Source of the DNA: Armatimonadota bacterium
Lineage (GTDB): Bacteria; Armatimonadota; Fimbriimonadia; Fimbriimonadales; Fimbriimonadaceae
Length of the DNA stretch: 64,000 bases
Direction of reading: 5' to 3'
NCBI GenBank assembly: GCA_031400935.1
Contig: JANNQV010000032.1
Coordinates: forward strand, 1-64,000
A program made the translations under genes and the position numbers. The notes under the pieces are model-generated. The model had not been told where the DNA came from. It did no database searches and saw nothing but the letters and a program-made list of their open reading frames with translations. Positions 1 through 64,000 of the stretch are shown one piece after another; position 1 is the stretch's first letter; every line of letters begins with the position of its first letter.

Positions 1-351
1 TAAATCTTCGTTTTCAAATTCGTCTTGCGAAATATTTGAAACGCTTTCTTGACGAAATATTTCATCGTTTTTATTGAAGATTTTTTCAGCTGTGCGTTCT
101 GTTCTTTTAACACTTATAATTTTTTTTGAGACAGTTTTTGACTTTTCCTTAACAATGATAGGTTTTTTTGTAACTGTTGTGGTAATTGATTTTGGATTTC
201 CCTTTTTATCTGTCTTGACAGTTTTTGTTTGTGCGTTCAAACCAATTGCACATAATCCAAATATCAAGCAAACTTTAAAGGCAGAAACTACAATCCAACT
301 TACCGATTGCGATAAGGCGTAACTTTCCAAATGATTTTTTTTGTAATTCAA
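1..351 (-). CDS. N-terminal part of a hypothetical secreted/membrane Lys/Thr-rich protein, running off the window start
   Basis: Manual translation: open frame of 117 codons from TTG at 351 (LNYKKNHLESYALSQSVSWIVVSAFKVCLIFGLCAIGLNAQTKTVKTDKKG...) with a signal-like hydrophobic stretch. About 30% GC, unlike the rest of the window. Not in the ORF track. Confidence 0.6.
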   Translation of the reverse strand, partial: MNYKKNHLESYALSQSVSWIVVSAFKVCLIFGLCAIGLNAQTKTVKTDKKGNPKSITTTVTKKPIIVKEKSKTVSKKIISVKRTERTAEKIFNKNDEIFRQESVSNISQDEFENEDL

Positions 352-387
352 AATGAAACTTGGTTAAACAGTAGTTGTTGATGTTTT

Positions 388-420
388 AAAAATCCGCCGA
401 CTTGGCCGGCGCACTCCAAA
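388..420. repeat. REP-like short palindrome at the GC-content junction
   Basis: AAAATCCGCCGACTTGGCCGGCGCACTCCAAA has a CGCCG/CGGCG stem followed by a CACTCCAAA tail, an architecture typical of REP-like intergenic repeats. Confidence 0.45.
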
Positions 421-434
421 AGCACTCCCGAATT

Positions 435-1364
435 TTACGCTTGAGGCCGATTTGGATCTGCGGGCGGCTCTTCACCGTCAACCACAGTATTCTCAAACGT
501 GGTCGCATCCGAATCCACATTTGCCGGAGGCTCAGGTGCCGTTGGCGGTTCTGGATCGCTCGGCGGCTTTGGCGCGTCTTGACCCGGCCAAGAAGCCGGC
601 GCTTCTGGCATATTGCCCATAGTGCTCGGGTCTCGTGGATATCCGCTTGGGCTGAGGTACGCCTCGCCACTTGGTGAGCCGACAAATTTGTGATAAGCGA
701 GTGCTTGAGCTATGTACATGATTGGCATAGTCACAATAATGCCGATGCAACATGCAAAAAAGCCAACAAAAGCAAACAGTGCCGAAACAAAGAGGTAGAG
801 GCCTGCCATCGCCCATTGGCCCTTGAGCATTTCTATGCTCTCTTTAAATGCATCGACGGCCGAAAGATTTCGATCGTAAATTAGCGGCACCATAAACATA
901 AGCAATGCAGCAATGAATAGAGAGCCTATCAAACAAGCTAGGAGTCCCAACATGGTTGCCAGCGCATACAAAATGCCTGCCAGAAAGTAGGCTCCAAAAT
1001 TCTTAAAACCTGCGAACAGATCCTCAAATCTAGCAGCTTCACCTCGAAGCAACTTTAGAGTGAAAATGATTATTCCAGCCCAAAGCGTGTAGGTAATAGC
1101 ATTCGTAACAAAGCTTCCGATCATTTGCGCAAAAATGCCCGCAAACATCATCCCCAGAGCTGCCTCGCCAGAGCCTGTAGCACTGGACATTCCAAAAAGC
1201 ACCTGCATCGGTATCTGTAACGCGAATGAAATCGCATAGCTAATTACCATTGTAATTAGCCCCATTGCGATGTACTCGCCGATGCGGCTCTTGAGAATAT
1301 TCCAACATTCGCCTAACCAGGCGATCTCTATCTTGACGTTTTGTGGTTGACTGCTAAAATCCAT
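435..1364 (-). CDS. Integral membrane protein (DUF975-like) with Pro-rich C-terminal tail
   Basis: Several TM helices, FEDLFAGFKNF and AVDAFKESIEMLKG motifs typical of this family. Start moved to ATG 1364 (MDFSSQ) because the ORF-track extension to 1589 looks non-coding. Confidence 0.7.
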   Translation of the reverse strand: MDFSSQPQNVKIEIAWLGECWNILKSRIGEYIAMGLITMVISYAISFALQIPMQVLFGMSSATGSGEAALGMMFAGIFAQMIGSFVTNAITYTLWAGIIIFTLKLLRGEAARFEDLFAGFKNFGAYFLAGILYALATMLGLLACLIGSLFIAALLMFMVPLIYDRNLSAVDAFKESIEMLKGQWAMAGLYLFVSALFAFVGFFACCIGIIVTMPIMYIAQALAYHKFVGSPSGEAYLSPSGYPRDPSTMGNMPEAPASWPGQDAPKPPSDPEPPTAPEPPANVDSDATTFENTVVDGEEPPADPNRPQA

Positions 1365-1640
1365 AGGTTCACTTACCTTCTTTCGAACCAGACGGAACTG
1401 AATCCGAGTTCGATGCCTAGTTTCATAAATTCGACGCCAAGCCCCGGATTCCTGCATCATGTTGCAAGTATCGAAAAGAACCGTCGCTCCAGACTCCAAA
1501 CATAATTTCAGGGAAGCTTGAGCCCAACTCCATCCCTCTTTAATATTATCGCAGACAGATGTTGATTGACTGCAGTTTCTGGTTAGCAATCGGCGGTTGC
1601 CTGTTCGACGTCTGTATTCTCAATCCCAAGTCCAATGACC

Positions 1641-2183
1641 TTATATTCCTGTCCCCGTAGCCTCTTCCCACATTCCGGGTTCTAGTCCTTCAAGTGTAAT
1701 TTCGCCAATACTCCAGCGAACAAGTCGAAGAGTTGGGCAGCCCACTGCCGCCGTCATCCTTCGTACCTGCCTGTTCTTGCCCTCCGTTATCAAAATACTG
1801 ATCCAACTTGTCGGAATTTTTGCCCGGTAACGAATTGGAGGATCACGAGGCGGCAATTGGGGTTCATTGATAACTTCTACTTTCGCTGGCTTTGTCATTC
1901 CATCCTTCAATCGAACTCCCTTCCGCAAAGACTCGATTGCCTGCTCACTCGGAATACCCTCTACTTGAACCCAATATGTCTTTTCCTTTTCGAACTTCGG
2001 TGATGTGATTCTTGTCGCTGTTGGTCCGTGATCGGTTAGGAGCAATAGGCCTTCAGAGTCTTTGTCAAGCCTTCCTGCTGCATATACTCCGGGCAAATTA
2101 ATAAAGTCTGCCAACGTTGCCCGGTCCTCTTGATCAGTGAATTGACAAAGGACGTTGTATGGCTTCCAAAATCGAATCAGCAT
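1641..2183 (-). CDS. rluE: rRNA pseudouridine synthase, RsuA family (RluE-like)
   Basis: [14 protein letters not shown] catalytic motif, [36 protein letters not shown] insert, no S4 domain. Confidence 0.9.
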
Positions 2184-2192
2184 CTACTTTAG

Positions 2193-2732
2193 TTACTTCA
2201 ACCACGATAGGCTTTCGATAATCTTCTTTCCATCGGAAATCGCAATGTTTTCCCCAGCCACTAATACATATTTTGGATATCCCTTTTGCTTTAGCTCGTA
2301 CCAAGTAATGTGCCACATCAAATAGGGTTTTTTGGTCACGTATTCCATTTCGAATGCACCAATAACCGAATTCTTCCCTATTTCTGTTCCAGTAGCTTCA
2401 AGAGTATCTCCATTCGGCAGATCGAAAAATGGGTCGCCAATTCCATCGCTTGCGAATTGAACAAAGAAAGATGACTTTGTTCCGGGCTTTTCATATCGCA
2501 GGTGGACATCGCGCATAAACATCTCCTTTTCTTGGACAACATTTGACTTCACTAATTTGAATCCCTTTGGAATCCAGGTCGGAACAACGATTCGGAGCTT
2601 CGATGCCTTTAGTTTTGTCTTGAAGGTCGTTGGGATTTGGGCGACTTTACCGGAAGTAGTTTGGGCGGATGATACGGCAACTGAGCACAGAAGTGCCACT
2701 GCTCCAACAAGTTTCCACAGAATAGTGCTCAT
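2193..2732 (-). CDS. Hypothetical secreted protein
   Basis: Signal peptide (…AVSSAQ), 179 aa, in line with rluE. Confidence 0.7.
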   Translation of the reverse strand: MSTILWKLVGAVALLCSVAVSSAQTTSGKVAQIPTTFKTKLKASKLRIVVPTWIPKGFKLVKSNVVQEKEMFMRDVHLRYEKPGTKSSFFVQFASDGIGDPFFDLPNGDTLEATGTEIGKNSVIGAFEMEYVTKKPYLMWHITWYELKQKGYPKYVLVAGENIAISDGKKIIESLSWLK

Positions 2733-2800
2733 CGGAAAACAGACGTACCATAGTGTTTTCTGGCACCAAATAGTTCAAGATATTGGCAACTTTCGACTTC

Positions 2801-2918
2801 ACCACCAGCCCCCTTCTCATCCTCCCCAATGGTGTTTGCCTTTCCGAGTCGCTGCACTCATAATCCTTCGGCGGAATCTGCGATCGGCGGGGCGTGCCTT
2901 CGTCAGATAAGGAGGGGA
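2801..2918. repeat. Pyrimidine/purine-rich inverted repeat element
   Basis: ACCACCAGCCCCCTTCTCATC…GATAAGGAGGGG arms. Same style as elements at 28038, 37833, 61663 and 61792. Confidence 0.4.
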
Positions 2919-4031
2919 CTATTTACTCCGAAAAGCCGTCATCTTCTCAACAAAACCCGGAAAATACGGTCGAGAATCCCACGGTCCCGGAGCCGCTTCT
3001 GGATGATATTGAATGCTTTCGGCAAATAGGTCTGGAACTGCGATTCCTTCGACCGTTCCGTCGTTTAAGTTCAATTGAGTTACTTCTGCACCAGTCCCCT
3101 TAAGAGAATCTGGATCAACCGCATAGCCATGATTTTGCGAAGTAATTGTAACTCGTCCTGACCTTAAATCCTGCACCGGATGATTCGCGCCTCGATGCCC
3201 GAATTTGAGCTTAAAAGTTGTTCCCCCTACAGCTTGGCAGAGCAATTGATTGCCCAAGCAAATTCCAAACATCGGGCGTTTTCCGAGCAAGTTGCGAACC
3301 GTCACCACGACCCCGCCTAACCGTGCCGGATCGCCCGGCCCTGGGGAAAGCAAAATCCCGTCTGGTTGCCATGCCATGACTTCATCAGCGGAAACTGTAG
3401 CCGGAAGAACTATTGGACGGCATCCGGCTCGCCAAAACCGGCGCAAAATATTGAATTTGAGTCCGCAATCAATGACGACAAGTCGCAAGCGCTCGTCGTC
3501 TTCGGGCTCTTCGATTGATTCTTTTCCGGTCGGTCCCCATTTGTAAGGTGCTTTTGTCGTGACATCCAGAACGAAGTCGGTTTCATCGTAACCCGCTCTC
3601 GCCCGAAGTTGCTCCAATGCCTCCGAAGGATCGTTGCTTGTGATAGCGCCCATCGTCACGCCACCAGATCGAATCTTCTTGGTCAGCGCCCTCGTGTCAA
3701 TGCCTTGGATGGCAGAAATGCTCCGATCTAAAAGCAATGTGTTTAATGATCTCGTGGATCGCCAATTTGAAGGCTGAGAGCATGCTTCGTGAACAATGAT
3801 TCCCATCGGCTGGATTTGATCGGACTCAAAGTCCTCTTCATTGATCCCGTAATTTCCGATCAATGGATATGTAAAGGTCACCATTTGACCAGCGTAACTG
3901 GGGTCGGTGAGGACTTCTTGGTAGCCGGTCATTCCGGTATTGAAAACGACTTCGCCAAAGCAAGTACCGGAGGCGCCCAGCTGTTTCCCAGGCAAAATCG
4001 AACCGTCAGAGAGAACCAAATATGTGGTCAA
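2919..4031 (-). CDS. carA: Carbamoyl-phosphate synthase small subunit
   Basis: GEVVFNTGMTGYQEVLTDPSYAGQ, FGICLGNQL (catalytic Cys), SQNHGYAV, QYHPEAAPGP. Probable start TTG 4031; the ORF is open to 4076. Confidence 0.97.
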   Translation of the reverse strand: MTTYLVLSDGSILPGKQLGASGTCFGEVVFNTGMTGYQEVLTDPSYAGQMVTFTYPLIGNYGINEEDFESDQIQPMGIIVHEACSQPSNWRSTRSLNTLLLDRSISAIQGIDTRALTKKIRSGGVTMGAITSNDPSEALEQLRARAGYDETDFVLDVTTKAPYKWGPTGKESIEEPEDDERLRLVVIDCGLKFNILRRFWRAGCRPIVLPATVSADEVMAWQPDGILLSPGPGDPARLGGVVVTVRNLLGKRPMFGICLGNQLLCQAVGGTTFKLKFGHRGANHPVQDLRSGRVTITSQNHGYAVDPDSLKGTGAEVTQLNLNDGTVEGIAVPDLFAESIQYHPEAAPGPWDSRPYFPGFVEKMTAFRSK

Positions 4032-4084
4032 TTGTAGAATTCCGAAGGTCGTCTGACCCACGAAATTGTACCTCACAGGCTACT

Positions 4085-4963
4085 TCAACCGCGAATCAAA
4101 ACTTCAGAATCTTCGGCAACAAAAACAGTTATTCTCGAACCAATGGCAGGGCGAATGTTTCGACCCTTGAAAATCCCTCTGATTTTGTCGCCGACTTCAG
4201 AAGCAAGTCCGCCAAGCTCTTCGATGGCTGCCAAAACCAACGTGGCTTCTCCGCCAGAAAGTGCAGAGATGTTGCCTCTTCTCAAAGAGTCCAGGGTGGT
4301 GGCGATTCGATTGATTCCATCGGCAGCGGATTTTTGCTTGCCAATGATCTGCTCCGTTTGGGAGTAGCCAAACTGACGAAGAAGGTCGTTGAGTTTCTGA
4401 TCATCGCTCAGTTGCACTTTTAGTTCTTCGAGGGATTTTGAGCCTTCAATCATTTCTGTAATGGCCGCAAGTGCTTCCTTTTTCGCTGAATCATCATAAG
4501 TTGAATGCGAAATTGCATTGGCAATCGGGGATGAAATTGTATCTCCCGTAAATCCAAAATCAGTGTCTTCAGCATCCAATAGACCGAGCATCTCTATTTG
4601 CTTACCTCCAACTTGTTCGATTGGATTAAGCTTCATTCGCAATCTTGCAGGAGAATTCATAACAGATGAAAGGGCGCCAGCCGCTCTCGATTGAGTGATT
4701 TCGCCCGAAACAGGCGTTCCCATAGCTATCAGTATTTTGCCGGTTGCGTCTGTAACATTTTCACACACCACAAGTGGCACGCGATGCCCCTCTTCAGTGC
4801 CACCTGAATCTAACTTTTCGAGGAGCATTAGCTTGACTTCGGTGCCTCGGATTAGCTTGAAAGCTACGAGTTCGGGTTCCTTTTTGAGACTAGAAGTGGC
4901 ACAACCCACAATGTACGCAGAGGCGATTATTGCAAACGAAACGCTCTTGAATTCAAAGTTCAT
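4085..4963 (-). CDS. Lipoprotein with TrbI/VirB10-like beta domain
   Basis: Lipobox IVGC. The pattern GTEVKLMLLEKLDS…ILIAMGTPVSGEIT…GSRITVFV resembles TrbI-like beta-barrel domains, with a helical insert. Confidence 0.55.
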   Translation of the reverse strand: MNFEFKSVSFAIIASAYIVGCATSSLKKEPELVAFKLIRGTEVKLMLLEKLDSGGTEEGHRVPLVVCENVTDATGKILIAMGTPVSGEITQSRAAGALSSVMNSPARLRMKLNPIEQVGGKQIEMLGLLDAEDTDFGFTGDTISSPIANAISHSTYDDSAKKEALAAITEMIEGSKSLEELKVQLSDDQKLNDLLRQFGYSQTEQIIGKQKSAADGINRIATTLDSLRRGNISALSGGEATLVLAAIEELGGLASEVGDKIRGIFKGRNIRPAIGSRITVFVAEDSEVLIRG

Positions 4964-4988
4964 AGTCCGTTCAACACTCAGTCTTCCA

Positions 4989-5468
4989 TTAAGGTTTCAT
5001 TCGGCGAAAATTGAACACTTCGGTCTTTTCTTTGCCGTTTTCTTTTCCTTCAAGCGTGCAAATCAACATCCCAGCTTTCCCCGGTTCATAGCAAATGTTC
5101 GTGGGATAGTCATTTTCCTTATTTGTAAATACAACTCTTAGGTCCTTCAAGTTGCTAAGCGCAAACGGTTTTGGAACCCCACGACTCTTTGAAGGAGCAC
5201 CAAGGATCATCCACATAACTAGGCCTTTCTCGCCCATTTCGATAGAAGCAAATTCCATAAAGTCCACTTTGCCTTTTGAAATGAATCTTCCGACTGACTG
5301 CATCGTGCCCCCGACGGCTGGGAGCCAATGCTCTTCAAAAATTCCTCCCCAAATCTCGGCGGTCCATGCACCAGCCATGAACGAAAGGTCGTTTACGCTT
5401 ACATCTGAGGTTTTCAAACCTTGTTGTCCTCCGGAAATTAGAATCGTTGCTACTATGTTTGAAATCAT
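4989..5468 (-). CDS. DUF6265-like beta-barrel protein
   Basis: DLSFMAGAW…FEEHW…GGTM…FTNKENDYPTNICY pattern. Confidence 0.7.
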   Translation of the reverse strand: MISNIVATILISGGQQGLKTSDVSVNDLSFMAGAWTAEIWGGIFEEHWLPAVGGTMQSVGRFISKGKVDFMEFASIEMGEKGLVMWMILGAPSKSRGVPKPFALSNLKDLRVVFTNKENDYPTNICYEPGKAGMLICTLEGKENGKEKTEVFNFRRMKP

Positions 5469-5573
5469 TTGTTATCTCTTTTTTGGTATATGGTTGGCAG
5501 GTGGTTGCACGTTGCTTATCAATCCACACCCCATACCCGTTACCCCACTCTAACAAGCAAAAACTACCCCAAT

Positions 5574-8231
5574 TCATCTCCCCGGATCCAAAAGTACCGC
5601 GACCGACCTCACTTGTGGCTCAAAATCATTCCGCAATTCTATAAACTTGCCTCGGAATTCTATCGGGCATCGTCCAGCCAAACCAACCATCGCCTGAATT
5701 CTCACGCCTGGTTTTGGATCAGAGAGAGCCTTGCCAAGCTCATTCAGGGCTTCAACCGTACCTAGAGCCGCATAGATTTCGCATCCGATTCGGGCCTTTC
5801 GGATTTCGGGCTCCCTTAGATAAACTGCAGCCGATGCCATCGCTGGAGTTGCAAATGATGATAGGAGCGAAATGGCAGCATTTCGAATTTGGCGGTCTGG
5901 CGAATCAAGTAATGCTTGAGCCGTTCCGCTCGATTGCGGGTCGGCAAATTTCTTTAGTGACCGAAGACAGTTCACAACAAGCTCCGAATCAGCTTTCGAA
6001 CACAAAACCATTAGCTCAGAAACAGCTAACGGATTATTGAATTCGCCTGCTCCTCTGGCCGCTAGTCGCTGCAATGAGGGTCTCTGAAGAGCCTGAATGA
6101 TTACCGCGCCGGCTTCGTTAAATCCAAAATCTAAGCAGATTTGCAGCGCATTTGCAGCCTTATTATCGTTAGAGTCAGTGACTTTTAGAGCAATTAGGTT
6201 GCGAGCGTCCTGGCCAATAGCCTCAATGATTTCACCCAATACAAGTAGCTCCAGCTCAGAAAAACTTGCCAATCGCCGCGAAACAAGAGACTCTATCGCA
6301 GGAAGGCCGAAGGCAATCAAACTGAAGATCGCGTCCATTCGAGCTTTGCCGATCGACCGTGAAGCGGAATCAAAGATCGCATCGAGTTGACTAACAGTCG
6401 GCAATGGCTTACTGCCGGGTCGGGGCGGAACCTCAATTTCAGGAATCGTCGAGAGCTTAGTCTTGGTTTCTTGGTCATAAGCCACGCCGCCGTTTGCGTT
6501 GAGACGAGCCGACACATTTTCCATTCCCCATCCGTAATGGTCGGGCCCATTTAGATCAGCAAATACTGAGATTGAATGCGAATCGCCTGAGTAAATTGTT
6601 TGCCCTGGAGACCCAGAATATCTGTCTTCGCCGTCACCATCGAGGAAAAGCGAGACTCCGTTTGCTGTAGCGAAACATGGACGGAATTGTGCCGTCGCGT
6701 ACAAATCGTCACCATCCCGGTCGAAAAGCACTGCAATCCCAAAATCATGGGACCTTGCATGTCCAATGTCTTCTTTGCAAAGATACGAGTCATTTCCCTG
6801 TAAATCCATCGCGAAACCGCATCCAAATGACTGCCCGTACGCTTGAGCATTTCCTTTAGCTACATAACTGTCGTCTCCAAATCTGTCGTAAATCGAGCCT
6901 AAAGCAAGCCAAGTCGCCGAGCCTTGCGCCGAATATCCAGCAACATAAACGTCATCGCCGCTTAAGTCCGTCAAGAGGCCCATTCCTCCTGGAAGACCGC
7001 CCAGTGCTCCTCTTTCTCCTTCCGCAAATCCTTGTGCCATCGAACCAGAGTTTTTCGAATTGCAACGATATGTGTCATCGCCGCCTAGATCGGCGAGCCA
7101 TCCAATTCCATTTGCACGAGCCGAACCTTGCGACCAACGAATTGCATCAAATGTATCTTTGCCCAGAGTGTCAATGCATAGACCAATTCCAAAGGCTCCA
7201 AATCCTTGTGTAAGACGGCTTGATTGGTATAAGTCGTTGCCACCTTTCTTGTGGAAAACACCGACTCCTGCTATTCCTGACCCATAAGAAACTGAACCGC
7301 CGCGAAACACATCGTTTCCGCCGAGATCATAAGCTAATCCGATGCCAAGAATTGCGGCACCGATGCTCAAGTCAGGAGTTTTGTAGCGATCATTTCCGCC
7401 AAGATCGAGCAGGACGGATGCGTATCCCACGCCAGCGCCGTGACGCCCAGAATACTCGTCATCCCCTCCCAAATCTAGGGTCAAAACCGCGTCTTTGTCT
7501 CTGTGAACGTTCGGGCCAATTCCGCCAAGAACGCAAACCAATTTGCCAACATTGAACCTCAACTGGCCTGTAAACGGGTTCGTTTTTGCTGTTGCCTGAA
7601 ACCTTGGAATTTGGTCGTCCAGCGACTCTGCTAACTCGATAGCTGCATTTCGAATTCGAGCAAGATCTACTTTTTCCATGAGTTCCAAAATCGCCGATTG
7701 ACGGAGCCTCGCGTTTCGAACGAAATCAGGTTTGAAATCTGGATCATCGTCAATCCAATTTGGTAAAGACTCGATGAGCCCACGGCGTTCTTCGGCAGAA
7801 ATTCTTTCCGTCGCTGCGCGAATTTCTGAACTTGCTTTAGATATGGCATTTGCAAAGGCTCCGATTATCGAGCGATAGGCTTCTGGAACGGAATCTGGAA
7901 CAGCACCGGCAATTTGCGGCGAAGCTGGAGTCCGCGAGCCAACGGAATACTGGGCAGTTGCCGACTTCAACATTCTTACAGGATTCGAGTTTGCGCTTGA
8001 ATGAAATTCCATCAAGCGCTCAATTGTTCCAACTGGCGATTGAAGCGCCGCTCCAACAAGCGATGGCGAACTTCCATTTGAAGGAAGGTCTTTCGCAATT
8101 CTAAGTTCAGATGAAGCTACATTGCCGAGAAACAATGCTTTTTCAAGCCCTTCCTTTTCATTTGGAGTTAGCTGAGCCAAACAATTCACGGAAATCATGG
8201 AGGCTGCAAAGCAAACGCAACGAAAATTCAT
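5574..8231 (-). CDS. Secreted protein with D-x-x-G-[DN]-D-x-Y repeats and C-terminal HEAT-like repeats
   Basis: Signal peptide; about 12 copies of the DLGGDDxY-like motif; C-terminal helical repeats (LLDSPDRQIRNAAISLL, LSDPKPGVRIQAMVGL). Confidence 0.75.
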   Translation of the reverse strand: MNFRCVCFAASMISVNCLAQLTPNEKEGLEKALFLGNVASSELRIAKDLPSNGSSPSLVGAALQSPVGTIERLMEFHSSANSNPVRMLKSATAQYSVGSRTPASPQIAGAVPDSVPEAYRSIIGAFANAISKASSEIRAATERISAEERRGLIESLPNWIDDDPDFKPDFVRNARLRQSAILELMEKVDLARIRNAAIELAESLDDQIPRFQATAKTNPFTGQLRFNVGKLVCVLGGIGPNVHRDKDAVLTLDLGGDDEYSGRHGAGVGYASVLLDLGGNDRYKTPDLSIGAAILGIGLAYDLGGNDVFRGGSVSYGSGIAGVGVFHKKGGNDLYQSSRLTQGFGAFGIGLCIDTLGKDTFDAIRWSQGSARANGIGWLADLGGDDTYRCNSKNSGSMAQGFAEGERGALGGLPGGMGLLTDLSGDDVYVAGYSAQGSATWLALGSIYDRFGDDSYVAKGNAQAYGQSFGCGFAMDLQGNDSYLCKEDIGHARSHDFGIAVLFDRDGDDLYATAQFRPCFATANGVSLFLDGDGEDRYSGSPGQTIYSGDSHSISVFADLNGPDHYGWGMENVSARLNANGGVAYDQETKTKLSTIPEIEVPPRPGSKPLPTVSQLDAIFDSASRSIGKARMDAIFSLIAFGLPAIESLVSRRLASFSELELLVLGEIIEAIGQDARNLIALKVTDSNDNKAANALQICLDFGFNEAGAVIIQALQRPSLQRLAARGAGEFNNPLAVSELMVLCSKADSELVVNCLRSLKKFADPQSSGTAQALLDSPDRQIRNAAISLLSSFATPAMASAAVYLREPEIRKARIGCEIYAALGTVEALNELGKALSDPKPGVRIQAMVGLAGRCPIEFRGKFIELRNDFEPQVRSVAVLLDPGR

Positions 8232-9346
8232 TCGGTTTCCACCATACCGCGATGGACGGATTCAGCGATGGAAAAGGCGGGTATTCGCTTTTCATCGAAC
8301 AATCGTTCATCGAACGGTGCGATTCCTTCGGCGAGCTTGCCCGATCTTGATTTCATTGCAATTCCAGACGTGTTTGCTTGGCTGGAAGGTGAAAAAAGAC
8401 TCATCTGAATCTCATGTTCCAACGAATCTTCAAAAAGCGGAAGCAAAAGGCGACGGTTCAGTTCTGATGCGAGCCACGACAATTCCTCAAAATGCTCGCT
8501 GGCTCGAAATTCGCTGAATTCATTAATGAGGCAAATTGAAAGCTCGTTTGTCCGTATCCAATTCAGCAAAAATTCAAAATTTATTCTTGTTCCATCTCGA
8601 AATTCGGAGCGGTTGCAATGCTTCCATCCGGCGAGTCGCGTCAGGCCTTGAAGCCGGATAGAGTTACTGCACACATAGCCAACTTCGCCAAACCGAATCC
8701 CCAAATTGGTGACGTGTTGCCGCCATCCGCCGCCCCAAGGCCAAAGCAAGTTGATCGGTGGCAATTCGTTGTCAATTCTTCGCAAATTGAAGTCTTGCTC
8801 CGAGAGCAAATTGATAGAATCGTCTATAAATCTCCTCAAATAGTTTTCATCTTCGCAATTCGGCAGTACAGCCTGTACTGGCTTTCCATTCGCCTGATCC
8901 GGAGAAGTAGATTCGCTTTCGGGCGAGCCGTTTTCAATGACAAGACCGTGCTCAGCACCTTCGCTTTCGCAGATCGTAATCCGTCTCGTGTTCAATTGTT
9001 TGGAAAGGTCCAGGACAAGCCTTTGGGTTTCAAAATCAAGTTGAACTTTTGGAATATCAATCGTCCCATTTTTGGTAGAGAGCAATGATAAGTGATAGTG
9101 AGCCGACCGATCAGGAGGGTCATAGCCCAATGCAGCTACAGTCAGAGGACCCTGCTGCATCGAGACCGAATCGCGCTCCAGGCCAAGATATTCAGCTTCA
9201 AGATTCCCCTTCCCTTCTGAATTTCTAACCATCGAAACCGTCCCGTGATCGCGAAATCTGGCCAGACATGGCATTTCTGATCGGATGACCGACAATTCGC
9301 CATCGGGGTCATGCAAATCTGGCGCAATGAGTATGAATCGCCGCAT
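8228..9346 (-). CDS. ApgM (cofactor-independent phosphoglycerate mutase)-like protein, apparently degenerate
   Basis: NLRRIDNELPPINLLWPWGGG matches the ApgM family; the N-terminal DG-x-x-D metal motif and catalytic Ser are not recognisable. Confidence 0.6.
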   Translation of the reverse strand: MRRFILIAPDLHDPDGELSVIRSEMPCLARFRDHGTVSMVRNSEGKGNLEAEYLGLERDSVSMQQGPLTVAALGYDPPDRSAHYHLSLLSTKNGTIDIPKVQLDFETQRLVLDLSKQLNTRRITICESEGAEHGLVIENGSPESESTSPDQANGKPVQAVLPNCEDENYLRRFIDDSINLLSEQDFNLRRIDNELPPINLLWPWGGGWRQHVTNLGIRFGEVGYVCSNSIRLQGLTRLAGWKHCNRSEFRDGTRINFEFLLNWIRTNELSICLINEFSEFRASEHFEELSWLASELNRRLLLPLFEDSLEHEIQMSLFSPSSQANTSGIAMKSRSGKLAEGIAPFDERLFDEKRIPAFSIAESVHRGMVETE

Positions 9347-9934
9347 CTAACCCAGTCCACTCAATGGCTGAATCAGCGGAAGAATTGAAGCGAATGCTTC
9401 GACGATCTCGGGGACGAAACGTGTTCCAGTGTGGCTTCGAAGTTGTGCCAAAGCTTCTTCTTCGGACGCACTCGGCTGAGTGTCACTTGAATGGGCTGAA
9501 GAGTCAAACGCCACGCAAACTGCGATAATCTGCGTTTCTGTTGGCATCTGATCAGATGTCCTATCGCGGATACCAGTCGAAACAAAGTGTTCGTGTAACG
9601 AGCATAAAATTGGGATGACATCTTGAAGCCATTCGATTGGCTCTAAGATTTCGTGAATCTTTGAAACAAATAACTTTACGTCGCTATAAGCAAGGTCCGA
9701 TACAGGTTCTGCGCTTGCATCCAATTCCGTCCGGACAGTGATGGGTGCCAGATTGTGAAGTTGAGCGGCATATCGCAAAGTCAGCAAGTTTTCATCTGAC
9801 AATCCAAGCTTTTCGCCTGTCGCGACGGCGTAAACAGCAACACGGTCTGCTTTCTGAATCTCGCTGCCTTTGTGGTTTCCAAGTTCCCGAATCAGGCTTC
9901 GAACAACTTGATTTCTCTCTGCAAGTTCATACAT
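9347..9934 (-). CDS. HD-GYP-like protein, degenerate
   Basis: DRVAVYAVATGEKLGL, AAQLHNL (HD changed to HN), QIIAVCVAFD, EEALAQLRSHTGTRF; no GYP motif. The ORF is open to 9967. Confidence 0.7.
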   Translation of the reverse strand: MYELAERNQVVRSLIRELGNHKGSEIQKADRVAVYAVATGEKLGLSDENLLTLRYAAQLHNLAPITVRTELDASAEPVSDLAYSDVKLFVSKIHEILEPIEWLQDVIPILCSLHEHFVSTGIRDRTSDQMPTETQIIAVCVAFDSSAHSSDTQPSASEEEALAQLRSHTGTRFVPEIVEAFASILPLIQPLSGLG

Positions 9935-9970
9935 GGTGATATTACAACCCTTCGTTATTGGCACCATTCT

Positions 9971-10092
9971 TCCATTGCGGAGCTAAGGTCTCCGCTATTG
10001 ATCGCAAGTCGAAACAGTGGCTCCGCGGACCAGGATGCGGAGCTCATGCCGTGAAATTTGCAATTGCTCTGAAGTTGTGGCTCCGCGCTCCA
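9971..10092. repeat. Cluster of GCGGAG/CTCCGC short palindromic (REP-like) units
   Basis: GCGGAGCTAAGGTCTCCGC, GTGGCTCCGCGGACCAGGATGCGGAGC and GTGGCTCCGCGCTCCA downstream of selA. Confidence 0.45.
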
Positions 10093-10129
10093 TTCGTGTT
10101 CAGTCCCTTCCGAACCGGTTCCCAGCATT

Positions 10130-11464
10130 TTATTCATAAATTGATCTACCTAAAACCTTTACGGCGTCACGGATATCTTGTTCATCCATAGTTCGAGGAT
10201 CAATCCACACGATGTCCCGCTCAATTCGGCCAAGAATAGCTGGAGTTGACAAGCGAAGTCTTTTGGCAAATTCTTCTGCATTTTTGGTTCGAATTCCAAC
10301 TCGGAAAGTTGAAATCCCTGTTCCTGGCGCAGAGCCGCCGCCAATCTCCGTGAATCCGGCTTCTAGATAGGCCGATTTTCCAATTGCCTTTTGAATTCGA
10401 AATGCAGCCCGTTTGACTTCTTCAAGCGGCCTACGAATCGCCCACATGGTTGGGATTTCGTCCGAACGACTTTGAGCATGAAGTCTCAAAGTGGCCTCTA
10501 GCCCAGCCAAAGAAAGCTTGTCAATGCGCATTGCCCTGGTTAACGGGTGTTGTCGAATTGCTTGAATTGCAGACTTGGAACCCAGAATAATTCCTGCTTG
10601 GGTGCCGCCCAACAATTTGTCGCCGCTGCTGAGTACCAAATTGGCTCCCGCACTCAAGGATCGCTGAACTACTGGTTCCTCTTGCAAAAGGTCGGGAAGC
10701 GAACCAGCAAGTGCGCCGCTTCCGATATCGTCAATCAGAATCCAGCCGTTTGCGTGGGCATGTGCTGCGAGTTCTTCGACGCTTGGCTCTTCGACAAAGC
10801 CAATGACTTTGAAATTGCTCGGATGGCACCTTAAAATGGCGGCGGCATCTTCTTCAAACTTGTAATCCGAAATTCGTGTTTTGTTTGTGCAGCCAACTTC
10901 AATCAATTTGCACCCAGATTGCTTGACGATATCGGGCATTCGGAATGAACCTCCGATCTCGACCATTTGCCCACGTGAAAGATAGACTCCCTTACCGGCG
11001 CAATGAGCAGCCAAAGAAAGAAAAACTGCTGCAGCGCAATTATTGACGACAAGTGCGTCCGCCGCGCCAGTTAAATCACAAAGGAGACCACGGACATGCT
11101 CCTGACGGTCGCCCCGTTTGCCCGATTCAAGATCAATTTCGACAGCACTATGGTGCCTAGCAGCGATTTCAATGGCATCTGCAGCGGCATTTGCAATTCT
11201 GGAGCGACCGATCCCGGTATGCAAAATGACTCCCGACGCGTTGATCACTCTTTTTACCGAAGGCGAAGTCATTTGAACCGCAAAATCAGCTGCTGATTCA
11301 GAAATTTCCTGAGGAGTTGGAATTTCGCCGCCCGACTGCGCAAGCGACCTTGCGCGGGTAATCGCATTGCGGGCCGCATCGTTTCGAACGGGTTCAGAAA
11401 AGGCCGCCAACCTTGAATCTTGAGCCAAAACATCTACTTTGGGCAGGTTGCGTAGCGAGGACAT
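10130..11464 (-). CDS. selA: L-seryl-tRNA(Sec) selenium transferase
   Basis: RVINASGVILHTGIGR, VVNNCAAAV, SRGQMVEIGGSFRMPD, SGDKLLGGTQAGII (PLP Lys), RAMRIDK. Confidence 0.97.
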   Translation of the reverse strand: MSSLRNLPKVDVLAQDSRLAAFSEPVRNDAARNAITRARSLAQSGGEIPTPQEISESAADFAVQMTSPSVKRVINASGVILHTGIGRSRIANAAADAIEIAARHHSAVEIDLESGKRGDRQEHVRGLLCDLTGAADALVVNNCAAAVFLSLAAHCAGKGVYLSRGQMVEIGGSFRMPDIVKQSGCKLIEVGCTNKTRISDYKFEEDAAAILRCHPSNFKVIGFVEEPSVEELAAHAHANGWILIDDIGSGALAGSLPDLLQEEPVVQRSLSAGANLVLSSGDKLLGGTQAGIILGSKSAIQAIRQHPLTRAMRIDKLSLAGLEATLRLHAQSRSDEIPTMWAIRRPLEEVKRAAFRIQKAIGKSAYLEAGFTEIGGGSAPGTGISTFRVGIRTKNAEEFAKRLRLSTPAILGRIERDIVWIDPRTMDEQDIRDAVKVLGRSIYE

Positions 11465-11567
11465 AGAACGATTGTAGCCGCCAAACGACTATTTTCACAA
11501 CCAAACAAAAGTCCCAGCCGTATAGAACTTCACGGATATTCCGAACAAACAGGTGTAAAATTAAACA

Positions 11568-12284
11568 GTGAGCACAACTCCTCCTCCATTTAGCTACAAC
11601 GAAGGCAAACGCAAGGGCAACAATACTGGTCTTATTATCATGATCGTACTTGCTGTCTTGGTAGGCGGCTGCATTCTCCTTGTCGGTATGGGCGCTTGGT
11701 TTGGCATGATGGGTCTAAATCAAATCAAGCCAATAGTTGGTTGTGCAATTACATTTGAATCCATGCATGATGCAATCAAAGACTACACCGCAGAGAATAA
11801 TGGCAAACTTCCTTCTGCCGAAAAATGGCAAGACGAGTTGAAGCCATATGTCGCCCGCCATTTGGGCAATCAAATGAAGGAAGCAAAGAAAGAGGGCGCA
11901 GAATGGATCATGAAGGCAATGGACGTCGAAAGGGATTGGGGTTGCTACAAAGGCGATACAGACAATATGACCGGAATCGCATTCAACAAAGCTTTAAGCG
12001 GTAAAAAAGTTGACGACATGGAATCAAAGTCAACTACAGTCATCCTTTTCGAGATTGAAGCTCCAAGGAAAAACGCAAACGAAGAGTATAAACGGCGAGA
12101 CGAAAAGGATTCACCAAAGATAATGGGAAGTCCACGTGGCTGGTTTGAAGTGACATGGGACCGTGTTGAATATTCCGGTGACTCTAATATGAATTTTGAT
12201 ACTGGAAGGCGTTCTCGAGAGCGTGTTTCAACTGAACCTTCGAACGAATCGTCGAGCGAAACATCCACTTCCGAAGGGAACTAA
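11568..12284 (+). CDS. Membrane-anchored protein with DUF1559/pilin-like globular segment
   Basis: N-terminal TM, then CAITFESMHDAIKDYTAENNGKLPSAEKWQDELKPY. No prepilin cleavage site. Confidence 0.55.
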   Translation: MSTTPPPFSYNEGKRKGNNTGLIIMIVLAVLVGGCILLVGMGAWFGMMGLNQIKPIVGCAITFESMHDAIKDYTAENNGKLPSAEKWQDELKPYVARHLGNQMKEAKKEGAEWIMKAMDVERDWGCYKGDTDNMTGIAFNKALSGKKVDDMESKSTTVILFEIEAPRKNANEEYKRRDEKDSPKIMGSPRGWFEVTWDRVEYSGDSNMNFDTGRRSRERVSTEPSNESSSETSTSEGN

Positions 12285-12310
12285 ATCAAATGGGCGGTAC
12301 AATCCCGCCC

Positions 12311-12685
12311 ATGCGAAGTCTGGTTTCTTATAGTTTGGCTGCATTGCTGTTCTGCATTGGGTCTGCCTTTGCCCAAAACTCTATTGACACAAAGACAGAA
12401 CTTGCCAATCTCAAAAAGCTCGAGAGTCTTCAAACAGCTTCAAAAACTAAATTCCAGAAAACCCCAAAGGATGCCAAGATGCGCAAGGAATACGTTTCTG
12501 TAACCTTGACGCTGGCAAACAACATCCAAGCATCAATGGCTCTGACTAGCAAAGAAAAGTATCCGAAAGCTCTGAGACTTTATCGCGAAGTTCTAAAAAC
12601 TGACCCGAAAAACAAAGAAGCGAAAGAGAACAAAGAGCGTATCGAAATGATTTATCGCAGCATGGGCAGGCCCGTCCCAAAATAA
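12311..12685 (+). CDS. Small secreted protein with TPR-like helix pair
   Basis: Signal peptide ending AFA-Q; YPKALRLYREVLKTDPKNKEA. TACAAT lies 7 nt before ATG 12311. Confidence 0.7.
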   Translation: MRSLVSYSLAALLFCIGSAFAQNSIDTKTELANLKKLESLQTASKTKFQKTPKDAKMRKEYVSVTLTLANNIQASMALTSKEKYPKALRLYREVLKTDPKNKEAKENKERIEMIYRSMGRPVPK

Positions 12686-12706
12686 TCTGCACTCAGGAGC
12701 CTTCAA

Positions 12707-14593
12707 ATGATCCCTAATGAATCGAAGATTAAGGACGAAGGAAAGCACTTCGCCCTCTTAGTTGCGGTAATTGTCGCGGCGATTAGCCTCTTGCCAATGT
12801 TGATTGGTACGGTTACGTCAACTGTCAACAATGCGTTTGTCGGCTACCCGAACGCGACCGACGATCACATGGTTTATGCGGCTTGGATGAAGCAAGCCCA
12901 GGATTTCCGCTTCTTTTTTGATAATCGGTTTGCCGTTGACGCCCAGCCTGGCCTCACCGTTCATTTGTATTTCTTCGTTTTGGGATTATTATCAAAGATT
13001 GTCGGAATTCCTTGGGCGAGTGCCCTTGCGAAAGCGTTTTTCGCTGGTTTCTTTGTCATTTTGTGCCAACGGTTGCTTCGAAAATTTACCGAAGACTTGT
13101 ACACCATCAAGTTGACTCTTGGATTGGTTGTTTTGGGAGGCGGAATCGGCACTCTGGTTTGGCATAAATTTGGTGAAGCAATTACTATAGAGGTAAACGA
13201 GCAATTGACGAACGCACTTCAGGGCAGACTTCCTACAGATGTTTGGCAGCCAGAAGGCTTTGTTTTCCCCTCCATGCTAACGAACAGCTTGTTTATGGTT
13301 TCAATGTGTCTGATGATTGGGATCATTCTCGCTCTTCTTGAATCAAAGGACTCCTGGAAGCCAGTTCTTTGTGGTGCCGGATGCGTGTTTGTACTGACCA
13401 ACATCCATTCATACGATGTGCTCCTAATGCTATTAGTTTCTGTTGGGTTTATTGCGATTAGCTCATCCAGAAAACGAATGAGCGGTGCTTGGCTACTGCG
13501 AGGCGCAGCAATTTTTGCGGGAGGAATTCCTTCTGGATTGTGGATCTATTGGGTGCTTCAAAAGGATCCAGTTTTTCAAGCTCGGGCTGCCACTCTCACA
13601 TATTCTCCGAATTTTCGACAGGTGTTCTTCGGATATTTGATTTTGATGGTCTTCGCAATTATAGGATTCTTTTTTGTGAACCAAAAGGCCGACGATCGGT
13701 TTCCAATGCGGCGGGCACTAGGTGGCATCGGTGTGATCGCAATAATTGCGACCCTTTACTTAATGGCGCCAAATCATCGGGATGGATATTTCATGACTCC
13801 TACGATGTTCGCTGGAGTGTTCATCGCAATGATTGTTTGCGGTTGCCTTCTTGCAGGCGACAATGATTTGTTTAACTTCGTTCTGGCTTGGGCTTTGGTT
13901 GGACTAGTTGCGATGTACTTCCCCGCTCTGTTTCAACGCAAACTCGCTATTGGCCTCAGTATTCCGTGGGCAATTCTGGCGGGGATGACATTGTCCTCGT
14001 TGTTGAAAGACCGGCGTGGCGCATGGCGAACCCTCGCAAGTGCCCTTGTCGTTTGTGTTGCTGGAGTCAGTTCGGTAAGGTGGCTCGAACGCGAATTGTG
14101 GTTGATCAAAGACAGAGTGAGCCGAACCACTACACATCCACTTTTTTTGTCGAGGACAATGCAAGACATCGTTATTGCTCTTAACGACCGAAGTTCTGAA
14201 AAGCGAACTGTTATCGCCGTGCCTGGGGCGGCAAACAGCAGATATGATGGCGAAGACCCAAAAGACATTGATGAATTTGACCCTCCTATTCTCGCAGATT
14301 TGAACCCGATTGTTTCCGGACTCACTGGTGCCTATTCGTACGCAGGTCATTGGAGCGAGACGCCCGACTACCTCGTGAGAAGGAAGAACGCTTTGAAGTT
14401 CTTTATGACAAACGCAAGGCAAGAATTTCGGCAGTCCATCATTGATGAAATTGATCCGAATTCTTCTGTTTATGCCATTGGGCCGACCTATGGAACCTTC
14501 GGCCAGCAAGGAAAATCTGGCTTTGCTGATCCAGAAAGACTTGGAGAGGTGATCGTTAAGGGCAACGATTATGTGCTTGTGAAAATTCGGTAG
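12707..14593 (+). CDS. Polytopic membrane protein, GT-C glycosyltransferase-like
   Basis: More than 10 TM helices, an acidic DD motif (NATDDHMVY) in the first external loop and a soluble C-terminal domain with YAGHWSET. Confidence 0.6.
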   Translation: MIPNESKIKDEGKHFALLVAVIVAAISLLPMLIGTVTSTVNNAFVGYPNATDDHMVYAAWMKQAQDFRFFFDNRFAVDAQPGLTVHLYFFVLGLLSKIVGIPWASALAKAFFAGFFVILCQRLLRKFTEDLYTIKLTLGLVVLGGGIGTLVWHKFGEAITIEVNEQLTNALQGRLPTDVWQPEGFVFPSMLTNSLFMVSMCLMIGIILALLESKDSWKPVLCGAGCVFVLTNIHSYDVLLMLLVSVGFIAISSSRKRMSGAWLLRGAAIFAGGIPSGLWIYWVLQKDPVFQARAATLTYSPNFRQVFFGYLILMVFAIIGFFFVNQKADDRFPMRRALGGIGVIAIIATLYLMAPNHRDGYFMTPTMFAGVFIAMIVCGCLLAGDNDLFNFVLAWALVGLVAMYFPALFQRKLAIGLSIPWAILAGMTLSSLLKDRRGAWRTLASALVVCVAGVSSVRWLERELWLIKDRVSRTTTHPLFLSRTMQDIVIALNDRSSEKRTVIAVPGAANSRYDGEDPKDIDEFDPPILADLNPIVSGLTGAYSYAGHWSETPDYLVRRKNALKFFMTNARQEFRQSIIDEIDPNSSVYAIGPTYGTFGQQGKSGFADPERLGEVIVKGNDYVLVKIR

Positions 14594-14597
14594 CTCT

Positions 14598-14742
14598 GGT
14601 TGTTTGCAGTTTGCGGTTGGCGGTTGTCGGTTGGCGGGTTTATGGGACTAATGCGACTCATTCGCCCAACTAAACTCGGAGTCAGCTACCGATAACCAAT
14701 AACCAACGACCAATAACTAATAACCGATAACCAACAACAAAC
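14598..14742. repeat. Inverted arrays of degenerate heptamer tandem repeats
   Basis: (nnCGGTT)n arm followed by an (ACCAATA/ACCGATA/ACCAACA)n arm, between convergent genes. Confidence 0.75.
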
Positions 14743-16122
14743 CTAGTTCGGAGGCTCAGATTCAGGCTCGGTTCCACCAGCATTACCCGGCGGTGGCGTC
14801 GCTACAGGAGCCTTAGCCGACTTGTTGATGGCTATGATTCTTGGAGAGCCCGCATAATTGCTTTGGTTGAGAATCTCTCGCTTCATTTCTTTTCCGTTCA
14901 GCATGACAATTCTGTAAACAGACACGGCGTGCCCGGAACTACCCTTTTCAACAACCTTTTGCTTTCCAAACGGCAATGAACCATCATGCTCATATTTTAG
15001 GCCCCGTCCCCAACTGCGGTGACCGAAGGTTTGCAGTTTGACTTCTTGCCCAATCACCTTCGTTCCAAGAATTCGGAAAGATAGTTTGCCAGGCTCGTAA
15101 GTTCGCGAAATTGCAATGGGAAGTTCCGTATTATTTTGAAACTTAAAGTCTAGGCTCGGCCATGAAACCGTACAGTCCCTACCCAGCGCCAGATAAGCGC
15201 TTGGCAACGAGTGATTGCTCCTCAGCAGCACCTTTAAATTGGCATACACAACGGCATTGTATAGAGTCCCAGATACCTGGCAGATTCCGCCGCCAATTCC
15301 AACATCATGTCTTCCATTTTTAAGAACTGGAGCAATCTTGTACCCATCGTTCATGGTCCGTTCTCCAACAATTTGATTGAAGCTAAAGCTCTCGCCAGGC
15401 ATCAAAATCAGACCGTCTAATTTCCCAGACGCCAATTTTAGATTTTCATTTCGATTGCGTTGGCCTGCCGGAAATCGCGTGGAACTTTCCGCCACAATTT
15501 CTTTAATCTTGTCTAATTCGGCGTCAGGAATCCTCTTTTCCGCCATTTTTACTGGAAGTTCCAATTGCCCGTCATTTTGAAATGCCTCTACGATGATTGG
15601 CAAAAGAGCCTCGTCGTCCAAGGCATATCCAGAAACTTCATAGTCTCGCAGAATTACTCCCTTTTCAAACCGAACCCTTGCAGGACGTAGTTCACCGATC
15701 TGTTTGCGAACGAATTCTTGAACCCATTTCGTGTCGGCCCCATTTGACTTAAGTTTCAGTTTAAATGATTTACGTTCTTCAGCTCCGCCACTAATGGTTC
15801 TTCCCGCTGAATCCCAAAATGATTCGGTTGGCAGTGTTTGTATCGAATTTTGGTCGTCAACGACGTATCCCATTTTGCCAATCGTCGTTGGCACAGGTTC
15901 TAATTTCGCGTTTGGAACGGTCAAATTTAATGGCCGAAGTTTCTCGTTTTCCCACCAGATTCGAAGGCGTTTCATTGCCTCATCGCGGGTCATGTCGCCA
16001 ACCGGCACATTCCCAATGAAAGTGTTTGGGCGAATTTTCTCTTCGTACCGTGTAGCTAAAATTGCAACAGCACCGCCACCGGCAAGTGTTGTTGCTCCAA
16101 GAATTGTAAGAAATCGCTTCAT
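14743..16122 (-). CDS. VanW family protein with C-terminal G5 domain
   Basis: PGESFSFNQIVGER, GIGGGICQVSGTLYNA, RSNHS, DFKFQN; G5-like EHDGSLPFGKQKVVEKG. Confidence 0.92.
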   Translation of the reverse strand: MKRFLTILGATTLAGGGAVAILATRYEEKIRPNTFIGNVPVGDMTRDEAMKRLRIWWENEKLRPLNLTVPNAKLEPVPTTIGKMGYVVDDQNSIQTLPTESFWDSAGRTISGGAEERKSFKLKLKSNGADTKWVQEFVRKQIGELRPARVRFEKGVILRDYEVSGYALDDEALLPIIVEAFQNDGQLELPVKMAEKRIPDAELDKIKEIVAESSTRFPAGQRNRNENLKLASGKLDGLILMPGESFSFNQIVGERTMNDGYKIAPVLKNGRHDVGIGGGICQVSGTLYNAVVYANLKVLLRSNHSLPSAYLALGRDCTVSWPSLDFKFQNNTELPIAISRTYEPGKLSFRILGTKVIGQEVKLQTFGHRSWGRGLKYEHDGSLPFGKQKVVEKGSSGHAVSVYRIVMLNGKEMKREILNQSNYAGSPRIIAINKSAKAPVATPPPGNAGGTEPESEPPN

Positions 16123-16405
16123 ATCTTTGGTTTCATGCTTTGTTTTTTAAATCCAAATTAGCACTCAAAGGTTCCAACTATTGGACTTACGTATTGTGCA
16201 ATCGTTGCTGTGCTTTTCAGTTTTTTCCTTTCAAATGATTGCGAACCCTAGTTTCTTGGATGCTACCCTTGATAATTGGCGGTTTTGCCCAGTAATTTAG
16301 GTCCACTGAACCGGTTCAACCAACGGTATCCACAAATCATAAGACGGTTCAAATGCCGATTCCGAATCAAAAAAGCAAAGTGGCCTCATCTAGTACAATA
16401 TCAAC

Positions 16406-17302
16406 ATGCCAAAGCTTGTATGGTTCAACGGCGTAATCACTCCTCTGGAACAAGCGACCGTACCGGCCGCTGACCATGCCCACCTGTACGGCGATGGGCT
16501 TTTCGAGGGAATTCGATTCTATTCACGTCGGATTTATCGGCTTGATGAGCACCTTCGTAGGCTCTATCACGGAATCAATTACATGGGCTTCAGTATGGGC
16601 CTTCCGTACGAAACTCTACGTTCAACCGTACTAGATGTTTGCCGTCAATCGGATCTCAATGAAGGATACATTCGACTCAACGTGACTCGCGGCACTGGTC
16701 TTGGGCTCGACCCCAAAAATATGGAAGAGAAGGCGAATGTGATGATAATGATTTCATCGCTTTCTCTTTTTTCTGAAAGTCTCTACGAAGTCGGAATCAA
16801 AGTTGTCACGTCACCTATCCGAGTGATTCCTGCTGATTCGTTGGATCCAAGAGTCAAGTGCATCGGACGATATGCTAGCAATATCTTGGCAAAGCAGCAC
16901 GCCAATCGAGTCGGTGCGGGCGAAGCACTTCTTTTGAATCACCAAGGTTTTGTTGCCGAAGGTACCGGAATCAACGTGTTTATGGTTTCCAATGGCGTCG
17001 TGAGAACACCGCACTCTTCTTGTGGGATATTGGAAGGTTGCACCAGAAATGCAGTTATTGATCTTCTCAAGCGAAGCGGGTGCACAGTTGAAGAGACGTT
17101 TTTGACCACATACGACTTTTATTCTGCCGACGAGGCCTTTTTCACAGGAACGGCTGCCGAAGTAATGCCATTTACATATCTCGATGGAAATCCAATCGGG
17201 AACGGTAAGGTCGGTGAAATTACGAAACGAGCCATGGCATTATTTGCGGCTGATACGGCGAACGGCGTCCCTTTTGACTTGAGAGTCAATGAGGCTGTGT
17301 GA
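16406..17302 (+). CDS. ilvE: Branched-chain amino-acid aminotransferase (PLP class IV)
   Basis: YGDGLFEGIRFY, EHLRRL, AEGTGINVF, GILEGCTR, ADEAFFTGTAAEV. Confidence 0.92.
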   Translation: MPKLVWFNGVITPLEQATVPAADHAHLYGDGLFEGIRFYSRRIYRLDEHLRRLYHGINYMGFSMGLPYETLRSTVLDVCRQSDLNEGYIRLNVTRGTGLGLDPKNMEEKANVMIMISSLSLFSESLYEVGIKVVTSPIRVIPADSLDPRVKCIGRYASNILAKQHANRVGAGEALLLNHQGFVAEGTGINVFMVSNGVVRTPHSSCGILEGCTRNAVIDLLKRSGCTVEETFLTTYDFYSADEAFFTGTAAEVMPFTYLDGNPIGNGKVGEITKRAMALFAADTANGVPFDLRVNEAV

Positions 17303-17564
17303 AACTTGCGGTAAAACTGCTCCGTTCGTAATTCGAGCGGACGAATTGGAAAGGCACCTGTGTGGTGACTGCTTGAGATTGGAAGAACCATTGCCGGGGA
17401 TCGTTGATTTGCTTAACAAAATTGTCGGACCTAGCAAGCGAACTAGGATTTGTCCGCATTGCGGCTGGAAGGCTGAAGAAGTGGAACACACTGGCAAAGT
17501 TGGCTGTCCTTTATGCTATGAGGCATTGGACTCGCCACTTTTGCGCGAAATTGAACGTCTGTAA
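17289..17564 (+). CDS. Short McsA-like Cys-rich protein (four CxxC, no UVR domain)
   Basis: LCETCG…HLCGDC…CPHCGW…TGKVGCPLCY matches the McsA N-terminal pattern; overlaps the ilvE stop. Confidence 0.65.
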   Translation: MRLCETCGKTAPFVIRADELERHLCGDCLRLEEPLPGIVDLLNKIVGPSKRTRICPHCGWKAEEVEHTGKVGCPLCYEALDSPLLREIERL

Positions 17565-17658
17565 AGGATCATTGCAAGCTAATGGTGAATGCGCTTTTTA
17601 AGGCGTGTTCAAAACGTGACCGATAGCCAAAAAGGTATCTTTAACTCCCGAGGACCGA

Positions 17659-18393
17659 ATGAATCGAATTCTTTCATGGATGACAATAGCTGCGCTAGGA
17701 CTGGCTTTAGCCGGATGTGGCGGCGGCGGCACTACAGGAACCAATGCGCCCGACCCTGCCGTCCGATTCATAAATGGCTCCTGCGACACTACTCTATTAG
17801 AATTCTTTGAGTTTGTTGATGGCACGGAAACCATTCTGGAAACTGGTTTGGCATACCTTGGCACGTCCGCTGTTTTTGAAGATGTGGAACCTGAATTGCA
17901 CGACATTGATGTGCGAGAAGTTGGCGCAACTGAGAGCATTTGGACAGAGACATTTGATATGGCTCGGGACAAGGACTATCTCTTGGTCTCCCTTGGTTTG
18001 AAAACTTTTGGAATCGAAACTGAAAAAAGGCTTCGAATCCAGCGTTTCGAAATCAACCGAACTGCGCCAAATGCGAATAAGTCGCGAATCTATGTTATTC
18101 ATGGCCTGAATCGAAGCGCTGGCAATCAAACCACCGGAATTGACTTTCAAAATCCAGGAAACAACCCTCAATACAAGCTCACCAACGTTGGCTATCTGAC
18201 CGAGCAAAATATTGAGATTGATTCAACCTCGCACACTTTCCAAGCAAGACGATTCGGAACAGAAAGCATTTATGTCTCGCGAACATTTGCCTTCGAAAGC
18301 GGAAAAATCTATGCTGTCCTACTAACCGGCGTCGAAGACGGAGTCGGTGCTAACGCTGCTGCAATGGAAATTATTGAGCTTCAGCCAGAGTAG
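17659..18393 (+). CDS. Lipoprotein, DUF4397-like
   Basis: Lipobox LAGC; VRFINGSCD and RIYVIHG twin beta-sandwich motifs. Confidence 0.75.
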   Translation: MNRILSWMTIAALGLALAGCGGGGTTGTNAPDPAVRFINGSCDTTLLEFFEFVDGTETILETGLAYLGTSAVFEDVEPELHDIDVREVGATESIWTETFDMARDKDYLLVSLGLKTFGIETEKRLRIQRFEINRTAPNANKSRIYVIHGLNRSAGNQTTGIDFQNPGNNPQYKLTNVGYLTEQNIEIDSTSHTFQARRFGTESIYVSRTFAFESGKIYAVLLTGVEDGVGANAAAMEIIELQPE

Positions 18394-18533
18394 GTTTCTG
18401 GTATCGGTTGTCGGTTGGTTGGTGGTTTGCAAGTGGTTGGCAGGTTGCATTCCGCTCTCCGCTCTTCGCACTGATCCGCAATTCGCATTCAGAAGACCCA
18501 ATACACGAAGCCGTTCCCCGGTATTATGCGGCA

Positions 18534-20393
18534 ATGAGCCTCGTTCCACGAATCATTTCACTCATTTGCGTCGTTAGTTTGGCAACAACTTTTGCCTTCG
18601 CCCAATGGCAAAACCCACGGGACGTATACGAAGGCAAGGAATACATGATTCCGATGAGAGACGGAACGAAGCTTCGAACTCTCATTTGGACTCGTAAAGA
18701 CTTCAATGGTTCAGCACCCATGCTGATGGAGCGGACCCCCTACGGAGCTGGTAGCCTTGCAGGCGGTCCACGAAGAGCAGGCGATTTGTTTGTTAAGGCA
18801 AAGTACATTCTTGCGTTTCAAGACGTTCGTGGAAAGGGCGGAAGCGAAGGAGATTACGTAAACATACGTCCGCCCAGAAAGGGATCAGTACGATTTGATG
18901 AGAGTACGGACACTTGGGATACTTGCGAATTTTTGACTCAGAACGTATCTAAATTCAATGGCAACATCGGCCTATGGGGAATTTCTTATCCAGGATTCTA
19001 CGCTGGAGCGAGCGTAATCAACACGCATCCAGCAATCAAGGCGACCTCGCCCCAAGCTCCGGTTGCCGACTGGTTTATCGGCGACGATGTCCACCATAAC
19101 GGCGCACTTTTCTTGCAAGAGACATTTGATTTTGCAATTGGTTTCGACGTTCCTCGGGGTGGCCAACGACCAGTTTTCGATCGGGGAACAGGTTCTGCGT
19201 ACGACTTCTATTTGAGTGTTGGTGCACTGCCGAATTTTGACAAAAATCTATTGAAAGGACTGATTCCCTATTGGAACGATGACCTAATGGCTCACGAAAC
19301 CTACGATGACTATTGGGTCGAGCGATCTTTGCCCAGAAATTACAAAAACGTTAAGTGTGCAACTCTTACTGTAGGAGGGTTTTTCGACAAGGAGGACATG
19401 TACGGGGCATTGAACCTGTATCAATATGGTGAAAAACAAAACAAAGCCCCAAACTTTCTCGTAATGGGGCCTTGGCCGCACGGCGGCTGGGCCGGCGGCC
19501 CGGGATCCTCTTTGGGCGACATCGCTTTTGGAAAAAAAACGGGCGAATGGTATCGAGAAAATCTGGAATTTCGATTCTTTGAAAAGTATTTGAACAACAA
19601 AGATGTGACAGATATCGCTGAAGCCACAATTTTCTCGACGGGTGACAACGAATGGTATTCGTTTGACAAATGGCCGCCCGAGCTAAAAGAAAAGCCTCTC
19701 TATTTTGGGCCAGGCAAAGCCTTGGGATGGAAAGAGTCTGGGAAGGAATCTCAGGACAGCTACGTAAACGACCCAGCCAAACCGACCCCTTATCTTTGGG
19801 ACTTCGCAAACAGCAAGCGAGCTCCGGGCGAATGGCTCATCTACAATCAAGCGGATTTTGCGCTTCGGAACGATGTGTTGCACCATGTGACGGAACCCCT
19901 TGGAGAAGACTTGCAAATTTGCGGAAAAATCACCGCTGACATGTGGATCAAGACCACCGGAACCGATTGCGACCTTGTTGTGAAGGTGATTGATGTATAT
20001 CCGGGCGATTCAACTGAAGTCTCTGCAAGGAATACCGAAATGAAGATGTCGAACTACCATATGATGGTGCGGAGCGAAATTTTTCGCGCAAAATTTCGGA
20101 AGGATTTTGCAAGGCCAATTCCCATAGTTCCAGGGCAATTGACGCATGTGAAATTTGATTTAAATGAGACAATGCACACCTTCAAGAAAGGGCACCGTAT
20201 TGCAATTCAAGTTCAAAGTTCTTGGTTCCCTATTGCGGATCGAAATCCCAACAAGTTCATGAACATTCGTAAGGCAACGGACGCCGATTTTCAGCCTGCG
20301 ACAATTTCGCTTGTATATGGCACCTCAAAGTTGAGCAAGGTCATTTTTAGGCAGGCGGCGAAGTCGCCTTTCCAAATTTTGACGCCAAATTGA
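18534..20393 (+). CDS. CocE/NonD family hydrolase (alpha-amino-acid ester hydrolase / glutaryl-7-ACA acylase-like)
   Basis: IPMRDGTKL, RTPY, QDVRGKGGSEG, GISYPG nucleophile, DDVHHNGA, MGPWPHG. The signal peptide starts at ATG 18534. Confidence 0.92.
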   Translation: MSLVPRIISLICVVSLATTFAFAQWQNPRDVYEGKEYMIPMRDGTKLRTLIWTRKDFNGSAPMLMERTPYGAGSLAGGPRRAGDLFVKAKYILAFQDVRGKGGSEGDYVNIRPPRKGSVRFDESTDTWDTCEFLTQNVSKFNGNIGLWGISYPGFYAGASVINTHPAIKATSPQAPVADWFIGDDVHHNGALFLQETFDFAIGFDVPRGGQRPVFDRGTGSAYDFYLSVGALPNFDKNLLKGLIPYWNDDLMAHETYDDYWVERSLPRNYKNVKCATLTVGGFFDKEDMYGALNLYQYGEKQNKAPNFLVMGPWPHGGWAGGPGSSLGDIAFGKKTGEWYRENLEFRFFEKYLNNKDVTDIAEATIFSTGDNEWYSFDKWPPELKEKPLYFGPGKALGWKESGKESQDSYVNDPAKPTPYLWDFANSKRAPGEWLIYNQADFALRNDVLHHVTEPLGEDLQICGKITADMWIKTTGTDCDLVVKVIDVYPGDSTEVSARNTEMKMSNYHMMVRSEIFRAKFRKDFARPIPIVPGQLTHVKFDLNETMHTFKKGHRIAIQVQSSWFPIADRNPNKFMNIRKATDADFQPATISLVYGTSKLSKVIFRQAAKSPFQILTPN

Positions 20394-20533
20394 GGGAAGC
20401 TAGATTCGCAACGGAGTAGGACATATAGGACTTATGAGACATATTCGTTCTATTAAACTTTGTGTAGCACCGCCAACCCACAGCGAACATTGTGGATTTT
20501 GGATTGCCGATTGTGGATTGCTCGGAAAGGCGG

Positions 20534-20575
20534 ACAACCAACAACCAACAACCAACAACCAACAACCAACAACCA
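20534..20575. repeat. Perfect heptamer microsatellite (ACAACCA)x6
   Basis: Six exact copies ending 8 nt before the putative -10 box of the next gene. Confidence 0.9.
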
Positions 20576-20595
20576 ACGTAACGTAAACTCCAATT

Positions 20596-21804
20596 GTGTC
20601 TTCCATTCTCCGCAATGTCCGCTCCGCGCTTGAAAGCCTCAAAGAACACGCATCTCGCGCCGTGCTCAGCGCGGTGGGAATCATGGTTGCCTCAATGGCG
20701 ATTGTTCTTTTGATCAGCATCGCTAAGGGAGTGCAAGACGACATTTCAAAGGAAGTTCGCGATCTTGGCGTGAACATCGTAATTGTCCTCCCAGCTCGAA
20801 TTGAAGAGGGCTCAATGTTTGCCCCCGGACTCATGGGGATCAGTTATCTCCGCGAATCACACATAGAAGATGTTCGAAAACTCAGCGGAATCGGGAAAGT
20901 TGTACCGCTGACTTTTGTCGGAAGCGGGCTCGCTCTGGGCGACAAACGGAGCCCAACAACCTTGATAATCGGAACGAAGCCGGATTGGTTCTTCATTCGT
21001 GCAACAAAGATGCAACAAGGCCGCGCGCTAGAGGCTTCAGACGCAAACAATCCAGTTTGCGTATTAGGTTCGGTTCCGTATCACAAGCTCTTTGGAAACG
21101 AACCAGCTGTAGGAAAAGCGCTCACCTACAATGACCAGAAATACACAATTGTCGGCGTAACGGAAGACCGTGTTTCCTCAAACTCGACCTTTTCCATGGG
21201 GAGCTTTGAAAACACCCTCTTTTTGCCTTATGAGTTTGTCAAATCAACGCAGCCGCAAATGCAAATTGACCGAATCGTGGCGCAAACGATTCCTACGAAA
21301 GAACCAAAGCAACTCGTCGCCTCTATGGAAGCCGTTCTTGGCAAGTCGCTCGCACGCGAAACCTATTCTGTGGTCACGCAAGAGGATTTGCTGAAAATTG
21401 TATTCAAAATCATGGACATTTTGACATGGCTCTTGGTCGGACTCACATCCATCGCCTTGGTTGTGGGCGGGGTTGGAATTATGACGATCATGCTGATGTC
21501 CGTCAACGAGCGCACCAAAGAAATTGGCGTTCGGAAGACAGTTGGGGCGAGAGGAACTGACGTTTTTGTTCAGTTTCTTACCGAATCCATTTGCATCGGA
21601 TTCGTCGGAGCTGCAATGGGTTTGGTAGTGAGTTGGATTGCAGCTTTGATCTTATCTGCCTACACGCCTATCAAGCCGCTTATCACTTCTGATATTGTAT
21701 TCTTGGCGTTTGCCGTTTGCATCGGTGTTGGGTGCATTTTTGGATTGATTCCCGCGCTCCGAGCGGCAAGGAAGGATCCTGTTGTGAGTCTGAGGACGGA
21801 GTGA
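20596..21804 (+). CDS. ABC transporter permease, MacB/FtsX family
   Basis: IALVVGGVGIMTIMLMSVNERTKEIGVRKTVGA, QFLTES, PALRAARKDPVVSLR. Confidence 0.93.
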   Translation: MSSILRNVRSALESLKEHASRAVLSAVGIMVASMAIVLLISIAKGVQDDISKEVRDLGVNIVIVLPARIEEGSMFAPGLMGISYLRESHIEDVRKLSGIGKVVPLTFVGSGLALGDKRSPTTLIIGTKPDWFFIRATKMQQGRALEASDANNPVCVLGSVPYHKLFGNEPAVGKALTYNDQKYTIVGVTEDRVSSNSTFSMGSFENTLFLPYEFVKSTQPQMQIDRIVAQTIPTKEPKQLVASMEAVLGKSLARETYSVVTQEDLLKIVFKIMDILTWLLVGLTSIALVVGGVGIMTIMLMSVNERTKEIGVRKTVGARGTDVFVQFLTESICIGFVGAAMGLVVSWIAALILSAYTPIKPLITSDIVFLAFAVCIGVGCIFGLIPALRAARKDPVVSLRTE

Positions 21805-21893
21805 GGGGGAGCACGGAAATTTTGGATTGGGGATTGGGGATTTTAAGATTGTGCGAAGAGCGGACAACCAATTACTAACAACCAACAACGCCC

Positions 21894-22229
21894 CTAAAGC
21901 GTATGCGGAAATGGCAATGTAACCGTGCAAGTAGGGGGCAACCCTATTACGGCAACACTAAGAAGTCCGCCTGCGGCACAAATCGGCGGAGTCGAGCGGC
22001 GAATATAGGCGGGCCATAAATCGCCCATCGCGCATCCTGTGCCGTTCGGAAGGTTGAATTCGTGAGCATAGAATTCCTTGGCAGAGTCAAGCTGTTTGAG
22101 GGTGGATATGCATTGTTTTGTACGAGCTTGCTCTCGAGCCCTCATAAACTGAGGCACAGCGATCGCGAGCAGGATGCCGATGATCAAGACCACGATCATT
22201 ATTTCTACTAAAGTGAAACCTTTGCGCAA
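21894..22229 (-). CDS. Type IV pilin-like / pseudopilin
   Basis: GFTLVEIMIVVLIIGILLAIAVP prepilin cleavage/methylation site; GGAG RBS before the TTG start. Confidence 0.88.
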   Translation of the reverse strand: MRKGFTLVEIMIVVLIIGILLAIAVPQFMRAREQARTKQCISTLKQLDSAKEFYAHEFNLPNGTGCAMGDLWPAYIRRSTPPICAAGGLLSVAVIGLPPTCTVTLPFPHTL

Positions 22230-22427
22230 AGCATCTCCCCGGACAAATTGTCCTTAGGTGGATTATGGGAATGTTGAAACAGGAATCTAAGCTGTTAAAT
22301 TCACGTTATTATTGGAATTCTGGGAACTTTCCAAAAAAAACTTTGAAAAACCCTTGGATTTACTATAAAGAGTGATGTATTATAAGTGAGTCAAGGTGCT
22401 AGCACACGCGAGCGCCGGAGGTGAGAT

Positions 22428-23432
22428 ATGTTACGAAGAGCCTTTACGCTCATTGAACTTCTTGTAGTTATCGCGATCATCGCTATTTTGGCGGCGATCC
22501 TATTCCCTGTTTTTGCGCAAGCAAAAGAAGCGGCAAAGCAAACGACATGCGTCAGCAATACCAAGCAAACTGCACTTGCAGCTTTGATGTATGCAACTGA
22601 CTATGACGACGTGCTTGTCCGACACGACAACAACGGCTCCTGTCTTTATGGCGAAGTCCCTTGCGACTATCCTGACTGGGGAGATTTCAGAACTGCTGGT
22701 CTTGATACACAAACTGCAAAGCAGAGCGAGAACGTCATGTACTATGGCGCGATCGAGCCGTATCACAAGAACACTCAAATGGCCGTTTGCGTATCCAGCG
22801 GCGATACGAAATGGTCAGGTGTTTTTGGACAATACACTGCGATTACAGGTAATCCATTGCCAGCCGGCGGCTACAACGCTGCCAACCACAAGTTCTACAC
22901 GAACACCTTGAGCCAAATGTCATTCAACCTTTTGGTTATTGACTATCGAGGAACTTCAGGTAGCGCAACAACTGCTTCGCCTAACAAGCGCCCAGGCAAC
23001 CCTAAGGGTCGCTTCAGCGCAATTCCAGCTGTAGCTTCGACGATTATGTTCGCGGCAGAATCGGCTTGGGACTGGGGTCCAAGCACTGCCTTTTCCCTTG
23101 GAAACGGTGCTGTATGGCCATCGTACCCAGATGCAGCTTGCTGGTCAGCAGCAGCTGATGGTTGGACACGCTACATTCACAAAGGCAAATCCGGAAACGG
23201 CGAGGCCTTTTATGATGGCTCTACTATCTTCCCAGCCAAACTTACTGGCAACCCGAACCTTCAAGGTCTTGCAGTCTTCGCATTTTGCGACGGACACGTA
23301 AAACCAATGAAGTACACGCAATCTGAGCGATGTGTTCCATTGCCAGCAGGCAGAACTTGGCAATACGGCCAGTTAGCTACTCAAGTCGTAAGCACTTGGT
23401 ATCCAAACTGGGTTCCTGAACTAGAACTCTAA
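22428..23432 (+). CDS. Prepilin-type N-terminal cleavage/methylation protein (DUF1559-like, C-terminal F.DGH motif), copy 1
   Basis: [58 protein letters not shown]. Confidence 0.9.
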
Positions 23433-23513
23433 GAATATCTTAGATCATAAAATATGCGAGGCTGCCACAATTACGTGGTAGCCTCGTCTCTATTCATGGA
23501 GGTGAATTTTAAG

Positions 23514-23690
23514 ATGATTCAACGAAGATTTGTAATATTGCTAACACTCGTTTCGATGTTTGGCTGCCTACTTGCGGCTGGGTGCGGAAGCGGGAATGAC
23601 ACAAAGCCGGATCCACCCGATCCAGCACTGAAAGGCATGCCTGCGGCTCCGCCTGATGCCAGCATGGGTGGCGAAGCTGCTGGCAAGTAA
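23514..23690 (+). CDS. Small Pro-rich lipoprotein, copy 1
   Basis: GGAGGT RBS, lipobox AAGC, 58 aa. Confidence 0.75.
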   Translation: MIQRRFVILLTLVSMFGCLLAAGCGSGNDTKPDPPDPALKGMPAAPPDASMGGEAAGK

Positions 23691-23723
23691 GAGTATCTAA
23701 CTTATCTAATTAACAAGAGAAAT

Positions 23724-23753
23724 AAAAAGCCCCAGAAACTCTGGGGCTTTTTT
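23724..23753 (+). terminator. Intrinsic terminator
   Basis: AAAAAGCCCCAGA-AAC-TCTGGGGCTTTTTT. Confidence 0.9.
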
Positions 23754-23806
23754 ATGCGTGAATTTTGAACCCGGAAAACAACTGTAAGAAAAAAGTGTAA
23801 AAAACG

Positions 23807-23834
23807 TTGCTTTTTCCTAAAAATGCCTTATAAT
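23807..23834 (+). promoter_or_regulatory. Putative sigma70-type promoter of prepilin copy 2
   Basis: TTGCTT-16 nt-TATAAT with an A-rich upstream tract. Confidence 0.5.
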
Positions 23835-23876
23835 GCATTTGAAGCCCATAATTTATTTTTGGGCAGAGGTGAAATT

Positions 23877-24842
23877 ATGTTACGAAGAGCCTTTACGCTC
23901 ATTGAACTTTTAGTAGTTATTGCGATCATCGCCATTTTGGCGGCGATCCTATTCCCTGTTTTTGCGCAAGCAAAAGAAGCGGCAAAGAAAACACAGTGCG
24001 TCAGCAACACCAAGCAAACCGCACTGGCAGCGATTATGTATGCTGGCGACTTTGACGACGTTTTGCCACGCCACGACAACAATGGATCGTGCGCTTATGG
24101 TGAAGTGGGATGCACCGGCCCAGACTGGGGCATCTTTACGCCACCTTATGGCAACTTAACGCCACTCGGCTATGACATGGGTAAATCAATCATGTATTGG
24201 GGTGCCATCGAGCCTTATCACAAAAATCACGACATCTCTGTTTGTCCGTCAATGGGCAAGACAAAGTGGTCGCAAGTTATGGCGTCGCCGCCTCCAGGCA
24301 TCACGGGCGTGGCCTACAACGCAACTAACGAGCGATATTACAACTCAGTTCTTGGTCAAATGTCCATCAACATGATGTTAGTTGACTACGGCGATCCTTA
24401 CACGGGCGGAACCGGATGGGTCAATAATCGTCCTGGTGCTATCAAAGGCCGATTGGGCCAAGTTCAGCGACCTGGCGACACGATCATGTTCGCTGCAGAA
24501 TCCTCATGGGACTGGGGTCCGTCACTCACTGCAGGCTTAGGTAACGGTGCTGTTTGGCCGTCATTCCCGAACCCTGCTTGCGACTCGGCAGGAGCCGAAG
24601 GCTGGACAAGATACTTGCACAATGGACGAAACGGAGGTTACACAGGCGCGCACTATCCAAACGGTGCAACCCTAAATCCAAGCCTGCAAGGTTTTGCAGT
24701 CTTTAGTTTTGTTGATGGTCACGTGAAATCAATGAAATTTCCGCAAGCGGAACGTTGCGCTCCTCTTCCTACAGGAGAAACATGGGCTATTCACAACACT
24801 ACGTTTACAACGTACTACCCTAACTGGGTACCTGAGAAATAG
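23877..24842 (+). CDS. Prepilin-type N-terminal cleavage/methylation protein, copy 2
   Basis: Same N-terminus as copy 1; [17 protein letters not shown] before ATG 23877. Confidence 0.9.
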
Positions 24843-24887
24843 TCTGAATTGTGCCAAGACTGACTTCGTTGGTCTTGGCACAATTAT

Positions 24888-25100
24888 ATGAAAATCATGA
24901 GAAAAATACCTTTGTGGATTTCCTTTGCGATTCTTGGGACGACTGTCTGTCTCACCGTCGGCTGTAGCGGCGGCGAAGACAGCACATCGAACCAAGATGC
25001 GATTGACAAATATAATAAAGAGCTGCCTCCAATTGACCCAAGCGCACCGGCTCCGACAGCACCAGAGCGGTCGAATATGCCGATGAAGGGTGGCAAATAG
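24888..25100 (+). CDS. Small Pro-rich lipoprotein, copy 2
   Basis: Lipobox TVGC, 70 aa, same position in the cassette as copy 1. Confidence 0.75.
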   Translation: MKIMRKIPLWISFAILGTTVCLTVGCSGGEDSTSNQDAIDKYNKELPPIDPSAPAPTAPERSNMPMKGGK

Positions 25101-25121
25101 CGTATAGCTGAAATTTGACTC

Positions 25122-25169
25122 AAGAGAACCCTGAAGACGCATAGTCAGCTTCTTCGGGGTTCTTTTTTT
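25122..25169. terminator. Intrinsic terminator between the pilin cassette and thrS
   Basis: AGAGAACCCTGAAGA…TCTTCGGGGTTCTTTTTTT. Confidence 0.75.
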
Positions 25170-25251
25170 GCGTTTTCGGATCAGCAGTAATGAGCGCTTG
25201 ACTCCCAGTGCAAAATTCTTCAGGTAAAGCCCCAACCGATCTTATCAGATA

Positions 25252-27060
25252 TTAAGGCAGAAGTTCCAAGAACGCTTCTAAGTTCATCGCGCCTAGGTCG
25301 CCGCCTTCTCGTGATCGAACTCCGACCGTGCCATTTTCGATATCGTTGTCGCCTAGAATCAGCATGAACGGAGTCTTTTGAAGCTGAGCTTCGCGAATCT
25401 TCTTTCCTAAAGTTTCCCTGCGGTCGTCCACCGTAACTCGAATCGCCCTACCGTCGTAGAGCCGATCTCGAAGCTCGTTTGCAAGTGCTTCCGCATGTTC
25501 TACATGGCGGTCTGCAATCGGTAGCACAGAAACCTGAACAGGCGACATCCAGAACGGATAGGCACCTGCATATTGCTCGGTCAAAAGGCCGATCATGCGC
25601 TCAAGCGAACCAAAAGGCGCCCGATGGATCATGACTGGGCGGTGGGGCTTGGAATCTTCGCCGATGTACTCAAGCTCAAACCTTTCGGGCAGATTGTAAT
25701 CCACTTGAACAGTTCCCATCTGCCATTCTCTGCCAAGTGCGTCCTTAATCATGAGGTCGAGTTTGGGGCCATAAAATGCCGCATCCCCAACTGAAATTTC
25801 ATATTCCAGGCCGAGTTTGTCGCAGGCATCTGTGATCGCGTTGGTGGCGGCTACCCAATTGTCATCATGCCCCACATATTTATCTGAAGCTGGGTCTTTG
25901 ACACCAACTCGAACTCGAAATTCCGTCAATCCAAGCTTAACAAGTACTGTCTTCATCAAGTCAACGACGCCAATGAATTCTTCTTGCAACTGGTCGGGCG
26001 TCACAAACAGGTGGGCGTCGTCCTGAGTAAATCCGCGCGCCCTGAGGATGCCTGCAACTTCCCCACTTTGCTCATACCTATGAACCGTCCCAAACTCAGC
26101 ATATCGAATCGGTAAGTCCCGATAAGAGCGCATTTGCGAAGCATAAATCTCAATATGAAATGGGCAGTTCATTGGCTTGAGGATGTAAGTTTCCTTCTCC
26201 TCGTCTTCCATGAACGGAAACATTTTGTCGCGATAAGTAATTACATGCCCGCTCTTTTCAAACAATTTGATGTTTGCGATATGCGGCGTGACGACAGGAT
26301 CGTAGCCTCGCGCAAGCTGCTCGCGCTTCATAAAGTCAATGAGAACTTCGCGCAAGATGGCTCCCTTTGGGAGCCAGAGCGTAAGGCCAGTACCCACTCG
26401 GGGGGAAAACATGAAGAGCCCAAGTTCCTTTCCTAGCTTGCGATGGTCGCGTTTTGCGGCCTCTTCAAGCATGAACAAATGTTGATCGAGATCTTCCGCT
26501 GTCTCAAATGCAGTGCCATAGATTCGCGTTAGCTGTTTGTTCTTGACATCCCCACGCCAATAGGCGCCAGCAATGCTCATCAGTTTGAAATGCTTGATCT
26601 CTTTTGTCGAATCAACATGAGGCCCTCGGCAAAGGTCAAGAAATCGGTGGGCAACTCCATCATGCCCTGTCCGCTTTTGATCGAAGAAAGTAATTGTTTC
26701 GCCTTCTGGGATTGCTTCGAGGAGTTGCAGTTTGTATTCGGCAACGCTTTTGCCCATGCAAGGAATCGAGTCATCGAGGATTAGTTTCTTTGCTTCATCA
26801 CGAGAAACTTCGGTTCGCTCAATTCGCTGATCGAGCTTTGAAAGCTCTTTCATTTTCTTTTCAATCTTTGCAAGGTCTTCTTCTTTTAGAGGTTCTTTGA
26901 AGTCAATATCATAATAGAAACCGTTCTCAATTGGAGGTCCTATCGCAAGCTGGGCGCCTGGGAAAAGTTCCGTAACGGCTTGCGCCATGAGGTGCGCGGC
27001 TGAGTGCCGAAGCCGATATAGGTACGATTGTTCGTACGTAGATTTTGAGATTTGAACCAT
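25252..27060 (-). CDS. thrS: Threonine--tRNA ligase
   Basis: LRHSAAHLMAQAV, DLCRGPHV, KRDHRKLG, LKPMNCP, FTQDDAH, AAFYGPKLD, MIHRAPFGSLER. Confidence 0.99.
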   Translation of the reverse strand: MVQISKSTYEQSYLYRLRHSAAHLMAQAVTELFPGAQLAIGPPIENGFYYDIDFKEPLKEEDLAKIEKKMKELSKLDQRIERTEVSRDEAKKLILDDSIPCMGKSVAEYKLQLLEAIPEGETITFFDQKRTGHDGVAHRFLDLCRGPHVDSTKEIKHFKLMSIAGAYWRGDVKNKQLTRIYGTAFETAEDLDQHLFMLEEAAKRDHRKLGKELGLFMFSPRVGTGLTLWLPKGAILREVLIDFMKREQLARGYDPVVTPHIANIKLFEKSGHVITYRDKMFPFMEDEEKETYILKPMNCPFHIEIYASQMRSYRDLPIRYAEFGTVHRYEQSGEVAGILRARGFTQDDAHLFVTPDQLQEEFIGVVDLMKTVLVKLGLTEFRVRVGVKDPASDKYVGHDDNWVAATNAITDACDKLGLEYEISVGDAAFYGPKLDLMIKDALGREWQMGTVQVDYNLPERFELEYIGEDSKPHRPVMIHRAPFGSLERMIGLLTEQYAGAYPFWMSPVQVSVLPIADRHVEHAEALANELRDRLYDGRAIRVTVDDRRETLGKKIREAQLQKTPFMLILGDNDIENGTVGVRSREGGDLGAMNLEAFLELLP

Positions 27061-27159
27061 AAGAAAACCCTCCCTTACAATGGGAATAAAACTGTAGAAC
27101 TCAAATTATGGCTTTTATTGACAGGAAACGGGAACCCGTGAGGCCTTTTGACTAGTCTA

Positions 27160-28005
27160 ATGCTCGTGCGAAAGATAATTTTTCCGGCGATTATGGGGCT
27201 AGCAGCCTCATCTTTTTGCCAAGTTCCTACAACCAATGCGGAAATTGTTCTCGCTATGCAAAGATTTGCTACTTCGCCAACATTAAAATTGACACTTGAC
27301 GGAACTGAAACCATAAATCGCCGCGGAAAAACTTTTCACGTTGAAACGTCGTTGTTAGTTGCAAACTCACCGTCTGGAACCGTTGTCGGACTCATTGAAA
27401 TCGTCGAGTATCAAAATGGGCAAATGACTCAGCGCACAGTGGGGGATGGTCAAACCCTTTGGATTTATAACGTGCAGAGCCTTGAATACATGGCGATGCC
27501 TTATGGAATTTTGGGTGGAGATCCCTCCAGCTATTTTGCAAAATTGAGTGATGGCATAGGGTCCTATGTCGAAGGTTTTGGCACATATCCCGTACGATTC
27601 TTGCGGGACATTTTGTATCGCCGAGACACTTTTGGTTCTTCGGGAGCAACTTATCGTTCCTGGGTTCCTGGGTTTGTTCCGGTGCAATTTTCAAACATCA
27701 ACCAATCGTTTCCAGACCCGATCAACCCAAGCCGAGTTTATCGGCCCGATCAGACCAAGTTTTTTGTTCACAATGCAAATGGTGCTAATCCATCAAAATC
27801 CATTACGTTTGAATTTGAAATTGGAAATTCTAGCAATCAGTTAACAAGCTGCTATTTCAGCGAGCTTACTTCTGTTGGAAATCGAAATCGGCTTGTGGAT
27901 TGGCAGATGGGGGTTCTAAGTTCAGGGCTATCGTTCCCTCCTGAGACGTTTCAATTCATTCCGCCCAAGCGAGCGAGAGCGGTGCCGTTGCCCAAAATTG
28001 GTTAA
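27160..28005 (+). CDS. Secreted LolA-like fold protein
   Basis: Signal peptide; VGDGQTLWIYN and C-terminal FPPETFQFIPP are typical of the LolA-like superfamily. Confidence 0.55.
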   Translation: MLVRKIIFPAIMGLAASSFCQVPTTNAEIVLAMQRFATSPTLKLTLDGTETINRRGKTFHVETSLLVANSPSGTVVGLIEIVEYQNGQMTQRTVGDGQTLWIYNVQSLEYMAMPYGILGGDPSSYFAKLSDGIGSYVEGFGTYPVRFLRDILYRRDTFGSSGATYRSWVPGFVPVQFSNINQSFPDPINPSRVYRPDQTKFFVHNANGANPSKSITFEFEIGNSSNQLTSCYFSELTSVGNRNRLVDWQMGVLSSGLSFPPETFQFIPPKRARAVPLPKIG

Positions 28006-28083
28006 GACTTTTTTTGAGTAGGCCAGGAATCTAAAATCCTCCATCCCCAACCCCTTCCTCCTAAAGGAGGAATGGGCTAGTGT

Positions 28084-30627
28084 TTAGCGAATCGGCTGAA
28101 GCCAACACGGATCGAGCGCTCGTCCATTTTCGTCATGAACGTGATAAGATTTCACCCCGCACATTGTGCAAACCTCATTTGGATTCGTGAAGAAGAAGAA
28201 CGGATTCGGAGCGGGTGCTGCCGAAGCCGCTGGGGGATTCTTCAGAGCCATTTCGATCATGAGCGAAAGGTCTCGGAAGTTCGCACTCGTTGATGTATCA
28301 GTCGTTCGCCTCGCGGCCGTATCGAGCAAGATTTTCGTCTGCTTCAAATAGCTTGAAGCGAATCCGCGGATTTCGCCAGATGAGCCCATGCGTCCGATCA
28401 ATGTCGTCACATAACTTCGGTGCAGTCCGCGACGGAATACGTCTGCTTTTGGCGAACCCATGTTGGCCTCTTTCCAAACCTCGTACGAAATCGTATCGAG
28501 CATCGCCTTAACGGTATAGGCGTTTGCTCCATTCACTTGCTCGTTGAGAAGCATTCGGTTGATTCGAGCTTCGTTCCATAGGCCGCCCAGAACTCGACTC
28601 TGCATTCCCGAAACAGTTGACTTCCCTGCGTCTGATCCAAGTTTGTTCGTAACTGTCGCAGGTATTAGCCAAGTTGGAGTTTGGAAAGTTGAACTCAACA
28701 GCCAATCTACGGCTCTTCGCTGGTATTCGGCAGGAACGTTCTTATAGGGATCGCCACCGCGACCTCCGTGGTAGTCATTGAATTCAACGCCGCCAACTAC
28801 CGAAAGAACGTGTCCAAGATAGGTGCTAAATTGGCCAACAATACTGCCATGGGTTTCTGCAAGTTCCGAATAATCTTCACCTAATTTGACTGAAGCTGGA
28901 ATCAGGTAACCCATCATTCGCTTTAAATTTGCCGTGCCCAATCGAGATGCTTCAACATTATCAGAACCCAACGATTCGCTTAGAGATGTTGGGTCAGACG
29001 AACTAAAGTTATCGTAGAACCGAAGCTGAGGATCAGCGATTTGTCGGGCAGCCCAAGCATCCAACGTCGCTTTTTCGCCATGCGGCGTTGTGGCTGAGGG
29101 AATCGGTGTGTATCCCCACATGATCGCGTACTTGTCTTGCTTTCCAACTCCTGGAATCAGCCTCGTCACACCGTCTCCAGGCTGAGCAACATAGTTGAAC
29201 CGAGCGTAGTCCATGATGCTTGGGCACGATGCGTTAGCCGTCGTATAGGCAGGATTCCGAAGCGATGCTATGGAAACTGTCGAAGAGGCTTTTCCGTTGT
29301 GTGGAAGGCCCAACGTGTGCCCTACTTCGTGGGCAACGACAAACCGAACGAGTTCGCTCATGAGGTCGTCAGGAAACGGCAGTTTCTGAGCACGTGGATC
29401 ACATGCCGAGGATTGAGTGAAATACCAGGCAGTTTGCAGTTTCAGAATGTCATGCCACATGATGATATGGGCAGAAATGATTTCTCCGGAACGAGGGTCA
29501 ACGGTACTTGGCCCCATGGCATTTGCTATTGGAAGCGGCGCCCATCGGATGACAGAAAAACGAGCATCTTCGGGGCTCCATTCTGGATCGTCAGGTGCAT
29601 CGAGGCAACGAATGGCGTTCTTGAATCCCGCAGTCTCGTATGCTGCATTCCAATCTTCGATACCTTGCCTGCAGGCTTTCTTCCATCTTTCCGGAATCTC
29701 CGGTGCCAAATAATAGGTAATCGGCTTGACCGGTTCGCTCATTGCAGCATTTGGGTCTTTCTTTTCCAACCGATAACGATTGATGTACGAAAGGTCTTTG
29801 ACACCATGGTACGAGGTTCCATAGTCGCTGAAATTCGTATCAAAATAACCGACTCGGGAATCTTTCAAACGCCCCATCATCGGCACCGCAGGAAGCAAAG
29901 TGATACTGTGGCTTACAAGTCCGGTTCGACTGGGCGATGGTGCTGGGCCGCCAAAAGGAGAACGACCGGCAGGTGCTCCTCCGCTGCTTCGTACAGTCAT
30001 GAGTACGCTGATATTTATGTTTTCAGGGAACACCAAGATTTTTTCTAGGGAAGTTCGATTGGAGTCAATTGATCCTCCCAAAGTTCGCGAAGGGGAGAAT
30101 TCAGCAATGTCGTTGATAAAAAACCGAGAAACATCAATGAGCGGCGTGCCGTCTGCGGCTCGAGCTTTAATCGCAAAAGCCTCCATAACGGGGTTTACGT
30201 TGGACTGTTCTACGGCTCGGATGATCGCATTATCTGAGCCTGATGCCCGCGAATCGTAGCTGATTTTTCGAAGGAAAACTTTGGAAATTCGATCCTCAAA
30301 TCGGACAACCCCGTCGCCGAGCGCAGTGCCATTGTACATGCCCGAAGGCGTTGATTTGAGTTCCATAACCCAAAGGAAGTCACGGCCGAAGATGGGCCTG
30401 GGAATGCGAATCAAGACCGATTCCCCTTTCTGATAGACGTCGAAAACGCCTTCCTTTTTGTGGAATCCTTCGATGGCTTCGTCAAAAGGATTCTTCTGAA
30501 CTTTTGTTTCGGCTTCTTTTGCTGGCAGAGTTCCTTGTTTTGGCGGATCCTGTTTCGGTGGATCTTGCAATGGCGAGGTGAACGCCATCGTCGTCGCTGA
30601 CATCATTGCTAAGGTTGAAAATATCAT
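28084..30627 (-). CDS. Secreted zinc-dependent metalloprotease (DUF5117/DUF4953, EcxA-like)
   Basis: HEVGHTLGLPHN zincin motif, SIMDY Met-turn, DSRVGYF, DPRSGEII. Confidence 0.92.
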   Translation of the reverse strand: MIFSTLAMMSATTMAFTSPLQDPPKQDPPKQGTLPAKEAETKVQKNPFDEAIEGFHKKEGVFDVYQKGESVLIRIPRPIFGRDFLWVMELKSTPSGMYNGTALGDGVVRFEDRISKVFLRKISYDSRASGSDNAIIRAVEQSNVNPVMEAFAIKARAADGTPLIDVSRFFINDIAEFSPSRTLGGSIDSNRTSLEKILVFPENINISVLMTVRSSGGAPAGRSPFGGPAPSPSRTGLVSHSITLLPAVPMMGRLKDSRVGYFDTNFSDYGTSYHGVKDLSYINRYRLEKKDPNAAMSEPVKPITYYLAPEIPERWKKACRQGIEDWNAAYETAGFKNAIRCLDAPDDPEWSPEDARFSVIRWAPLPIANAMGPSTVDPRSGEIISAHIIMWHDILKLQTAWYFTQSSACDPRAQKLPFPDDLMSELVRFVVAHEVGHTLGLPHNGKASSTVSIASLRNPAYTTANASCPSIMDYARFNYVAQPGDGVTRLIPGVGKQDKYAIMWGYTPIPSATTPHGEKATLDAWAARQIADPQLRFYDNFSSSDPTSLSESLGSDNVEASRLGTANLKRMMGYLIPASVKLGEDYSELAETHGSIVGQFSTYLGHVLSVVGGVEFNDYHGGRGGDPYKNVPAEYQRRAVDWLLSSTFQTPTWLIPATVTNKLGSDAGKSTVSGMQSRVLGGLWNEARINRMLLNEQVNGANAYTVKAMLDTISYEVWKEANMGSPKADVFRRGLHRSYVTTLIGRMGSSGEIRGFASSYLKQTKILLDTAARRTTDTSTSANFRDLSLMIEMALKNPPAASAAPAPNPFFFFTNPNEVCTMCGVKSYHVHDENGRALDPCWLQPIR

Positions 30628-30832
30628 GGTTTTTCCCTGGAAACAGTTTAGTACTTATCGTTCAGGAATGCTAGTGCAAATCCACGCTGGAGTTCTCAAT
30701 TTTCGCCGGAATCCATTTTGCAGCTTGTCCGGCCCAAGCGGTGATTTGATGTCCGCCGAACTCATGATTAGACGCTCCTAGTCCTTCATCACAAAGATTT
30801 GAGTCGTTTCGCACTTCTGGTAACCTCGATCC

Positions 30833-31261
30833 ATGATCGCCGTGCTCCTCTTACTTTCAGTTCAAAATCAAACTGTAACCGACACGAAGACTGTACAACG
30901 GCTCGTCGCAAAGGTCATCGAAATTGGACAGAAACGAGCGATTGACAAGCATGTCGGCGCGTTTGTCAAACTAGAGGGCAAAGAAATTACTTGGCATTCA
31001 AAGTTCGATAGCGAACGGCAAGTTCAAGTTTTTCAGGCCACAAGGGTCACCAAAGTGATTTTCCTCGTTCCTGAGAAACCTTTCCCTGAATTCGGGAAAA
31101 CCTGGATTTATTGTCTGACGCCCAAAGGAAAGCTCGAAATGGCTGGCGTCGCCGAACCCCGACTGCCATTTGCGCCATTCACAAATGCGGCAGAGATCAC
31201 CAAAAACGCCATAGCCGAGGTCGCCTACTGGACAAAAGAGCTCGAAATCGGAAAATCCTAG
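30833..31261 (+). CDS. Hypothetical protein
   Basis: 142 aa, short hydrophobic N-terminus, TAACCT 6 nt before the ATG. Confidence 0.65.
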   Translation: MIAVLLLLSVQNQTVTDTKTVQRLVAKVIEIGQKRAIDKHVGAFVKLEGKEITWHSKFDSERQVQVFQATRVTKVIFLVPEKPFPEFGKTWIYCLTPKGKLEMAGVAEPRLPFAPFTNAAEITKNAIAEVAYWTKELEIGKS

Positions 31262-31791
31262 CGGATATCGCCTCTGTTGCCACCCTTATCGAGTGAAGCG
31301 TTCTTCCAATCGCCACGATTTCTAGAATTGTAATTGAGCGAGAAGGAATAAACAGTGTAGGTTGCGTTCGGTCCAAAAACGGCGGCAACGAACTGAGGAT
31401 CGTTGACGTTACCAGGGTTGGCGTTTGGGTTAAACACTCCGTTTCTGATTTTCATCCAGAACTGGCCCTGCATCTCGCCCCTGATTCCCGCTGGGATTTG
31501 CGGCGGATTTGGATTGCTGATTTCGCATCCGCCTGGGCTCGCACCCGCTCTGGTTATAAAAGTGCCCTGTTTGAATTGTTCGACAACATCATAAGAGCCG
31601 TCTTGATTGCGTCTTGTGTTCACTTTGTAAAAGCGATCAAATGTATCATCCGCCCACGAGTTTCCACAAGTGCCAGAATCAGGTGATCCGTTCGAGAATG
31701 GTCCGTATTCTCGAGTTCGCTGTCCAGTCAATCCGATCAGAATCGGAACGGCAACAATTGCTACTATCGCCAAGCAAGCTTTATTTCGCAT
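31258..31791 (-). CDS. Hypothetical secreted protein
   Basis: GGAGG RBS before ATG 31791, hydrophobic N-terminus, PDSGTCGNSWADD motif. Confidence 0.7.
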   Translation of the reverse strand: MRNKACLAIVAIVAVPILIGLTGQRTREYGPFSNGSPDSGTCGNSWADDTFDRFYKVNTRRNQDGSYDVVEQFKQGTFITRAGASPGGCEISNPNPPQIPAGIRGEMQGQFWMKIRNGVFNPNANPGNVNDPQFVAAVFGPNATYTVYSFSLNYNSRNRGDWKNASLDKGGNRGDIR

Positions 31792-31976
31792 AATGAATTC
31801 AACCTCCAAGGGGTATTTAGCCATCATACACGATTACCAGGACGGCTAGTCAATGATTGCTGTAAAGTAATGCTTCGATTTCCAGTTGCACGCCACATTG
31901 CAATATGTTGCGGGCGAGCGAGCATGTACCCGCCTTCCTTGGGCTGCAGGGTGAATGCCAAGCCATAATCAGATGT

Positions 31977-32366
31977 ATGGAACTGTGGAAAAGTGCAGCA
32001 ATCGTTGGTGTCGGTGGGTTCTTTGGGTCTACGTTTCGATTTCTCGCAGGGCAAATCATTCCAGCGAATCCGAATGGTGGGTTTCCTATTGCCACGTTTC
32101 TCGTAAACGTAGTTGGCTCTTTTGCAATTGGAATCGTAATCAGCCTGGCGATAGGGCAAACGATTTCACCAAATTGGCGACTCTTTCTTGCGGTTGGAGT
32201 TTTGGGCGGGTTCACTACTTATTCCGCGTTTGCTGTTGAGACCGTGAAAATGATCAATGATAAGGCATTTTTCCAAGCTGGAGCTTATTTTTTGGGGACT
32301 GGAATTGTAGCGATTCTAGCTTGCTTTTTAGGAATGGCAGTTTCGCAGTCCTTTTTGCGAAATTAA
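31977..32366 (+). CDS. crcB: Fluoride efflux channel Fluc/CrcB
   Basis: GGFFGSTFRF, FPIATFLVNVVGSF, GVLGGFTTYSAF. Confidence 0.95.
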   Translation: MELWKSAAIVGVGGFFGSTFRFLAGQIIPANPNGGFPIATFLVNVVGSFAIGIVISLAIGQTISPNWRLFLAVGVLGGFTTYSAFAVETVKMINDKAFFQAGAYFLGTGIVAILACFLGMAVSQSFLRN

Positions 32367-32367
32367 G

Positions 32368-32802
32368 CTATATAATCCGCTTCAGCAAGTTCATTTGCCC
32401 ACAATGATAGGCGCCATGAACGGCGATTTGAACAAGAGTTTGGATGGCTTCTTGGTCACTATTAGATTGATGAGAGAATGGTTCAGAGGCTGCCATTTCT
32501 CGGGCTTGTTTGAGTCCCTCTAGAAACCGAGTTCGTAGGCCTTTCCATTCTCTTGATTCCGGAATTCGAAAGTCGTTTTTCCATTCTATCATGTTGGAAT
32601 TCTTTCTACCGCCGCTTAGCTTTTGAATCCAAAAATCTTGCCAAAGAACGGCATGGGCAAGATTTGTTAGAAGAGAATACGGCGCATCGGGGTGTTTGAT
32701 TGCAGCATTTTCTACTTTCACACGTAACATTCCGGCAGGGGTTGGGATGTCCCAACCTTCTAGGATTTGGTCAAAAACCTGGACAAGAATTTCTCGATTC
32801 AT
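32368..32802 (-). CDS. DinB/YfiT family protein
   Basis: NLAHAVLWQ and HGAYHCGQM His motifs. Start probably ATG 32802. Confidence 0.8.
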   Translation of the reverse strand: MNREILVQVFDQILEGWDIPTPAGMLRVKVENAAIKHPDAPYSLLTNLAHAVLWQDFWIQKLSGGRKNSNMIEWKNDFRIPESREWKGLRTRFLEGLKQAREMAASEPFSHQSNSDQEAIQTLVQIAVHGAYHCGQMNLLKRII

Positions 32803-32952
32803 ATTGACTCGGGGGCTAAGTTCCAGTTTGTGGAACGAAGTCAAATTGTATCGAAGGAGGTTCGCTTTGCATTGGTGCAATCCAAAAGAAATAGGTTGTG
32901 ACAAGAATTAGTGCTAGTGGAATTACCCATTTTATCCAGTTCGATTTCATGC

Positions 32953-33657
32953 TTACTTTTCTGCCCCTGGTTTAGGCAATGCCAATTCTTGAATAAGCTT
33001 GAATCGTTCAGTGTTTCCTCCAATCAAGCGTGATTTTGGCGTTCGCCACTTCCCATCAATCACGGAGTAAGAGTTTCCTGTAACCCGAATAGAGAATTCG
33101 CCTTCGCAGATGAGAGGTTCATTCGAATCTAGCTCCTTTACAATCGAAGATAGATGAAAAACAGTTGAATCACCAAGTTTTTCACTCCTTTCATTTTGAA
33201 AACGGAAATGTATTGCCGGTAAATGATTGATTGGATTTCCAGATACATTGACTTGCCAAAAAGTATTTGGCTCGATTCGCGTTCCTACTGGCAAAAACCA
33301 ACGTAGCCTTTCAATTCGAAACTCTTCAACTTGAAAGTGCTTCAATGAATCGGCGTTGAATGCTCCATTGGGTTCCAATCCCCATTTGGTTATGATTGGG
33401 GCAGGCTTGATCGGATCATCAAGGCGAATATCTCCAATCATCCAGCCTGCAAGCCACCGTTTTTCGGTCAAGAAGGGCTTGCCATTTTCCATCGCGAATA
33501 TTCGTTCCACTCGAAACTCATGCTGCTCCGCTCTTGAACCATCGTCAAGTTCATAGAATGTCTGGGTCAGAAACAGTTCTTGTTGAGCTACCGGAACAAG
33601 GTAAGCGGGCAAGGTCTGCTGAGTTCCAACCAATGCAAAAAGCGTAGCGACAAACAT
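32953..33657 (-). CDS. Hypothetical secreted protein
   Basis: 234 aa, 3 nt downstream of the preceding gene in the pyk operon. Confidence 0.65.
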   Translation of the reverse strand: MFVATLFALVGTQQTLPAYLVPVAQQELFLTQTFYELDDGSRAEQHEFRVERIFAMENGKPFLTEKRWLAGWMIGDIRLDDPIKPAPIITKWGLEPNGAFNADSLKHFQVEEFRIERLRWFLPVGTRIEPNTFWQVNVSGNPINHLPAIHFRFQNERSEKLGDSTVFHLSSIVKELDSNEPLICEGEFSIRVTGNSYSVIDGKWRTPKSRLIGGNTERFKLIQELALPKPGAEK

Positions 33658-33660
33658 CAG

Positions 33661-33930
33661 TTAGTTCTCACCAACGGGCTTTTCGCCAGGGCGATGATAG
33701 TTGTTCTTTCTGGCAAGCTCTTCGGACCCAAGCGAGCTTTCGGCACGAGCTTTCTGGCGAATCAATTCTTCGCTTCTCTTTTCAGCCGCTTTCATATCCC
33801 TTACGAGATCATCCCGCACTTCCTTCTGATCGGTATATGCCCGCCAGGGTTTCAAGCTAAATCCCACGCCGACTGCAAGTGCAACTACAACAAACGTAAT
33901 TTCAAGTCCGATGTTTTTTCGCTTTCGCAT
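33661..33930 (-). CDS. Septum-formation initiator (FtsB/FtsL/DivIC)-like protein
   Basis: Basic N-terminus, one TM, coiled coil, EELARKNNYHRPGE motif. Confidence 0.7.
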   Translation of the reverse strand: MRKRKNIGLEITFVVVALAVGVGFSLKPWRAYTDQKEVRDDLVRDMKAAEKRSEELIRQKARAESSLGSEELARKNNYHRPGEKPVGEN

Positions 33931-35335
33931 GAACTACCTCATTTAGGATCAGGTTAGTGTGACCGGGTGAACCTGCCGGAATCCCTGCCGTAATAATGAC
34001 TCGATCTCCTTCCTTCAGACGCTTATGAGCGACGAATCCTTCCATCGCCTTTGAAACTATCTCATCAGTCATGCTTGGAAGTCCAATATGAATTGCCTCA
34101 ACTCCCCAAACAGCCGCGAGCTGCCGATACGTTTTATGATCCCAAGTGGCGGCTAAAATCGGAACACGCGGACGATATTTGCTGACAAGCCTTGCTGTTT
34201 GGCCAGAAGTGGTTGTAGTTATGATTGCTTTTGGCTTTGTCAATTCTGCCAATCGAGCAACCGCTGCAGCTATGGCTTCCGTTGGATGACCGTTTTTCGA
34301 AGCGCGGCTTTCCATGTGATCAAGCCAAGCCTCGTGTTCGAAGATGGATTCTGCTTCGGCAGCGCACCTAGACATTGTTTTGCAAGCTTCTATCGGATAA
34401 ATTCCACTGGCGGTTTCTCCGCTAAGCATTACTGCATCCGTTCCATCGAGAATTGCGTTCGCAACATCGGCGGCTTCGGCTCGAGTTGGGCGAGGTGCCG
34501 AGCACATGGATTCCAGCATTTGCGTTGCGGTTATGACAGGTTTTCCCGCTTCGTTGGCTTTCGCGATGATGCGCTTTTGAGCAATAGGCACTTCTTCGAT
34601 GTCCATTTGGAGCCCGAGGTCGCCTCTTGCAACCATCACAATGTCTGATTCTTTCAGAATTCCGTCAAGGTCTTTGATTGCTTGCCGAGTTTCGATTTTC
34701 GCGCACAATCGAATATCTGGGCGATATTGGTTGACGAGATTTCGCAATTCGCGCATGTCCTCGTCGTGCTTTACATAGCTTAAAGCAATATATTCGACAT
34801 CGTACTTGCAGGCTTCTATCACATCCGCGCGGTCCTTGTCGGTCATAGCTGGCGTGTCGAAAATCTTGTTCATCAAAGTGAAGCCTTGCCGGCTTTTCAC
34901 AATTCCCGAACTCATGACTTTGGCTTGAAACAGAGAGCCCTTTTTGGTTCCCAATTTGAGTTCGACAATGCCATCGCCAAGCAGAACCCTGGAACCTGGC
35001 TCAAGCACTGCCACCATTTCGGGCTGATGAACAGGGATGATCGCAGTCAATTCGTCTCCAACTGTTATGGTTGCGCCCATATCTAGATGAAGTGATCCGC
35101 CAGAGACGTTGCCGATCCGGAATTTCGGACCCTGCAGGTCGGCGAGGATTGCGATGGGAGCTATGTCGGGCGACAGTTCGCGGATCCATTTGATCCATTT
35201 GCTCTTCGTTTCCCAATCGCCGTGGCTGCAATTAAGCCTAGCGACATTCATTCCTGCTGCAATGAGTTCGCCAATTTGCTCCTTTGAATCTACAGATGGG
35301 CCAAGCGTGCAAACAATTTTGGTGCGTCGTTTCAT
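33902..35335 (-). CDS. pyk: Pyruvate kinase
   Basis: RRTKIVCTLGP, DLQGPK, AKIE, MVARGDLG, TATQMLESM, DAVMLSGETA. Confidence 0.99.
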   Translation of the reverse strand: MKRRTKIVCTLGPSVDSKEQIGELIAAGMNVARLNCSHGDWETKSKWIKWIRELSPDIAPIAILADLQGPKFRIGNVSGGSLHLDMGATITVGDELTAIIPVHQPEMVAVLEPGSRVLLGDGIVELKLGTKKGSLFQAKVMSSGIVKSRQGFTLMNKIFDTPAMTDKDRADVIEACKYDVEYIALSYVKHDEDMRELRNLVNQYRPDIRLCAKIETRQAIKDLDGILKESDIVMVARGDLGLQMDIEEVPIAQKRIIAKANEAGKPVITATQMLESMCSAPRPTRAEAADVANAILDGTDAVMLSGETASGIYPIEACKTMSRCAAEAESIFEHEAWLDHMESRASKNGHPTEAIAAAVARLAELTKPKAIITTTTSGQTARLVSKYRPRVPILAATWDHKTYRQLAAVWGVEAIHIGLPSMTDEIVSKAMEGFVAHKRLKEGDRVIITAGIPAGSPGHTNLILNEVVHAKAKKHRT

Positions 35336-35503
35336 AGGGAACTAGAGAAGGGACGGAAAAGAGAGTCCGTTTGAAGCTACTTTGGCAGTGCGCGGGCTCG
35401 ACCGCTCTTTTCTTCGAATACGGATAATGAAAAACGGATAATGCCGAATTCCGTTTTGTCCCTTATCCTTTATCCCTTGTCCATCTTCCAATCAAAAGCG
35501 CGG

Positions 35504-37810
35504 TCAAGCCCGCGCACTCCCAAAGTCCAATTCCTCTAACAATGTCGCAACCATGTACGATCCAGCCGGGTTGTTTTTCAGACCCCACGGACAGATTCCC
35601 AGTCCCCCAAACGGACGAATTGTTGTCACGATGAACTTAGATTTTCCGTTGTCGAACTCCATCGCGTAAGGGTGCTCGGCGTAGGTGCGAGTATCAATTC
35701 GGTTGAGGAGCACGGTTCCATTCATTCCGAGTTCGGCCTCTAGTGCTTCGCGGTCGAGGGCACGATCAGTGGAAACAGGAAGGATTTGGTGCCAATTGTA
35801 GTCTTCAAAAGGCTTCAGCCATGGACGTGGGTTGGGGACTTCGTGGATGCACTCCCTCCAAAAGGGCATTGGGATTGTGAAGTCATCGAGGGCAAAGAGG
35901 ACGACGTGGTTTCCCTCGTTCCGATTCGCAAACAATTTTTGATTCGCCCTGGTTGTTATGAGGTTAGCCCCAATTCCTCTAATAGTGCCCGAAAAAAACT
36001 GGTGCTGATCGTCAATTCTCCAATTTTCAAAGTGGCCCCAATCAACCTCTTCAACTACGTGTAAATATATGTATGGTACTGGAGGCGGTTGTGGTTGATC
36101 AGGTGCAATCCAATAGATACCAGGTGCGTTCAATTCCAACTCAAATTCAATGCAATTACCTGAAATCCAGGGTTCCGCGTTGCGAATCAAATCAAGGTGC
36201 CTTCCTCCTTCATGAAGATGCGTAAGGGACCAATTGTCGATGTTTTTGTGAACATCGCTCGCTGAGCTCGCGCGTAGAAGAATTTTGCCGCAAAAGAAAT
36301 TACTCTCATCCTGCCATCCAGGTCGATTCCCTCCATTTACCCATGGAGGACGCCGCAAAGGAACTTGAAAGTCTTCATTGCTCGGCAAGATAAGCAAGCT
36401 TTTTTGTCGACCCCAGGGATCAATGAAACCAGAAGACGAAATCGGCGTATCCGCCCAACCAGTGACCACGTAGCCAGCTATGTCTTCATAGTTTAGTGCC
36501 CAATCGTGAAATTTTGACCTTTGAAAACTCGACTTAGATTCTGAAGTTAGTTCAAAATCCAAACAGTCAATTGTGTCGGGCTCCAACGCAAACCGACTCT
36601 CTTCAATCACTCTCGGTAGATCATGCTGCCAACGGACGCCAACATCATTCAGTGCAGGATCGCTCGAAGCCCAATATGGCCGCTCTTTTCGAATCCTCGC
36701 TAAATCCCGATGCGTGTCGTAATCGCAAGTCTCGCCAAGCAAGATCGGCTTCTTCTCTCGAGGGCCGTTTTGCAGCGATTCGAGCACGGGCAGGAAAAAT
36801 TGTAGGTCGCAATAGGGGTGGTAGTCATAGAAAGCGCCGTACTCCCTCGGGTCGCCGCCGTACATCTCCGAGCCGCCCGAATTGTCCTTCACCATCGGGT
36901 TTCCGGTTAGTTCATCGACCATCTCGTACAGCGACTTTCGATATTCGTGCGGAGTTGCTTCTGAAAGCTCACAGCCGCATGTCCAGAGAAGGATGTTCGG
37001 GTGATGCCGGTACTGAAGTACGATTCTCTCTAGCTCATTTTTCATCTGATCGAGCTTTGCAGAATCTCCCGTCGGATCCCAGAGAGGAAGCTCGATCCAC
37101 GCAGCAAGCCCAGCCTTCTCCATCTCGTCCAAGTACTCGTGAGAGGGCAGCCATAGGCAAAATTTGATAAGGTTAAAGCCTATTGACCTAGCGATTTCGA
37201 TTTCTTTACGGATGGTTTCAATGTCCGGATTGGTATGTCCGATTTCGGGGTACCAACCCCATGTCAACACTCCTCGAACGAAGAACGGCTTGTCGTTCAC
37301 AAGGAGCTTGGTTCCTTCCGCTCGAATGCGACACTTCTCAAGTTTCTTTCCGTTCAGATTGGGTTCACCATTTGAGGACAGTATTCGGACGGGTTTGTAA
37401 ATGCCTCCAAAAGTGTTGAAGACATACGGCAAGAATCCACTCAGAACGTCTTTGACTGGGAACGACGCGCCGCCGCTTTTGATGACTTCGACTCGAATTT
37501 CAACTTCCTGGCCAGAGTAATTGCGAATGTCAATGGCAAAAGCATCCCAAATCCCACGATGCTCGCCAACCGTTTCTTCGTTCACAAAAACTCGGGTTTG
37601 GTAGGAAACGCCTTCGAAAATCAGCCAAGCGCTCAAGGGCAATTTCGCTTTAGTTCTGTAAACTGCTGGGCCCTCCCAGCGGACATCAACTTCTTGTCGC
37701 CAGGCGTGTGGAATTTCCACTGCTCTTGGTGCAGTCGCGCCTTCGGGCAGGCAGTATTCAACCGTCCAACTTGTGAGTTCAATTGCTTTGTCAGAGTCGA
37801 AGGAGGGCAC
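35504..37810 (-). CDS. Glycoside hydrolase, GH2-like
   Basis: FEGVSY…VGEHRGIWDAF sugar-binding domain, GFNLIK, HHPNILLWTCGCE acid/base region, PILLGE. Confidence 0.8.
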   Translation of the reverse strand: MPSFDSDKAIELTSWTVEYCLPEGATAPRAVEIPHAWRQEVDVRWEGPAVYRTKAKLPLSAWLIFEGVSYQTRVFVNEETVGEHRGIWDAFAIDIRNYSGQEVEIRVEVIKSGGASFPVKDVLSGFLPYVFNTFGGIYKPVRILSSNGEPNLNGKKLEKCRIRAEGTKLLVNDKPFFVRGVLTWGWYPEIGHTNPDIETIRKEIEIARSIGFNLIKFCLWLPSHEYLDEMEKAGLAAWIELPLWDPTGDSAKLDQMKNELERIVLQYRHHPNILLWTCGCELSEATPHEYRKSLYEMVDELTGNPMVKDNSGGSEMYGGDPREYGAFYDYHPYCDLQFFLPVLESLQNGPREKKPILLGETCDYDTHRDLARIRKERPYWASSDPALNDVGVRWQHDLPRVIEESRFALEPDTIDCLDFELTSESKSSFQRSKFHDWALNYEDIAGYVVTGWADTPISSSGFIDPWGRQKSLLILPSNEDFQVPLRRPPWVNGGNRPGWQDESNFFCGKILLRASSASDVHKNIDNWSLTHLHEGGRHLDLIRNAEPWISGNCIEFELELNAPGIYWIAPDQPQPPPVPYIYLHVVEEVDWGHFENWRIDDQHQFFSGTIRGIGANLITTRANQKLFANRNEGNHVVLFALDDFTIPMPFWRECIHEVPNPRPWLKPFEDYNWHQILPVSTDRALDREALEAELGMNGTVLLNRIDTRTYAEHPYAMEFDNGKSKFIVTTIRPFGGLGICPWGLKNNPAGSYMVATLLEELDFGSARA

Positions 37811-37832
37811 AGTAGAATCTACCTTAGCCTAG

Positions 37833-37874
37833 CCCTCTCACCCCAGCCCCTCGCTTCCTAACGGGAGAAAGGGG
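37833..37874. repeat. CCCTCTCACCCC…GGGAGAAAGGGG palindromic element
   Basis: Family member, with related copies at 28038-28077, 61663-61709 and 61792-61860. Confidence 0.6.
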
Positions 37875-39527
37875 CTATCCGCCAAGTTCCTTTCGCCAAT
37901 CTTTATCCTTGTCCCATCCCATCTGCTTCACTCGCGGGCGACGTTCTCGAAGGCGAACAGACTCGATTCCCATCAAATGCCCAGTTGAAAGCGCGTTCTT
38001 ACCGACACATTCCAGGCGCACTTTGTACATCCCAAGCTCGGGCCAAAAGTCGAGAAATTGAAATTCTCTGTTCTCAACTTCCTTTGAATAGAGGTCCATC
38101 GGACCACCCAATTTGAACTTCTTCATTTCCGACGATCCTGCCTTTTCAGGTGCTAAGAGATACGCCTGATAGCTACCAAAATCGTACGAGGTCGTCATGT
38201 TTAGAATGAGTCTCAGGGGTTCCTTCTCCTTGATCTGAAATGGAATTTCGAAGTAAGCCAATGTGGGATTGATCGGCTTGAAAAGCGCCTGAGGCACTTC
38301 GTACAATCCAAGGCTTTGCAGCTCTGCACTACCAGAACCGAAATAGTGCGGATCGGCGAAATCCTTTGCGTATGCAATGACCCGGTCGATGTTCGGCAGC
38401 CTTCTTTCGACTCCAGAAGGTGCACGCTCCGCAAAAGTAGGCGTTCCTGTTTGATACCAAAACGCAACACTTGAAAAATCGTCCTCACGCTCGTTCCAGC
38501 TCATGCTTTTGTGATCTTTGTTCTCGTCAGGCGAAATCCAACCGAAGTGCTCGAAGGTCACCTTGATGCCTTTCTGGAAAACTAAGGGATCATTGATATG
38601 CCACCGGTACGCGCTCGTATGCCCTCCGACGATCCCCCATTGGTCGAAATAGGGCACTCCGAAAAACGGCGTACTCGTCATTTGCAACCCCCATGCGCTT
38701 AAAAAGTAGTCTTCGGTTCCCGTTCCCCAAATGCTCGGCGCAGTTTCTCCATCGATGTAGATCTTCTCGTCGCCTTCACCAAACCACTCCGGGCTGCGAG
38801 TTCGGACCGCCAGTACAGTTCCCACATAATGACCTTTTCCTTTTGTGTCGAGGACGACATAATCTTTGCCGTTTTCGGCTGGATATTCTTGGCGGTACTG
38901 TGCGTAAAAGTAAGGCGTATCCTTAGGCAAGGAGTCTTTCTTGATCCAGTCAATGTTGTAGTACAGCAAATTCACATTTTTGGTGCCTTGGTTGACGATC
39001 TCAATTCGAATTGACTTGCGAAATGGCATGTGCCAGAAGCAGTTGTAGGAATCAGCATCTTCAACTATCACGGGCAGACTGACTACCGAACTTCGTTTTC
39101 CAAAACAGTTAGCAAAGAAGTCACCAACGGGTGCCTCTACTCCAGGCTTTGAGTTTCCATCATAGTAGATTCGAAGAAGCATGTCTTGATGTGTAGCAGA
39201 ACCGTCCTTTGCCCATCCCTGCGCCTCTGGACCCAAAAATGTTGTCCAAATATGGGTGATGACACCCGGACCCTTTGCATCCATCAATACGTGTGTTTCG
39301 CCAGGGGCAACTCGAAAATTGTCATAGTTGCTGCCTTCTTCGAGATCGCCTTTTGGCGGAAATGCACGGTTGTACTTGCCATCCGGCCCAACTCTACGAG
39401 TAGAAGTTTCGCGCATGCTTCGGCCCGATTGGGGCTTGGTTAAAGATTCCAGCCCTTGGCCCAAAGTCAGGTTGGTCGCAACAACGAGTGTTGTTGCCAG
39501 CGTAATTTGGCGGAAAAGACGATCCAT
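37875..39527 (-). CDS. DUF2961 / GH172 family glycoside hydrolase, secreted
   Basis: GPGVITHIW, APVGDFF, NCFWHMPF, GKGHYVGT, WFGEGDEKIYIDG, GTGTEDYF, YRWHINDP, SSVAFWYQ. Confidence 0.92.
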   Translation of the reverse strand: MDRLFRQITLATTLVVATNLTLGQGLESLTKPQSGRSMRETSTRRVGPDGKYNRAFPPKGDLEEGSNYDNFRVAPGETHVLMDAKGPGVITHIWTTFLGPEAQGWAKDGSATHQDMLLRIYYDGNSKPGVEAPVGDFFANCFGKRSSVVSLPVIVEDADSYNCFWHMPFRKSIRIEIVNQGTKNVNLLYYNIDWIKKDSLPKDTPYFYAQYRQEYPAENGKDYVVLDTKGKGHYVGTVLAVRTRSPEWFGEGDEKIYIDGETAPSIWGTGTEDYFLSAWGLQMTSTPFFGVPYFDQWGIVGGHTSAYRWHINDPLVFQKGIKVTFEHFGWISPDENKDHKSMSWNEREDDFSSVAFWYQTGTPTFAERAPSGVERRLPNIDRVIAYAKDFADPHYFGSGSAELQSLGLYEVPQALFKPINPTLAYFEIPFQIKEKEPLRLILNMTTSYDFGSYQAYLLAPEKAGSSEMKKFKLGGPMDLYSKEVENREFQFLDFWPELGMYKVRLECVGKNALSTGHLMGIESVRLRERRPRVKQMGWDKDKDWRKELGG

Positions 39528-39569
39528 GCCCGAATCTACCAGAATCTAGCAAATTCTCAAGCTACTGGT

Positions 39570-40961
39570 CTAATTCTTCGTTGAATTTGGACTGAACCTC
39601 GGAACGATTGCCATGCCGTCACTAAGACCAAACGCTTCTGGGTCCTCATATTTTCCGCGCTCTGATTTGTTCTTGGTCTGTTCAACAACAAAAGGTCGAA
39701 ATCGGGCTGATGCATCATTTCGGCTGCCACTGACCTGCCAGTCGACTTCAACATTGGGCGAAGAAGTCCGAAGGACGAATTCACCATTATCGAGTTTTTT
39801 GACGACTTTGCAGATTACAAAGTCCTCCGTGTTATGCTCATCGACAATGGTCAATTGGTATTGAATGTCAATGTTCAAGGCAGAAAACCAAGCTGGCACT
39901 AGGACAGTCGCGTATCCCCGCATGTCTGTTCTAACAACTCCCCTATAAAGGTTCATCCGCTCGTCGCTTTCGACGCATGAATGGATCAAATATTTATCTT
40001 CAGGGTCAAGGGGGTGGTCAATACGGAATTCCTTGAAAATTGCAGTTAATTCGTTCGCATTTAGTAACCCATTGAAATAGCCTGCATAATTAACGTTCCC
40101 TGATGTCTGGCCACCTTGGCCATACACGCCAAAATTAGAAGATGTAGTGCTGTTTGCGAGACCAATAATGCCATACGAAGCTCCTGAACCTGATGGTGAT
40201 GAAGAATTTGCACGGCTGTAAATGCCGACACAATATCCCGAACCACTTGAACTCACGAAAGCTGCCTGCCGGTAGCCAACTTCGGGAACGGATAATGTGC
40301 CACTTGCGATTCGTACAGTAGGATCAAAAGGGTCTGAACCTTGCGCGTCAAATTTGAAAAGCGGAGTTATGGTTCCGATGCCCAATCTTCCTGCTGGAGT
40401 GATTCCAATTGAAGTATCTGATCCTACAACAAATCTGAGTTTGCCATTCGCATCGAGATAAGTGTACGCCTCAAAGTTTCCATTGTTGTAGCCATAGTAG
40501 GGAAGTCCGCCAATCGGAGTGGAAATGAACATCCCTCCCCAACTGGCAACGTTTGTGCTTAACCCAATGATCTCGTTTGTTCCGATTTGAGTTGTGCGGG
40601 GACCAAAAGGCACGAATGAACCCAAGAACCTTGTTGTCCCGTTAAACAAATTCGTGCTAGTAAAGGTGTTTGTCGCATTCTTTAGGGCGACATTTGAGGA
40701 GAGCCGACCATCGTTTACGGTGCCCGAAACTAAATTTGATGCTGAAAGAGCGGTCACACCAGCACCGCCCCCAACGAGATTGTTCGCAGTTAGGGTGCCA
40801 GAAATATTAGCATGGCCAGACTGCGATGTCCCTGGTGACGTAGATTGTAGCGCAACATACGATTTTGGAGTTCCAAATTGAGAATTGCCAGCTGAAATGA
40901 GCAGCAAACATCCAATTGTTGCGAGGACGGCAGAAAGGCTAAGCCATGTTCCATATCTCAT
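39570..40961 (-). CDS. Secreted Gly/Ser-rich fibre-like protein with C-terminal IDHPL domain, paralog A
   Basis: Signal peptide, YVALQSTSPGTSQSGH, GRLGIGTITP, GxYG repeats, FRIDHPLDPEDKYLIHSCVES. GGAG RBS before ATG 40961. Confidence 0.75.
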   Translation of the reverse strand: MRYGTWLSLSAVLATIGCLLLISAGNSQFGTPKSYVALQSTSPGTSQSGHANISGTLTANNLVGGGAGVTALSASNLVSGTVNDGRLSSNVALKNATNTFTSTNLFNGTTRFLGSFVPFGPRTTQIGTNEIIGLSTNVASWGGMFISTPIGGLPYYGYNNGNFEAYTYLDANGKLRFVVGSDTSIGITPAGRLGIGTITPLFKFDAQGSDPFDPTVRIASGTLSVPEVGYRQAAFVSSSGSGYCVGIYSRANSSSPSGSGASYGIIGLANSTTSSNFGVYGQGGQTSGNVNYAGYFNGLLNANELTAIFKEFRIDHPLDPEDKYLIHSCVESDERMNLYRGVVRTDMRGYATVLVPAWFSALNIDIQYQLTIVDEHNTEDFVICKVVKKLDNGEFVLRTSSPNVEVDWQVSGSRNDASARFRPFVVEQTKNKSERGKYEDPEAFGLSDGMAIVPRFSPNSTKN

Positions 40962-41097
40962 TTGTAATCGCTCCACGTGCCTTCACAACAAATATGTGAG
41001 TTGGCAGTAAGCCATTATAGCGGTTGGCAACCAAAAGCCAGTCCATTCACGTCTGCTTAGAACTCAAAATCAGGCAAATCCGCTAGGCATGCACTAG

Positions 41098-41410
41098 TTA
41101 GTTCACGAAGAAGTCTTTCGGGCTCAATTCTTTCTTAGCTTCTCCTGGCTGCTCCCAAAACATGCGAAAACTCCTGGCTCCACCGCCGTCGAAATACTGA
41201 ATCTCGACATCGTAAACTCCGGGAACAAGCATCGCTTTTCCAGTTCGTTCGCTATACGCTTGCAGCCTGTCGTTATCCACAACGAGGCCACCGTCGATGT
41301 AGAGTTTGCTTCCATCGCCGTTGCCAAGAGTGAACTGGTGTAGTCAAGCTTGCTCGACAGGCAACTTGCTCTGCCAAAAAGCGAATCTATGCCCAAAATG
41401 CCATGATGCA
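41098..41410 (-). pseudogene. PA14-domain gene remnant
   Basis: Frame …KLPVEQA*LHQFTLGNGDGSKLYIDGGLVVDND…YFDGGG…WEQPG fits PA14. There is an in-frame TGA at 41344-41346 and no convincing start. Confidence 0.65.
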
Positions 41411-41450
41411 AGCCAAACCTTGGACGCCCTTGGTTCTGTAGAATACAAAT

Positions 41451-42134
41451 GTGGCGAACAAAAAACTAAGGCGGGTTTCCAACAATGCCAATGTCGGGGC
41501 AGGACATGGCACCCTTGGGCGGGACGCCAAAGTCATATCTAAGCCGAACGCCCCGAATTGGGTAAAGCTTTTCATCGCCTTTCATCTCATCGCCATCATT
41601 ACGTGGTCTTTGCCCGGCACCCCGCCCGGCATTCGGAACGGAATGATTCCTGCCAGCGGAATGAACGGCTTGCTACTCGCTAACGAAAAATATGTGAAGA
41701 CCGCCGATCCGATTCGCACTTATTTATTGGTTACTGGCTTTTGGCAATATTGGGATATGTTTGCCCCCGATCCTTCCAATCAAGATTTGTGGGGAGATGC
41801 CGAAATCGTTCGACAAGATGGTTCGGTCGAGCACTATCAATATCCCCGAATGTATTTGCTCCCCATCCAAAAAAAGTTGGTGATGGAACGCCATCGAAAG
41901 TTCTTTGAACGTGCCAGTCAAGATTCGTTTGCCTATCTTTGGCCGCAATTTGCGAGGGTGATTGCCAGTGAAGTTGATCATAATCCCAAAAATCGCCCCG
42001 TAGAAGTGCGTTTGTTTCGGCATTGGCAGCAGATTCCGCCAGTCGGCGAACCAATGCCAACTGAGTACAAAAAATACAATTATTGGGTTGAGTTCATTGA
42101 CCGGAAAATGCTGGACAAGGACAAATTGCCATGA
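41451..42134 (+). CDS. SdpA/DUF5819-like membrane-anchored protein
   Basis: One N-terminal TM, WQYWDMFAPDP motif, ATGA-coupled to the HTTM gene. Confidence 0.65.
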   Translation: MANKKLRRVSNNANVGAGHGTLGRDAKVISKPNAPNWVKLFIAFHLIAIITWSLPGTPPGIRNGMIPASGMNGLLLANEKYVKTADPIRTYLLVTGFWQYWDMFAPDPSNQDLWGDAEIVRQDGSVEHYQYPRMYLLPIQKKLVMERHRKFFERASQDSFAYLWPQFARVIASEVDHNPKNRPVEVRLFRHWQQIPPVGEPMPTEYKKYNYWVEFIDRKMLDKDKLP

Positions 42135-43114
42135 AAGCATTCTTCGGCTACATACGATCTAGCTGGAAGGGTTTCGATAACTGGTTCTTTGGGCATGGGT
42201 CGCCGGTTGCTTTAGGCTTATTCCGAGCCGTTTTTGCTGGACTTGTCTTTGTAAATCTAGCTTTCATCCTGATCTACTTTAAGGATTGGTTTTCACAAAG
42301 CGGTTTTGTTCCTTCAAGCCTCGGTGCTCAAAACATGGGCCCGCGAGTCGAGGCGTTTGGGCAGTCTATTCCACGTCTAAACGTACTGGGCAGCGTTACG
42401 TCGGACTCGATAACGCTTGCCGTTTACTTGGCTACAATGCTCGCAGCATTGCTTACGAGTCTTGGACTTTGGACAAGAATCAGTTCGATCTTGCTTGCTG
42501 TTGGGCTGGTTTCTATGCATCACCGAAACGGCCTCATTTTGCATGGTGGCGACACGCTGATGCGGGTTTCGGTGCTTTATTTGGCGCTCTCGCCATGCGG
42601 AGCGGCTGTTTCTCTTGATCGTTTTTTTGCTCGCAAGAAGGGGCTAGCTCCTGCTATTCCTTTGATGATCAGCCTATGGCCGCAAAGGCTGATCCAAGTT
42701 CAAATTGCCATCATTTATCTCACGACGTTTTGGCATAAGATGGGTGGGCATTTTTGGAAGAACGGAACGGCGACCTGGTATCCAATCCACTTGAACGAAT
42801 TTGACCGATTCCCTCTGCCTGGGTTCACCGAAACAGCGATTTTTACGTCCCTTACTTCGTGGGGAACGTTAGCCGTTGAGCTATCGTTCGCAACACTTGT
42901 TTTTGCCAAACCGCTTCGAAAATGGGTTCTGTTGGCCGGAATCGGGCTACATGCATTCATTGATTACGCTTTCAACATCCCTCTCTTTAGCTATTTAATG
43001 ATTACAATGTACATAGCGTTTTATGAGGGTGAGGAAATTGCTGGATGGTGGGACCGAATGAAGTCAAAATTTCGAGAGAGAGTTGGAAGTAGGAAAGCCG
43101 ATGCTACGATTTAG
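42131..43114 (+). CDS. HTTM-domain protein (SdpB / vitamin K-dependent carboxylase-like)
   Basis: ALGLFR, HRNGLILHGGD, SLD, RLIQVQIAIIY…HKMGGHFWKNGTA, TLAVE, LHAFI. Confidence 0.88.
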   Translation: MKAFFGYIRSSWKGFDNWFFGHGSPVALGLFRAVFAGLVFVNLAFILIYFKDWFSQSGFVPSSLGAQNMGPRVEAFGQSIPRLNVLGSVTSDSITLAVYLATMLAALLTSLGLWTRISSILLAVGLVSMHHRNGLILHGGDTLMRVSVLYLALSPCGAAVSLDRFFARKKGLAPAIPLMISLWPQRLIQVQIAIIYLTTFWHKMGGHFWKNGTATWYPIHLNEFDRFPLPGFTETAIFTSLTSWGTLAVELSFATLVFAKPLRKWVLLAGIGLHAFIDYAFNIPLFSYLMITMYIAFYEGEEIAGWWDRMKSKFRERVGSRKADATI

Positions 43115-43994
43115 CAAGCCAAAAACACCCGGATTTGGGCTTAGCCAAAACTTCTACTTGACTGTTTTGGCGGCGAGAGCATCGCTTCCGACTGTCGAGC
43201 AGGTTATTCATCCGAAGGGCGAAGGCGGAGCGGTTGAAGGGTTTGGCGTTCCACTTTCAAAATCGGCGACCAAAGAAGACCTGCATCGCCCCCTCCAAAG
43301 AGGTGCCTACGCCCTTTCTGCTAAAGACCGAAAAACAGTGATTCGCTGCTTGGTTTTGAGCAAGGAAGAAGCTGGTTTCGATCCTGAAACTTTCGCTCAG
43401 AGCAGTCTGGCGGCTTCAGCAAGCGCAGAGATGATCGCGAGAATTCGGGGGACATGGTCGCTTATTCAGTTTTGTTTTGAGAGCCACGATCCGATGGTAG
43501 CTCCAGCGCTCGATTTCTTAATCGAGCTTCTGAGGCGACTCGGAGAGTTAACGGACGGAGTCATTGCCGACCCAATTTCGAAGCGGTATTTATTGCCAAA
43601 TGAGTTGCCAATTCTCGTCGTGGAAAACGAAATCACCGCTGCTTTTCATGTTGCTGTCCACTTTCGGCCAGAAAATAAGTTTGTACGCTGTTACACCTTA
43701 GGACTTCAAAAATTTGGGCTTTCAGAACTAGAAATTGCCGATGTTCCAGATTCACTTTGTAAGGAAACAGAGGCGTTTCTGCTGTCCCTTTGTCAGGCCG
43801 AGTTGAACGGATCGGTTGCTCGGGTTGGAGACTTGGTTGGCGACAAAAAGGCACCGTTTTTGGTTTGCGAAGGCGGACTTGATAGGTCACTTTGGGAAGG
43901 GATAGAGTGCATTGAACTGGTACCGTCCACGAATCGCTCGGTTAGCGAATCGTTACAGGCATGGATGGTTTCCGTTGAAAGCCCTCGTTCTTGA
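43101..43994 (+). CDS. Hypothetical protein (DUF4026/DUF4261-like C-terminus)
   Basis: YTLGLQKFGLSELEI motif; overlaps the HTTM gene stop. Confidence 0.6.
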   Translation: MLRFSKPKTPGFGLSQNFYLTVLAARASLPTVEQVIHPKGEGGAVEGFGVPLSKSATKEDLHRPLQRGAYALSAKDRKTVIRCLVLSKEEAGFDPETFAQSSLAASASAEMIARIRGTWSLIQFCFESHDPMVAPALDFLIELLRRLGELTDGVIADPISKRYLLPNELPILVVENEITAAFHVAVHFRPENKFVRCYTLGLQKFGLSELEIADVPDSLCKETEAFLLSLCQAELNGSVARVGDLVGDKKAPFLVCEGGLDRSLWEGIECIELVPSTNRSVSESLQAWMVSVESPRS

Positions 43995-44010
43995 ACGGAT
44001 ACTTACAAAA

Positions 44011-45846
44011 TCACAATCCGTCAACTTCTCGCAGAACGCCTTCCAATTCTTCATTGGGACCTACAGCTTCCCGAATCTGCTTTGCCAAGGCCTCAGCTTC
44101 ATCCTTGTGGCCCGCCCTTTTAGCAGCAAGGGCGAGGTTCACATGAACCCCTAGAGATTGCGGCATCGTTGTAGCGGCAAACCGCATAGAATTGTAGGCC
44201 TCTTCGTGCTTACTTTGACCCGTGAGAGCAGTATTCAACTCACCATAAGCAGGTTCGCATCCTGGAAACAGGTCAATGAGTCTCTTTGAGGCATCTTCTG
44301 CTTCCTCGAATTCGCCGATTTGATTTGCCGCTGAACTCAAAACTGCCCACATCGGCCAGTAATCTGCAAGCCAATTCTTGAGCGGACGAACTGCCTGAAT
44401 TGCAGAATTGAAATCGCCATTTTGCATTTTTTCCTTTGCTACTTCGATGGCTTCGGCACGTTTGGCTTGTTCTATTGCGATCAGTTCCGCCAACGTCGTC
44501 GCGCGGGTGTTTTGGTCGGGATTGCTTGCTAAGATGTCGCGGAGAATCTTTGGCATGTCCACCGTTCTTCCTGCAACCTTTAGGGTTTGGGCGTACTCAA
44601 CCAATACCGGAATATCGTTCGGAGCTACGTCAACGCAGTCTTCATAAAAGTCCATTGCCCGGTCATGTTCGCCCTTTTGAGCAAGATATGGGGCGAACCA
44701 TCGCTTTGTTATCAGGGGTTCTTCACCTAATTCAAGCGCGCTTTCAAACGCCTTTATTGCCTCGTCTTCTTGCTGCGCGTTCAAAAGGGAAATCGCATAT
44801 TTCGTAAGCAAATTGGAGTCCTTTGGCTTCTTTGCCAGTTGCTCCTTCCAAAGGCCTGGAACTTCATGCGCCCGGTTCGATTGCTGCAATACCGTAGCTA
44901 AAAGGTCAACCGATGGCTTGTCGTCGCCCTCCATTTCGATTGCTTTTCGGAAGTTTCTTTCTGCATTTACTGGCATTCCCAACTGCATCTGCGAAAGGCC
45001 GAGCCGGGCGTATAGAGCCGGCTCGAGCTGCTCTAATTGAACTGCCTTTTCATAGGAATTTGAAGCCTCGTTGTGATTTCCAATGACGGTATAAAGCTCT
45101 CCCATAGCAAAGTGCGCTTTGTAGTCTTCGGGAACTTGTTTGGCAAGCCATAGAAGGCTTTCCATTGCGTCGTCAAAAACGCCCAGTTTGAATTGCCCGC
45201 ATTGCCGACAAAGCTGGATAAGAGTTTCATAGGGAGCGACGAAATCCTTGTCAATCTCGAGAGATTTCTTCAAAGTATCCATCGCCGCTTTTGGCTGAAA
45301 TTCTTTTGCGACCATTCCGTTTGCTTGCTGGATATAGGTGACGGCATCGTATCCTTCAAGGAATTGGATGAAGGCTTCTGGGCTATCTGTTCCGAAGTCA
45401 ACGGTGCCTTTAGCCAGTTGCTCAGGAAGTGTAATTTGAGCTTGAGAAGCAAGCTCTCTAACCAAAGTTGTTAGATGTTCGAAGACCTTGTCATCGTCAA
45501 ATTTCCAATCAAAAACTTTGACGGGTTCGGCCTCGCCGTTCTTGTGGAACCGAATTGTAGCTTCAAACTTGCCATCTGCGTGCTTCAGCAAGCCATCTAG
45601 GATCAAATCAACCTGAGACTGCTCGAACATTTGATCAAGCCATTGCTTGTCCAATAGAGTGTCGGCGATGTTAACAAAAGCTGCTCTTTGGGTTCCTTCA
45701 TCGTCTATTTGAGCCAAAAAACTGACTTGGTTGATCTCGGCTCCGGTTGCCGCACGGATAGTGTCGGAGGCAAAAGCGGAAAACTGGCGCCCTAGTGCTG
45801 GCGGAGTTCCTTCAGCGGCATTTAAGGGGAGTACGGCGACCTTCAT
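44011..45846 (-). CDS. Tetratricopeptide-repeat protein
   Basis: N-terminal KVAVLPL alpha/beta domain followed by many TPRs. Start ATG 45846, 9 nt after TACAAT. Confidence 0.85.
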   Translation of the reverse strand: MKVAVLPLNAAEGTPPALGRQFSAFASDTIRAATGAEINQVSFLAQIDDEGTQRAAFVNIADTLLDKQWLDQMFEQSQVDLILDGLLKHADGKFEATIRFHKNGEAEPVKVFDWKFDDDKVFEHLTTLVRELASQAQITLPEQLAKGTVDFGTDSPEAFIQFLEGYDAVTYIQQANGMVAKEFQPKAAMDTLKKSLEIDKDFVAPYETLIQLCRQCGQFKLGVFDDAMESLLWLAKQVPEDYKAHFAMGELYTVIGNHNEASNSYEKAVQLEQLEPALYARLGLSQMQLGMPVNAERNFRKAIEMEGDDKPSVDLLATVLQQSNRAHEVPGLWKEQLAKKPKDSNLLTKYAISLLNAQQEDEAIKAFESALELGEEPLITKRWFAPYLAQKGEHDRAMDFYEDCVDVAPNDIPVLVEYAQTLKVAGRTVDMPKILRDILASNPDQNTRATTLAELIAIEQAKRAEAIEVAKEKMQNGDFNSAIQAVRPLKNWLADYWPMWAVLSSAANQIGEFEEAEDASKRLIDLFPGCEPAYGELNTALTGQSKHEEAYNSMRFAATTMPQSLGVHVNLALAAKRAGHKDEAEALAKQIREAVGPNEELEGVLREVDGL

Positions 45847-46025
45847 AGAACTAGAATTGTACCTGGCGTACGGGTAATTCGGATGGATTGGACGTGTTGG
45901 GAGAGAGTTGGCTGACATATCATCGCCGCCCTAGTATAAATGACAGAATTCAATTTTTCTGTTTGCATTCTTCTGAAGAATGTCTATACTGATGATCTGA
46001 ATAGCGCAAAACGGGAGGAATCAAA

Positions 46026-47603
46026 TTGAACCGTTGCACAGTAATATCATTCGTCATAATTGCGGTTGGAATTGGTGCTTTGATGGCTACGACTGCAAAG
46101 TCACAGTTGGGCACACCCAAAAACTATGTTAGTTTGCAGCCAGCGACACCTGGCACCAGCCAATCTGGACATATAAACGTCACTGGTACTGTTTTGGCTG
46201 GACAGCATGTTGGGGGTGGTGCCGGACTCACGTCTCTAAGTGCGTCGAACCTTTTAACGGGAACTGTGCCCGACGCAAGACTCGCGGGTATTTACTCGTC
46301 GGCACTGAGTTTTTCGAATGTTAGCAACCAATACGCTGGAACATTCACTGGGAATGGAAATGCGCTGACACAACTTGATGCCTCGAACATCTCTTCAGGA
46401 ACTCTTGCCAATGCGCGCCTTTCTATCGGTGTCGCTCGACGTGACGTAGGCAACCAGTTCCTCGGAAACAACGTGATGTTGCCTGGTACTAGTCTCTTTG
46501 TGGATGGCGGGTCTGTTGGTTCACTTCCGTTAGCGTTTGCAACGGACACCGACACAGGACTGTTCAATCCAGTTCAAAACAACTTGACTATTGTTGTCTC
46601 TGGGATACCTGCTATTCAGTTCAATCAATCAGGGATACAAAACGGTTTCGGAGGAACGGCTGGTGCACCTTCATATAGTTGGATTTCGGATCTTGATACA
46701 GGAATCTTCTCACCAGCTCCAGATGTAATTGCGCTTTCAACTGCTGGGTCAAGGCGGCTCACGATCACACCAGCCGGCCGGGTGGGAATAGAGACAAGTT
46801 CCCCCGCTTACCAGTTGGAGGTTGTGGGACAGGGATTCTTCAACTGGCCATTCCAGTCCACGACCGAGGCTGCGTTGCATGCACAAAACGGGCCCACGGT
46901 TCTAACTTGGAATCCTGGTGGCAGCCATGCGGTCCGTGGAGAGGCCGATGCGCAAGGAGCTGGCTATTCAGTAGGAGTCGAGGGCATGGCTACAGCGCAT
47001 TCGAATGCCAATCGAGTCGCCTACGGCGTCTACGGATTTGCAGCTGGAGACAACGGTGTAAACGATGTGTATGGGGTGTTCGGCCAGCAGGGCTCTTCAA
47101 GCGCCGGCACTTATGCAGGCTATTTCGCTGGCCGATTGGCTGCGTCAGCGAAACTCTTTCAGATTGATCATCCTCTTAATCCTGAAACCAAGTACCTCAA
47201 TCACTCCTGTGTCGAGAGCGACGAAATGAAGAATGTGTATGACGGAATTGCGGTCTGCGATTCGAAGGGAGAAGCTTGGGTGCCAATGCCAAATTGGTTT
47301 GAAGCCCTAAACGGGCAGTTTCGATATCAGCTGACTTGTGTGGGAGGATATTCGCCTGTATTTGTATCTAGAAAGCTCGAACAAGGAGGATTCAAAATCG
47401 GCGGCGGCAAGGCAGGGTTAGAAGTCTCCTGGCAAGTGACAGGTGTGCGAAAGGACCCCTATGCAGAAGCCAACCCGCTGCAAGTCGAGCAGGCGAAGCC
47501 TGCAAACGCGAGAGGGAAATACCTGCACCCTGAACTCTACGGGATGCCAGATTCGTACAGCATACATCCAAGGCCCGCCACGAATAGATCCTTTCAAAAA
47601 TAA
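46026..47603 (+). CDS. Secreted Gly/Ser-rich fibre-like protein with C-terminal IDHPL domain, paralog B
   Basis: GGAGG RBS; YVSLQPATPGTSQSGH; two D-x-DTG-[LI]-F repeats; FQIDHPLNPETKYLNHSCVES. Confidence 0.75.
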   Translation: MNRCTVISFVIIAVGIGALMATTAKSQLGTPKNYVSLQPATPGTSQSGHINVTGTVLAGQHVGGGAGLTSLSASNLLTGTVPDARLAGIYSSALSFSNVSNQYAGTFTGNGNALTQLDASNISSGTLANARLSIGVARRDVGNQFLGNNVMLPGTSLFVDGGSVGSLPLAFATDTDTGLFNPVQNNLTIVVSGIPAIQFNQSGIQNGFGGTAGAPSYSWISDLDTGIFSPAPDVIALSTAGSRRLTITPAGRVGIETSSPAYQLEVVGQGFFNWPFQSTTEAALHAQNGPTVLTWNPGGSHAVRGEADAQGAGYSVGVEGMATAHSNANRVAYGVYGFAAGDNGVNDVYGVFGQQGSSSAGTYAGYFAGRLAASAKLFQIDHPLNPETKYLNHSCVESDEMKNVYDGIAVCDSKGEAWVPMPNWFEALNGQFRYQLTCVGGYSPVFVSRKLEQGGFKIGGGKAGLEVSWQVTGVRKDPYAEANPLQVEQAKPANARGKYLHPELYGMPDSYSIHPRPATNRSFQK

Positions 47604-47800
47604 GTGATTGAGCTGGCAGATAGTATCTGTGGAAACAAAGCAAGGTTTGTTAGCCCGATTATAGTCGCTAGAACCGAGAACTGTGCTGCGAATTCGAAGC
47701 CTTTTGTAACGTCCAGCGCATTGCGGGCACTTAGAGAGATATGTGAATTCAATGACGCTGTCCGTCAAACGCCCAGCTACCCGAACATGTGATGTAATTA

Positions 47801-49813
47801 TTAGGGTTGTCGTGGAACCAAGATGGAACGAACTCGATAAGCCTTTTTAGCAGGGCCATAGGTTGGATTTCCGTAAGAGTCTCGACCTGTCACTTCCCGA
47901 GTTTCGGAAAAAACTGTGGTCGCAATTCGAGCACCCGTTGGACTCCAAGTTGGCTCGATTTCGTCGCCTTTGACTACCTCCCCAACCTTCCTCGTCACGG
48001 CACCGCCCACAAGAATGGCATGCAGCTGCCAGTTCTTGTTTCTTTCAAGACAAAACGCCACTCGCGCTGAATCGGGACTCCAGGTCCCAGAGCCTTCGTG
48101 TTCTTTATCGGCGGTTTGCGTCAATCGCTTTGCCGGCAGGTCATTCGGAGATCTACCGTTCGCTAGATTTTCAGCATTTATCGGCATTATGTATAACTTG
48201 TGTGCTCCAGATCTGTCGCTTACGAACAGGATTGATCGTCCATCTGGGCTCCAGCGAGGAAATTCGTCATGTGCCGGATTTGCCGTTACCTGTACTGGTT
48301 TCAGGCTGGTGGTGGATGTCAAATAAATATCCCATTTTCCTTTGCTTCCTGATTTCCGGTGATAAGCAATCCACTTGCCATCGGGCGACCAAGTTGGTGC
48401 TTCTTCTTCTGCGGAATCTGTTGTAAATCGAGTTTCCTTTTTGGCTTTTACATCATAAATATAGATGTCCAAATTCTTATTTCTTTCAGAATGGTAGGCA
48501 ACTTTTGTACCGTCGGGGCTCCAAGCGGCACCGCCGTTTTCTCCGTCTTGCGTGATTCTTGAAACCACGCCATCACTGCCCGAAATGTAGATATTTTTTT
48601 TCTTATCTCGTGTGCTCTGAAATGCGATCCTACGCCCACCAGGATGCCAGGCCAGTTGGCGATTTTCGCCAGCTCCGGTTACCATCGTGACGTCAGGCCG
48701 TGAGTCTCTCAAGTCCACACAGGTGCTCACCATTAGTTCAACAATTACGGAATCAGGCCGCACCTTTAGTGCCCGCTCAAAATATCCTTGTGCACCAATT
48801 GGGTCACGTTTGTGGGCTAGCAATATCCCACCCAAATTTGTGAGCGCATCAAAGTTTCCAGGTTCTCGACCAAGGGCTCTCAAGAAGGCTCGCTCGGCTT
48901 GGTCAAACTGTCGTGACTCCATCAATTCAAATCCTTGTTTGATTGAATAGTCAGCAACATTTGGCTTCAAGTCCGCCGCCTTTCCCCACATAGTGGCTGC
49001 ATTTTCGTGGCGTCCCGCCCTTGAAAATATATCAGCTAGTTTTATGATCGGATCAAATTCGGTAGGTCGGAGCATTGTCGCCCGAATCAGCCTTGGTTCG
49101 GCTTCTTTTTCATTTTTGAGTTCAATCAGGCACAATGCGAATTGGTACGCGACATCATAGTTGTTGAGGTTCTTCGGTTCCGAAATTTCGAAATACTTTC
49201 TCGCTTCGCTATATTTTCGTTGCTTGAACTGGCACGTTGCAAGGTAGTACGCAGCGTACGAATCATCATTTTGTATTCGATTTGCTTCAAGCAGACGTGT
49301 TTCAGCATTGGCAAAATCTGATTTTTGCAAGGCAACTCTTCCATATCCTAAGAAGCCCTCTGCGTTATCTGCATCGAGTCGAACAGATTTTTCAAGTTCC
49401 TTTTCTGCGTCGTCAAATGCATTTAGTTCGAGCAAGGCAATTCCCGCATGGCTTAGCGCGACAGATTTTCGTTCGTTTGACACTCGGCGCGTGGCAGCCG
49501 AAATAAATGCGTCGGCGGCTTCTCTCCAACCTGCTGACTTGAATTTTTTGTCGCCTGCATCGAGCGATTTTGTGTATTCGCCGAAGTCTGTGGTTACCCC
49601 ACACCTTCCGCAAAACTTGTCGTCAGGTTCCAGCTTACGTGGACCTGCAGGTTCGCCTGGCTTCGCCAAATTCTTGCATTCTGCATTCAAGCAAAATACC
49701 TGGGTCTGGCTTGTCGGACTAACGACATGAATTGCAAGAGTCAAATCCATTGCATATATTTGACCGCAAAACCAAGTCATCGGTACGACCCAAAGAATCA
49801 ATCGTTTGTACAC
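47801..49813 (-). CDS. Exported protein: Cys ribbon + TPR array + TolB-like (PD40) beta-propeller
   Basis: Signal-like N-terminus, CLNAEC…FCGRCG, multiple TPRs, repeated WSPDG blades. Confidence 0.85.
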   Translation of the reverse strand: MYKRLILWVVPMTWFCGQIYAMDLTLAIHVVSPTSQTQVFCLNAECKNLAKPGEPAGPRKLEPDDKFCGRCGVTTDFGEYTKSLDAGDKKFKSAGWREAADAFISAATRRVSNERKSVALSHAGIALLELNAFDDAEKELEKSVRLDADNAEGFLGYGRVALQKSDFANAETRLLEANRIQNDDSYAAYYLATCQFKQRKYSEARKYFEISEPKNLNNYDVAYQFALCLIELKNEKEAEPRLIRATMLRPTEFDPIIKLADIFSRAGRHENAATMWGKAADLKPNVADYSIKQGFELMESRQFDQAERAFLRALGREPGNFDALTNLGGILLAHKRDPIGAQGYFERALKVRPDSVIVELMVSTCVDLRDSRPDVTMVTGAGENRQLAWHPGGRRIAFQSTRDKKKNIYISGSDGVVSRITQDGENGGAAWSPDGTKVAYHSERNKNLDIYIYDVKAKKETRFTTDSAEEEAPTWSPDGKWIAYHRKSGSKGKWDIYLTSTTSLKPVQVTANPAHDEFPRWSPDGRSILFVSDRSGAHKLYIMPINAENLANGRSPNDLPAKRLTQTADKEHEGSGTWSPDSARVAFCLERNKNWQLHAILVGGAVTRKVGEVVKGDEIEPTWSPTGARIATTVFSETREVTGRDSYGNPTYGPAKKAYRVRSILVPRQP

Positions 49814-49864
49814 GGTTATTAGTATGGGCGCGAAAAGCAGAAAATGTCTAGTCTTCTGACGAAA

Positions 49865-51619
49865 TCAGCGTGGCCGACGACGGCCGCAATTGCTACAAAA
49901 GTCGCTGTTAGGTCCATTAGACTGATCTTCATTGGTAGTATGGCCAGCCCTGTTGCGACACGTCCATCCTCTCGGAGCCGGATCGCCACCGCTTGATCCT
50001 GAACTGCCCGTTCCCTTCGTAACTTGAGCATTCACGGGTTCTCGTATTACCCTAGAACCAGATTCTGATCTGCTGATTTCCTTTCCATTTTCGTAATTGA
50101 CTTGGTACGTGATTTCGCGCTGACCTGTTCGGCCCCGCCGCGTAGTTTGAGTTTTCCCTTTGCGAAGAGAGCTTGAATTCGTGTACGTAGTTCTGAAAGG
50201 TATGGAAACAGTCTTGGTTTCGGATTTTGTCCCTGTAAAACCAGTTGCGACTTCCTTAGTTCCTCGCGTAACAACCTTTGCTACGGGCGGCAAAGTCACT
50301 GCTGGAGCGCCCTCGGGTTTGCGATCAATTTCAGTACCGCCTTCCTTGTCGAACGTGACTTTGTAAGTTACGGTCTGCTTCCCTTCCACACCTTCAGACT
50401 TCGTAACTTCTTGGCCCTTTTCCATAGTTGGGTCGTCTTCATAAGTTGTTTCAAATGGAATGGATTCTTCTTTCGTTTCGGTTGTTTCGAACGGTTGCCC
50501 AACAGGAATATCCGTGTTTACTGGGGAGTCCGTGTTTGCCGGGGAATCTGAAGGTTGGGGGTCTGGGACTGAAATCGAGTTTCCACCTGACCCAGTATTC
50601 GCTGGATTATCAATCGGAACTTTTCCGCCGCTAAGCATCTTGGGCACAACCATCGCACCAACTCCGATTGTAACAAGTGCCACGATCGCGATTACAATTG
50701 CAACTATAGGGGATTTGCGCTCTGCGGTCGCCGTTTCGTGAGATTTCGTGCTCTTGCGTCCCGGTGACGGAGTGTTTCCACCAACGCTTTCGCCAGTTTC
50801 TGACTTAGCAACGACTACATTCTTCGCAGTCACCTTGTCAAGCGCCAGTTTCATTTCATTTGCGCTGGAATATCGTTTTTCGGGCTTTTTGGCAAGTGCT
50901 TTTTCAATTACAGAACGGACGGCAGAGTTGGCCTCTTTCGGCAATGGCGGTGGTGGCGTATTCAAATGTTTTTGCATGATGGCAAGTGAATTTTCGCCTC
51001 GAAATGGTGTATATCCCGCTAAAATTTCATACATCACGATGCCGACGCTATAAATGTCCGTTCGGGAATCAACCGGAATGCCTTCTGCTTGTTCTGGGCT
51101 CATGTAAGCGGGTGAGCCAACAGTTTTTCCCGCAACGGTCACATTTCCGGTAGAGCCTGCATCAAGCCCTTTAGCGACGCCAAAGTCGAGAATTTTTGCA
51201 GTTCCATCCGTACAAAGATAAATGTTCGCAGGCTTAATGTCTCTGTGAACGACCTCCATCGAATGGGCTTTCTCCAGTGCCATTAGGACTTGTTTGCCAA
51301 TATGTACAGCTTCGGCCTCGGTCATTGGGCCACGAGCAAGCCGTTCTTTCAACGACTCGCCAGTCAAAAGTTCCATGACGATATACGGCTGGCCCTGCTG
51401 ATCCACGCCTGTATCGTAAACATGAACCACATTTGGGTGATTGATTCTTGCAGCCAGCCTCGCTTCGCGAAGGAACCTTTCTACTGCAGCTTCATCGCCA
51501 GCAACATGTGGAAGAATAAACTTGATCGCAACGTCGCGTTCAAGCGCGGTATGACGGCCCTTATAAACGGCCCCCATTCCTCCGGATTCGATAATTTCGC
51601 CCAATTCGTAGTTTTGCAT
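49865..51619 (-). CDS. Transmembrane Hanks-type Ser/Thr kinase with two G5 domains and a C-terminal Cys ribbon
   Basis: GGMGAVY, VAIK, HRDIKPAN, DFG, YMSPEQ; TM helix; two IPF[ER]TTY…G…G G5 repeats; WTC…H…FCSNCG. Confidence 0.93.
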   Translation of the reverse strand: MQNYELGEIIESGGMGAVYKGRHTALERDVAIKFILPHVAGDEAAVERFLREARLAARINHPNVVHVYDTGVDQQGQPYIVMELLTGESLKERLARGPMTEAEAVHIGKQVLMALEKAHSMEVVHRDIKPANIYLCTDGTAKILDFGVAKGLDAGSTGNVTVAGKTVGSPAYMSPEQAEGIPVDSRTDIYSVGIVMYEILAGYTPFRGENSLAIMQKHLNTPPPPLPKEANSAVRSVIEKALAKKPEKRYSSANEMKLALDKVTAKNVVVAKSETGESVGGNTPSPGRKSTKSHETATAERKSPIVAIVIAIVALVTIGVGAMVVPKMLSGGKVPIDNPANTGSGGNSISVPDPQPSDSPANTDSPVNTDIPVGQPFETTETKEESIPFETTYEDDPTMEKGQEVTKSEGVEGKQTVTYKVTFDKEGGTEIDRKPEGAPAVTLPPVAKVVTRGTKEVATGFTGTKSETKTVSIPFRTTYTNSSSLRKGKTQTTRRGRTGQREITYQVNYENGKEISRSESGSRVIREPVNAQVTKGTGSSGSSGGDPAPRGWTCRNRAGHTTNEDQSNGPNSDFCSNCGRRRPR

Positions 51620-51675
51620 CGCCTGTTAGGTATTTATACTGCTATTTCTGTCGGGAGTTTAGCACGTTGAAGCAT

Positions 51676-52803
51676 TCATTGTGGATTTTCAATCCATGCA
51701 ATTTCCATGCCGGAAGGCGTTTTGATCAAAAAAGCAAGTTTTGATCCATCGCCAGAATACCTCGCATAACTCTCATTGGAAGCTAAATCTGTGAGCCGTT
51801 GGCGATCGGTACCATTTTCATTCGTTGAAAAAAGATCAACAGTTCCAAAAACATCAGATTCGTATGCTATTCGGTATTTTGGCCCCCACGTTGGCCTTCG
51901 ACTCGCGTTTGTACCTTTTGAAATTTGAGTTTCTGGCCCTTTGCCCGATGAAGGCTTCGCGAAAATTTGAGGAGAAGAACTGCCTCTTTGGCCTTCAAAT
52001 GCGATGTGGCATCCTTTTGGGCACCAAGACGGACTTGATTCGTCTCCAGGCGTAGTTGCGAGGGCTACCAAATTCGTCCCGTCAGCATTAATGATGTATA
52101 AATCGCCTGGGCCCCGTTCAATTTGTTTGGAAACAAATACGATTCGCAGACCATCAGGGCTCCAACGGGGCTGCCACAAATATCCCTTCATTACTAACAG
52201 GCTACGGGGCGTGCCGCCAAAAATTGATACAATTTTGAGCTGAGGATCGCCTGAAAGTCCCTCGGACACGTAAACTACTTCCCTGCCGTTCGGACTGATG
52301 TCCGGATCGTATTCCGCAGCTTTCTCAGAAGTTAACTGGGTTTCGTGTGGCCCTTTTTCTGTCAGCTCTAATTTTAGAACATCTGTCGTTTCATTTTTGT
52401 TTGAACCAAACACAATTGTTTGACCCAAACGATCAATGCCGATGCTCCGAAGAACATCGGCACCAGTCGTCAGGATCTTATTCGCAGGAACAGGTTGGCT
52501 TCTGCCAATTACTGCAACATTTGGGTGCTCAGAAAACGGACTCACACCTGAAGCATCTGGGGCCGGAGGCTTTGGCTTTGAAATTGGTTTCGCGGCAAGT
52601 TTTAGGGTCGCTCCACATTTATCGCAAAATTTCCATGTTGCTTTTACGGCCTTTTTACATTTCGGACATTTTGTAAGCCCTTGAACCGTTGTAATTGTGG
52701 CGTTCGCAGATATTTTTATGATCGAGGAATTCTGGACAGCAGTTGATACGGCAATTGCGGCAAGGGCAACAACAGTTACCGACAAAAGAGTTCTGGTCAA
52801 CAT
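51676..52803 (-). CDS. Exported protein: Cys ribbon + TolB-like beta-propeller
   Basis: Signal peptide, CPKC…FCDKCG, PD40-like blades (PDISPNG, PRWSPDG, PSWCPKG). Confidence 0.85.
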   Translation of the reverse strand: MLTRTLLSVTVVALAAIAVSTAVQNSSIIKISANATITTVQGLTKCPKCKKAVKATWKFCDKCGATLKLAAKPISKPKPPAPDASGVSPFSEHPNVAVIGRSQPVPANKILTTGADVLRSIGIDRLGQTIVFGSNKNETTDVLKLELTEKGPHETQLTSEKAAEYDPDISPNGREVVYVSEGLSGDPQLKIVSIFGGTPRSLLVMKGYLWQPRWSPDGLRIVFVSKQIERGPGDLYIINADGTNLVALATTPGDESSPSWCPKGCHIAFEGQRGSSSPQIFAKPSSGKGPETQISKGTNASRRPTWGPKYRIAYESDVFGTVDLFSTNENGTDRQRLTDLASNESYARYSGDGSKLAFLIKTPSGMEIAWIENPQ

Positions 52804-52956
52804 GGTTTTTTAATTCAGGAAGCGATGTATTGAGTTAGACGAACAAAGTATGATCGAATTGCAGAAAGTTCCAGTAAAATGTCTAGGAAAGAGCATAAAG
52901 GATATTATGCGTCTTCGTCGAATCTCTTTGAATAACTTTTGATTTGGTCGTCACAA

Positions 52957-54657
52957 ATGAAAAATATTTCTAATTTTTTGTGGGTTGTTTTGATAATTGC
53001 AGCGGCGATTGCCCTTTCGGGTTGTGGCAAACCGTCGCCGTACATTCAATTTGGAGACATCTTTGCAAAAACCAAGATAGGTGATGAGCAGAATGTTCAG
53101 CAGTACGTTGTTTTCACAGATGAAAAAACGAAAAAACCGATCGGCGGCTTGAAAAGCAAGGATGTGATCGTAACAGTTGGCGGGCGTCGAGTGGACGCCA
53201 CTCTTATCCCTAGCGTCAGCGGAATCGGATTTGCATTACTTGTTGATCAAGGTGGTTCACAAAAGCATTTTGACGAATCTCGAAGGCTTGCGGAAAATAT
53301 TCTCCTCCGGCTCGGTGTCAAAAAGGACAAGGCTGCCATTTTGGGTGCAAATGGTGGAACACCCAGGTTTGTTTATGAAGAACCAGCTTTAGCGGGAGGG
53401 AAACTTTCAACGCTAAAGCGATCAGGCAAAGGGTTTGAAGATACGTTTGACGCAATTGAGAGGGTGAAAGCACACGGGCTCTCTGGACTTCCTGCAGGTT
53501 CGAAAACTGGCACGATTGCTATCGTGTCTGGCGTGCCGCTAAAAGTCAAGAACGTTCGCGCCGAAGAAGGCATTCCTGTTGTCGTTATTGATGTCGCAAA
53601 AACTGATACTGCTGCCCTGAAATCAATTTCTGACACTACTGGCGGAATGTATATTTTGTATGAGCCAAACAGTACGGACACGATTGCAACCAAGGCCATT
53701 GCGCAAATTGAATCCGTGCATGCTCACGCATACTCACTGAGTTTTAGAATCAAGCAAAGCGAATGGCCACTTAAATACTCCTTGACGCTAAAGAATGGTG
53801 AAATCAATTCGACGGGAGATTTTGTTTCGCCAGACATCACGAAACGATGGATGGTGGTCATCGGAATCGCCATAGCGATTCTCGTGATCGTCATCGTGGT
53901 TCTTATTTTTAAGCGAAAGCCGACTGGTGGACCTGAAATCACAAGAGGTGCGAAGTGGTCTGACGGTTCGCCGAGATCACCCGGAGCACCTTCGCACTAC
54001 GACGATGATGATGAGTCAACGCGAGTTGGCACAGACGCATACAAACCTACGGGTGGATATCAGTCTCAAGGATATTCGCCGCCGCCACAAAGTTCTTATG
54101 GATCGCCACAAAATTTGCAAGGTGGCGGCATGAGTCAAAATGCTGGGGACGTGACGTCTGGAGCAATGGACGTCATTCAAAACCCTACCGTTGGGAGTAG
54201 CTACTCGCCAGGTGGTGGTGGATATGCATCCAATGCAGGCGATTCGACGGTTGGAGATATTCAGGCGGTTGCACCAATGTCTGGCGGGCCCCCAGCAGGA
54301 GTATTCACCGCATTGATCTTAACAGTTGAATCAGGATCTGCAAGCGGACGAGAGATTCGCGTTTCAGATCGAACCAAGTTAGGCCGAGGCGATGCGTATG
54401 CTCATAGTATGGGCGCGATCGCGTTTCCTTCTGATCCGAGAATTTCGCGTGAACACGCGGAATTGATGCCTGAAAATCGGGCAGGCGCAACATTTTGGTC
54501 AGTCGCAAACCGAAGCTCAACAAATCAGACTTATGTAAACGATATGGCAATTGCAGGAACGCAAGTACTCAAGTACAATGACCGCATTCGAATTGGTGAG
54601 ACATATTTGCGCGTACTAAGCGCACCAGCTGCAGATGGAGATTCGACAATGCGATGA
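52957..54657 (+). CDS. Lipoprotein-signal / vWA-like / TM / FHA protein
   Basis: Lipobox LSGC; ALLVDQGGS…LKSISDTTGGMY (vWA-like, degenerate MIDAS); TM helix; Gly/Ser linker; FHA motifs LGR…ISREHA…STNQTYVN. Confidence 0.8.
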   Translation: MKNISNFLWVVLIIAAAIALSGCGKPSPYIQFGDIFAKTKIGDEQNVQQYVVFTDEKTKKPIGGLKSKDVIVTVGGRRVDATLIPSVSGIGFALLVDQGGSQKHFDESRRLAENILLRLGVKKDKAAILGANGGTPRFVYEEPALAGGKLSTLKRSGKGFEDTFDAIERVKAHGLSGLPAGSKTGTIAIVSGVPLKVKNVRAEEGIPVVVIDVAKTDTAALKSISDTTGGMYILYEPNSTDTIATKAIAQIESVHAHAYSLSFRIKQSEWPLKYSLTLKNGEINSTGDFVSPDITKRWMVVIGIAIAILVIVIVVLIFKRKPTGGPEITRGAKWSDGSPRSPGAPSHYDDDDESTRVGTDAYKPTGGYQSQGYSPPPQSSYGSPQNLQGGGMSQNAGDVTSGAMDVIQNPTVGSSYSPGGGGYASNAGDSTVGDIQAVAPMSGGPPAGVFTALILTVESGSASGREIRVSDRTKLGRGDAYAHSMGAIAFPSDPRISREHAELMPENRAGATFWSVANRSSTNQTYVNDMAIAGTQVLKYNDRIRIGETYLRVLSAPAADGDSTMR

Positions 54658-55094
54658 GTATTGAAAACGCCCGACCTTTTGATCCAAACAACCGTCCCCT
54701 AAAGGGCGAGTGGATTCACATTTCAGCGGAAAGTGAAACCGCCACTATGCCCTCATTAGAGCAGGGTGTTGATGCAAGTTTAACTCAAGGGCACGATGTC
54801 GTCAAACGTGAAACGAGTGCAAAGCAAGGTTCGAAAATTTGGATGTACGTAGCAATTGCGTTGATTGTGATTGTCATCTCGTTGGTGGTTGTAATATCTC
54901 GAGGCAAATTAAGTAAAGGGACATTCGGCTCCACTTCATCGGAATCAAGTCCGAGTATTTCTGAATCTTCAAAGAGTGATTCACAAAGTCTTGGCGATGA
55001 TGCGCAAGCCAAAACTGGGGAATCGGACGCTTCTAAACCAGAAGTATCTAAAGGTGATTCAGAAGGGGAAAGCAGTCCAAGCGGCCCACAATAA
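54654..55094 (+). CDS. Small single-pass membrane protein with Ser/Glu-rich tail
   Basis: ATGA-coupled to the previous gene; one TM helix. Confidence 0.75.
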   Translation: MSIENARPFDPNNRPLKGEWIHISAESETATMPSLEQGVDASLTQGHDVVKRETSAKQGSKIWMYVAIALIVIVISLVVVISRGKLSKGTFGSTSSESSPSISESSKSDSQSLGDDAQAKTGESDASKPEVSKGDSEGESSPSGPQ

Positions 55095-55112
55095 TTAGAT
55101 TGAGAAAACGTT

Positions 55113-56498
55113 ATGGGAACCGAGATAATCATCGCACTTGCCGCGCTTGTTGTTGTAGCGTTAGCAGCGATTGCATATTCGTTTCTTGGCAATCAAGGCC
55201 CAAAGGTTAAGAAACCAGAAGCTGCTGGCAACGAGAAGCAAAAAAGTGGACATAGCAAGGACAAGCAAAAAAGTGTTAGCCCGCCGCAATCTCGACTTCA
55301 TGCTGATCAGTGCGTAAGTTTGTCTATTTCGGGCGGAAATACGATTCGTATTGAGGTTGAACAATTTCGGATCGGAAGAGCCGCGAAAGATGGGCCTGCG
55401 CCAGATTTAGACCTTGCCCCATTCACTGGAAAGTATGGTTCTCGAAATCACGCTGAAATTTGCATTGATCGGGGCTCCGGTCACTGGAAGTTACGTGATC
55501 TCGGCTCAATGAACGGAACGTTTGTCAATGAACGCCAGTTGCGTCCAAACGAAGAGCACTCGCTCAAGCACAGAGATCGAATTTCATTTACGGATCGGTT
55601 TGAAGTCAATTTTGAAGACCCCAAAAGCGGTGAGCGAATGCCGGGCATTTCGGGCTATCAAGTTGTCGAACTTGTCGCAAAGGGCGGAATGGCTGGGATT
55701 TATAAGTGTCGGGCGCAAAACGAAGAGCTCCACGCGATCAAAGTCCCACTAGATTACGGGGAAGACCCAAAGCTTTCAACATTAAGATTACAAGATGAGT
55801 TTGAAATATTGAAGCGAGTTCGAACGCCCCGCTCTGCCCGAGCAATTAATTTCACCCAATGCGCCGACGGACGGCCTGCAATGATCATGGAGTTTTTGTA
55901 CGGGCAAACGCTTCGGGCTCTTCTTCAAATCTCACCTGTCTCTCCCGTAGATGCAGTTTCCATCGGATCAGCGATCGCTGAAGGCATTGCTGCTTTGCAC
56001 AATTTAGACAGAATACATTGCGATCTCAAGCCAGATAACGTTATGATGCGACAAAAGATTGCATCTCCCGCCGAAATCGCGCAAAATGTTGTTATCATTG
56101 ATTTTGGAATTGCGATGCAAAATCGAACAACGATGAAAAATGTATTCGGATCAGCAAACTATCAGGCTCCGGAACATATTCTTGGGCAGCAGCTCACGTT
56201 AAAAGCTGACGTGTATTCTCTAGGTTGCATGATGTACGAAATGGTGGCGAACAGCCGGTTGTATCCAGAAGCCACTGAGGTGAGACAGATAAAAGAATTT
56301 CAAGTAAACCGAATGCCAATGCATGTTAAAGAACAAGCTGCAAATCAAGGCAGGAAAGTACCAGATGACTTGTCGAATCTAATTATGTTAATGCTTGAAA
56401 AAAGTCCAAACGTGCGTCCAGATTTGCAATCAGTGTCCGAACAATTAGGTCGGATCCGATCAACGATGTCTACGAGTAGTTTTGAGAGGAGCCACTGA
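55113..56498 (+). CDS. Membrane-anchored FHA-domain Ser/Thr kinase
   Basis: N-terminal TM; FHA motifs IGR…SRNHA…DLGSMNGTFVN; kinase motifs GGMAGIY, AIK, HCDLKPDN, DFG, YQAPE, DVYSLG. Confidence 0.93.
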   Translation: MGTEIIIALAALVVVALAAIAYSFLGNQGPKVKKPEAAGNEKQKSGHSKDKQKSVSPPQSRLHADQCVSLSISGGNTIRIEVEQFRIGRAAKDGPAPDLDLAPFTGKYGSRNHAEICIDRGSGHWKLRDLGSMNGTFVNERQLRPNEEHSLKHRDRISFTDRFEVNFEDPKSGERMPGISGYQVVELVAKGGMAGIYKCRAQNEELHAIKVPLDYGEDPKLSTLRLQDEFEILKRVRTPRSARAINFTQCADGRPAMIMEFLYGQTLRALLQISPVSPVDAVSIGSAIAEGIAALHNLDRIHCDLKPDNVMMRQKIASPAEIAQNVVIIDFGIAMQNRTTMKNVFGSANYQAPEHILGQQLTLKADVYSLGCMMYEMVANSRLYPEATEVRQIKEFQVNRMPMHVKEQAANQGRKVPDDLSNLIMLMLEKSPNVRPDLQSVSEQLGRIRSTMSTSSFERSH

Positions 56499-57232
56499 TG
56501 AGTAGCAAGAAAAATGGAGCCAGCTTTGGACTTTGCGCCAAACAAGGCAACTCGTCGAAAGTTCTGATGGACTATTGCGACGCTTATACATCGCCGGAAG
56601 GATCGCTGCTTTTAGCTCTTTCGGATGGGATGGGCGGCTATGGCGGTGGCGAAGTTGCAAGCGCGATTGCGGTTCAAACGACCATCGAAGTTTTTCAACG
56701 TTCTGGTTTTTCAAATGTGAGACAATCCTTGGCGGAGGCCATTCAATTGGCTAATCAACGCATCGTTGAAAAGCAACGAACGGACCCAGGGCTAGCTCAA
56801 ATGGGCGCAACTATCGTGTTGGCAGTGGCATCAGAAGGCGAGCTAACCATCGCTCATGTTGGCGATAGCCGAGCCGTTCTATTTCGCGGAGAATACTTGC
56901 TTCGCTTAACGACAGATCATCTTGTCATTGTTGAGCGAGAAGGTGCGTTGGACAATGGTGCGAAGAGCAATCCATTGTTTAAAGGAAAATCCAACGTCCT
57001 TTCGCGATATCTGGGAGGACCACCTCCCATTCCCGATTTCTATGAAATGAAACTTGAAGCAGGAGACGTAGTTTTTCTAGCGTCGGACGGAATCACGGAG
57101 TATTTGTTAGAAAGCAGAATCAGTCGAATTGTTCGGGAGGAGGCTCCCGAAGTGGCGGCAGTGAGCATAGTTGATGAAGCGATTCGCAATCGCAGTCATG
57201 ACCATTGCTCGGCAGCAATTGGAAAAATCTAA
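56498..57232 (+). CDS. PP2C/PPM family Ser/Thr phosphatase
   Basis: SDGMGG…GEVAS, HVGDSRA, LASDGI, HDHCS; TGATG-coupled to the kinase. Confidence 0.92.
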   Translation: MSSKKNGASFGLCAKQGNSSKVLMDYCDAYTSPEGSLLLALSDGMGGYGGGEVASAIAVQTTIEVFQRSGFSNVRQSLAEAIQLANQRIVEKQRTDPGLAQMGATIVLAVASEGELTIAHVGDSRAVLFRGEYLLRLTTDHLVIVEREGALDNGAKSNPLFKGKSNVLSRYLGGPPPIPDFYEMKLEAGDVVFLASDGITEYLLESRISRIVREEAPEVAAVSIVDEAIRNRSHDHCSAAIGKI

Positions 57233-57249
57233 TCCTTTAAGGGGGAAAA

Positions 57250-58119
57250 ATGAAAAAAACACTAACTAAAAATGTAGCTGTAGAGGCGAAACCTACTGCA
57301 GCAGTCAATGGAGTGCCCACCGAGGCACCGAAACCAACACCAGCGAAGAATGCTGTTGCGACTAAGAGGCCGGCTGCTAAGAAGCGGTCAGCAACCAAAA
57401 GAGTTGTGGCAAAGAAAGCTGCACCTGCTAAAAGAGCAGTTGCCAAAAAGGCTCCAGCCAAAAGAGTTGTGGCAAAGAAAGCTGCCACTGCTAAAAGAGC
57501 AGTTGCCAAGAAAGCGCCAGCCAAAAGAGTTGTGGCAAAGAAAGCTGCACCTGCAAGAACCACTCGCAAAGCCGTAGCGAAGCCCGCCGCGAGAACTAGA
57601 GTGGCAAAGCCAGTAGTGGCGCGCAGGGCGGGAAAAGCGGCTCCGAAAGGACGCGTAACGCAAGCGAGACCCGCTGGCAAGAAGATGTCGAAAGTTGACG
57701 CAAATAGCCTAGTCGCAGATTCGTTGGCTTCACTGAAGTCAGTCGAGCGATCGGCTCGGAAACTTTTGACTGAAATCCATCATCGGGAAGTCGAGATTGC
57801 GAAACTAAAGAGTCAAATTGTTGATCTGAATTCCTCTTTGAAGAGAGAGAAAAAGGCCAACAAGCGACAAGGCAGATCAGCTGAAAAAGTGCTGCTCAGA
57901 GCTCACGCATCGGTGAAACGACATGCGGCAAGGGCGAAGGAAGCAGCTGCGGCGGCTCCGGTTGCCAAGGCACCCAAAGTCAAGTTTTCGACACATTTGT
58001 CGAGAGCTGTTAAGAAATCGCCCGTGGCAAAGCCGAATGTGAAGAAACATGCGGCAAAGCACGCCAAGCACAGCAAAATCGCAGCCATGGGTAAGGAACT
58101 TGTCGCAAAGCTAGGTTAG
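57250..58119 (+). CDS. Histone H1-like Lys/Ala/Arg-rich protein with a coiled coil
   Basis: KRVVAKKAAPAKRAVAKKAPA repeats, highly basic; AAGGGGG RBS. Confidence 0.8.
   Translation: MKKTLTKNVAVEAKPTAAVNGVPTEAPKPTPAKNAVATKRPAAKKRSATKRVVAKKAAPAKRAVAKKAPAKRVVAKKAATAKRAVAKKAPAKRVVAKKAAPARTTRKAVAKPAARTRVAKPVVARRAGKAAPKGRVTQARPAGKKMSKVDANSLVADSLASLKSVERSARKLLTEIHHREVEIAKLKSQIVDLNSSLKREKKANKRQGRSAEKVLLRAHASVKRHAARAKEAAAAAPVAKAPKVKFSTHLSRAVKKSPVAKPNVKKHAAKHAKHSKIAAMGKELVAKLG
57395..57554 (+). repeat. In-frame 63-bp tandem repeat (about 2.5 copies)
   Basis: CCAAAAGAGTTGTGGCAAAGAAAGCTGC recurs at 57395, 57458 and 57521. Confidence 0.9.
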
Positions 58120-58134
58120 ACGCCGAGGAATGTA

Positions 58135-61100
58135 TTGAACAATCCAGACGACCAGAACATTGATCAGTTAGAAGAAGAGGCTTCGTCCGATACCGAAGAA
58201 TTGCTGGATGAAGAGTCCGACGATTCCGAGTTAGTTGAGGACGAAGCCGATTCTGAAGAATTGGAAGATGAAGCAGCGATCGAGGAAGAGCCAGAAGAGG
58301 ACGTTGAAGACGATGTTGAAGAAGTCGTCGAAGACGAAATCGTAGCTGACGACGTTGTCGAAGCCGAAGCGGAAGTCGAATCCGAGGTGGCCGTAACGCC
58401 CATGGCTGATGAAGAGGAGACGGAAGATCCCGCTCTTGCGGCTTTGATGGCTGGCGTTCACGCTTCTGATGCTGAGCCCGACAAGAACGACTCGAACGAG
58501 ACGTCTGAAGCGGCTAGCGAAGATGAGGACGGAGATTTGCCAATTGCAGAAATTGCAGCTGGAACCATTGCTCTTGGCGTTGCCGCCATGGCAATGGATG
58601 CTCAGCAGCAAGAACGTGACGCTAAGAAGAAACTGCAAGAAGAAGAGCGGATCGCCAAGGAAAAGGAACGAGAACAAAAACAGCTAGAGCGTGAAGCGGC
58701 GCAAAAGGCGTCCGCCGAAGCGCGAGAACAAGCGTCACAAGCAAGATCCGAAGCCAATCGCCTTCGAGCACCTGAAGGGGCTACAGATGCCGTACCGCCT
58801 GCTCGGCCGGAACGACCTGATAGGCCCGCTCCGCCAGCTTTTCCTCGGCCGCCATCTAAAGTGGCAGGGTTAGCTGTTCCGCCGCCTTCGGGATTTGGAG
58901 AAAGTGAAATCGGTGAGGCAGAGCCAAGTAACGAAAAAGACGGTTCGTTGCCAGATGCATCCTCCGTTCCCGTTACTGCTCCTATATCTTCGGCTTCGGT
59001 GCAGTCGAAACCAGTAGCCTTGTCGGGAGACATGGCAGAGAGGGAGGCTGCTAGAAGTGCGGCAATTGAAGCCAAAAAGGCCGAATCGGAGGCCAAGCGT
59101 TTGGCGCACCAAGCCATGCTGGATCAAAAGGCCGCCGAACGAAAAGCGGCGAACGAAAGTCGTCTCGGCGCTCGTGAAAGTTCCGGGGCAAGTCATGCTT
59201 CCGACTTTTCAGATTTGAGAGGCCCGGCTCCTGGCGCTCCTGCAGCAGGCGCGCCGATGAACGATAAGATGGCGAAAATGGCAGCACTTGCCGCCGGTGC
59301 CGGAAGTGTAGCGGGTGCTCTGACGACAAAATTGGCGCAAGCGAAAGCAGGGCAAGGCAGCCCGGTTGCTGCAGTTGCTGGGGCAAGTCCCGGCGCTCCT
59401 GCTGCGCCGCTTCCTCCTGGCGCAAACGATTATCTGGACATTATTCAACACTTGGATGCCCGTGCCGTTTTTCACAGTGAATATGCGGATGTCAAGCAGA
59501 AATACGAATCTCGACTGCTTGTGGGAACAGAAGTGCTTCAGTGCACCTTGGTCGGGCTTAACGCTGGACTTATTGATTCTGTGTATCGCAAGCTTTCAAA
59601 GCTTCCCGAACTGATGAGTCTCATTGACTGGAAGTATGTCGCCCTTGAACCTGTAATCGTTGTTTCAGACGCTGGACAAAAGCGCGATGTTCGCATTGAC
59701 GCAAGTTCTACGATCACAATAGGCCGTGATCCATCCAGTACGATTCCCATTCAATCTAGTTTTGTTTCGCGAAACCATGCCCAGATTGCAAACGCCTCAA
59801 AAAACCCGCATTTACCGCCACAATGGGTTTTAAAAGATCTGGGATCAACCCATGGAACGACTTTGAACGGCACGCCAGTTCGTGAATCAATGCGATTCAA
59901 TTCCGATGATAAAATAGAATTGGGAAGGGGTTTCGCCGCGACTGAGTACCCGAGTATCCAGCTCATCAGCCGCGCAATTCCTTACGGTCGAGACGATCTG
60001 ACCCGAATGGTTATTGACGTTGACCTGGTCATTTGTGTTGTTGAAGCGGACCGCGAGTTTGAAGGCCAGGCAAATCTGCTCAAGAACTTATCTGACGTTC
60101 AAAAGGTCGGGGGACTCTTAGTTGTCGCCGTATCTGGAAGTGGCCCCATTGAGGATTCGATGGAAGCGAATCTTGACGAACTTCGACATGCTTCCCGCGT
60201 TCTAAAGAGCACAGAGCTTACAAGATATTTGGCGGCGATTGATTCCGAAGACATTTCCACTGATGCCGAATGGTTACCTGGAGTAACGGAATTCATTGAT
60301 GGCTTCCGTCAACGTTCCCATGCAAATATCATTGAAAAAAGAAAGCAGATAACAAGAGAAGAGGTTGTCAATGAAATACGAAGCACTGGAAGCCGACTAG
60401 AGGACAGCCTTAGCAAAAAGTTAGAAGACTCAGAGCGCAATTTACAACGAGTTCAAGACGAACTTTCTATGGCACCTAGAAACTTGGGTTCTGCTGAGGT
60501 TCTACGAGACGATACTTTTAAAGCACTAAAGCAGACTTTGGACGACGATACAAACTTTTTCAGTGATCAGCTTAGGCCGGATAGCCTAAGTTACTATGCG
60601 GAGCGACTAGGTAAACAGCTTCTTACTAGGACTGAAGGTAGTACTCGAATGGAGTTGAACCTTGTTGAGCCGAATAACCTCCAAGATCCGCACCGTTGGA
60701 TGAATAGCGAACTGAGCATCTACGCTAGGCGTCATTTTGACCAGTTAGTCGCTCAAATCACGGGTCCCAGCCGTGATCCGCACGGGGTTATTGGCGTCTA
60801 TCAGAACCTGAGAGAGCTGTTGGGCGGGCATGAGAAGCTTAGAACTTCTGATCTTTTTTCCGACGAGAACTATTCTCGATACACACTAACCGATCTGAAT
60901 ACTCAGATGGCAAATGCATTAAGCACGAACTTTGTGGAATACGAGGCTACTTCGCAAGCCAAAATTGACAACATGATTATGTTCGTAATAAACAAAATGC
61001 GATTTGCTGTCATGTTTTATATGTCAATGTTCTCCATTATTGCTGTAGTTCTTGGCATGAGCCGTGGAAAGTTGAATAAGGCCTTTTCGGGCTCAATGGG

Positions 61101-61539
61101 AACATTTTGGTATTTCATTGCTGTTACAGCACTTATAATAGTTGCGTATTTTACTGTTCGCTCTTATAGGATGAACAAAAAAGACGTTATTGAGGAAGAA
61201 ATTGAAAAACTGCGCGACCAGTTGATCAAACATTATCAATCGGTGGCCAAGAAATTCGTGGAAGACGCAAAGCGAGTTCTCTCGGTCCACCTTTCGACGA
61301 TTGAGTCCAAAATTAAGCAAGATATGAGCACTCTTGGTAGCTCTCGAATGACAGAATCCGTCGCGACACGAAACAATCCGGTTTTGGATCAAGCGAAGAA
61401 GGAGCGCGACGACACACAAGCTCTGATTTATGCGATTGGACAGGAAAGAACCTGGGCGGAATCCGCCCAAAGTGCCTACACGCCATCGCCATTTGTGGCA
61501 GTGGCACCTGCAAGGCCGACAAGAACGCCGGCCCGGTAG
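58135..61539 (+). CDS. 1134-aa protein: polyacidic N-terminus, low-complexity linker, FHA domain, helical trunk, TM hairpin and coiled coil (pseudo-dynamin-like)
   Basis: D/E-rich first ~135 aa; FHA motifs IGRDP…VSRNHA…DLGSTHGT; two hydrophobic helices near the C-terminus; GAGG RBS and TTG start. Confidence 0.75.
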   Translation: MNNPDDQNIDQLEEEASSDTEELLDEESDDSELVEDEADSEELEDEAAIEEEPEEDVEDDVEEVVEDEIVADDVVEAEAEVESEVAVTPMADEEETEDPALAALMAGVHASDAEPDKNDSNETSEAASEDEDGDLPIAEIAAGTIALGVAAMAMDAQQQERDAKKKLQEEERIAKEKEREQKQLEREAAQKASAEAREQASQARSEANRLRAPEGATDAVPPARPERPDRPAPPAFPRPPSKVAGLAVPPPSGFGESEIGEAEPSNEKDGSLPDASSVPVTAPISSASVQSKPVALSGDMAEREAARSAAIEAKKAESEAKRLAHQAMLDQKAAERKAANESRLGARESSGASHASDFSDLRGPAPGAPAAGAPMNDKMAKMAALAAGAGSVAGALTTKLAQAKAGQGSPVAAVAGASPGAPAAPLPPGANDYLDIIQHLDARAVFHSEYADVKQKYESRLLVGTEVLQCTLVGLNAGLIDSVYRKLSKLPELMSLIDWKYVALEPVIVVSDAGQKRDVRIDASSTITIGRDPSSTIPIQSSFVSRNHAQIANASKNPHLPPQWVLKDLGSTHGTTLNGTPVRESMRFNSDDKIELGRGFAATEYPSIQLISRAIPYGRDDLTRMVIDVDLVICVVEADREFEGQANLLKNLSDVQKVGGLLVVAVSGSGPIEDSMEANLDELRHASRVLKSTELTRYLAAIDSEDISTDAEWLPGVTEFIDGFRQRSHANIIEKRKQITREEVVNEIRSTGSRLEDSLSKKLEDSERNLQRVQDELSMAPRNLGSAEVLRDDTFKALKQTLDDDTNFFSDQLRPDSLSYYAERLGKQLLTRTEGSTRMELNLVEPNNLQDPHRWMNSELSIYARRHFDQLVAQITGPSRDPHGVIGVYQNLRELLGGHEKLRTSDLFSDENYSRYTLTDLNTQMANALSTNFVEYEATSQAKIDNMIMFVINKMRFAVMFYMSMFSIIAVVLGMSRGKLNKAFSGSMGTFWYFIAVTALIIVAYFTVRSYRMNKKDVIEEEIEKLRDQLIKHYQSVAKKFVEDAKRVLSVHLSTIESKIKQDMSTLGSSRMTESVATRNNPVLDQAKKERDDTQALIYAIGQERTWAESAQSAYTPSPFVAVAPARPTRTPAR

Positions 61540-61662
61540 GCGGAGGGGTTTTGAGGTTTTGAGGTTTTGATTCGCCTGCAAAGTCCAAATTTCTCTAGAT
61601 TTCTTTCTACCAAACCACAACATTCTAACTTGATAGATTACGGCGAAAGAGGAGTTCATGTT

Positions 61663-61860
61663 CCCCTCTCCCTGGAGGAACGAGAGGGAGAGGGGGCAGG
61701 GGGTGAGGGTTCCGGAAAGTCTTGATTGAACTTATCTCATAGCTCCTTCAATCAAATGGAGCCTAGGAATCTGAAACATGAATCCGAGCGACCCTCTATC
61801 CCCTGCCCCTTTCTCCCTAATCGCGAAGATTCCATGGCGACGGATTAGGGAGAAAGGGGA
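61663..61860. repeat. Inverted pair of CCCCTCTCCC/GGGAGAGGGG palindromic elements
   Basis: Copies at 61663-61709 and 61792-61860 in opposite orientation. Confidence 0.7.
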
Positions 61861-61888
61861 ATTCGGAAATGACAACTCTCGTAACAAC

Positions 61889-61922
61889 AAAAAATTCCCC
61901 CCGCAATGCAGGGGGAATTTTT
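61889..61922. terminator. Bidirectional intrinsic terminator
   Basis: AAAAAATTCCCCCCGCAATGCAGGGGGAATTTTT between convergent operons. Confidence 0.88.
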
Positions 61923-61938
61923 GTAAACGTTTCCGATC

Positions 61939-62853
61939 TTAGAAAATCTCGGAAATGATCTCTTCAAGAGTAGTGAAGATTCCAATTACAGTCTCAACAC
62001 CGGCGTTGCAAGCGCTTGCCGCATCGCACATCGCGTCCTTCACTTCGGAGATTTGACTTCCGCGTTCCGTCATGATGTTTCCTGCTTCTTCAGTTCGTTC
62101 ACGAGTCTCGTTTCCTCGATCGTGAAGTTCCTGGCACTTGTTTTGCGTCTCATTATGAGTTTCTTCAACAGTCTGTCGGCTGTATTCGCTGACTTCCTCA
62201 GTAGTAGCCTCGACCTGCTGGTTCAACTCGTCTACGAGCTGTTCCATCGTGCTGGTGAAATCGTCAACAGTGCTTTGCACCATATCTGAAAAATCGCCAG
62301 AGATACGATCTTGGAGCGAAGAAACTCGTTCCTGCATCTGCTCTCCGATGCTAGACACGTGCTCGGTAGACTGGTCAGCCAATCTTTCGCACCAATTGGT
62401 TGAGTTCTCTTGGAACTGAGACATGAGGTCAATGATCTGCTCGAAGAAACTCTCAGAATGCTCTTCGGTTTCATCGTTCGCCTCTTCAACCTTTGTCTTC
62501 GCTTCGTCCGTGGATTCGGTAAGGGATTCAAACTTTTCGTTGGTTTCCTTCACCTTGTCTGCGAACTTTTCGGTCATCTCTTCGAGCTTCTCTTTGGACT
62601 TGTTGAACTCTTCCTTCGCATCTTTGACTTGATTTTCGAGTTCTTCATGTCGCTGTTCGAGTTCGCTTTTCAGCTGCTCGATCTTGTCCATCAGCTCTTT
62701 GATTTTATCTTCCGATTCTTGTTCTTCATCGTCTATTTTATGTCGAAAGTCATTAACTTCCTCATGCAAGCCTTCGATATCTTTTTGAACGCCTTCGTAG
62801 ATTTTCAGTGTTACATCTGCTTCCGCTTCTATTAGTTCTGCTGGGTTTGCCAT
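61939..62853 (-). CDS. Acidic all-helical apolipoprotein-like protein
   Basis: 304 aa, E/D/Q-rich amphipathic helices, hydrophobic C-terminal helix, no signal peptide, AGGAG RBS. Confidence 0.8.
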   Translation of the reverse strand: MANPAELIEAEADVTLKIYEGVQKDIEGLHEEVNDFRHKIDDEEQESEDKIKELMDKIEQLKSELEQRHEELENQVKDAKEEFNKSKEKLEEMTEKFADKVKETNEKFESLTESTDEAKTKVEEANDETEEHSESFFEQIIDLMSQFQENSTNWCERLADQSTEHVSSIGEQMQERVSSLQDRISGDFSDMVQSTVDDFTSTMEQLVDELNQQVEATTEEVSEYSRQTVEETHNETQNKCQELHDRGNETRERTEEAGNIMTERGSQISEVKDAMCDAASACNAGVETVIGIFTTLEEIISEIF

Positions 62854-62877
62854 TGTTTTTCTCCTGGACCTATGTCC

Positions 62878-63795
62878 TTACATGCACCCCATGAGGCCGC
62901 CGACCATATCGGTCAGACCTTCGAATACATCGCTTAGCGAATCGAGAATCTCTTCAACCCCTGAGTTAGAGCTGTTGCCTTCTTCGCTGGATCCGAATAT
63001 CTGATCAATTGCATCGTTGCCCACTTCAGTCAACTGGTCAACAAAATCTGTGATCAGTTGTTTGAGGGCGTCCTCGATCTGTTGCTGAGCCATGTCAATG
63101 ACTGAATCAATTCCACTTACGATGGCTTCTTCGGTCATTTGCTGCAAGGAATCTTTCATCGTTCCTGATGTATCTTCCATGGTTGACTTGGCTTTGTCAA
63201 ACTCGCTCGAGGTTCGATCTTGGTTGTCTGCCGTGTGGCTTTGGAAATCCGAAGTCGTGCTTGACGCATCGTCTTGCCTCGACTTGGTATCGTTGTGGAA
63301 GTTTTCGACGTCTCCCTTGAAGCTGTCGTGAGTGTCCGCTTGTTTGCTCTTCACATCACCCAGGGTCTGCGTATGGTTATCGAAGTGATCCTTCGTTTGG
63401 CCTTGGCGATCCTTCAGCTTTTCGTTAGTTTGATCGTGCGATTCCTTGAGGTTGTCCGAGCTTTCTTGAAGATCTTTCAGCTTATCCTTTGCATCAGATT
63501 CGCTTTCGTCAATCTGCTTACGCATATCTCCGAACTTCTCAGAAAGTTCATCGGCCTCGTCTTTCAGCTCATCGAGCCATTCTTCGGCTTCGCCTTGCAT
63601 CTTTTGTAGTAGCTCTTCAAGTTCATCGAGGGCTTTCTCGGCGTCTTCGCCAAGTTGCTCCAAATTGCTCTTGAATTCTTTTACTTCGTTTATCGCTTCT
63701 TCTATGTCGTCGGCCAAGTGGCCTACATCGTTGGGAACTTGTATTGCCGTATCCAACATATCGGTTACGGTTTGACTATCTGCTGCTCCTGCCAT
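62878..63795 (-). CDS. Acidic all-helical apolipoprotein-like protein
   Basis: 305 aa with the same composition and layout as its neighbour; identical RBS-start sequence. Confidence 0.8.
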   Translation of the reverse strand: MAGAADSQTVTDMLDTAIQVPNDVGHLADDIEEAINEVKEFKSNLEQLGEDAEKALDELEELLQKMQGEAEEWLDELKDEADELSEKFGDMRKQIDESESDAKDKLKDLQESSDNLKESHDQTNEKLKDRQGQTKDHFDNHTQTLGDVKSKQADTHDSFKGDVENFHNDTKSRQDDASSTTSDFQSHTADNQDRTSSEFDKAKSTMEDTSGTMKDSLQQMTEEAIVSGIDSVIDMAQQQIEDALKQLITDFVDQLTEVGNDAIDQIFGSSEEGNSSNSGVEEILDSLSDVFEGLTDMVGGLMGCM

Positions 63796-63815
63796 TGTTT
63801 TTCTCCTCTAATTTT

Positions 63816-64000
63816 CTAGAATGCGTCCATCAACATCTTGATGAACTCGACAACCTCTTTTACGACCATGAGGGCTGGCAACCAAGGCGAGATCGCACCA
63901 GTTATCGAAGCGCCAATGCCCATCTGGACTGTGCACTCGATAATCGTAGTGATCATTTCTTGGATGGCTTCTTGGATCATTCTCATAAAGAGCTCCTTGA
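63816..64000 (-). CDS. C-terminal 60 aa of a third helical protein, truncated by the window end
   Basis: Manual translation: KELFMRMIQEAIQEMITTIIECTVQMGIGASITGAISPWLPALMVVKEVVEFIKMLMDAF*. Not in the ORF track. Confidence 0.75.
   Translation of the reverse strand, partial: KELFMRMIQEAIQEMITTIIECTVQMGIGASITGAISPWLPALMVVKEVVEFIKMLMDAF

Follow-up and report, generated by a model that had tools for sequence, protein, structure and literature searches.

The window, a stretch of 64,000 nucleotides, carries three blocks of genes at its right-hand end: block 1 on the minus strand (three genes with Pfam matches, 47801-52803), block 2 on the plus strand (six genes, 52939-61539) and block 3 on the minus strand (61939-62853 and 62878-63795), which runs on past the window end. 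An initial annotation had listed these genes, and all were confirmed where it had placed them. The features are as follows (E-values are from Pfam unless stated; positions beyond 64000 are on contig C32, with the equivalent on L002).

47801-49813, minus strand: zinc-ribbon, TPR and PD40 (TolB-like) beta-propeller protein, 670 aa (PD40 8.3e-47, TPR families)
49865-51619, minus strand: receptor Hanks kinase (G5-kinase), 584 aa (Pkinase 2.6e-53, G5 9.4e-36)
51676-52803, minus strand: signal/TM, zinc-ribbon and PD40 propeller protein, 375 aa (PD40 5.7e-20, zinc-ribbon families)
52939-54657, plus strand: bitopic ectodomain-FHA membrane protein, 572 aa, core (FHA 5.9e-9)
54654-55094, plus strand: single-TM protein, 146 aa, core (TM 64-82)
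55113-56498, plus strand: N-terminal TM, FHA and Hanks kinase (FHA-kinase), 461 aa (Pkinase 3.6e-38, FHA 3e-16)
56498-57232, plus strand: PP2C Ser/Thr phosphatase, 244 aa (PP2C 2.5e-15)
57250-58119, plus strand: basic protein rich in Lys and Ala, with pI 11.9 and a coiled coil at its C-terminus (NCBIfam hist_H1_lk, below its cut-off)
58135-61539, plus strand: FHA-bearing, pseudo-dynamin-like membrane protein, 1134 aa, core (FHA 5.3e-17)
61890-61922, both strands: bidirectional intrinsic terminator, a perfect hairpin that the two convergent operons share
61939-62853, minus strand: hel1, acidic all-helical protein, 304 aa, pI 4.2, last gene of its operon
62878-63795, minus strand: hel2, acidic helical paralog, 305 aa (paralogy to hel1, 9e-9)
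63816-64748 (L002:2816-3748), minus strand: hel3, acidic helical paralog, 310 aa; its 3′ end, 63816-64000, is in the window
64782-65693 (L002:3782-4693), beyond the window end and upstream of hel3: hel4, 303 aa
65805-66569 (L002:4805-5569), beyond the window: p254, basic protein of 254 aa without a family, at the head of the helical operon

Comparison with the sister contig L023 gave dN/dS of 0.05-0.15 and dS of 0.25-0.90 in 12 of 12 genes, so that all are under purifying selection; together with the Pfam matches, this shows the twelve genes to be real. Block 2 is as tightly coupled as had been claimed, with overlaps of 4 bp (the 146-aa protein gene with the gene upstream) and 1 bp (the PP2C gene with the FHA-kinase gene) and other gaps of 15-18 bp. 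The bidirectional terminator reported between blocks 2 and 3 was also found, with a 15-bp stem containing 7 GC pairs and with A5 and T5 flanks on both strands. By predicted TM topology, the helical proteins are cytoplasmic, as are all FHA, kinase and PP2C domains.

The first protein of block 2 consists of a lipoprotein-type signal, an ectodomain of about 280 aa, a TM segment at 306-324, a Thr/Gly-rich cytoplasmic linker and an FHA domain at the C-terminus. The ectodomain can be called vWA-like, after its earlier label, only tentatively, as the VWA match (E 0.046, 14.4 bits) fell below the cut-off of 23.8 and occurred in two of four orthologs. Orthologs are present in genomes G127 (26% identity, 6e-30) and G322, and dN/dS is 0.051. 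The linker contains the motif [DEN]xT[VIMLT][GA], in six copies in G127 and two in G000; shuffled sequences reached the linker Thr count in 0 of 1000 cases for G127 and 26 of 1000 for G000, a statistic biased by the post hoc definition of the motif. The 146-aa protein matched no Pfam family, and its cytoplasmic N-terminus bears the conserved pattern R-P/D-F/Y-D-P-x-x-R-P-x-x-x-E-W-V/I-H/R-V/I; orthologs were found in G127 (3e-7) and in G322, the latter matching the G127 copy at 1.3e-6.

The FHA-kinase has intact kinase motifs (HCDLKPDN, DFG, APE) and an ortholog in G127 (40%, 3.9e-110). It was not seen in the G322 locus, where a G5-kinase fills the kinase position. The phosphatase also retains its motifs (DGMGG, GDSR, SDGI), matches the Stp1/IreP model at 3.9e-43, below the model cut-off, and has a G127 ortholog with 51% identity. 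The protein at 57250-58119, described earlier as H1-like, resembles histone H1 in composition only; the family model (NCBIfam hist_H1_lk, 'histone H1-like') has a cut-off of 80 bits, and the match reached only 32. Its positional counterpart in G127, g183, is likewise basic with a coiled coil, and gave no BLAST match to it.

The 1134-aa protein begins with an acidic, Pro-rich, disordered region (residues 1-430). In the structural model residues ~440-740 read as a degenerate G-domain that an FHA insert interrupts (FHA 527-597), followed by a helical stalk, a two-TM hairpin (957-1008, with helices at 957-975 and 990-1008) and C-terminal helices. It belongs to a small family with a short N-terminal region, an FHA domain, ~500 helical residues and two membrane helices; an FHA-free query (residues 600-1134) found 11 proteins at E<=1e-3, and FHA was located upstream in seven of the eight newly found members that were scanned. 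Foldseek with the model of residues 420-1134 returned ten matches at E<=1e-3, all dynamin-like, among them IniA (5.1e-6), Cj-DLP1/2, Mgm1 and BDLP, with TM-scores to dynamins of only 0.08-0.21. With the FHA insert skipped, VIA-align superposed model residues 23-317 on Galpha-i (Z 12.6, 155 aligned, 3.7 A) and ARL2 (Z 12.5, 157/189 aligned, 3.3 A).

The AF2 model of this protein is poor (pLDDT 50.5, pTM 0.28), and the motifs GxxxxGK[ST], DxxG and NKxD are all absent across the family alignment. Sequence-profile tests see no GTPase: hhalign against a genuine Armatimonadota dynamin-like protein aligned only a C-terminal helix (probability 1.7%), Pfam Dynamin_N matched one of 11 family members at E 0.37, Era gave E 0.18, and Smith-Waterman with the protein of the window gave z 2.2, out of register. 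The pseudo-dynamin proposed initially gains fold-level support from Foldseek and VIA-align on a low-confidence model, with the GTP motifs absent. The active dynamin, FtsK or Hsp70 partner envisaged with it was not found at the locus.

The run of at least three helical genes noted earlier is real; its make-up needed revision, to four ancient paralogs and the 254-aa gene. Orthologs of all four were found in both other genomes: hel1 (G127, 7.9e-41; G322, 2e-10; dN/dS 0.077), hel2 (G127, 2.9e-32; G322, 5e-13 to the G127 copy; dN/dS 0.070), hel3 (G127, 4.4e-49; G322, 1e-16; dN/dS 0.066) and hel4 (G127, 1.2e-32; G322, 4.9e-10; dN/dS 0.072). p254 has an ortholog at the same position in G127 (5.5e-12; dN/dS 0.052), and in G322 its slot is taken by a zinc-ribbon+TPR gene. 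The hel3 C-terminus is hydrophobic, Gly-rich and conserved, also in A7. The AF2 model of hel3, with four long helices, is poor (pLDDT 63, pTM 0.24) and found no fold match at E<=0.001.

The helical proteins matched generic helical proteins only, hel1 giving sub-threshold apolipoprotein/coiled-coil matches in Pfam. All are strongly acidic (pI 4.1-4.2), which disfavours direct binding to anionic lipids. That they are exported or injected parts (tape-measure-like, translocator-like or T7SS-type substrates), with the FHA and kinase proteins regulating a distant export apparatus, is suggested by matches of hel1-4 to PHROG tape-measure families (E 1e-8 to 5e-5), by a Pfam WXG100 match of hel1 exactly at the cut-off (27.3 bits) and, as a lead only, by protein-atlas look-alikes of hel3 in phage clusters (0.78-0.82). 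We regard this as very improbable. Apolipoproteins, chemoreceptor (MCP) proteins and designed helical bundles match equally well, so the tape-measure-type matches reflect generic helix likeness; the NCBIfam WXG100 model, whose cut-off is 44.85 bits, gave 24.8, with only one of the four paralogs matching. Moreover, hel1, hel2 and hel4 are without signal peptides or TM segments, and within 20 kb there is no gene for a secretion ATPase, sheath, tube or baseplate, nor for EccC/EssC. No T6SS, T7SS or eCIS genes follow the helical run.

The refuting tests that the initial annotation had set itself did not overturn it: besides the lack of secretion genes beyond the helical run, blocks 2 and 3, proposed to belong together, do co-occur elsewhere, in the same order in a second genus (G127) and rearranged in a third (G322). 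Of the 11 genes of these blocks, 10 have 1:1 orthologs in G127 with unchanged order (23-51% identity), and the eleventh has a counterpart there that agrees only in position and composition. In G322 the order of the ectodomain-FHA gene, the small TM gene, a kinase and hel4-hel3-hel2-hel1 is preserved, with the operons divergent, whereas they are convergent in the window; a short form of the FHA two-TM protein is probably present as well, a weak match (10.5 bits in a one-target test). The core seen in three genera comprises an ectodomain-FHA protein, a small partner with a single TM segment, a membrane Hanks kinase, an FHA membrane protein of dynamin-like architecture and four distinct acidic coiled-coil proteins. 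Two of the three genera also have PP2C and the basic coiled-coil protein.

Block 1 is linked to the others in only two of three lineages. Its G5-kinase has intact motifs (VAIK, HRDIKPAN, DFG, SPE) and comprises the kinase domain, a TM segment at 305-323, a pair of G5 domains and, at the C-terminus, a zinc ribbon; the ortholog within the G322 module is 41% identical (8e-96), and the best G127 match is on a different contig from the module. The 51676-52803 gene, divergent from block 2 (dN/dS 0.105), corresponds in position to h413 of G322, a zinc-ribbon + WD40 propeller protein, and the G322 locus also holds h417, a zinc-ribbon+TPR protein. The G127 module neighbourhood contains no G5-kinase, zinc-ribbon propeller or zinc-ribbon TPR protein. 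The 47801-49813 protein, which matches a TolB propeller model below its cut-off, is peripheral to the module, with linkage in two of three lineages.

The signalling and helical operons could be functionally separate and adjacent by descent alone, the kinases regulating other targets and the helical set being cytoskeletal, storage or stress proteins (apolipoprotein/LEA-like). They are two transcription units with their own terminator, their dS is unequal (0.25-0.49 versus 0.57-0.77), and a solo hel3 paralog lies in an unrelated metabolic context (C61:46333-47259). However, their adjacency is kept between G000 and G127 despite 23-33% identity in the helical genes, and through the convergent-to-divergent rearrangement in G322; among 301 genomes, hel3 was found only where an ectodomain-FHA gene adjoins. 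Separate functions are improbable.

The module is rare: among 401 Armatimonadota genomes, 2 have the large FHA protein at full length, and hel3 was found in 3 of the 301 genomes searched. Beyond the helical run lie PsyrTA (PADLOC, 3.9e-234 and 3e-59 in G000; same gene order on contig L023), reported as a defence toxin-antitoxin pair (10.1101/2022.05.11.491447), and ordinary genes. A dedicated conflict system directed at phages, epibionts or competitors might be considered here, with the kinase/FHA proteins as threat sensor and the helical proteins, above all hel3, as effectors that disrupt membranes, stopping growth or killing the cell. Its patchiness (the large protein is in one of eight genomes of genus g37, besides the hel3 count), the adjoining PsyrTA in G000 and on L023 and the conserved hydrophobic C-terminal segment of hel3 would fit; dynamin-like defence operons have been described, and Esr is presented as a kinase/FHA threat sensor (PMC13622651). 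Divergence is also fast (23-51% identity, versus 70% for the neighbouring T2SSF gene), but this argument is weak because L25, the second gene used for comparison, itself shows just 28% identity from G000 to G127. PsyrTA does not adjoin the module in G127 or G322, where the flanks are metabolic. PADLOC gave only generic matches (kinase, coiled-coil) and none to the specific proteins of the module; no toxin, nuclease or pore domain was recognisable, and phage, plasmid and viral collections held no relatives. We consider such a system unlikely.

Taken together, the kinase/phosphatase switch, the membrane protein resembling a dynamin with a dead GTPase domain and the four coiled-coil proteins look like an undescribed signal-controlled membrane device. 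Our tentative reading, with a probability of about 0.45, is that the locus is one inherited accessory module, a pThr-gated membrane assembly with a conditional protective role. Like the initial annotation, we infer, here from domain topology and synteny, a membrane machine with envelope input, formed by the large FHA protein together with the helical ones. That earlier interpretation is supported in part, by the linkage of blocks 2 and 3 and, at fold level, for the pseudo-dynamin, and not for block 1 as a constant companion. Rarity within genera and fast sequence divergence suggest a conditional response to envelope damage or attack rather than housekeeping, and the accessory role is probably protective.

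Domains, topology and synteny suggest every step of the following scheme. The ectodomain proteins would read an envelope or cell-surface signal, to which the G5-kinase and the propeller/TPR proteins may add where block 1 is present. The signal would activate the kinase, which would phosphorylate threonines, for example in the repeated D-x-T-hydrophobic-G motifs of the ectodomain-FHA linker. The three FHA domains could then bind the phospho-threonines and cluster the membrane proteins; in the pseudo-dynamin, such binding may substitute for the lost nucleotide switch. At the inner membrane face the cluster would recruit or release a hetero-oligomer made up of the four coiled-coil proteins, which might stabilise, remodel or seal the membrane, and PP2C would reset the system. 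By analogy the module may be likened to the Esr pathway, which, as outlined in PMC13622651, has a propeller sensor, vWA, a kinase, a phosphatase and, on the output side, an FHA protein whose output domains vary.

The window covers 64 kb at the start of a 170-kb contig (C32), which belongs to a 2.97-Mb genome (G000) with 95.6% completeness. ORF listing and scans with Pfam, NCBIfam and PADLOC confirmed every gene named in the initial annotation. The genes of the module are arranged as follows.

47801-49813, minus strand: zinc-ribbon/TPR/PD40 protein (block 1)
49865-51619, minus strand: Hanks kinase with a TM helix, two G5 domains and a zinc ribbon (block 1)
51676-52803, minus strand: zinc-ribbon/PD40 protein (block 1)
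52939-61539, plus strand, six genes (block 2):
gene 1, plus strand: 572-aa protein bearing a lipoprotein-type signal, an ectodomain and one TM helix, with an FHA domain at its C-terminus
gene 2, plus strand: 146-aa single-TM protein with an RPFDP...EWVHV motif
gene 3, plus strand: N-anchored FHA-kinase
gene 4, plus strand: PP2C
gene 5, plus strand: basic Lys-rich protein, pI 11.9
gene 6, plus strand: 1134-aa FHA protein (the large protein), TM helices at residues 957-975 and 990-1008
61939-62853, minus strand: hel1 (block 3, the helical operon), followed by hel2 and hel3
64782-65693, minus strand: hel4 (block 3)
65805-66569, minus strand: p254 (block 3)

The six genes of block 2 are spaced, in order, by -4, 18, -1, 17 and 15 bp. 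At 61890-61922, a perfect hairpin with A5 and T5 flanks is a terminator on both strands, in agreement with the bidirectional terminator annotated between blocks 2 and 3. Comparison with a sister contig (L023) gave dN/dS values of 0.05-0.15, at dS of 0.25-0.90, in 12 of 12 genes; therefore, the low-complexity ORFs are real genes. Over 52939-63795 and onwards to 66569 of the contig, dS against the sister contig was lowest in the helical operon (0.25-0.49), higher in the kinase operon (0.57-0.77) and highest in a block 1 gene (0.90); the low values of the helical operon possibly reflect codon bias from high expression, or more recent exchange. The 350-bp spacer between the large-protein gene and the shared terminator carries G/C-rich inverted repeats at 61655-61870, of the GAGGGGGCAGGGGGTGAGGG type and its complement, which look like a REP- or MITE-like element. 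Searching 44-64 kb against Rfam at gathering thresholds gave no match.

To the left of block 1, a plus-strand gene at 46026-47603 encodes a 525-aa secreted protein without a Pfam family. It is multi-copy, with at least 8 loci in the genome by tblastn, including a paralog at 39579-40961 (minus strand) and copies on contigs C27, C51, C62, C13 and C28. The N- and C-terminal parts of this family are conserved, and it has weak matches to phage tail-fibre proteins (PHROG, 1.8e-9).

Two of the labels given to block 2 proteins had to be weakened. The ectodomain of the first protein had been called a vWA domain; it matches Pfam VWA in two of the four orthologs only, with an E-value of 0.046 and 14.4 bits against a cut-off of 23.8, and a PDB profile search with the ectodomain gave nothing meaningful; the domain is a putative vWA. 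The Lys-rich protein, annotated as H1-like, resembles histone H1 in composition only, and true membership of a histone-like family was rejected at 32 bits against an NCBIfam cut-off of 80.

The contig was then followed past the window end by fetching 61-81 kb. The helical genes, first taken for a trio, encode four proteins of 303-310 aa and are preceded by a basic 254-aa protein without a family (p254). The genes after p254 gave full-length PADLOC matches to PsyrA (3e-59) and PsyrT (3.9e-234), and a candidate assignment of this region to the competence genes DprA/ComF was rejected on these matches. They form a complete PsyrTA (RqlHI) pair at 66637-69557 of C32 (5637-8557 of the fetched stretch L002), in which PsyrA is DprA-like and PsyrT is a RecQ-helicase/PRTase; PsyrTA is described as a toxin-antitoxin defence pair in 10.1101/2022.05.11.491447. 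Past PsyrTA are ordinary genes (T2SSF, RibD, ABC transporter, L25). At 71733-73004 of C32 (L002:10733-12004) lies a gene for a 423-aa protein in which sigma-70 regions 2, 3 and 4 are joined to a C-terminal GGDEF domain; such a combination of sigma factor and diguanylate-cyclase domain is unusual.

Co-occurrence of the blocks was examined in other genomes. In G127, a genome of another genus of the same family, the whole order of block 2 is kept, including a basic coiled-coil protein between PP2C and the large protein, and the block converges on a p254-like gene, behind which come four helical genes. Reciprocal BLAST gave clean 1:1 pairs in the same order, with identities of 26% for the ectodomain-FHA protein, 29% for the small TM protein (N-terminal part), 40% for the FHA-kinase, 51% for PP2C, 26% for the large protein, 27%, 26%, 33% and 23% for hel1 to hel4, and 28% for p254. 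Thus the four helical proteins are old, distinct subunits and not recent copies. The flanks in G127 differ, with glycine-cleavage and other genes in place of PsyrTA and block 1. Adjoining the G127 module (L055:5924-6781) is a gene for a zinc-ribbon and TM protein with a "NAD glycohydrolase translocation F5/8 type C" domain (1.8e-13).

A third genus, represented by genome G322, has a rearranged locus. Genes for an ectodomain-TM-FHA protein, a small TM protein, a G5-kinase (41% identity to the block 1 kinase of the window, 8e-96) and a zinc-ribbon propeller protein are oriented divergently to a zinc-ribbon/TPR gene and the run hel4-hel3-hel2-hel1, beyond which the contig stops. No copy of the C-terminal part of the large protein was detectable in G322. 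The locus encodes a 645-aa protein whose FHA domain (123-167) and two TM helices give it the same layout as short members of the large-protein family; it aligned with the family C-terminal profile in register, weakly, at 10.5 bits in a one-target test, and matched family member P0008 by BLAST at 1.8e-4 in a 9-sequence database. On these alignments it probably belongs to the family. Blocks 2 and 3 therefore move together across deep divergence and one rearrangement. Of the three blocks of the initial annotation, blocks 2 and 3 are linked in three lineages, and gene types of block 1 are attached in two of the three.

The module is rare. The large protein was found at full length in two of 401 Armatimonadota genomes (G000 and G127), every other match being at most 72 bits and confined to the FHA region; among 41 related genomes it was full length in the same genus only, and hel3 was present in 3 of 301 genomes. 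Within genus g37, one of eight sampled genomes carries the large protein, which indicates that the module is accessory. Scans of genome and metagenome contigs yielded nothing but close copies of the locus in the window, one contig carrying a large-protein copy of 97% identity, and tblastn of the C-terminal part of the large protein against plasmids gave no match.

To define the family of the large protein beyond its FHA domain, residues 600-1134 were searched by a full HMMER scan of 1.8 billion representatives, which returned 11 proteins; a word-seeded search of 5.8 billion clusters with the FHA-free part returned six. An FHA domain lies upstream of the matched region in seven of the eight new members, so that a real family exists. 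The family layout (alignment A4) comprises about 110 N-terminal residues, the FHA domain, a stretch of about 500 residues that is mostly helical and includes a two-TM hairpin, and C-terminal helices, and long forms (911-1137 aa) add a disordered N-terminus. A search of the 5.8-billion set with the A4 profile was swamped by FHA proteins and gave no new member (21 rows, seven known and 14 covering about 7-19% of the query). A tblastn search of plasmids with family member P0011 found a single match, a 248-aa FHA protein on an Acaryochloris plasmid, which is not a family member.

The large protein had been proposed to be a pseudo-dynamin, and this was assessed at the level of fold and of sequence. 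The AF2 model of residues 420-1134 is poor (pLDDT 50.5); it has a strand-helix before the FHA domain, a beta-alpha-beta-alpha-beta unit after it, and helices over model residues 294-694. All ten Foldseek matches at E<=1e-3 were dynamin-like proteins, namely IniA (6j72/6j73, 5.1e-6), Cj-DLP1/2 (5owv/5oxf), Mgm1 and Nostoc BDLP (2j69), the best matches ranging from 5.1e-6 to 6.5e-4; LeoA (4aur) matched at 0.036. The TM-scores of these matches are only 0.08-0.21 and the rmsd is at least 30 Å. Alignment of model residues 23-317 by VIA-align with the FHA domain skipped gave Z 12.6 with Galpha-i (155 aligned, 3.7 Å), 12.5 with ARL2 (157 of 189, 3.3 Å) and 11.8 with Arf (149 of 175), where a Z of 7-8 is stated by the tool to be typical for models without a match. 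A Ras-like P-loop GTPase fold is thus found for the model only, at its pLDDT of 50.5. Protein-atlas leads, at only 0.77-0.82, also pointed from the large protein to dynamin-family clusters.

Sequence comparisons were negative or marginal. The GTP motifs G1 (GxxxxGK[ST]), G3 (DxxG) and G4 ([NT]KxD) are absent from every family member in alignments A1 and A4, where the P-loop position reads VGLNAGLID (SRFPILAQ in distant members), G3 reads SRAIPYG, and G4 reads AVSGSG or VDTSS; this register is our own reading of the alignments and is backed by Smith-Waterman comparison for P0011 only. In that comparison, with a dynamin-like protein and 500 shuffles, P0011 alone aligned in the expected G3-G4 register (z 2.9, 9/500), the window protein aligned in another register (z 2.2), and the P-loop regions were not significant. 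Pfam Dynamin_N (PF00350) did not match the large protein at E<=0.01, and at E<=10 it matched one of the 11 family members (E 0.37). By hhalign, the family matched a genuine Armatimonadota dynamin-like protein (L025) with 1.7% probability in the C-terminal helix only and not in the G-domain, and in a PDB sequence-profile search only the FHA domain was significant (Era, E 0.18). The pseudo-dynamin proposal is therefore supported at fold level, on a low-confidence model, but not by sequence profiles.

Taken at fold level, the large protein would share with bacterial dynamin-like proteins the order of parts: a G-domain fold, a long helical stalk, a hydrophobic membrane hairpin and returning helices. 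It differs from them in having neither the G1, G3 and G4 motifs nor a Dynamin_N match, in an FHA domain that the model places after the first strand-helix of the G-domain and before its remainder, and in a 430-residue disordered N-terminus, acidic and Pro-rich. An active dynamin, FtsK or Hsp70 partner, whose recurrence beside homologs the initial annotation would count as support, was not among the downstream genes, and a Dynamin_N search of the genome found only P-loops of ordinary GTPases. We consider that the large protein is a dynamin-like protein with a dead G-domain and an inserted FHA domain, as modelled, with a probability of about 0.7.

The helical proteins hel1-4 have a pI of 4.1-4.2 with 26-27% Asp+Glu, lack a signal peptide, and are weak paralogs of each other (E 9e-9 to 2e-4, 21-23% identity). 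A hydropathy scan found a hydrophobic segment in the G127 copy of hel3 only, within a conserved Gly-rich C-terminus common to all five hel3 copies (alignment A7). The best sequence-profile matches of the hel family are apolipoproteins A-IV (3s84, 4.9e-12) and A-I (1.7e-8), with which it shares long amphipathic helices. The hel proteins differ from exchangeable apolipoproteins in being bacterial, cytoplasmic and strongly acidic, have no fold match, and fall below the Apolipoprotein (PF01442) cut-off of 90 bits (hel1 67.8, hel2 29.8, hel3 38.6, hel4 30.5). Designed bundles, chemoreceptor (MCP) proteins, the ZorA tail and phage tape-measure proteins are matched equally by the hel-family profiles, which indicates a generic helix likeness. 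The AF2 model of hel3 (pLDDT 63) has four long helices, the longest of about 120 residues, and gave no fold match at E<=0.001. No close relative of hel1 was found at E<=1e-3 among 1344 candidates. Protein-atlas leads (0.77-0.82 only) pointed from hel3 to phage clusters; hel3 had no tblastn match in phages and none on viral contigs.

The signalling parts retain their key residues: HCDLKPDN/DFG/APE in the kinase, DGMGG/GDSR/SDGI in PP2C and GR...SRxH in the three FHA domains. By Pfam and motifs the encoded trio constitutes a Hanks kinase/PP2C/FHA signalling set of predicted activity, in which topology puts the kinase, PP2C and FHA domains, like the helical proteins, on the cytoplasmic side; the parts that lie outside are the ectodomain, the G5 domains and the propellers. 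The cytoplasmic linker of the ectodomain-FHA protein contains D-x-T-hydrophobic-G repeats, a motif defined after the fact, six times in G127 (reached by 0 of 1000 shuffles), twice in G000 and once in G322. In the mechanism we propose, an outside signal would activate the kinase, the three FHA domains would read phospho-threonines, and this reading would cluster the membrane proteins and gate the pseudo-dynamin; the cluster would organise a hel1-4 hetero-oligomer at the membrane, and PP2C would reset the system.

Switching by kinase/PP2C/FHA sets is known for a few bacterial machines, and GTP-driven membrane remodelling is known for bacterial dynamins. If the mechanism is true, the dynamin scaffold can be re-wired from nucleotide to phosphorylation control, and four coiled-coil proteins without a known family gain a testable place in a membrane response. 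In an extended form that we regard as unlikely, the module would represent a new class of machine, in which a dynamin-superfamily scaffold has swapped its nucleotide switch for an FHA domain within the dead G-domain, roughly at the site of the helical-domain insert of G-alpha, and a kinase, not GTP, drives a four-subunit coiled-coil polymer on the membrane. Were this the case, the short family forms in other metagenomes would make it a principle beyond Armatimonadota. Being small, self-contained and present in three diverged versions, the module suits heterologous reconstitution.

Known systems were considered in turn. In the T6SS set PpkA-PppA-Fha1 and the mycobacterial PknB-PstP-FhaA/FhaB set for wall synthesis, a membrane Hanks kinase, PP2C and FHA readers act on a membrane-associated assembly. 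The module likewise encodes these three parts together with intact motifs, and NCBIfam gave FhaB/FipA model matches at the locus. It differs from both sets in that the locus has no T6SS or cell-wall synthesis genes and has three FHA proteins, two of them integral membrane proteins. No core gene of T6SS, T7SS/Esx or eCIS (sheath, tube or baseplate; an EccC/EssC FtsK-type ATPase; true WXG100 pairs) was found by Pfam and NCBIfam among the 27 proteins of 44-78 kb, so that the absence of a recognisable T6SS or T7SS core also holds beyond 64000. The hel1 protein, at 304 aa, scored 27.3 bits for Pfam WXG100, equal to the cut-off, and 24.8 against 44.85 in NCBIfam. A T6SS, T7SS or eCIS locus was therefore rejected.

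The Esr systems of Actinomycetales are described in PMC13622651 (bioRxiv 2026) as combining surface beta-propellers with a protein of vWA type, one or more Ser/Thr kinases, a phosphatase, and an output protein in which FHA is attached to variable domains, and are read there as sensors of cell-surface attack. On that description the module is similar in its propeller, kinase, phosphatase and FHA proteins, its vWA being only putative. Unlike Esr, it has neither a MoxR ATPase (Pfam found no AAA/MoxR family in the locus) nor Esx/T7SS genes; its output would be the pseudo-dynamin and four coiled-coil proteins instead of transcription or Esx secretion, and its phylum, and probably its envelope type, are different. 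The module would add a second bacterial phylum to this recent theme of propeller/kinase/FHA sensing of surface threats. The GAP1-N2 theme (Kaur et al. 2020, PMC7159879) resembles the module in combining a membrane-proximal GTPase component, an active kinase fused to zinc ribbons or TM helices, PP2C and vWA (putative in the module), and is read as regulated assembly of cytoskeleton-like complexes. It is reported to be confined to actinobacteria, and the proteins that define it, GAP1 and FNIII-repeat proteins, were not seen in the module. The GTPase of the module is also predicted from its motifs to be inactive, and carries an FHA domain.

Full-text searches of our library found no paper that reports a dynamin-like protein combining a dead G-domain with an inserted FHA domain, and no vWA/FHA/PP2C/kinase system matching the gene set of the module. 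We conclude that this is a real module, conserved and rare, which is undescribed and brings a new protein architecture and a new family of coiled-coil proteins, and we infer its function. It may serve membrane protection or repair, or be an immune or abortive system. A conditional role related to conflict is favoured by its patchiness, by the speed at which it diverges and, in one lineage, by the PsyrTA genes next to it. This is held back by the lack of a defence-model or toxin match and by the metabolic flanks in the other two lineages: in PADLOC-DB 2.0 the ectodomain-FHA protein, the basic protein and the large protein matched no family, the kinases matched generic kinase models, and the helical proteins matched coiled-coil parts of ZorA, JetC, LmuB and LeoB at 14-40 bits.

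The G000 genome also carries a paralog of hel3 that stands alone, on contig C61 at 46333-47259 (minus strand), with 34% identity over the full length (2e-51). It is located among sugar-metabolism and glyoxalase genes, apart from other module genes. At 41062-41742 of C61 (L057:2062-2742), a 226-aa protein matched the anthrax lethal factor N/C-terminal domain family below threshold (6.4e-5; 23.2 bits, cut-off 27.4), and it adjoins a PEP-CTERM matrixin-type metalloprotease.
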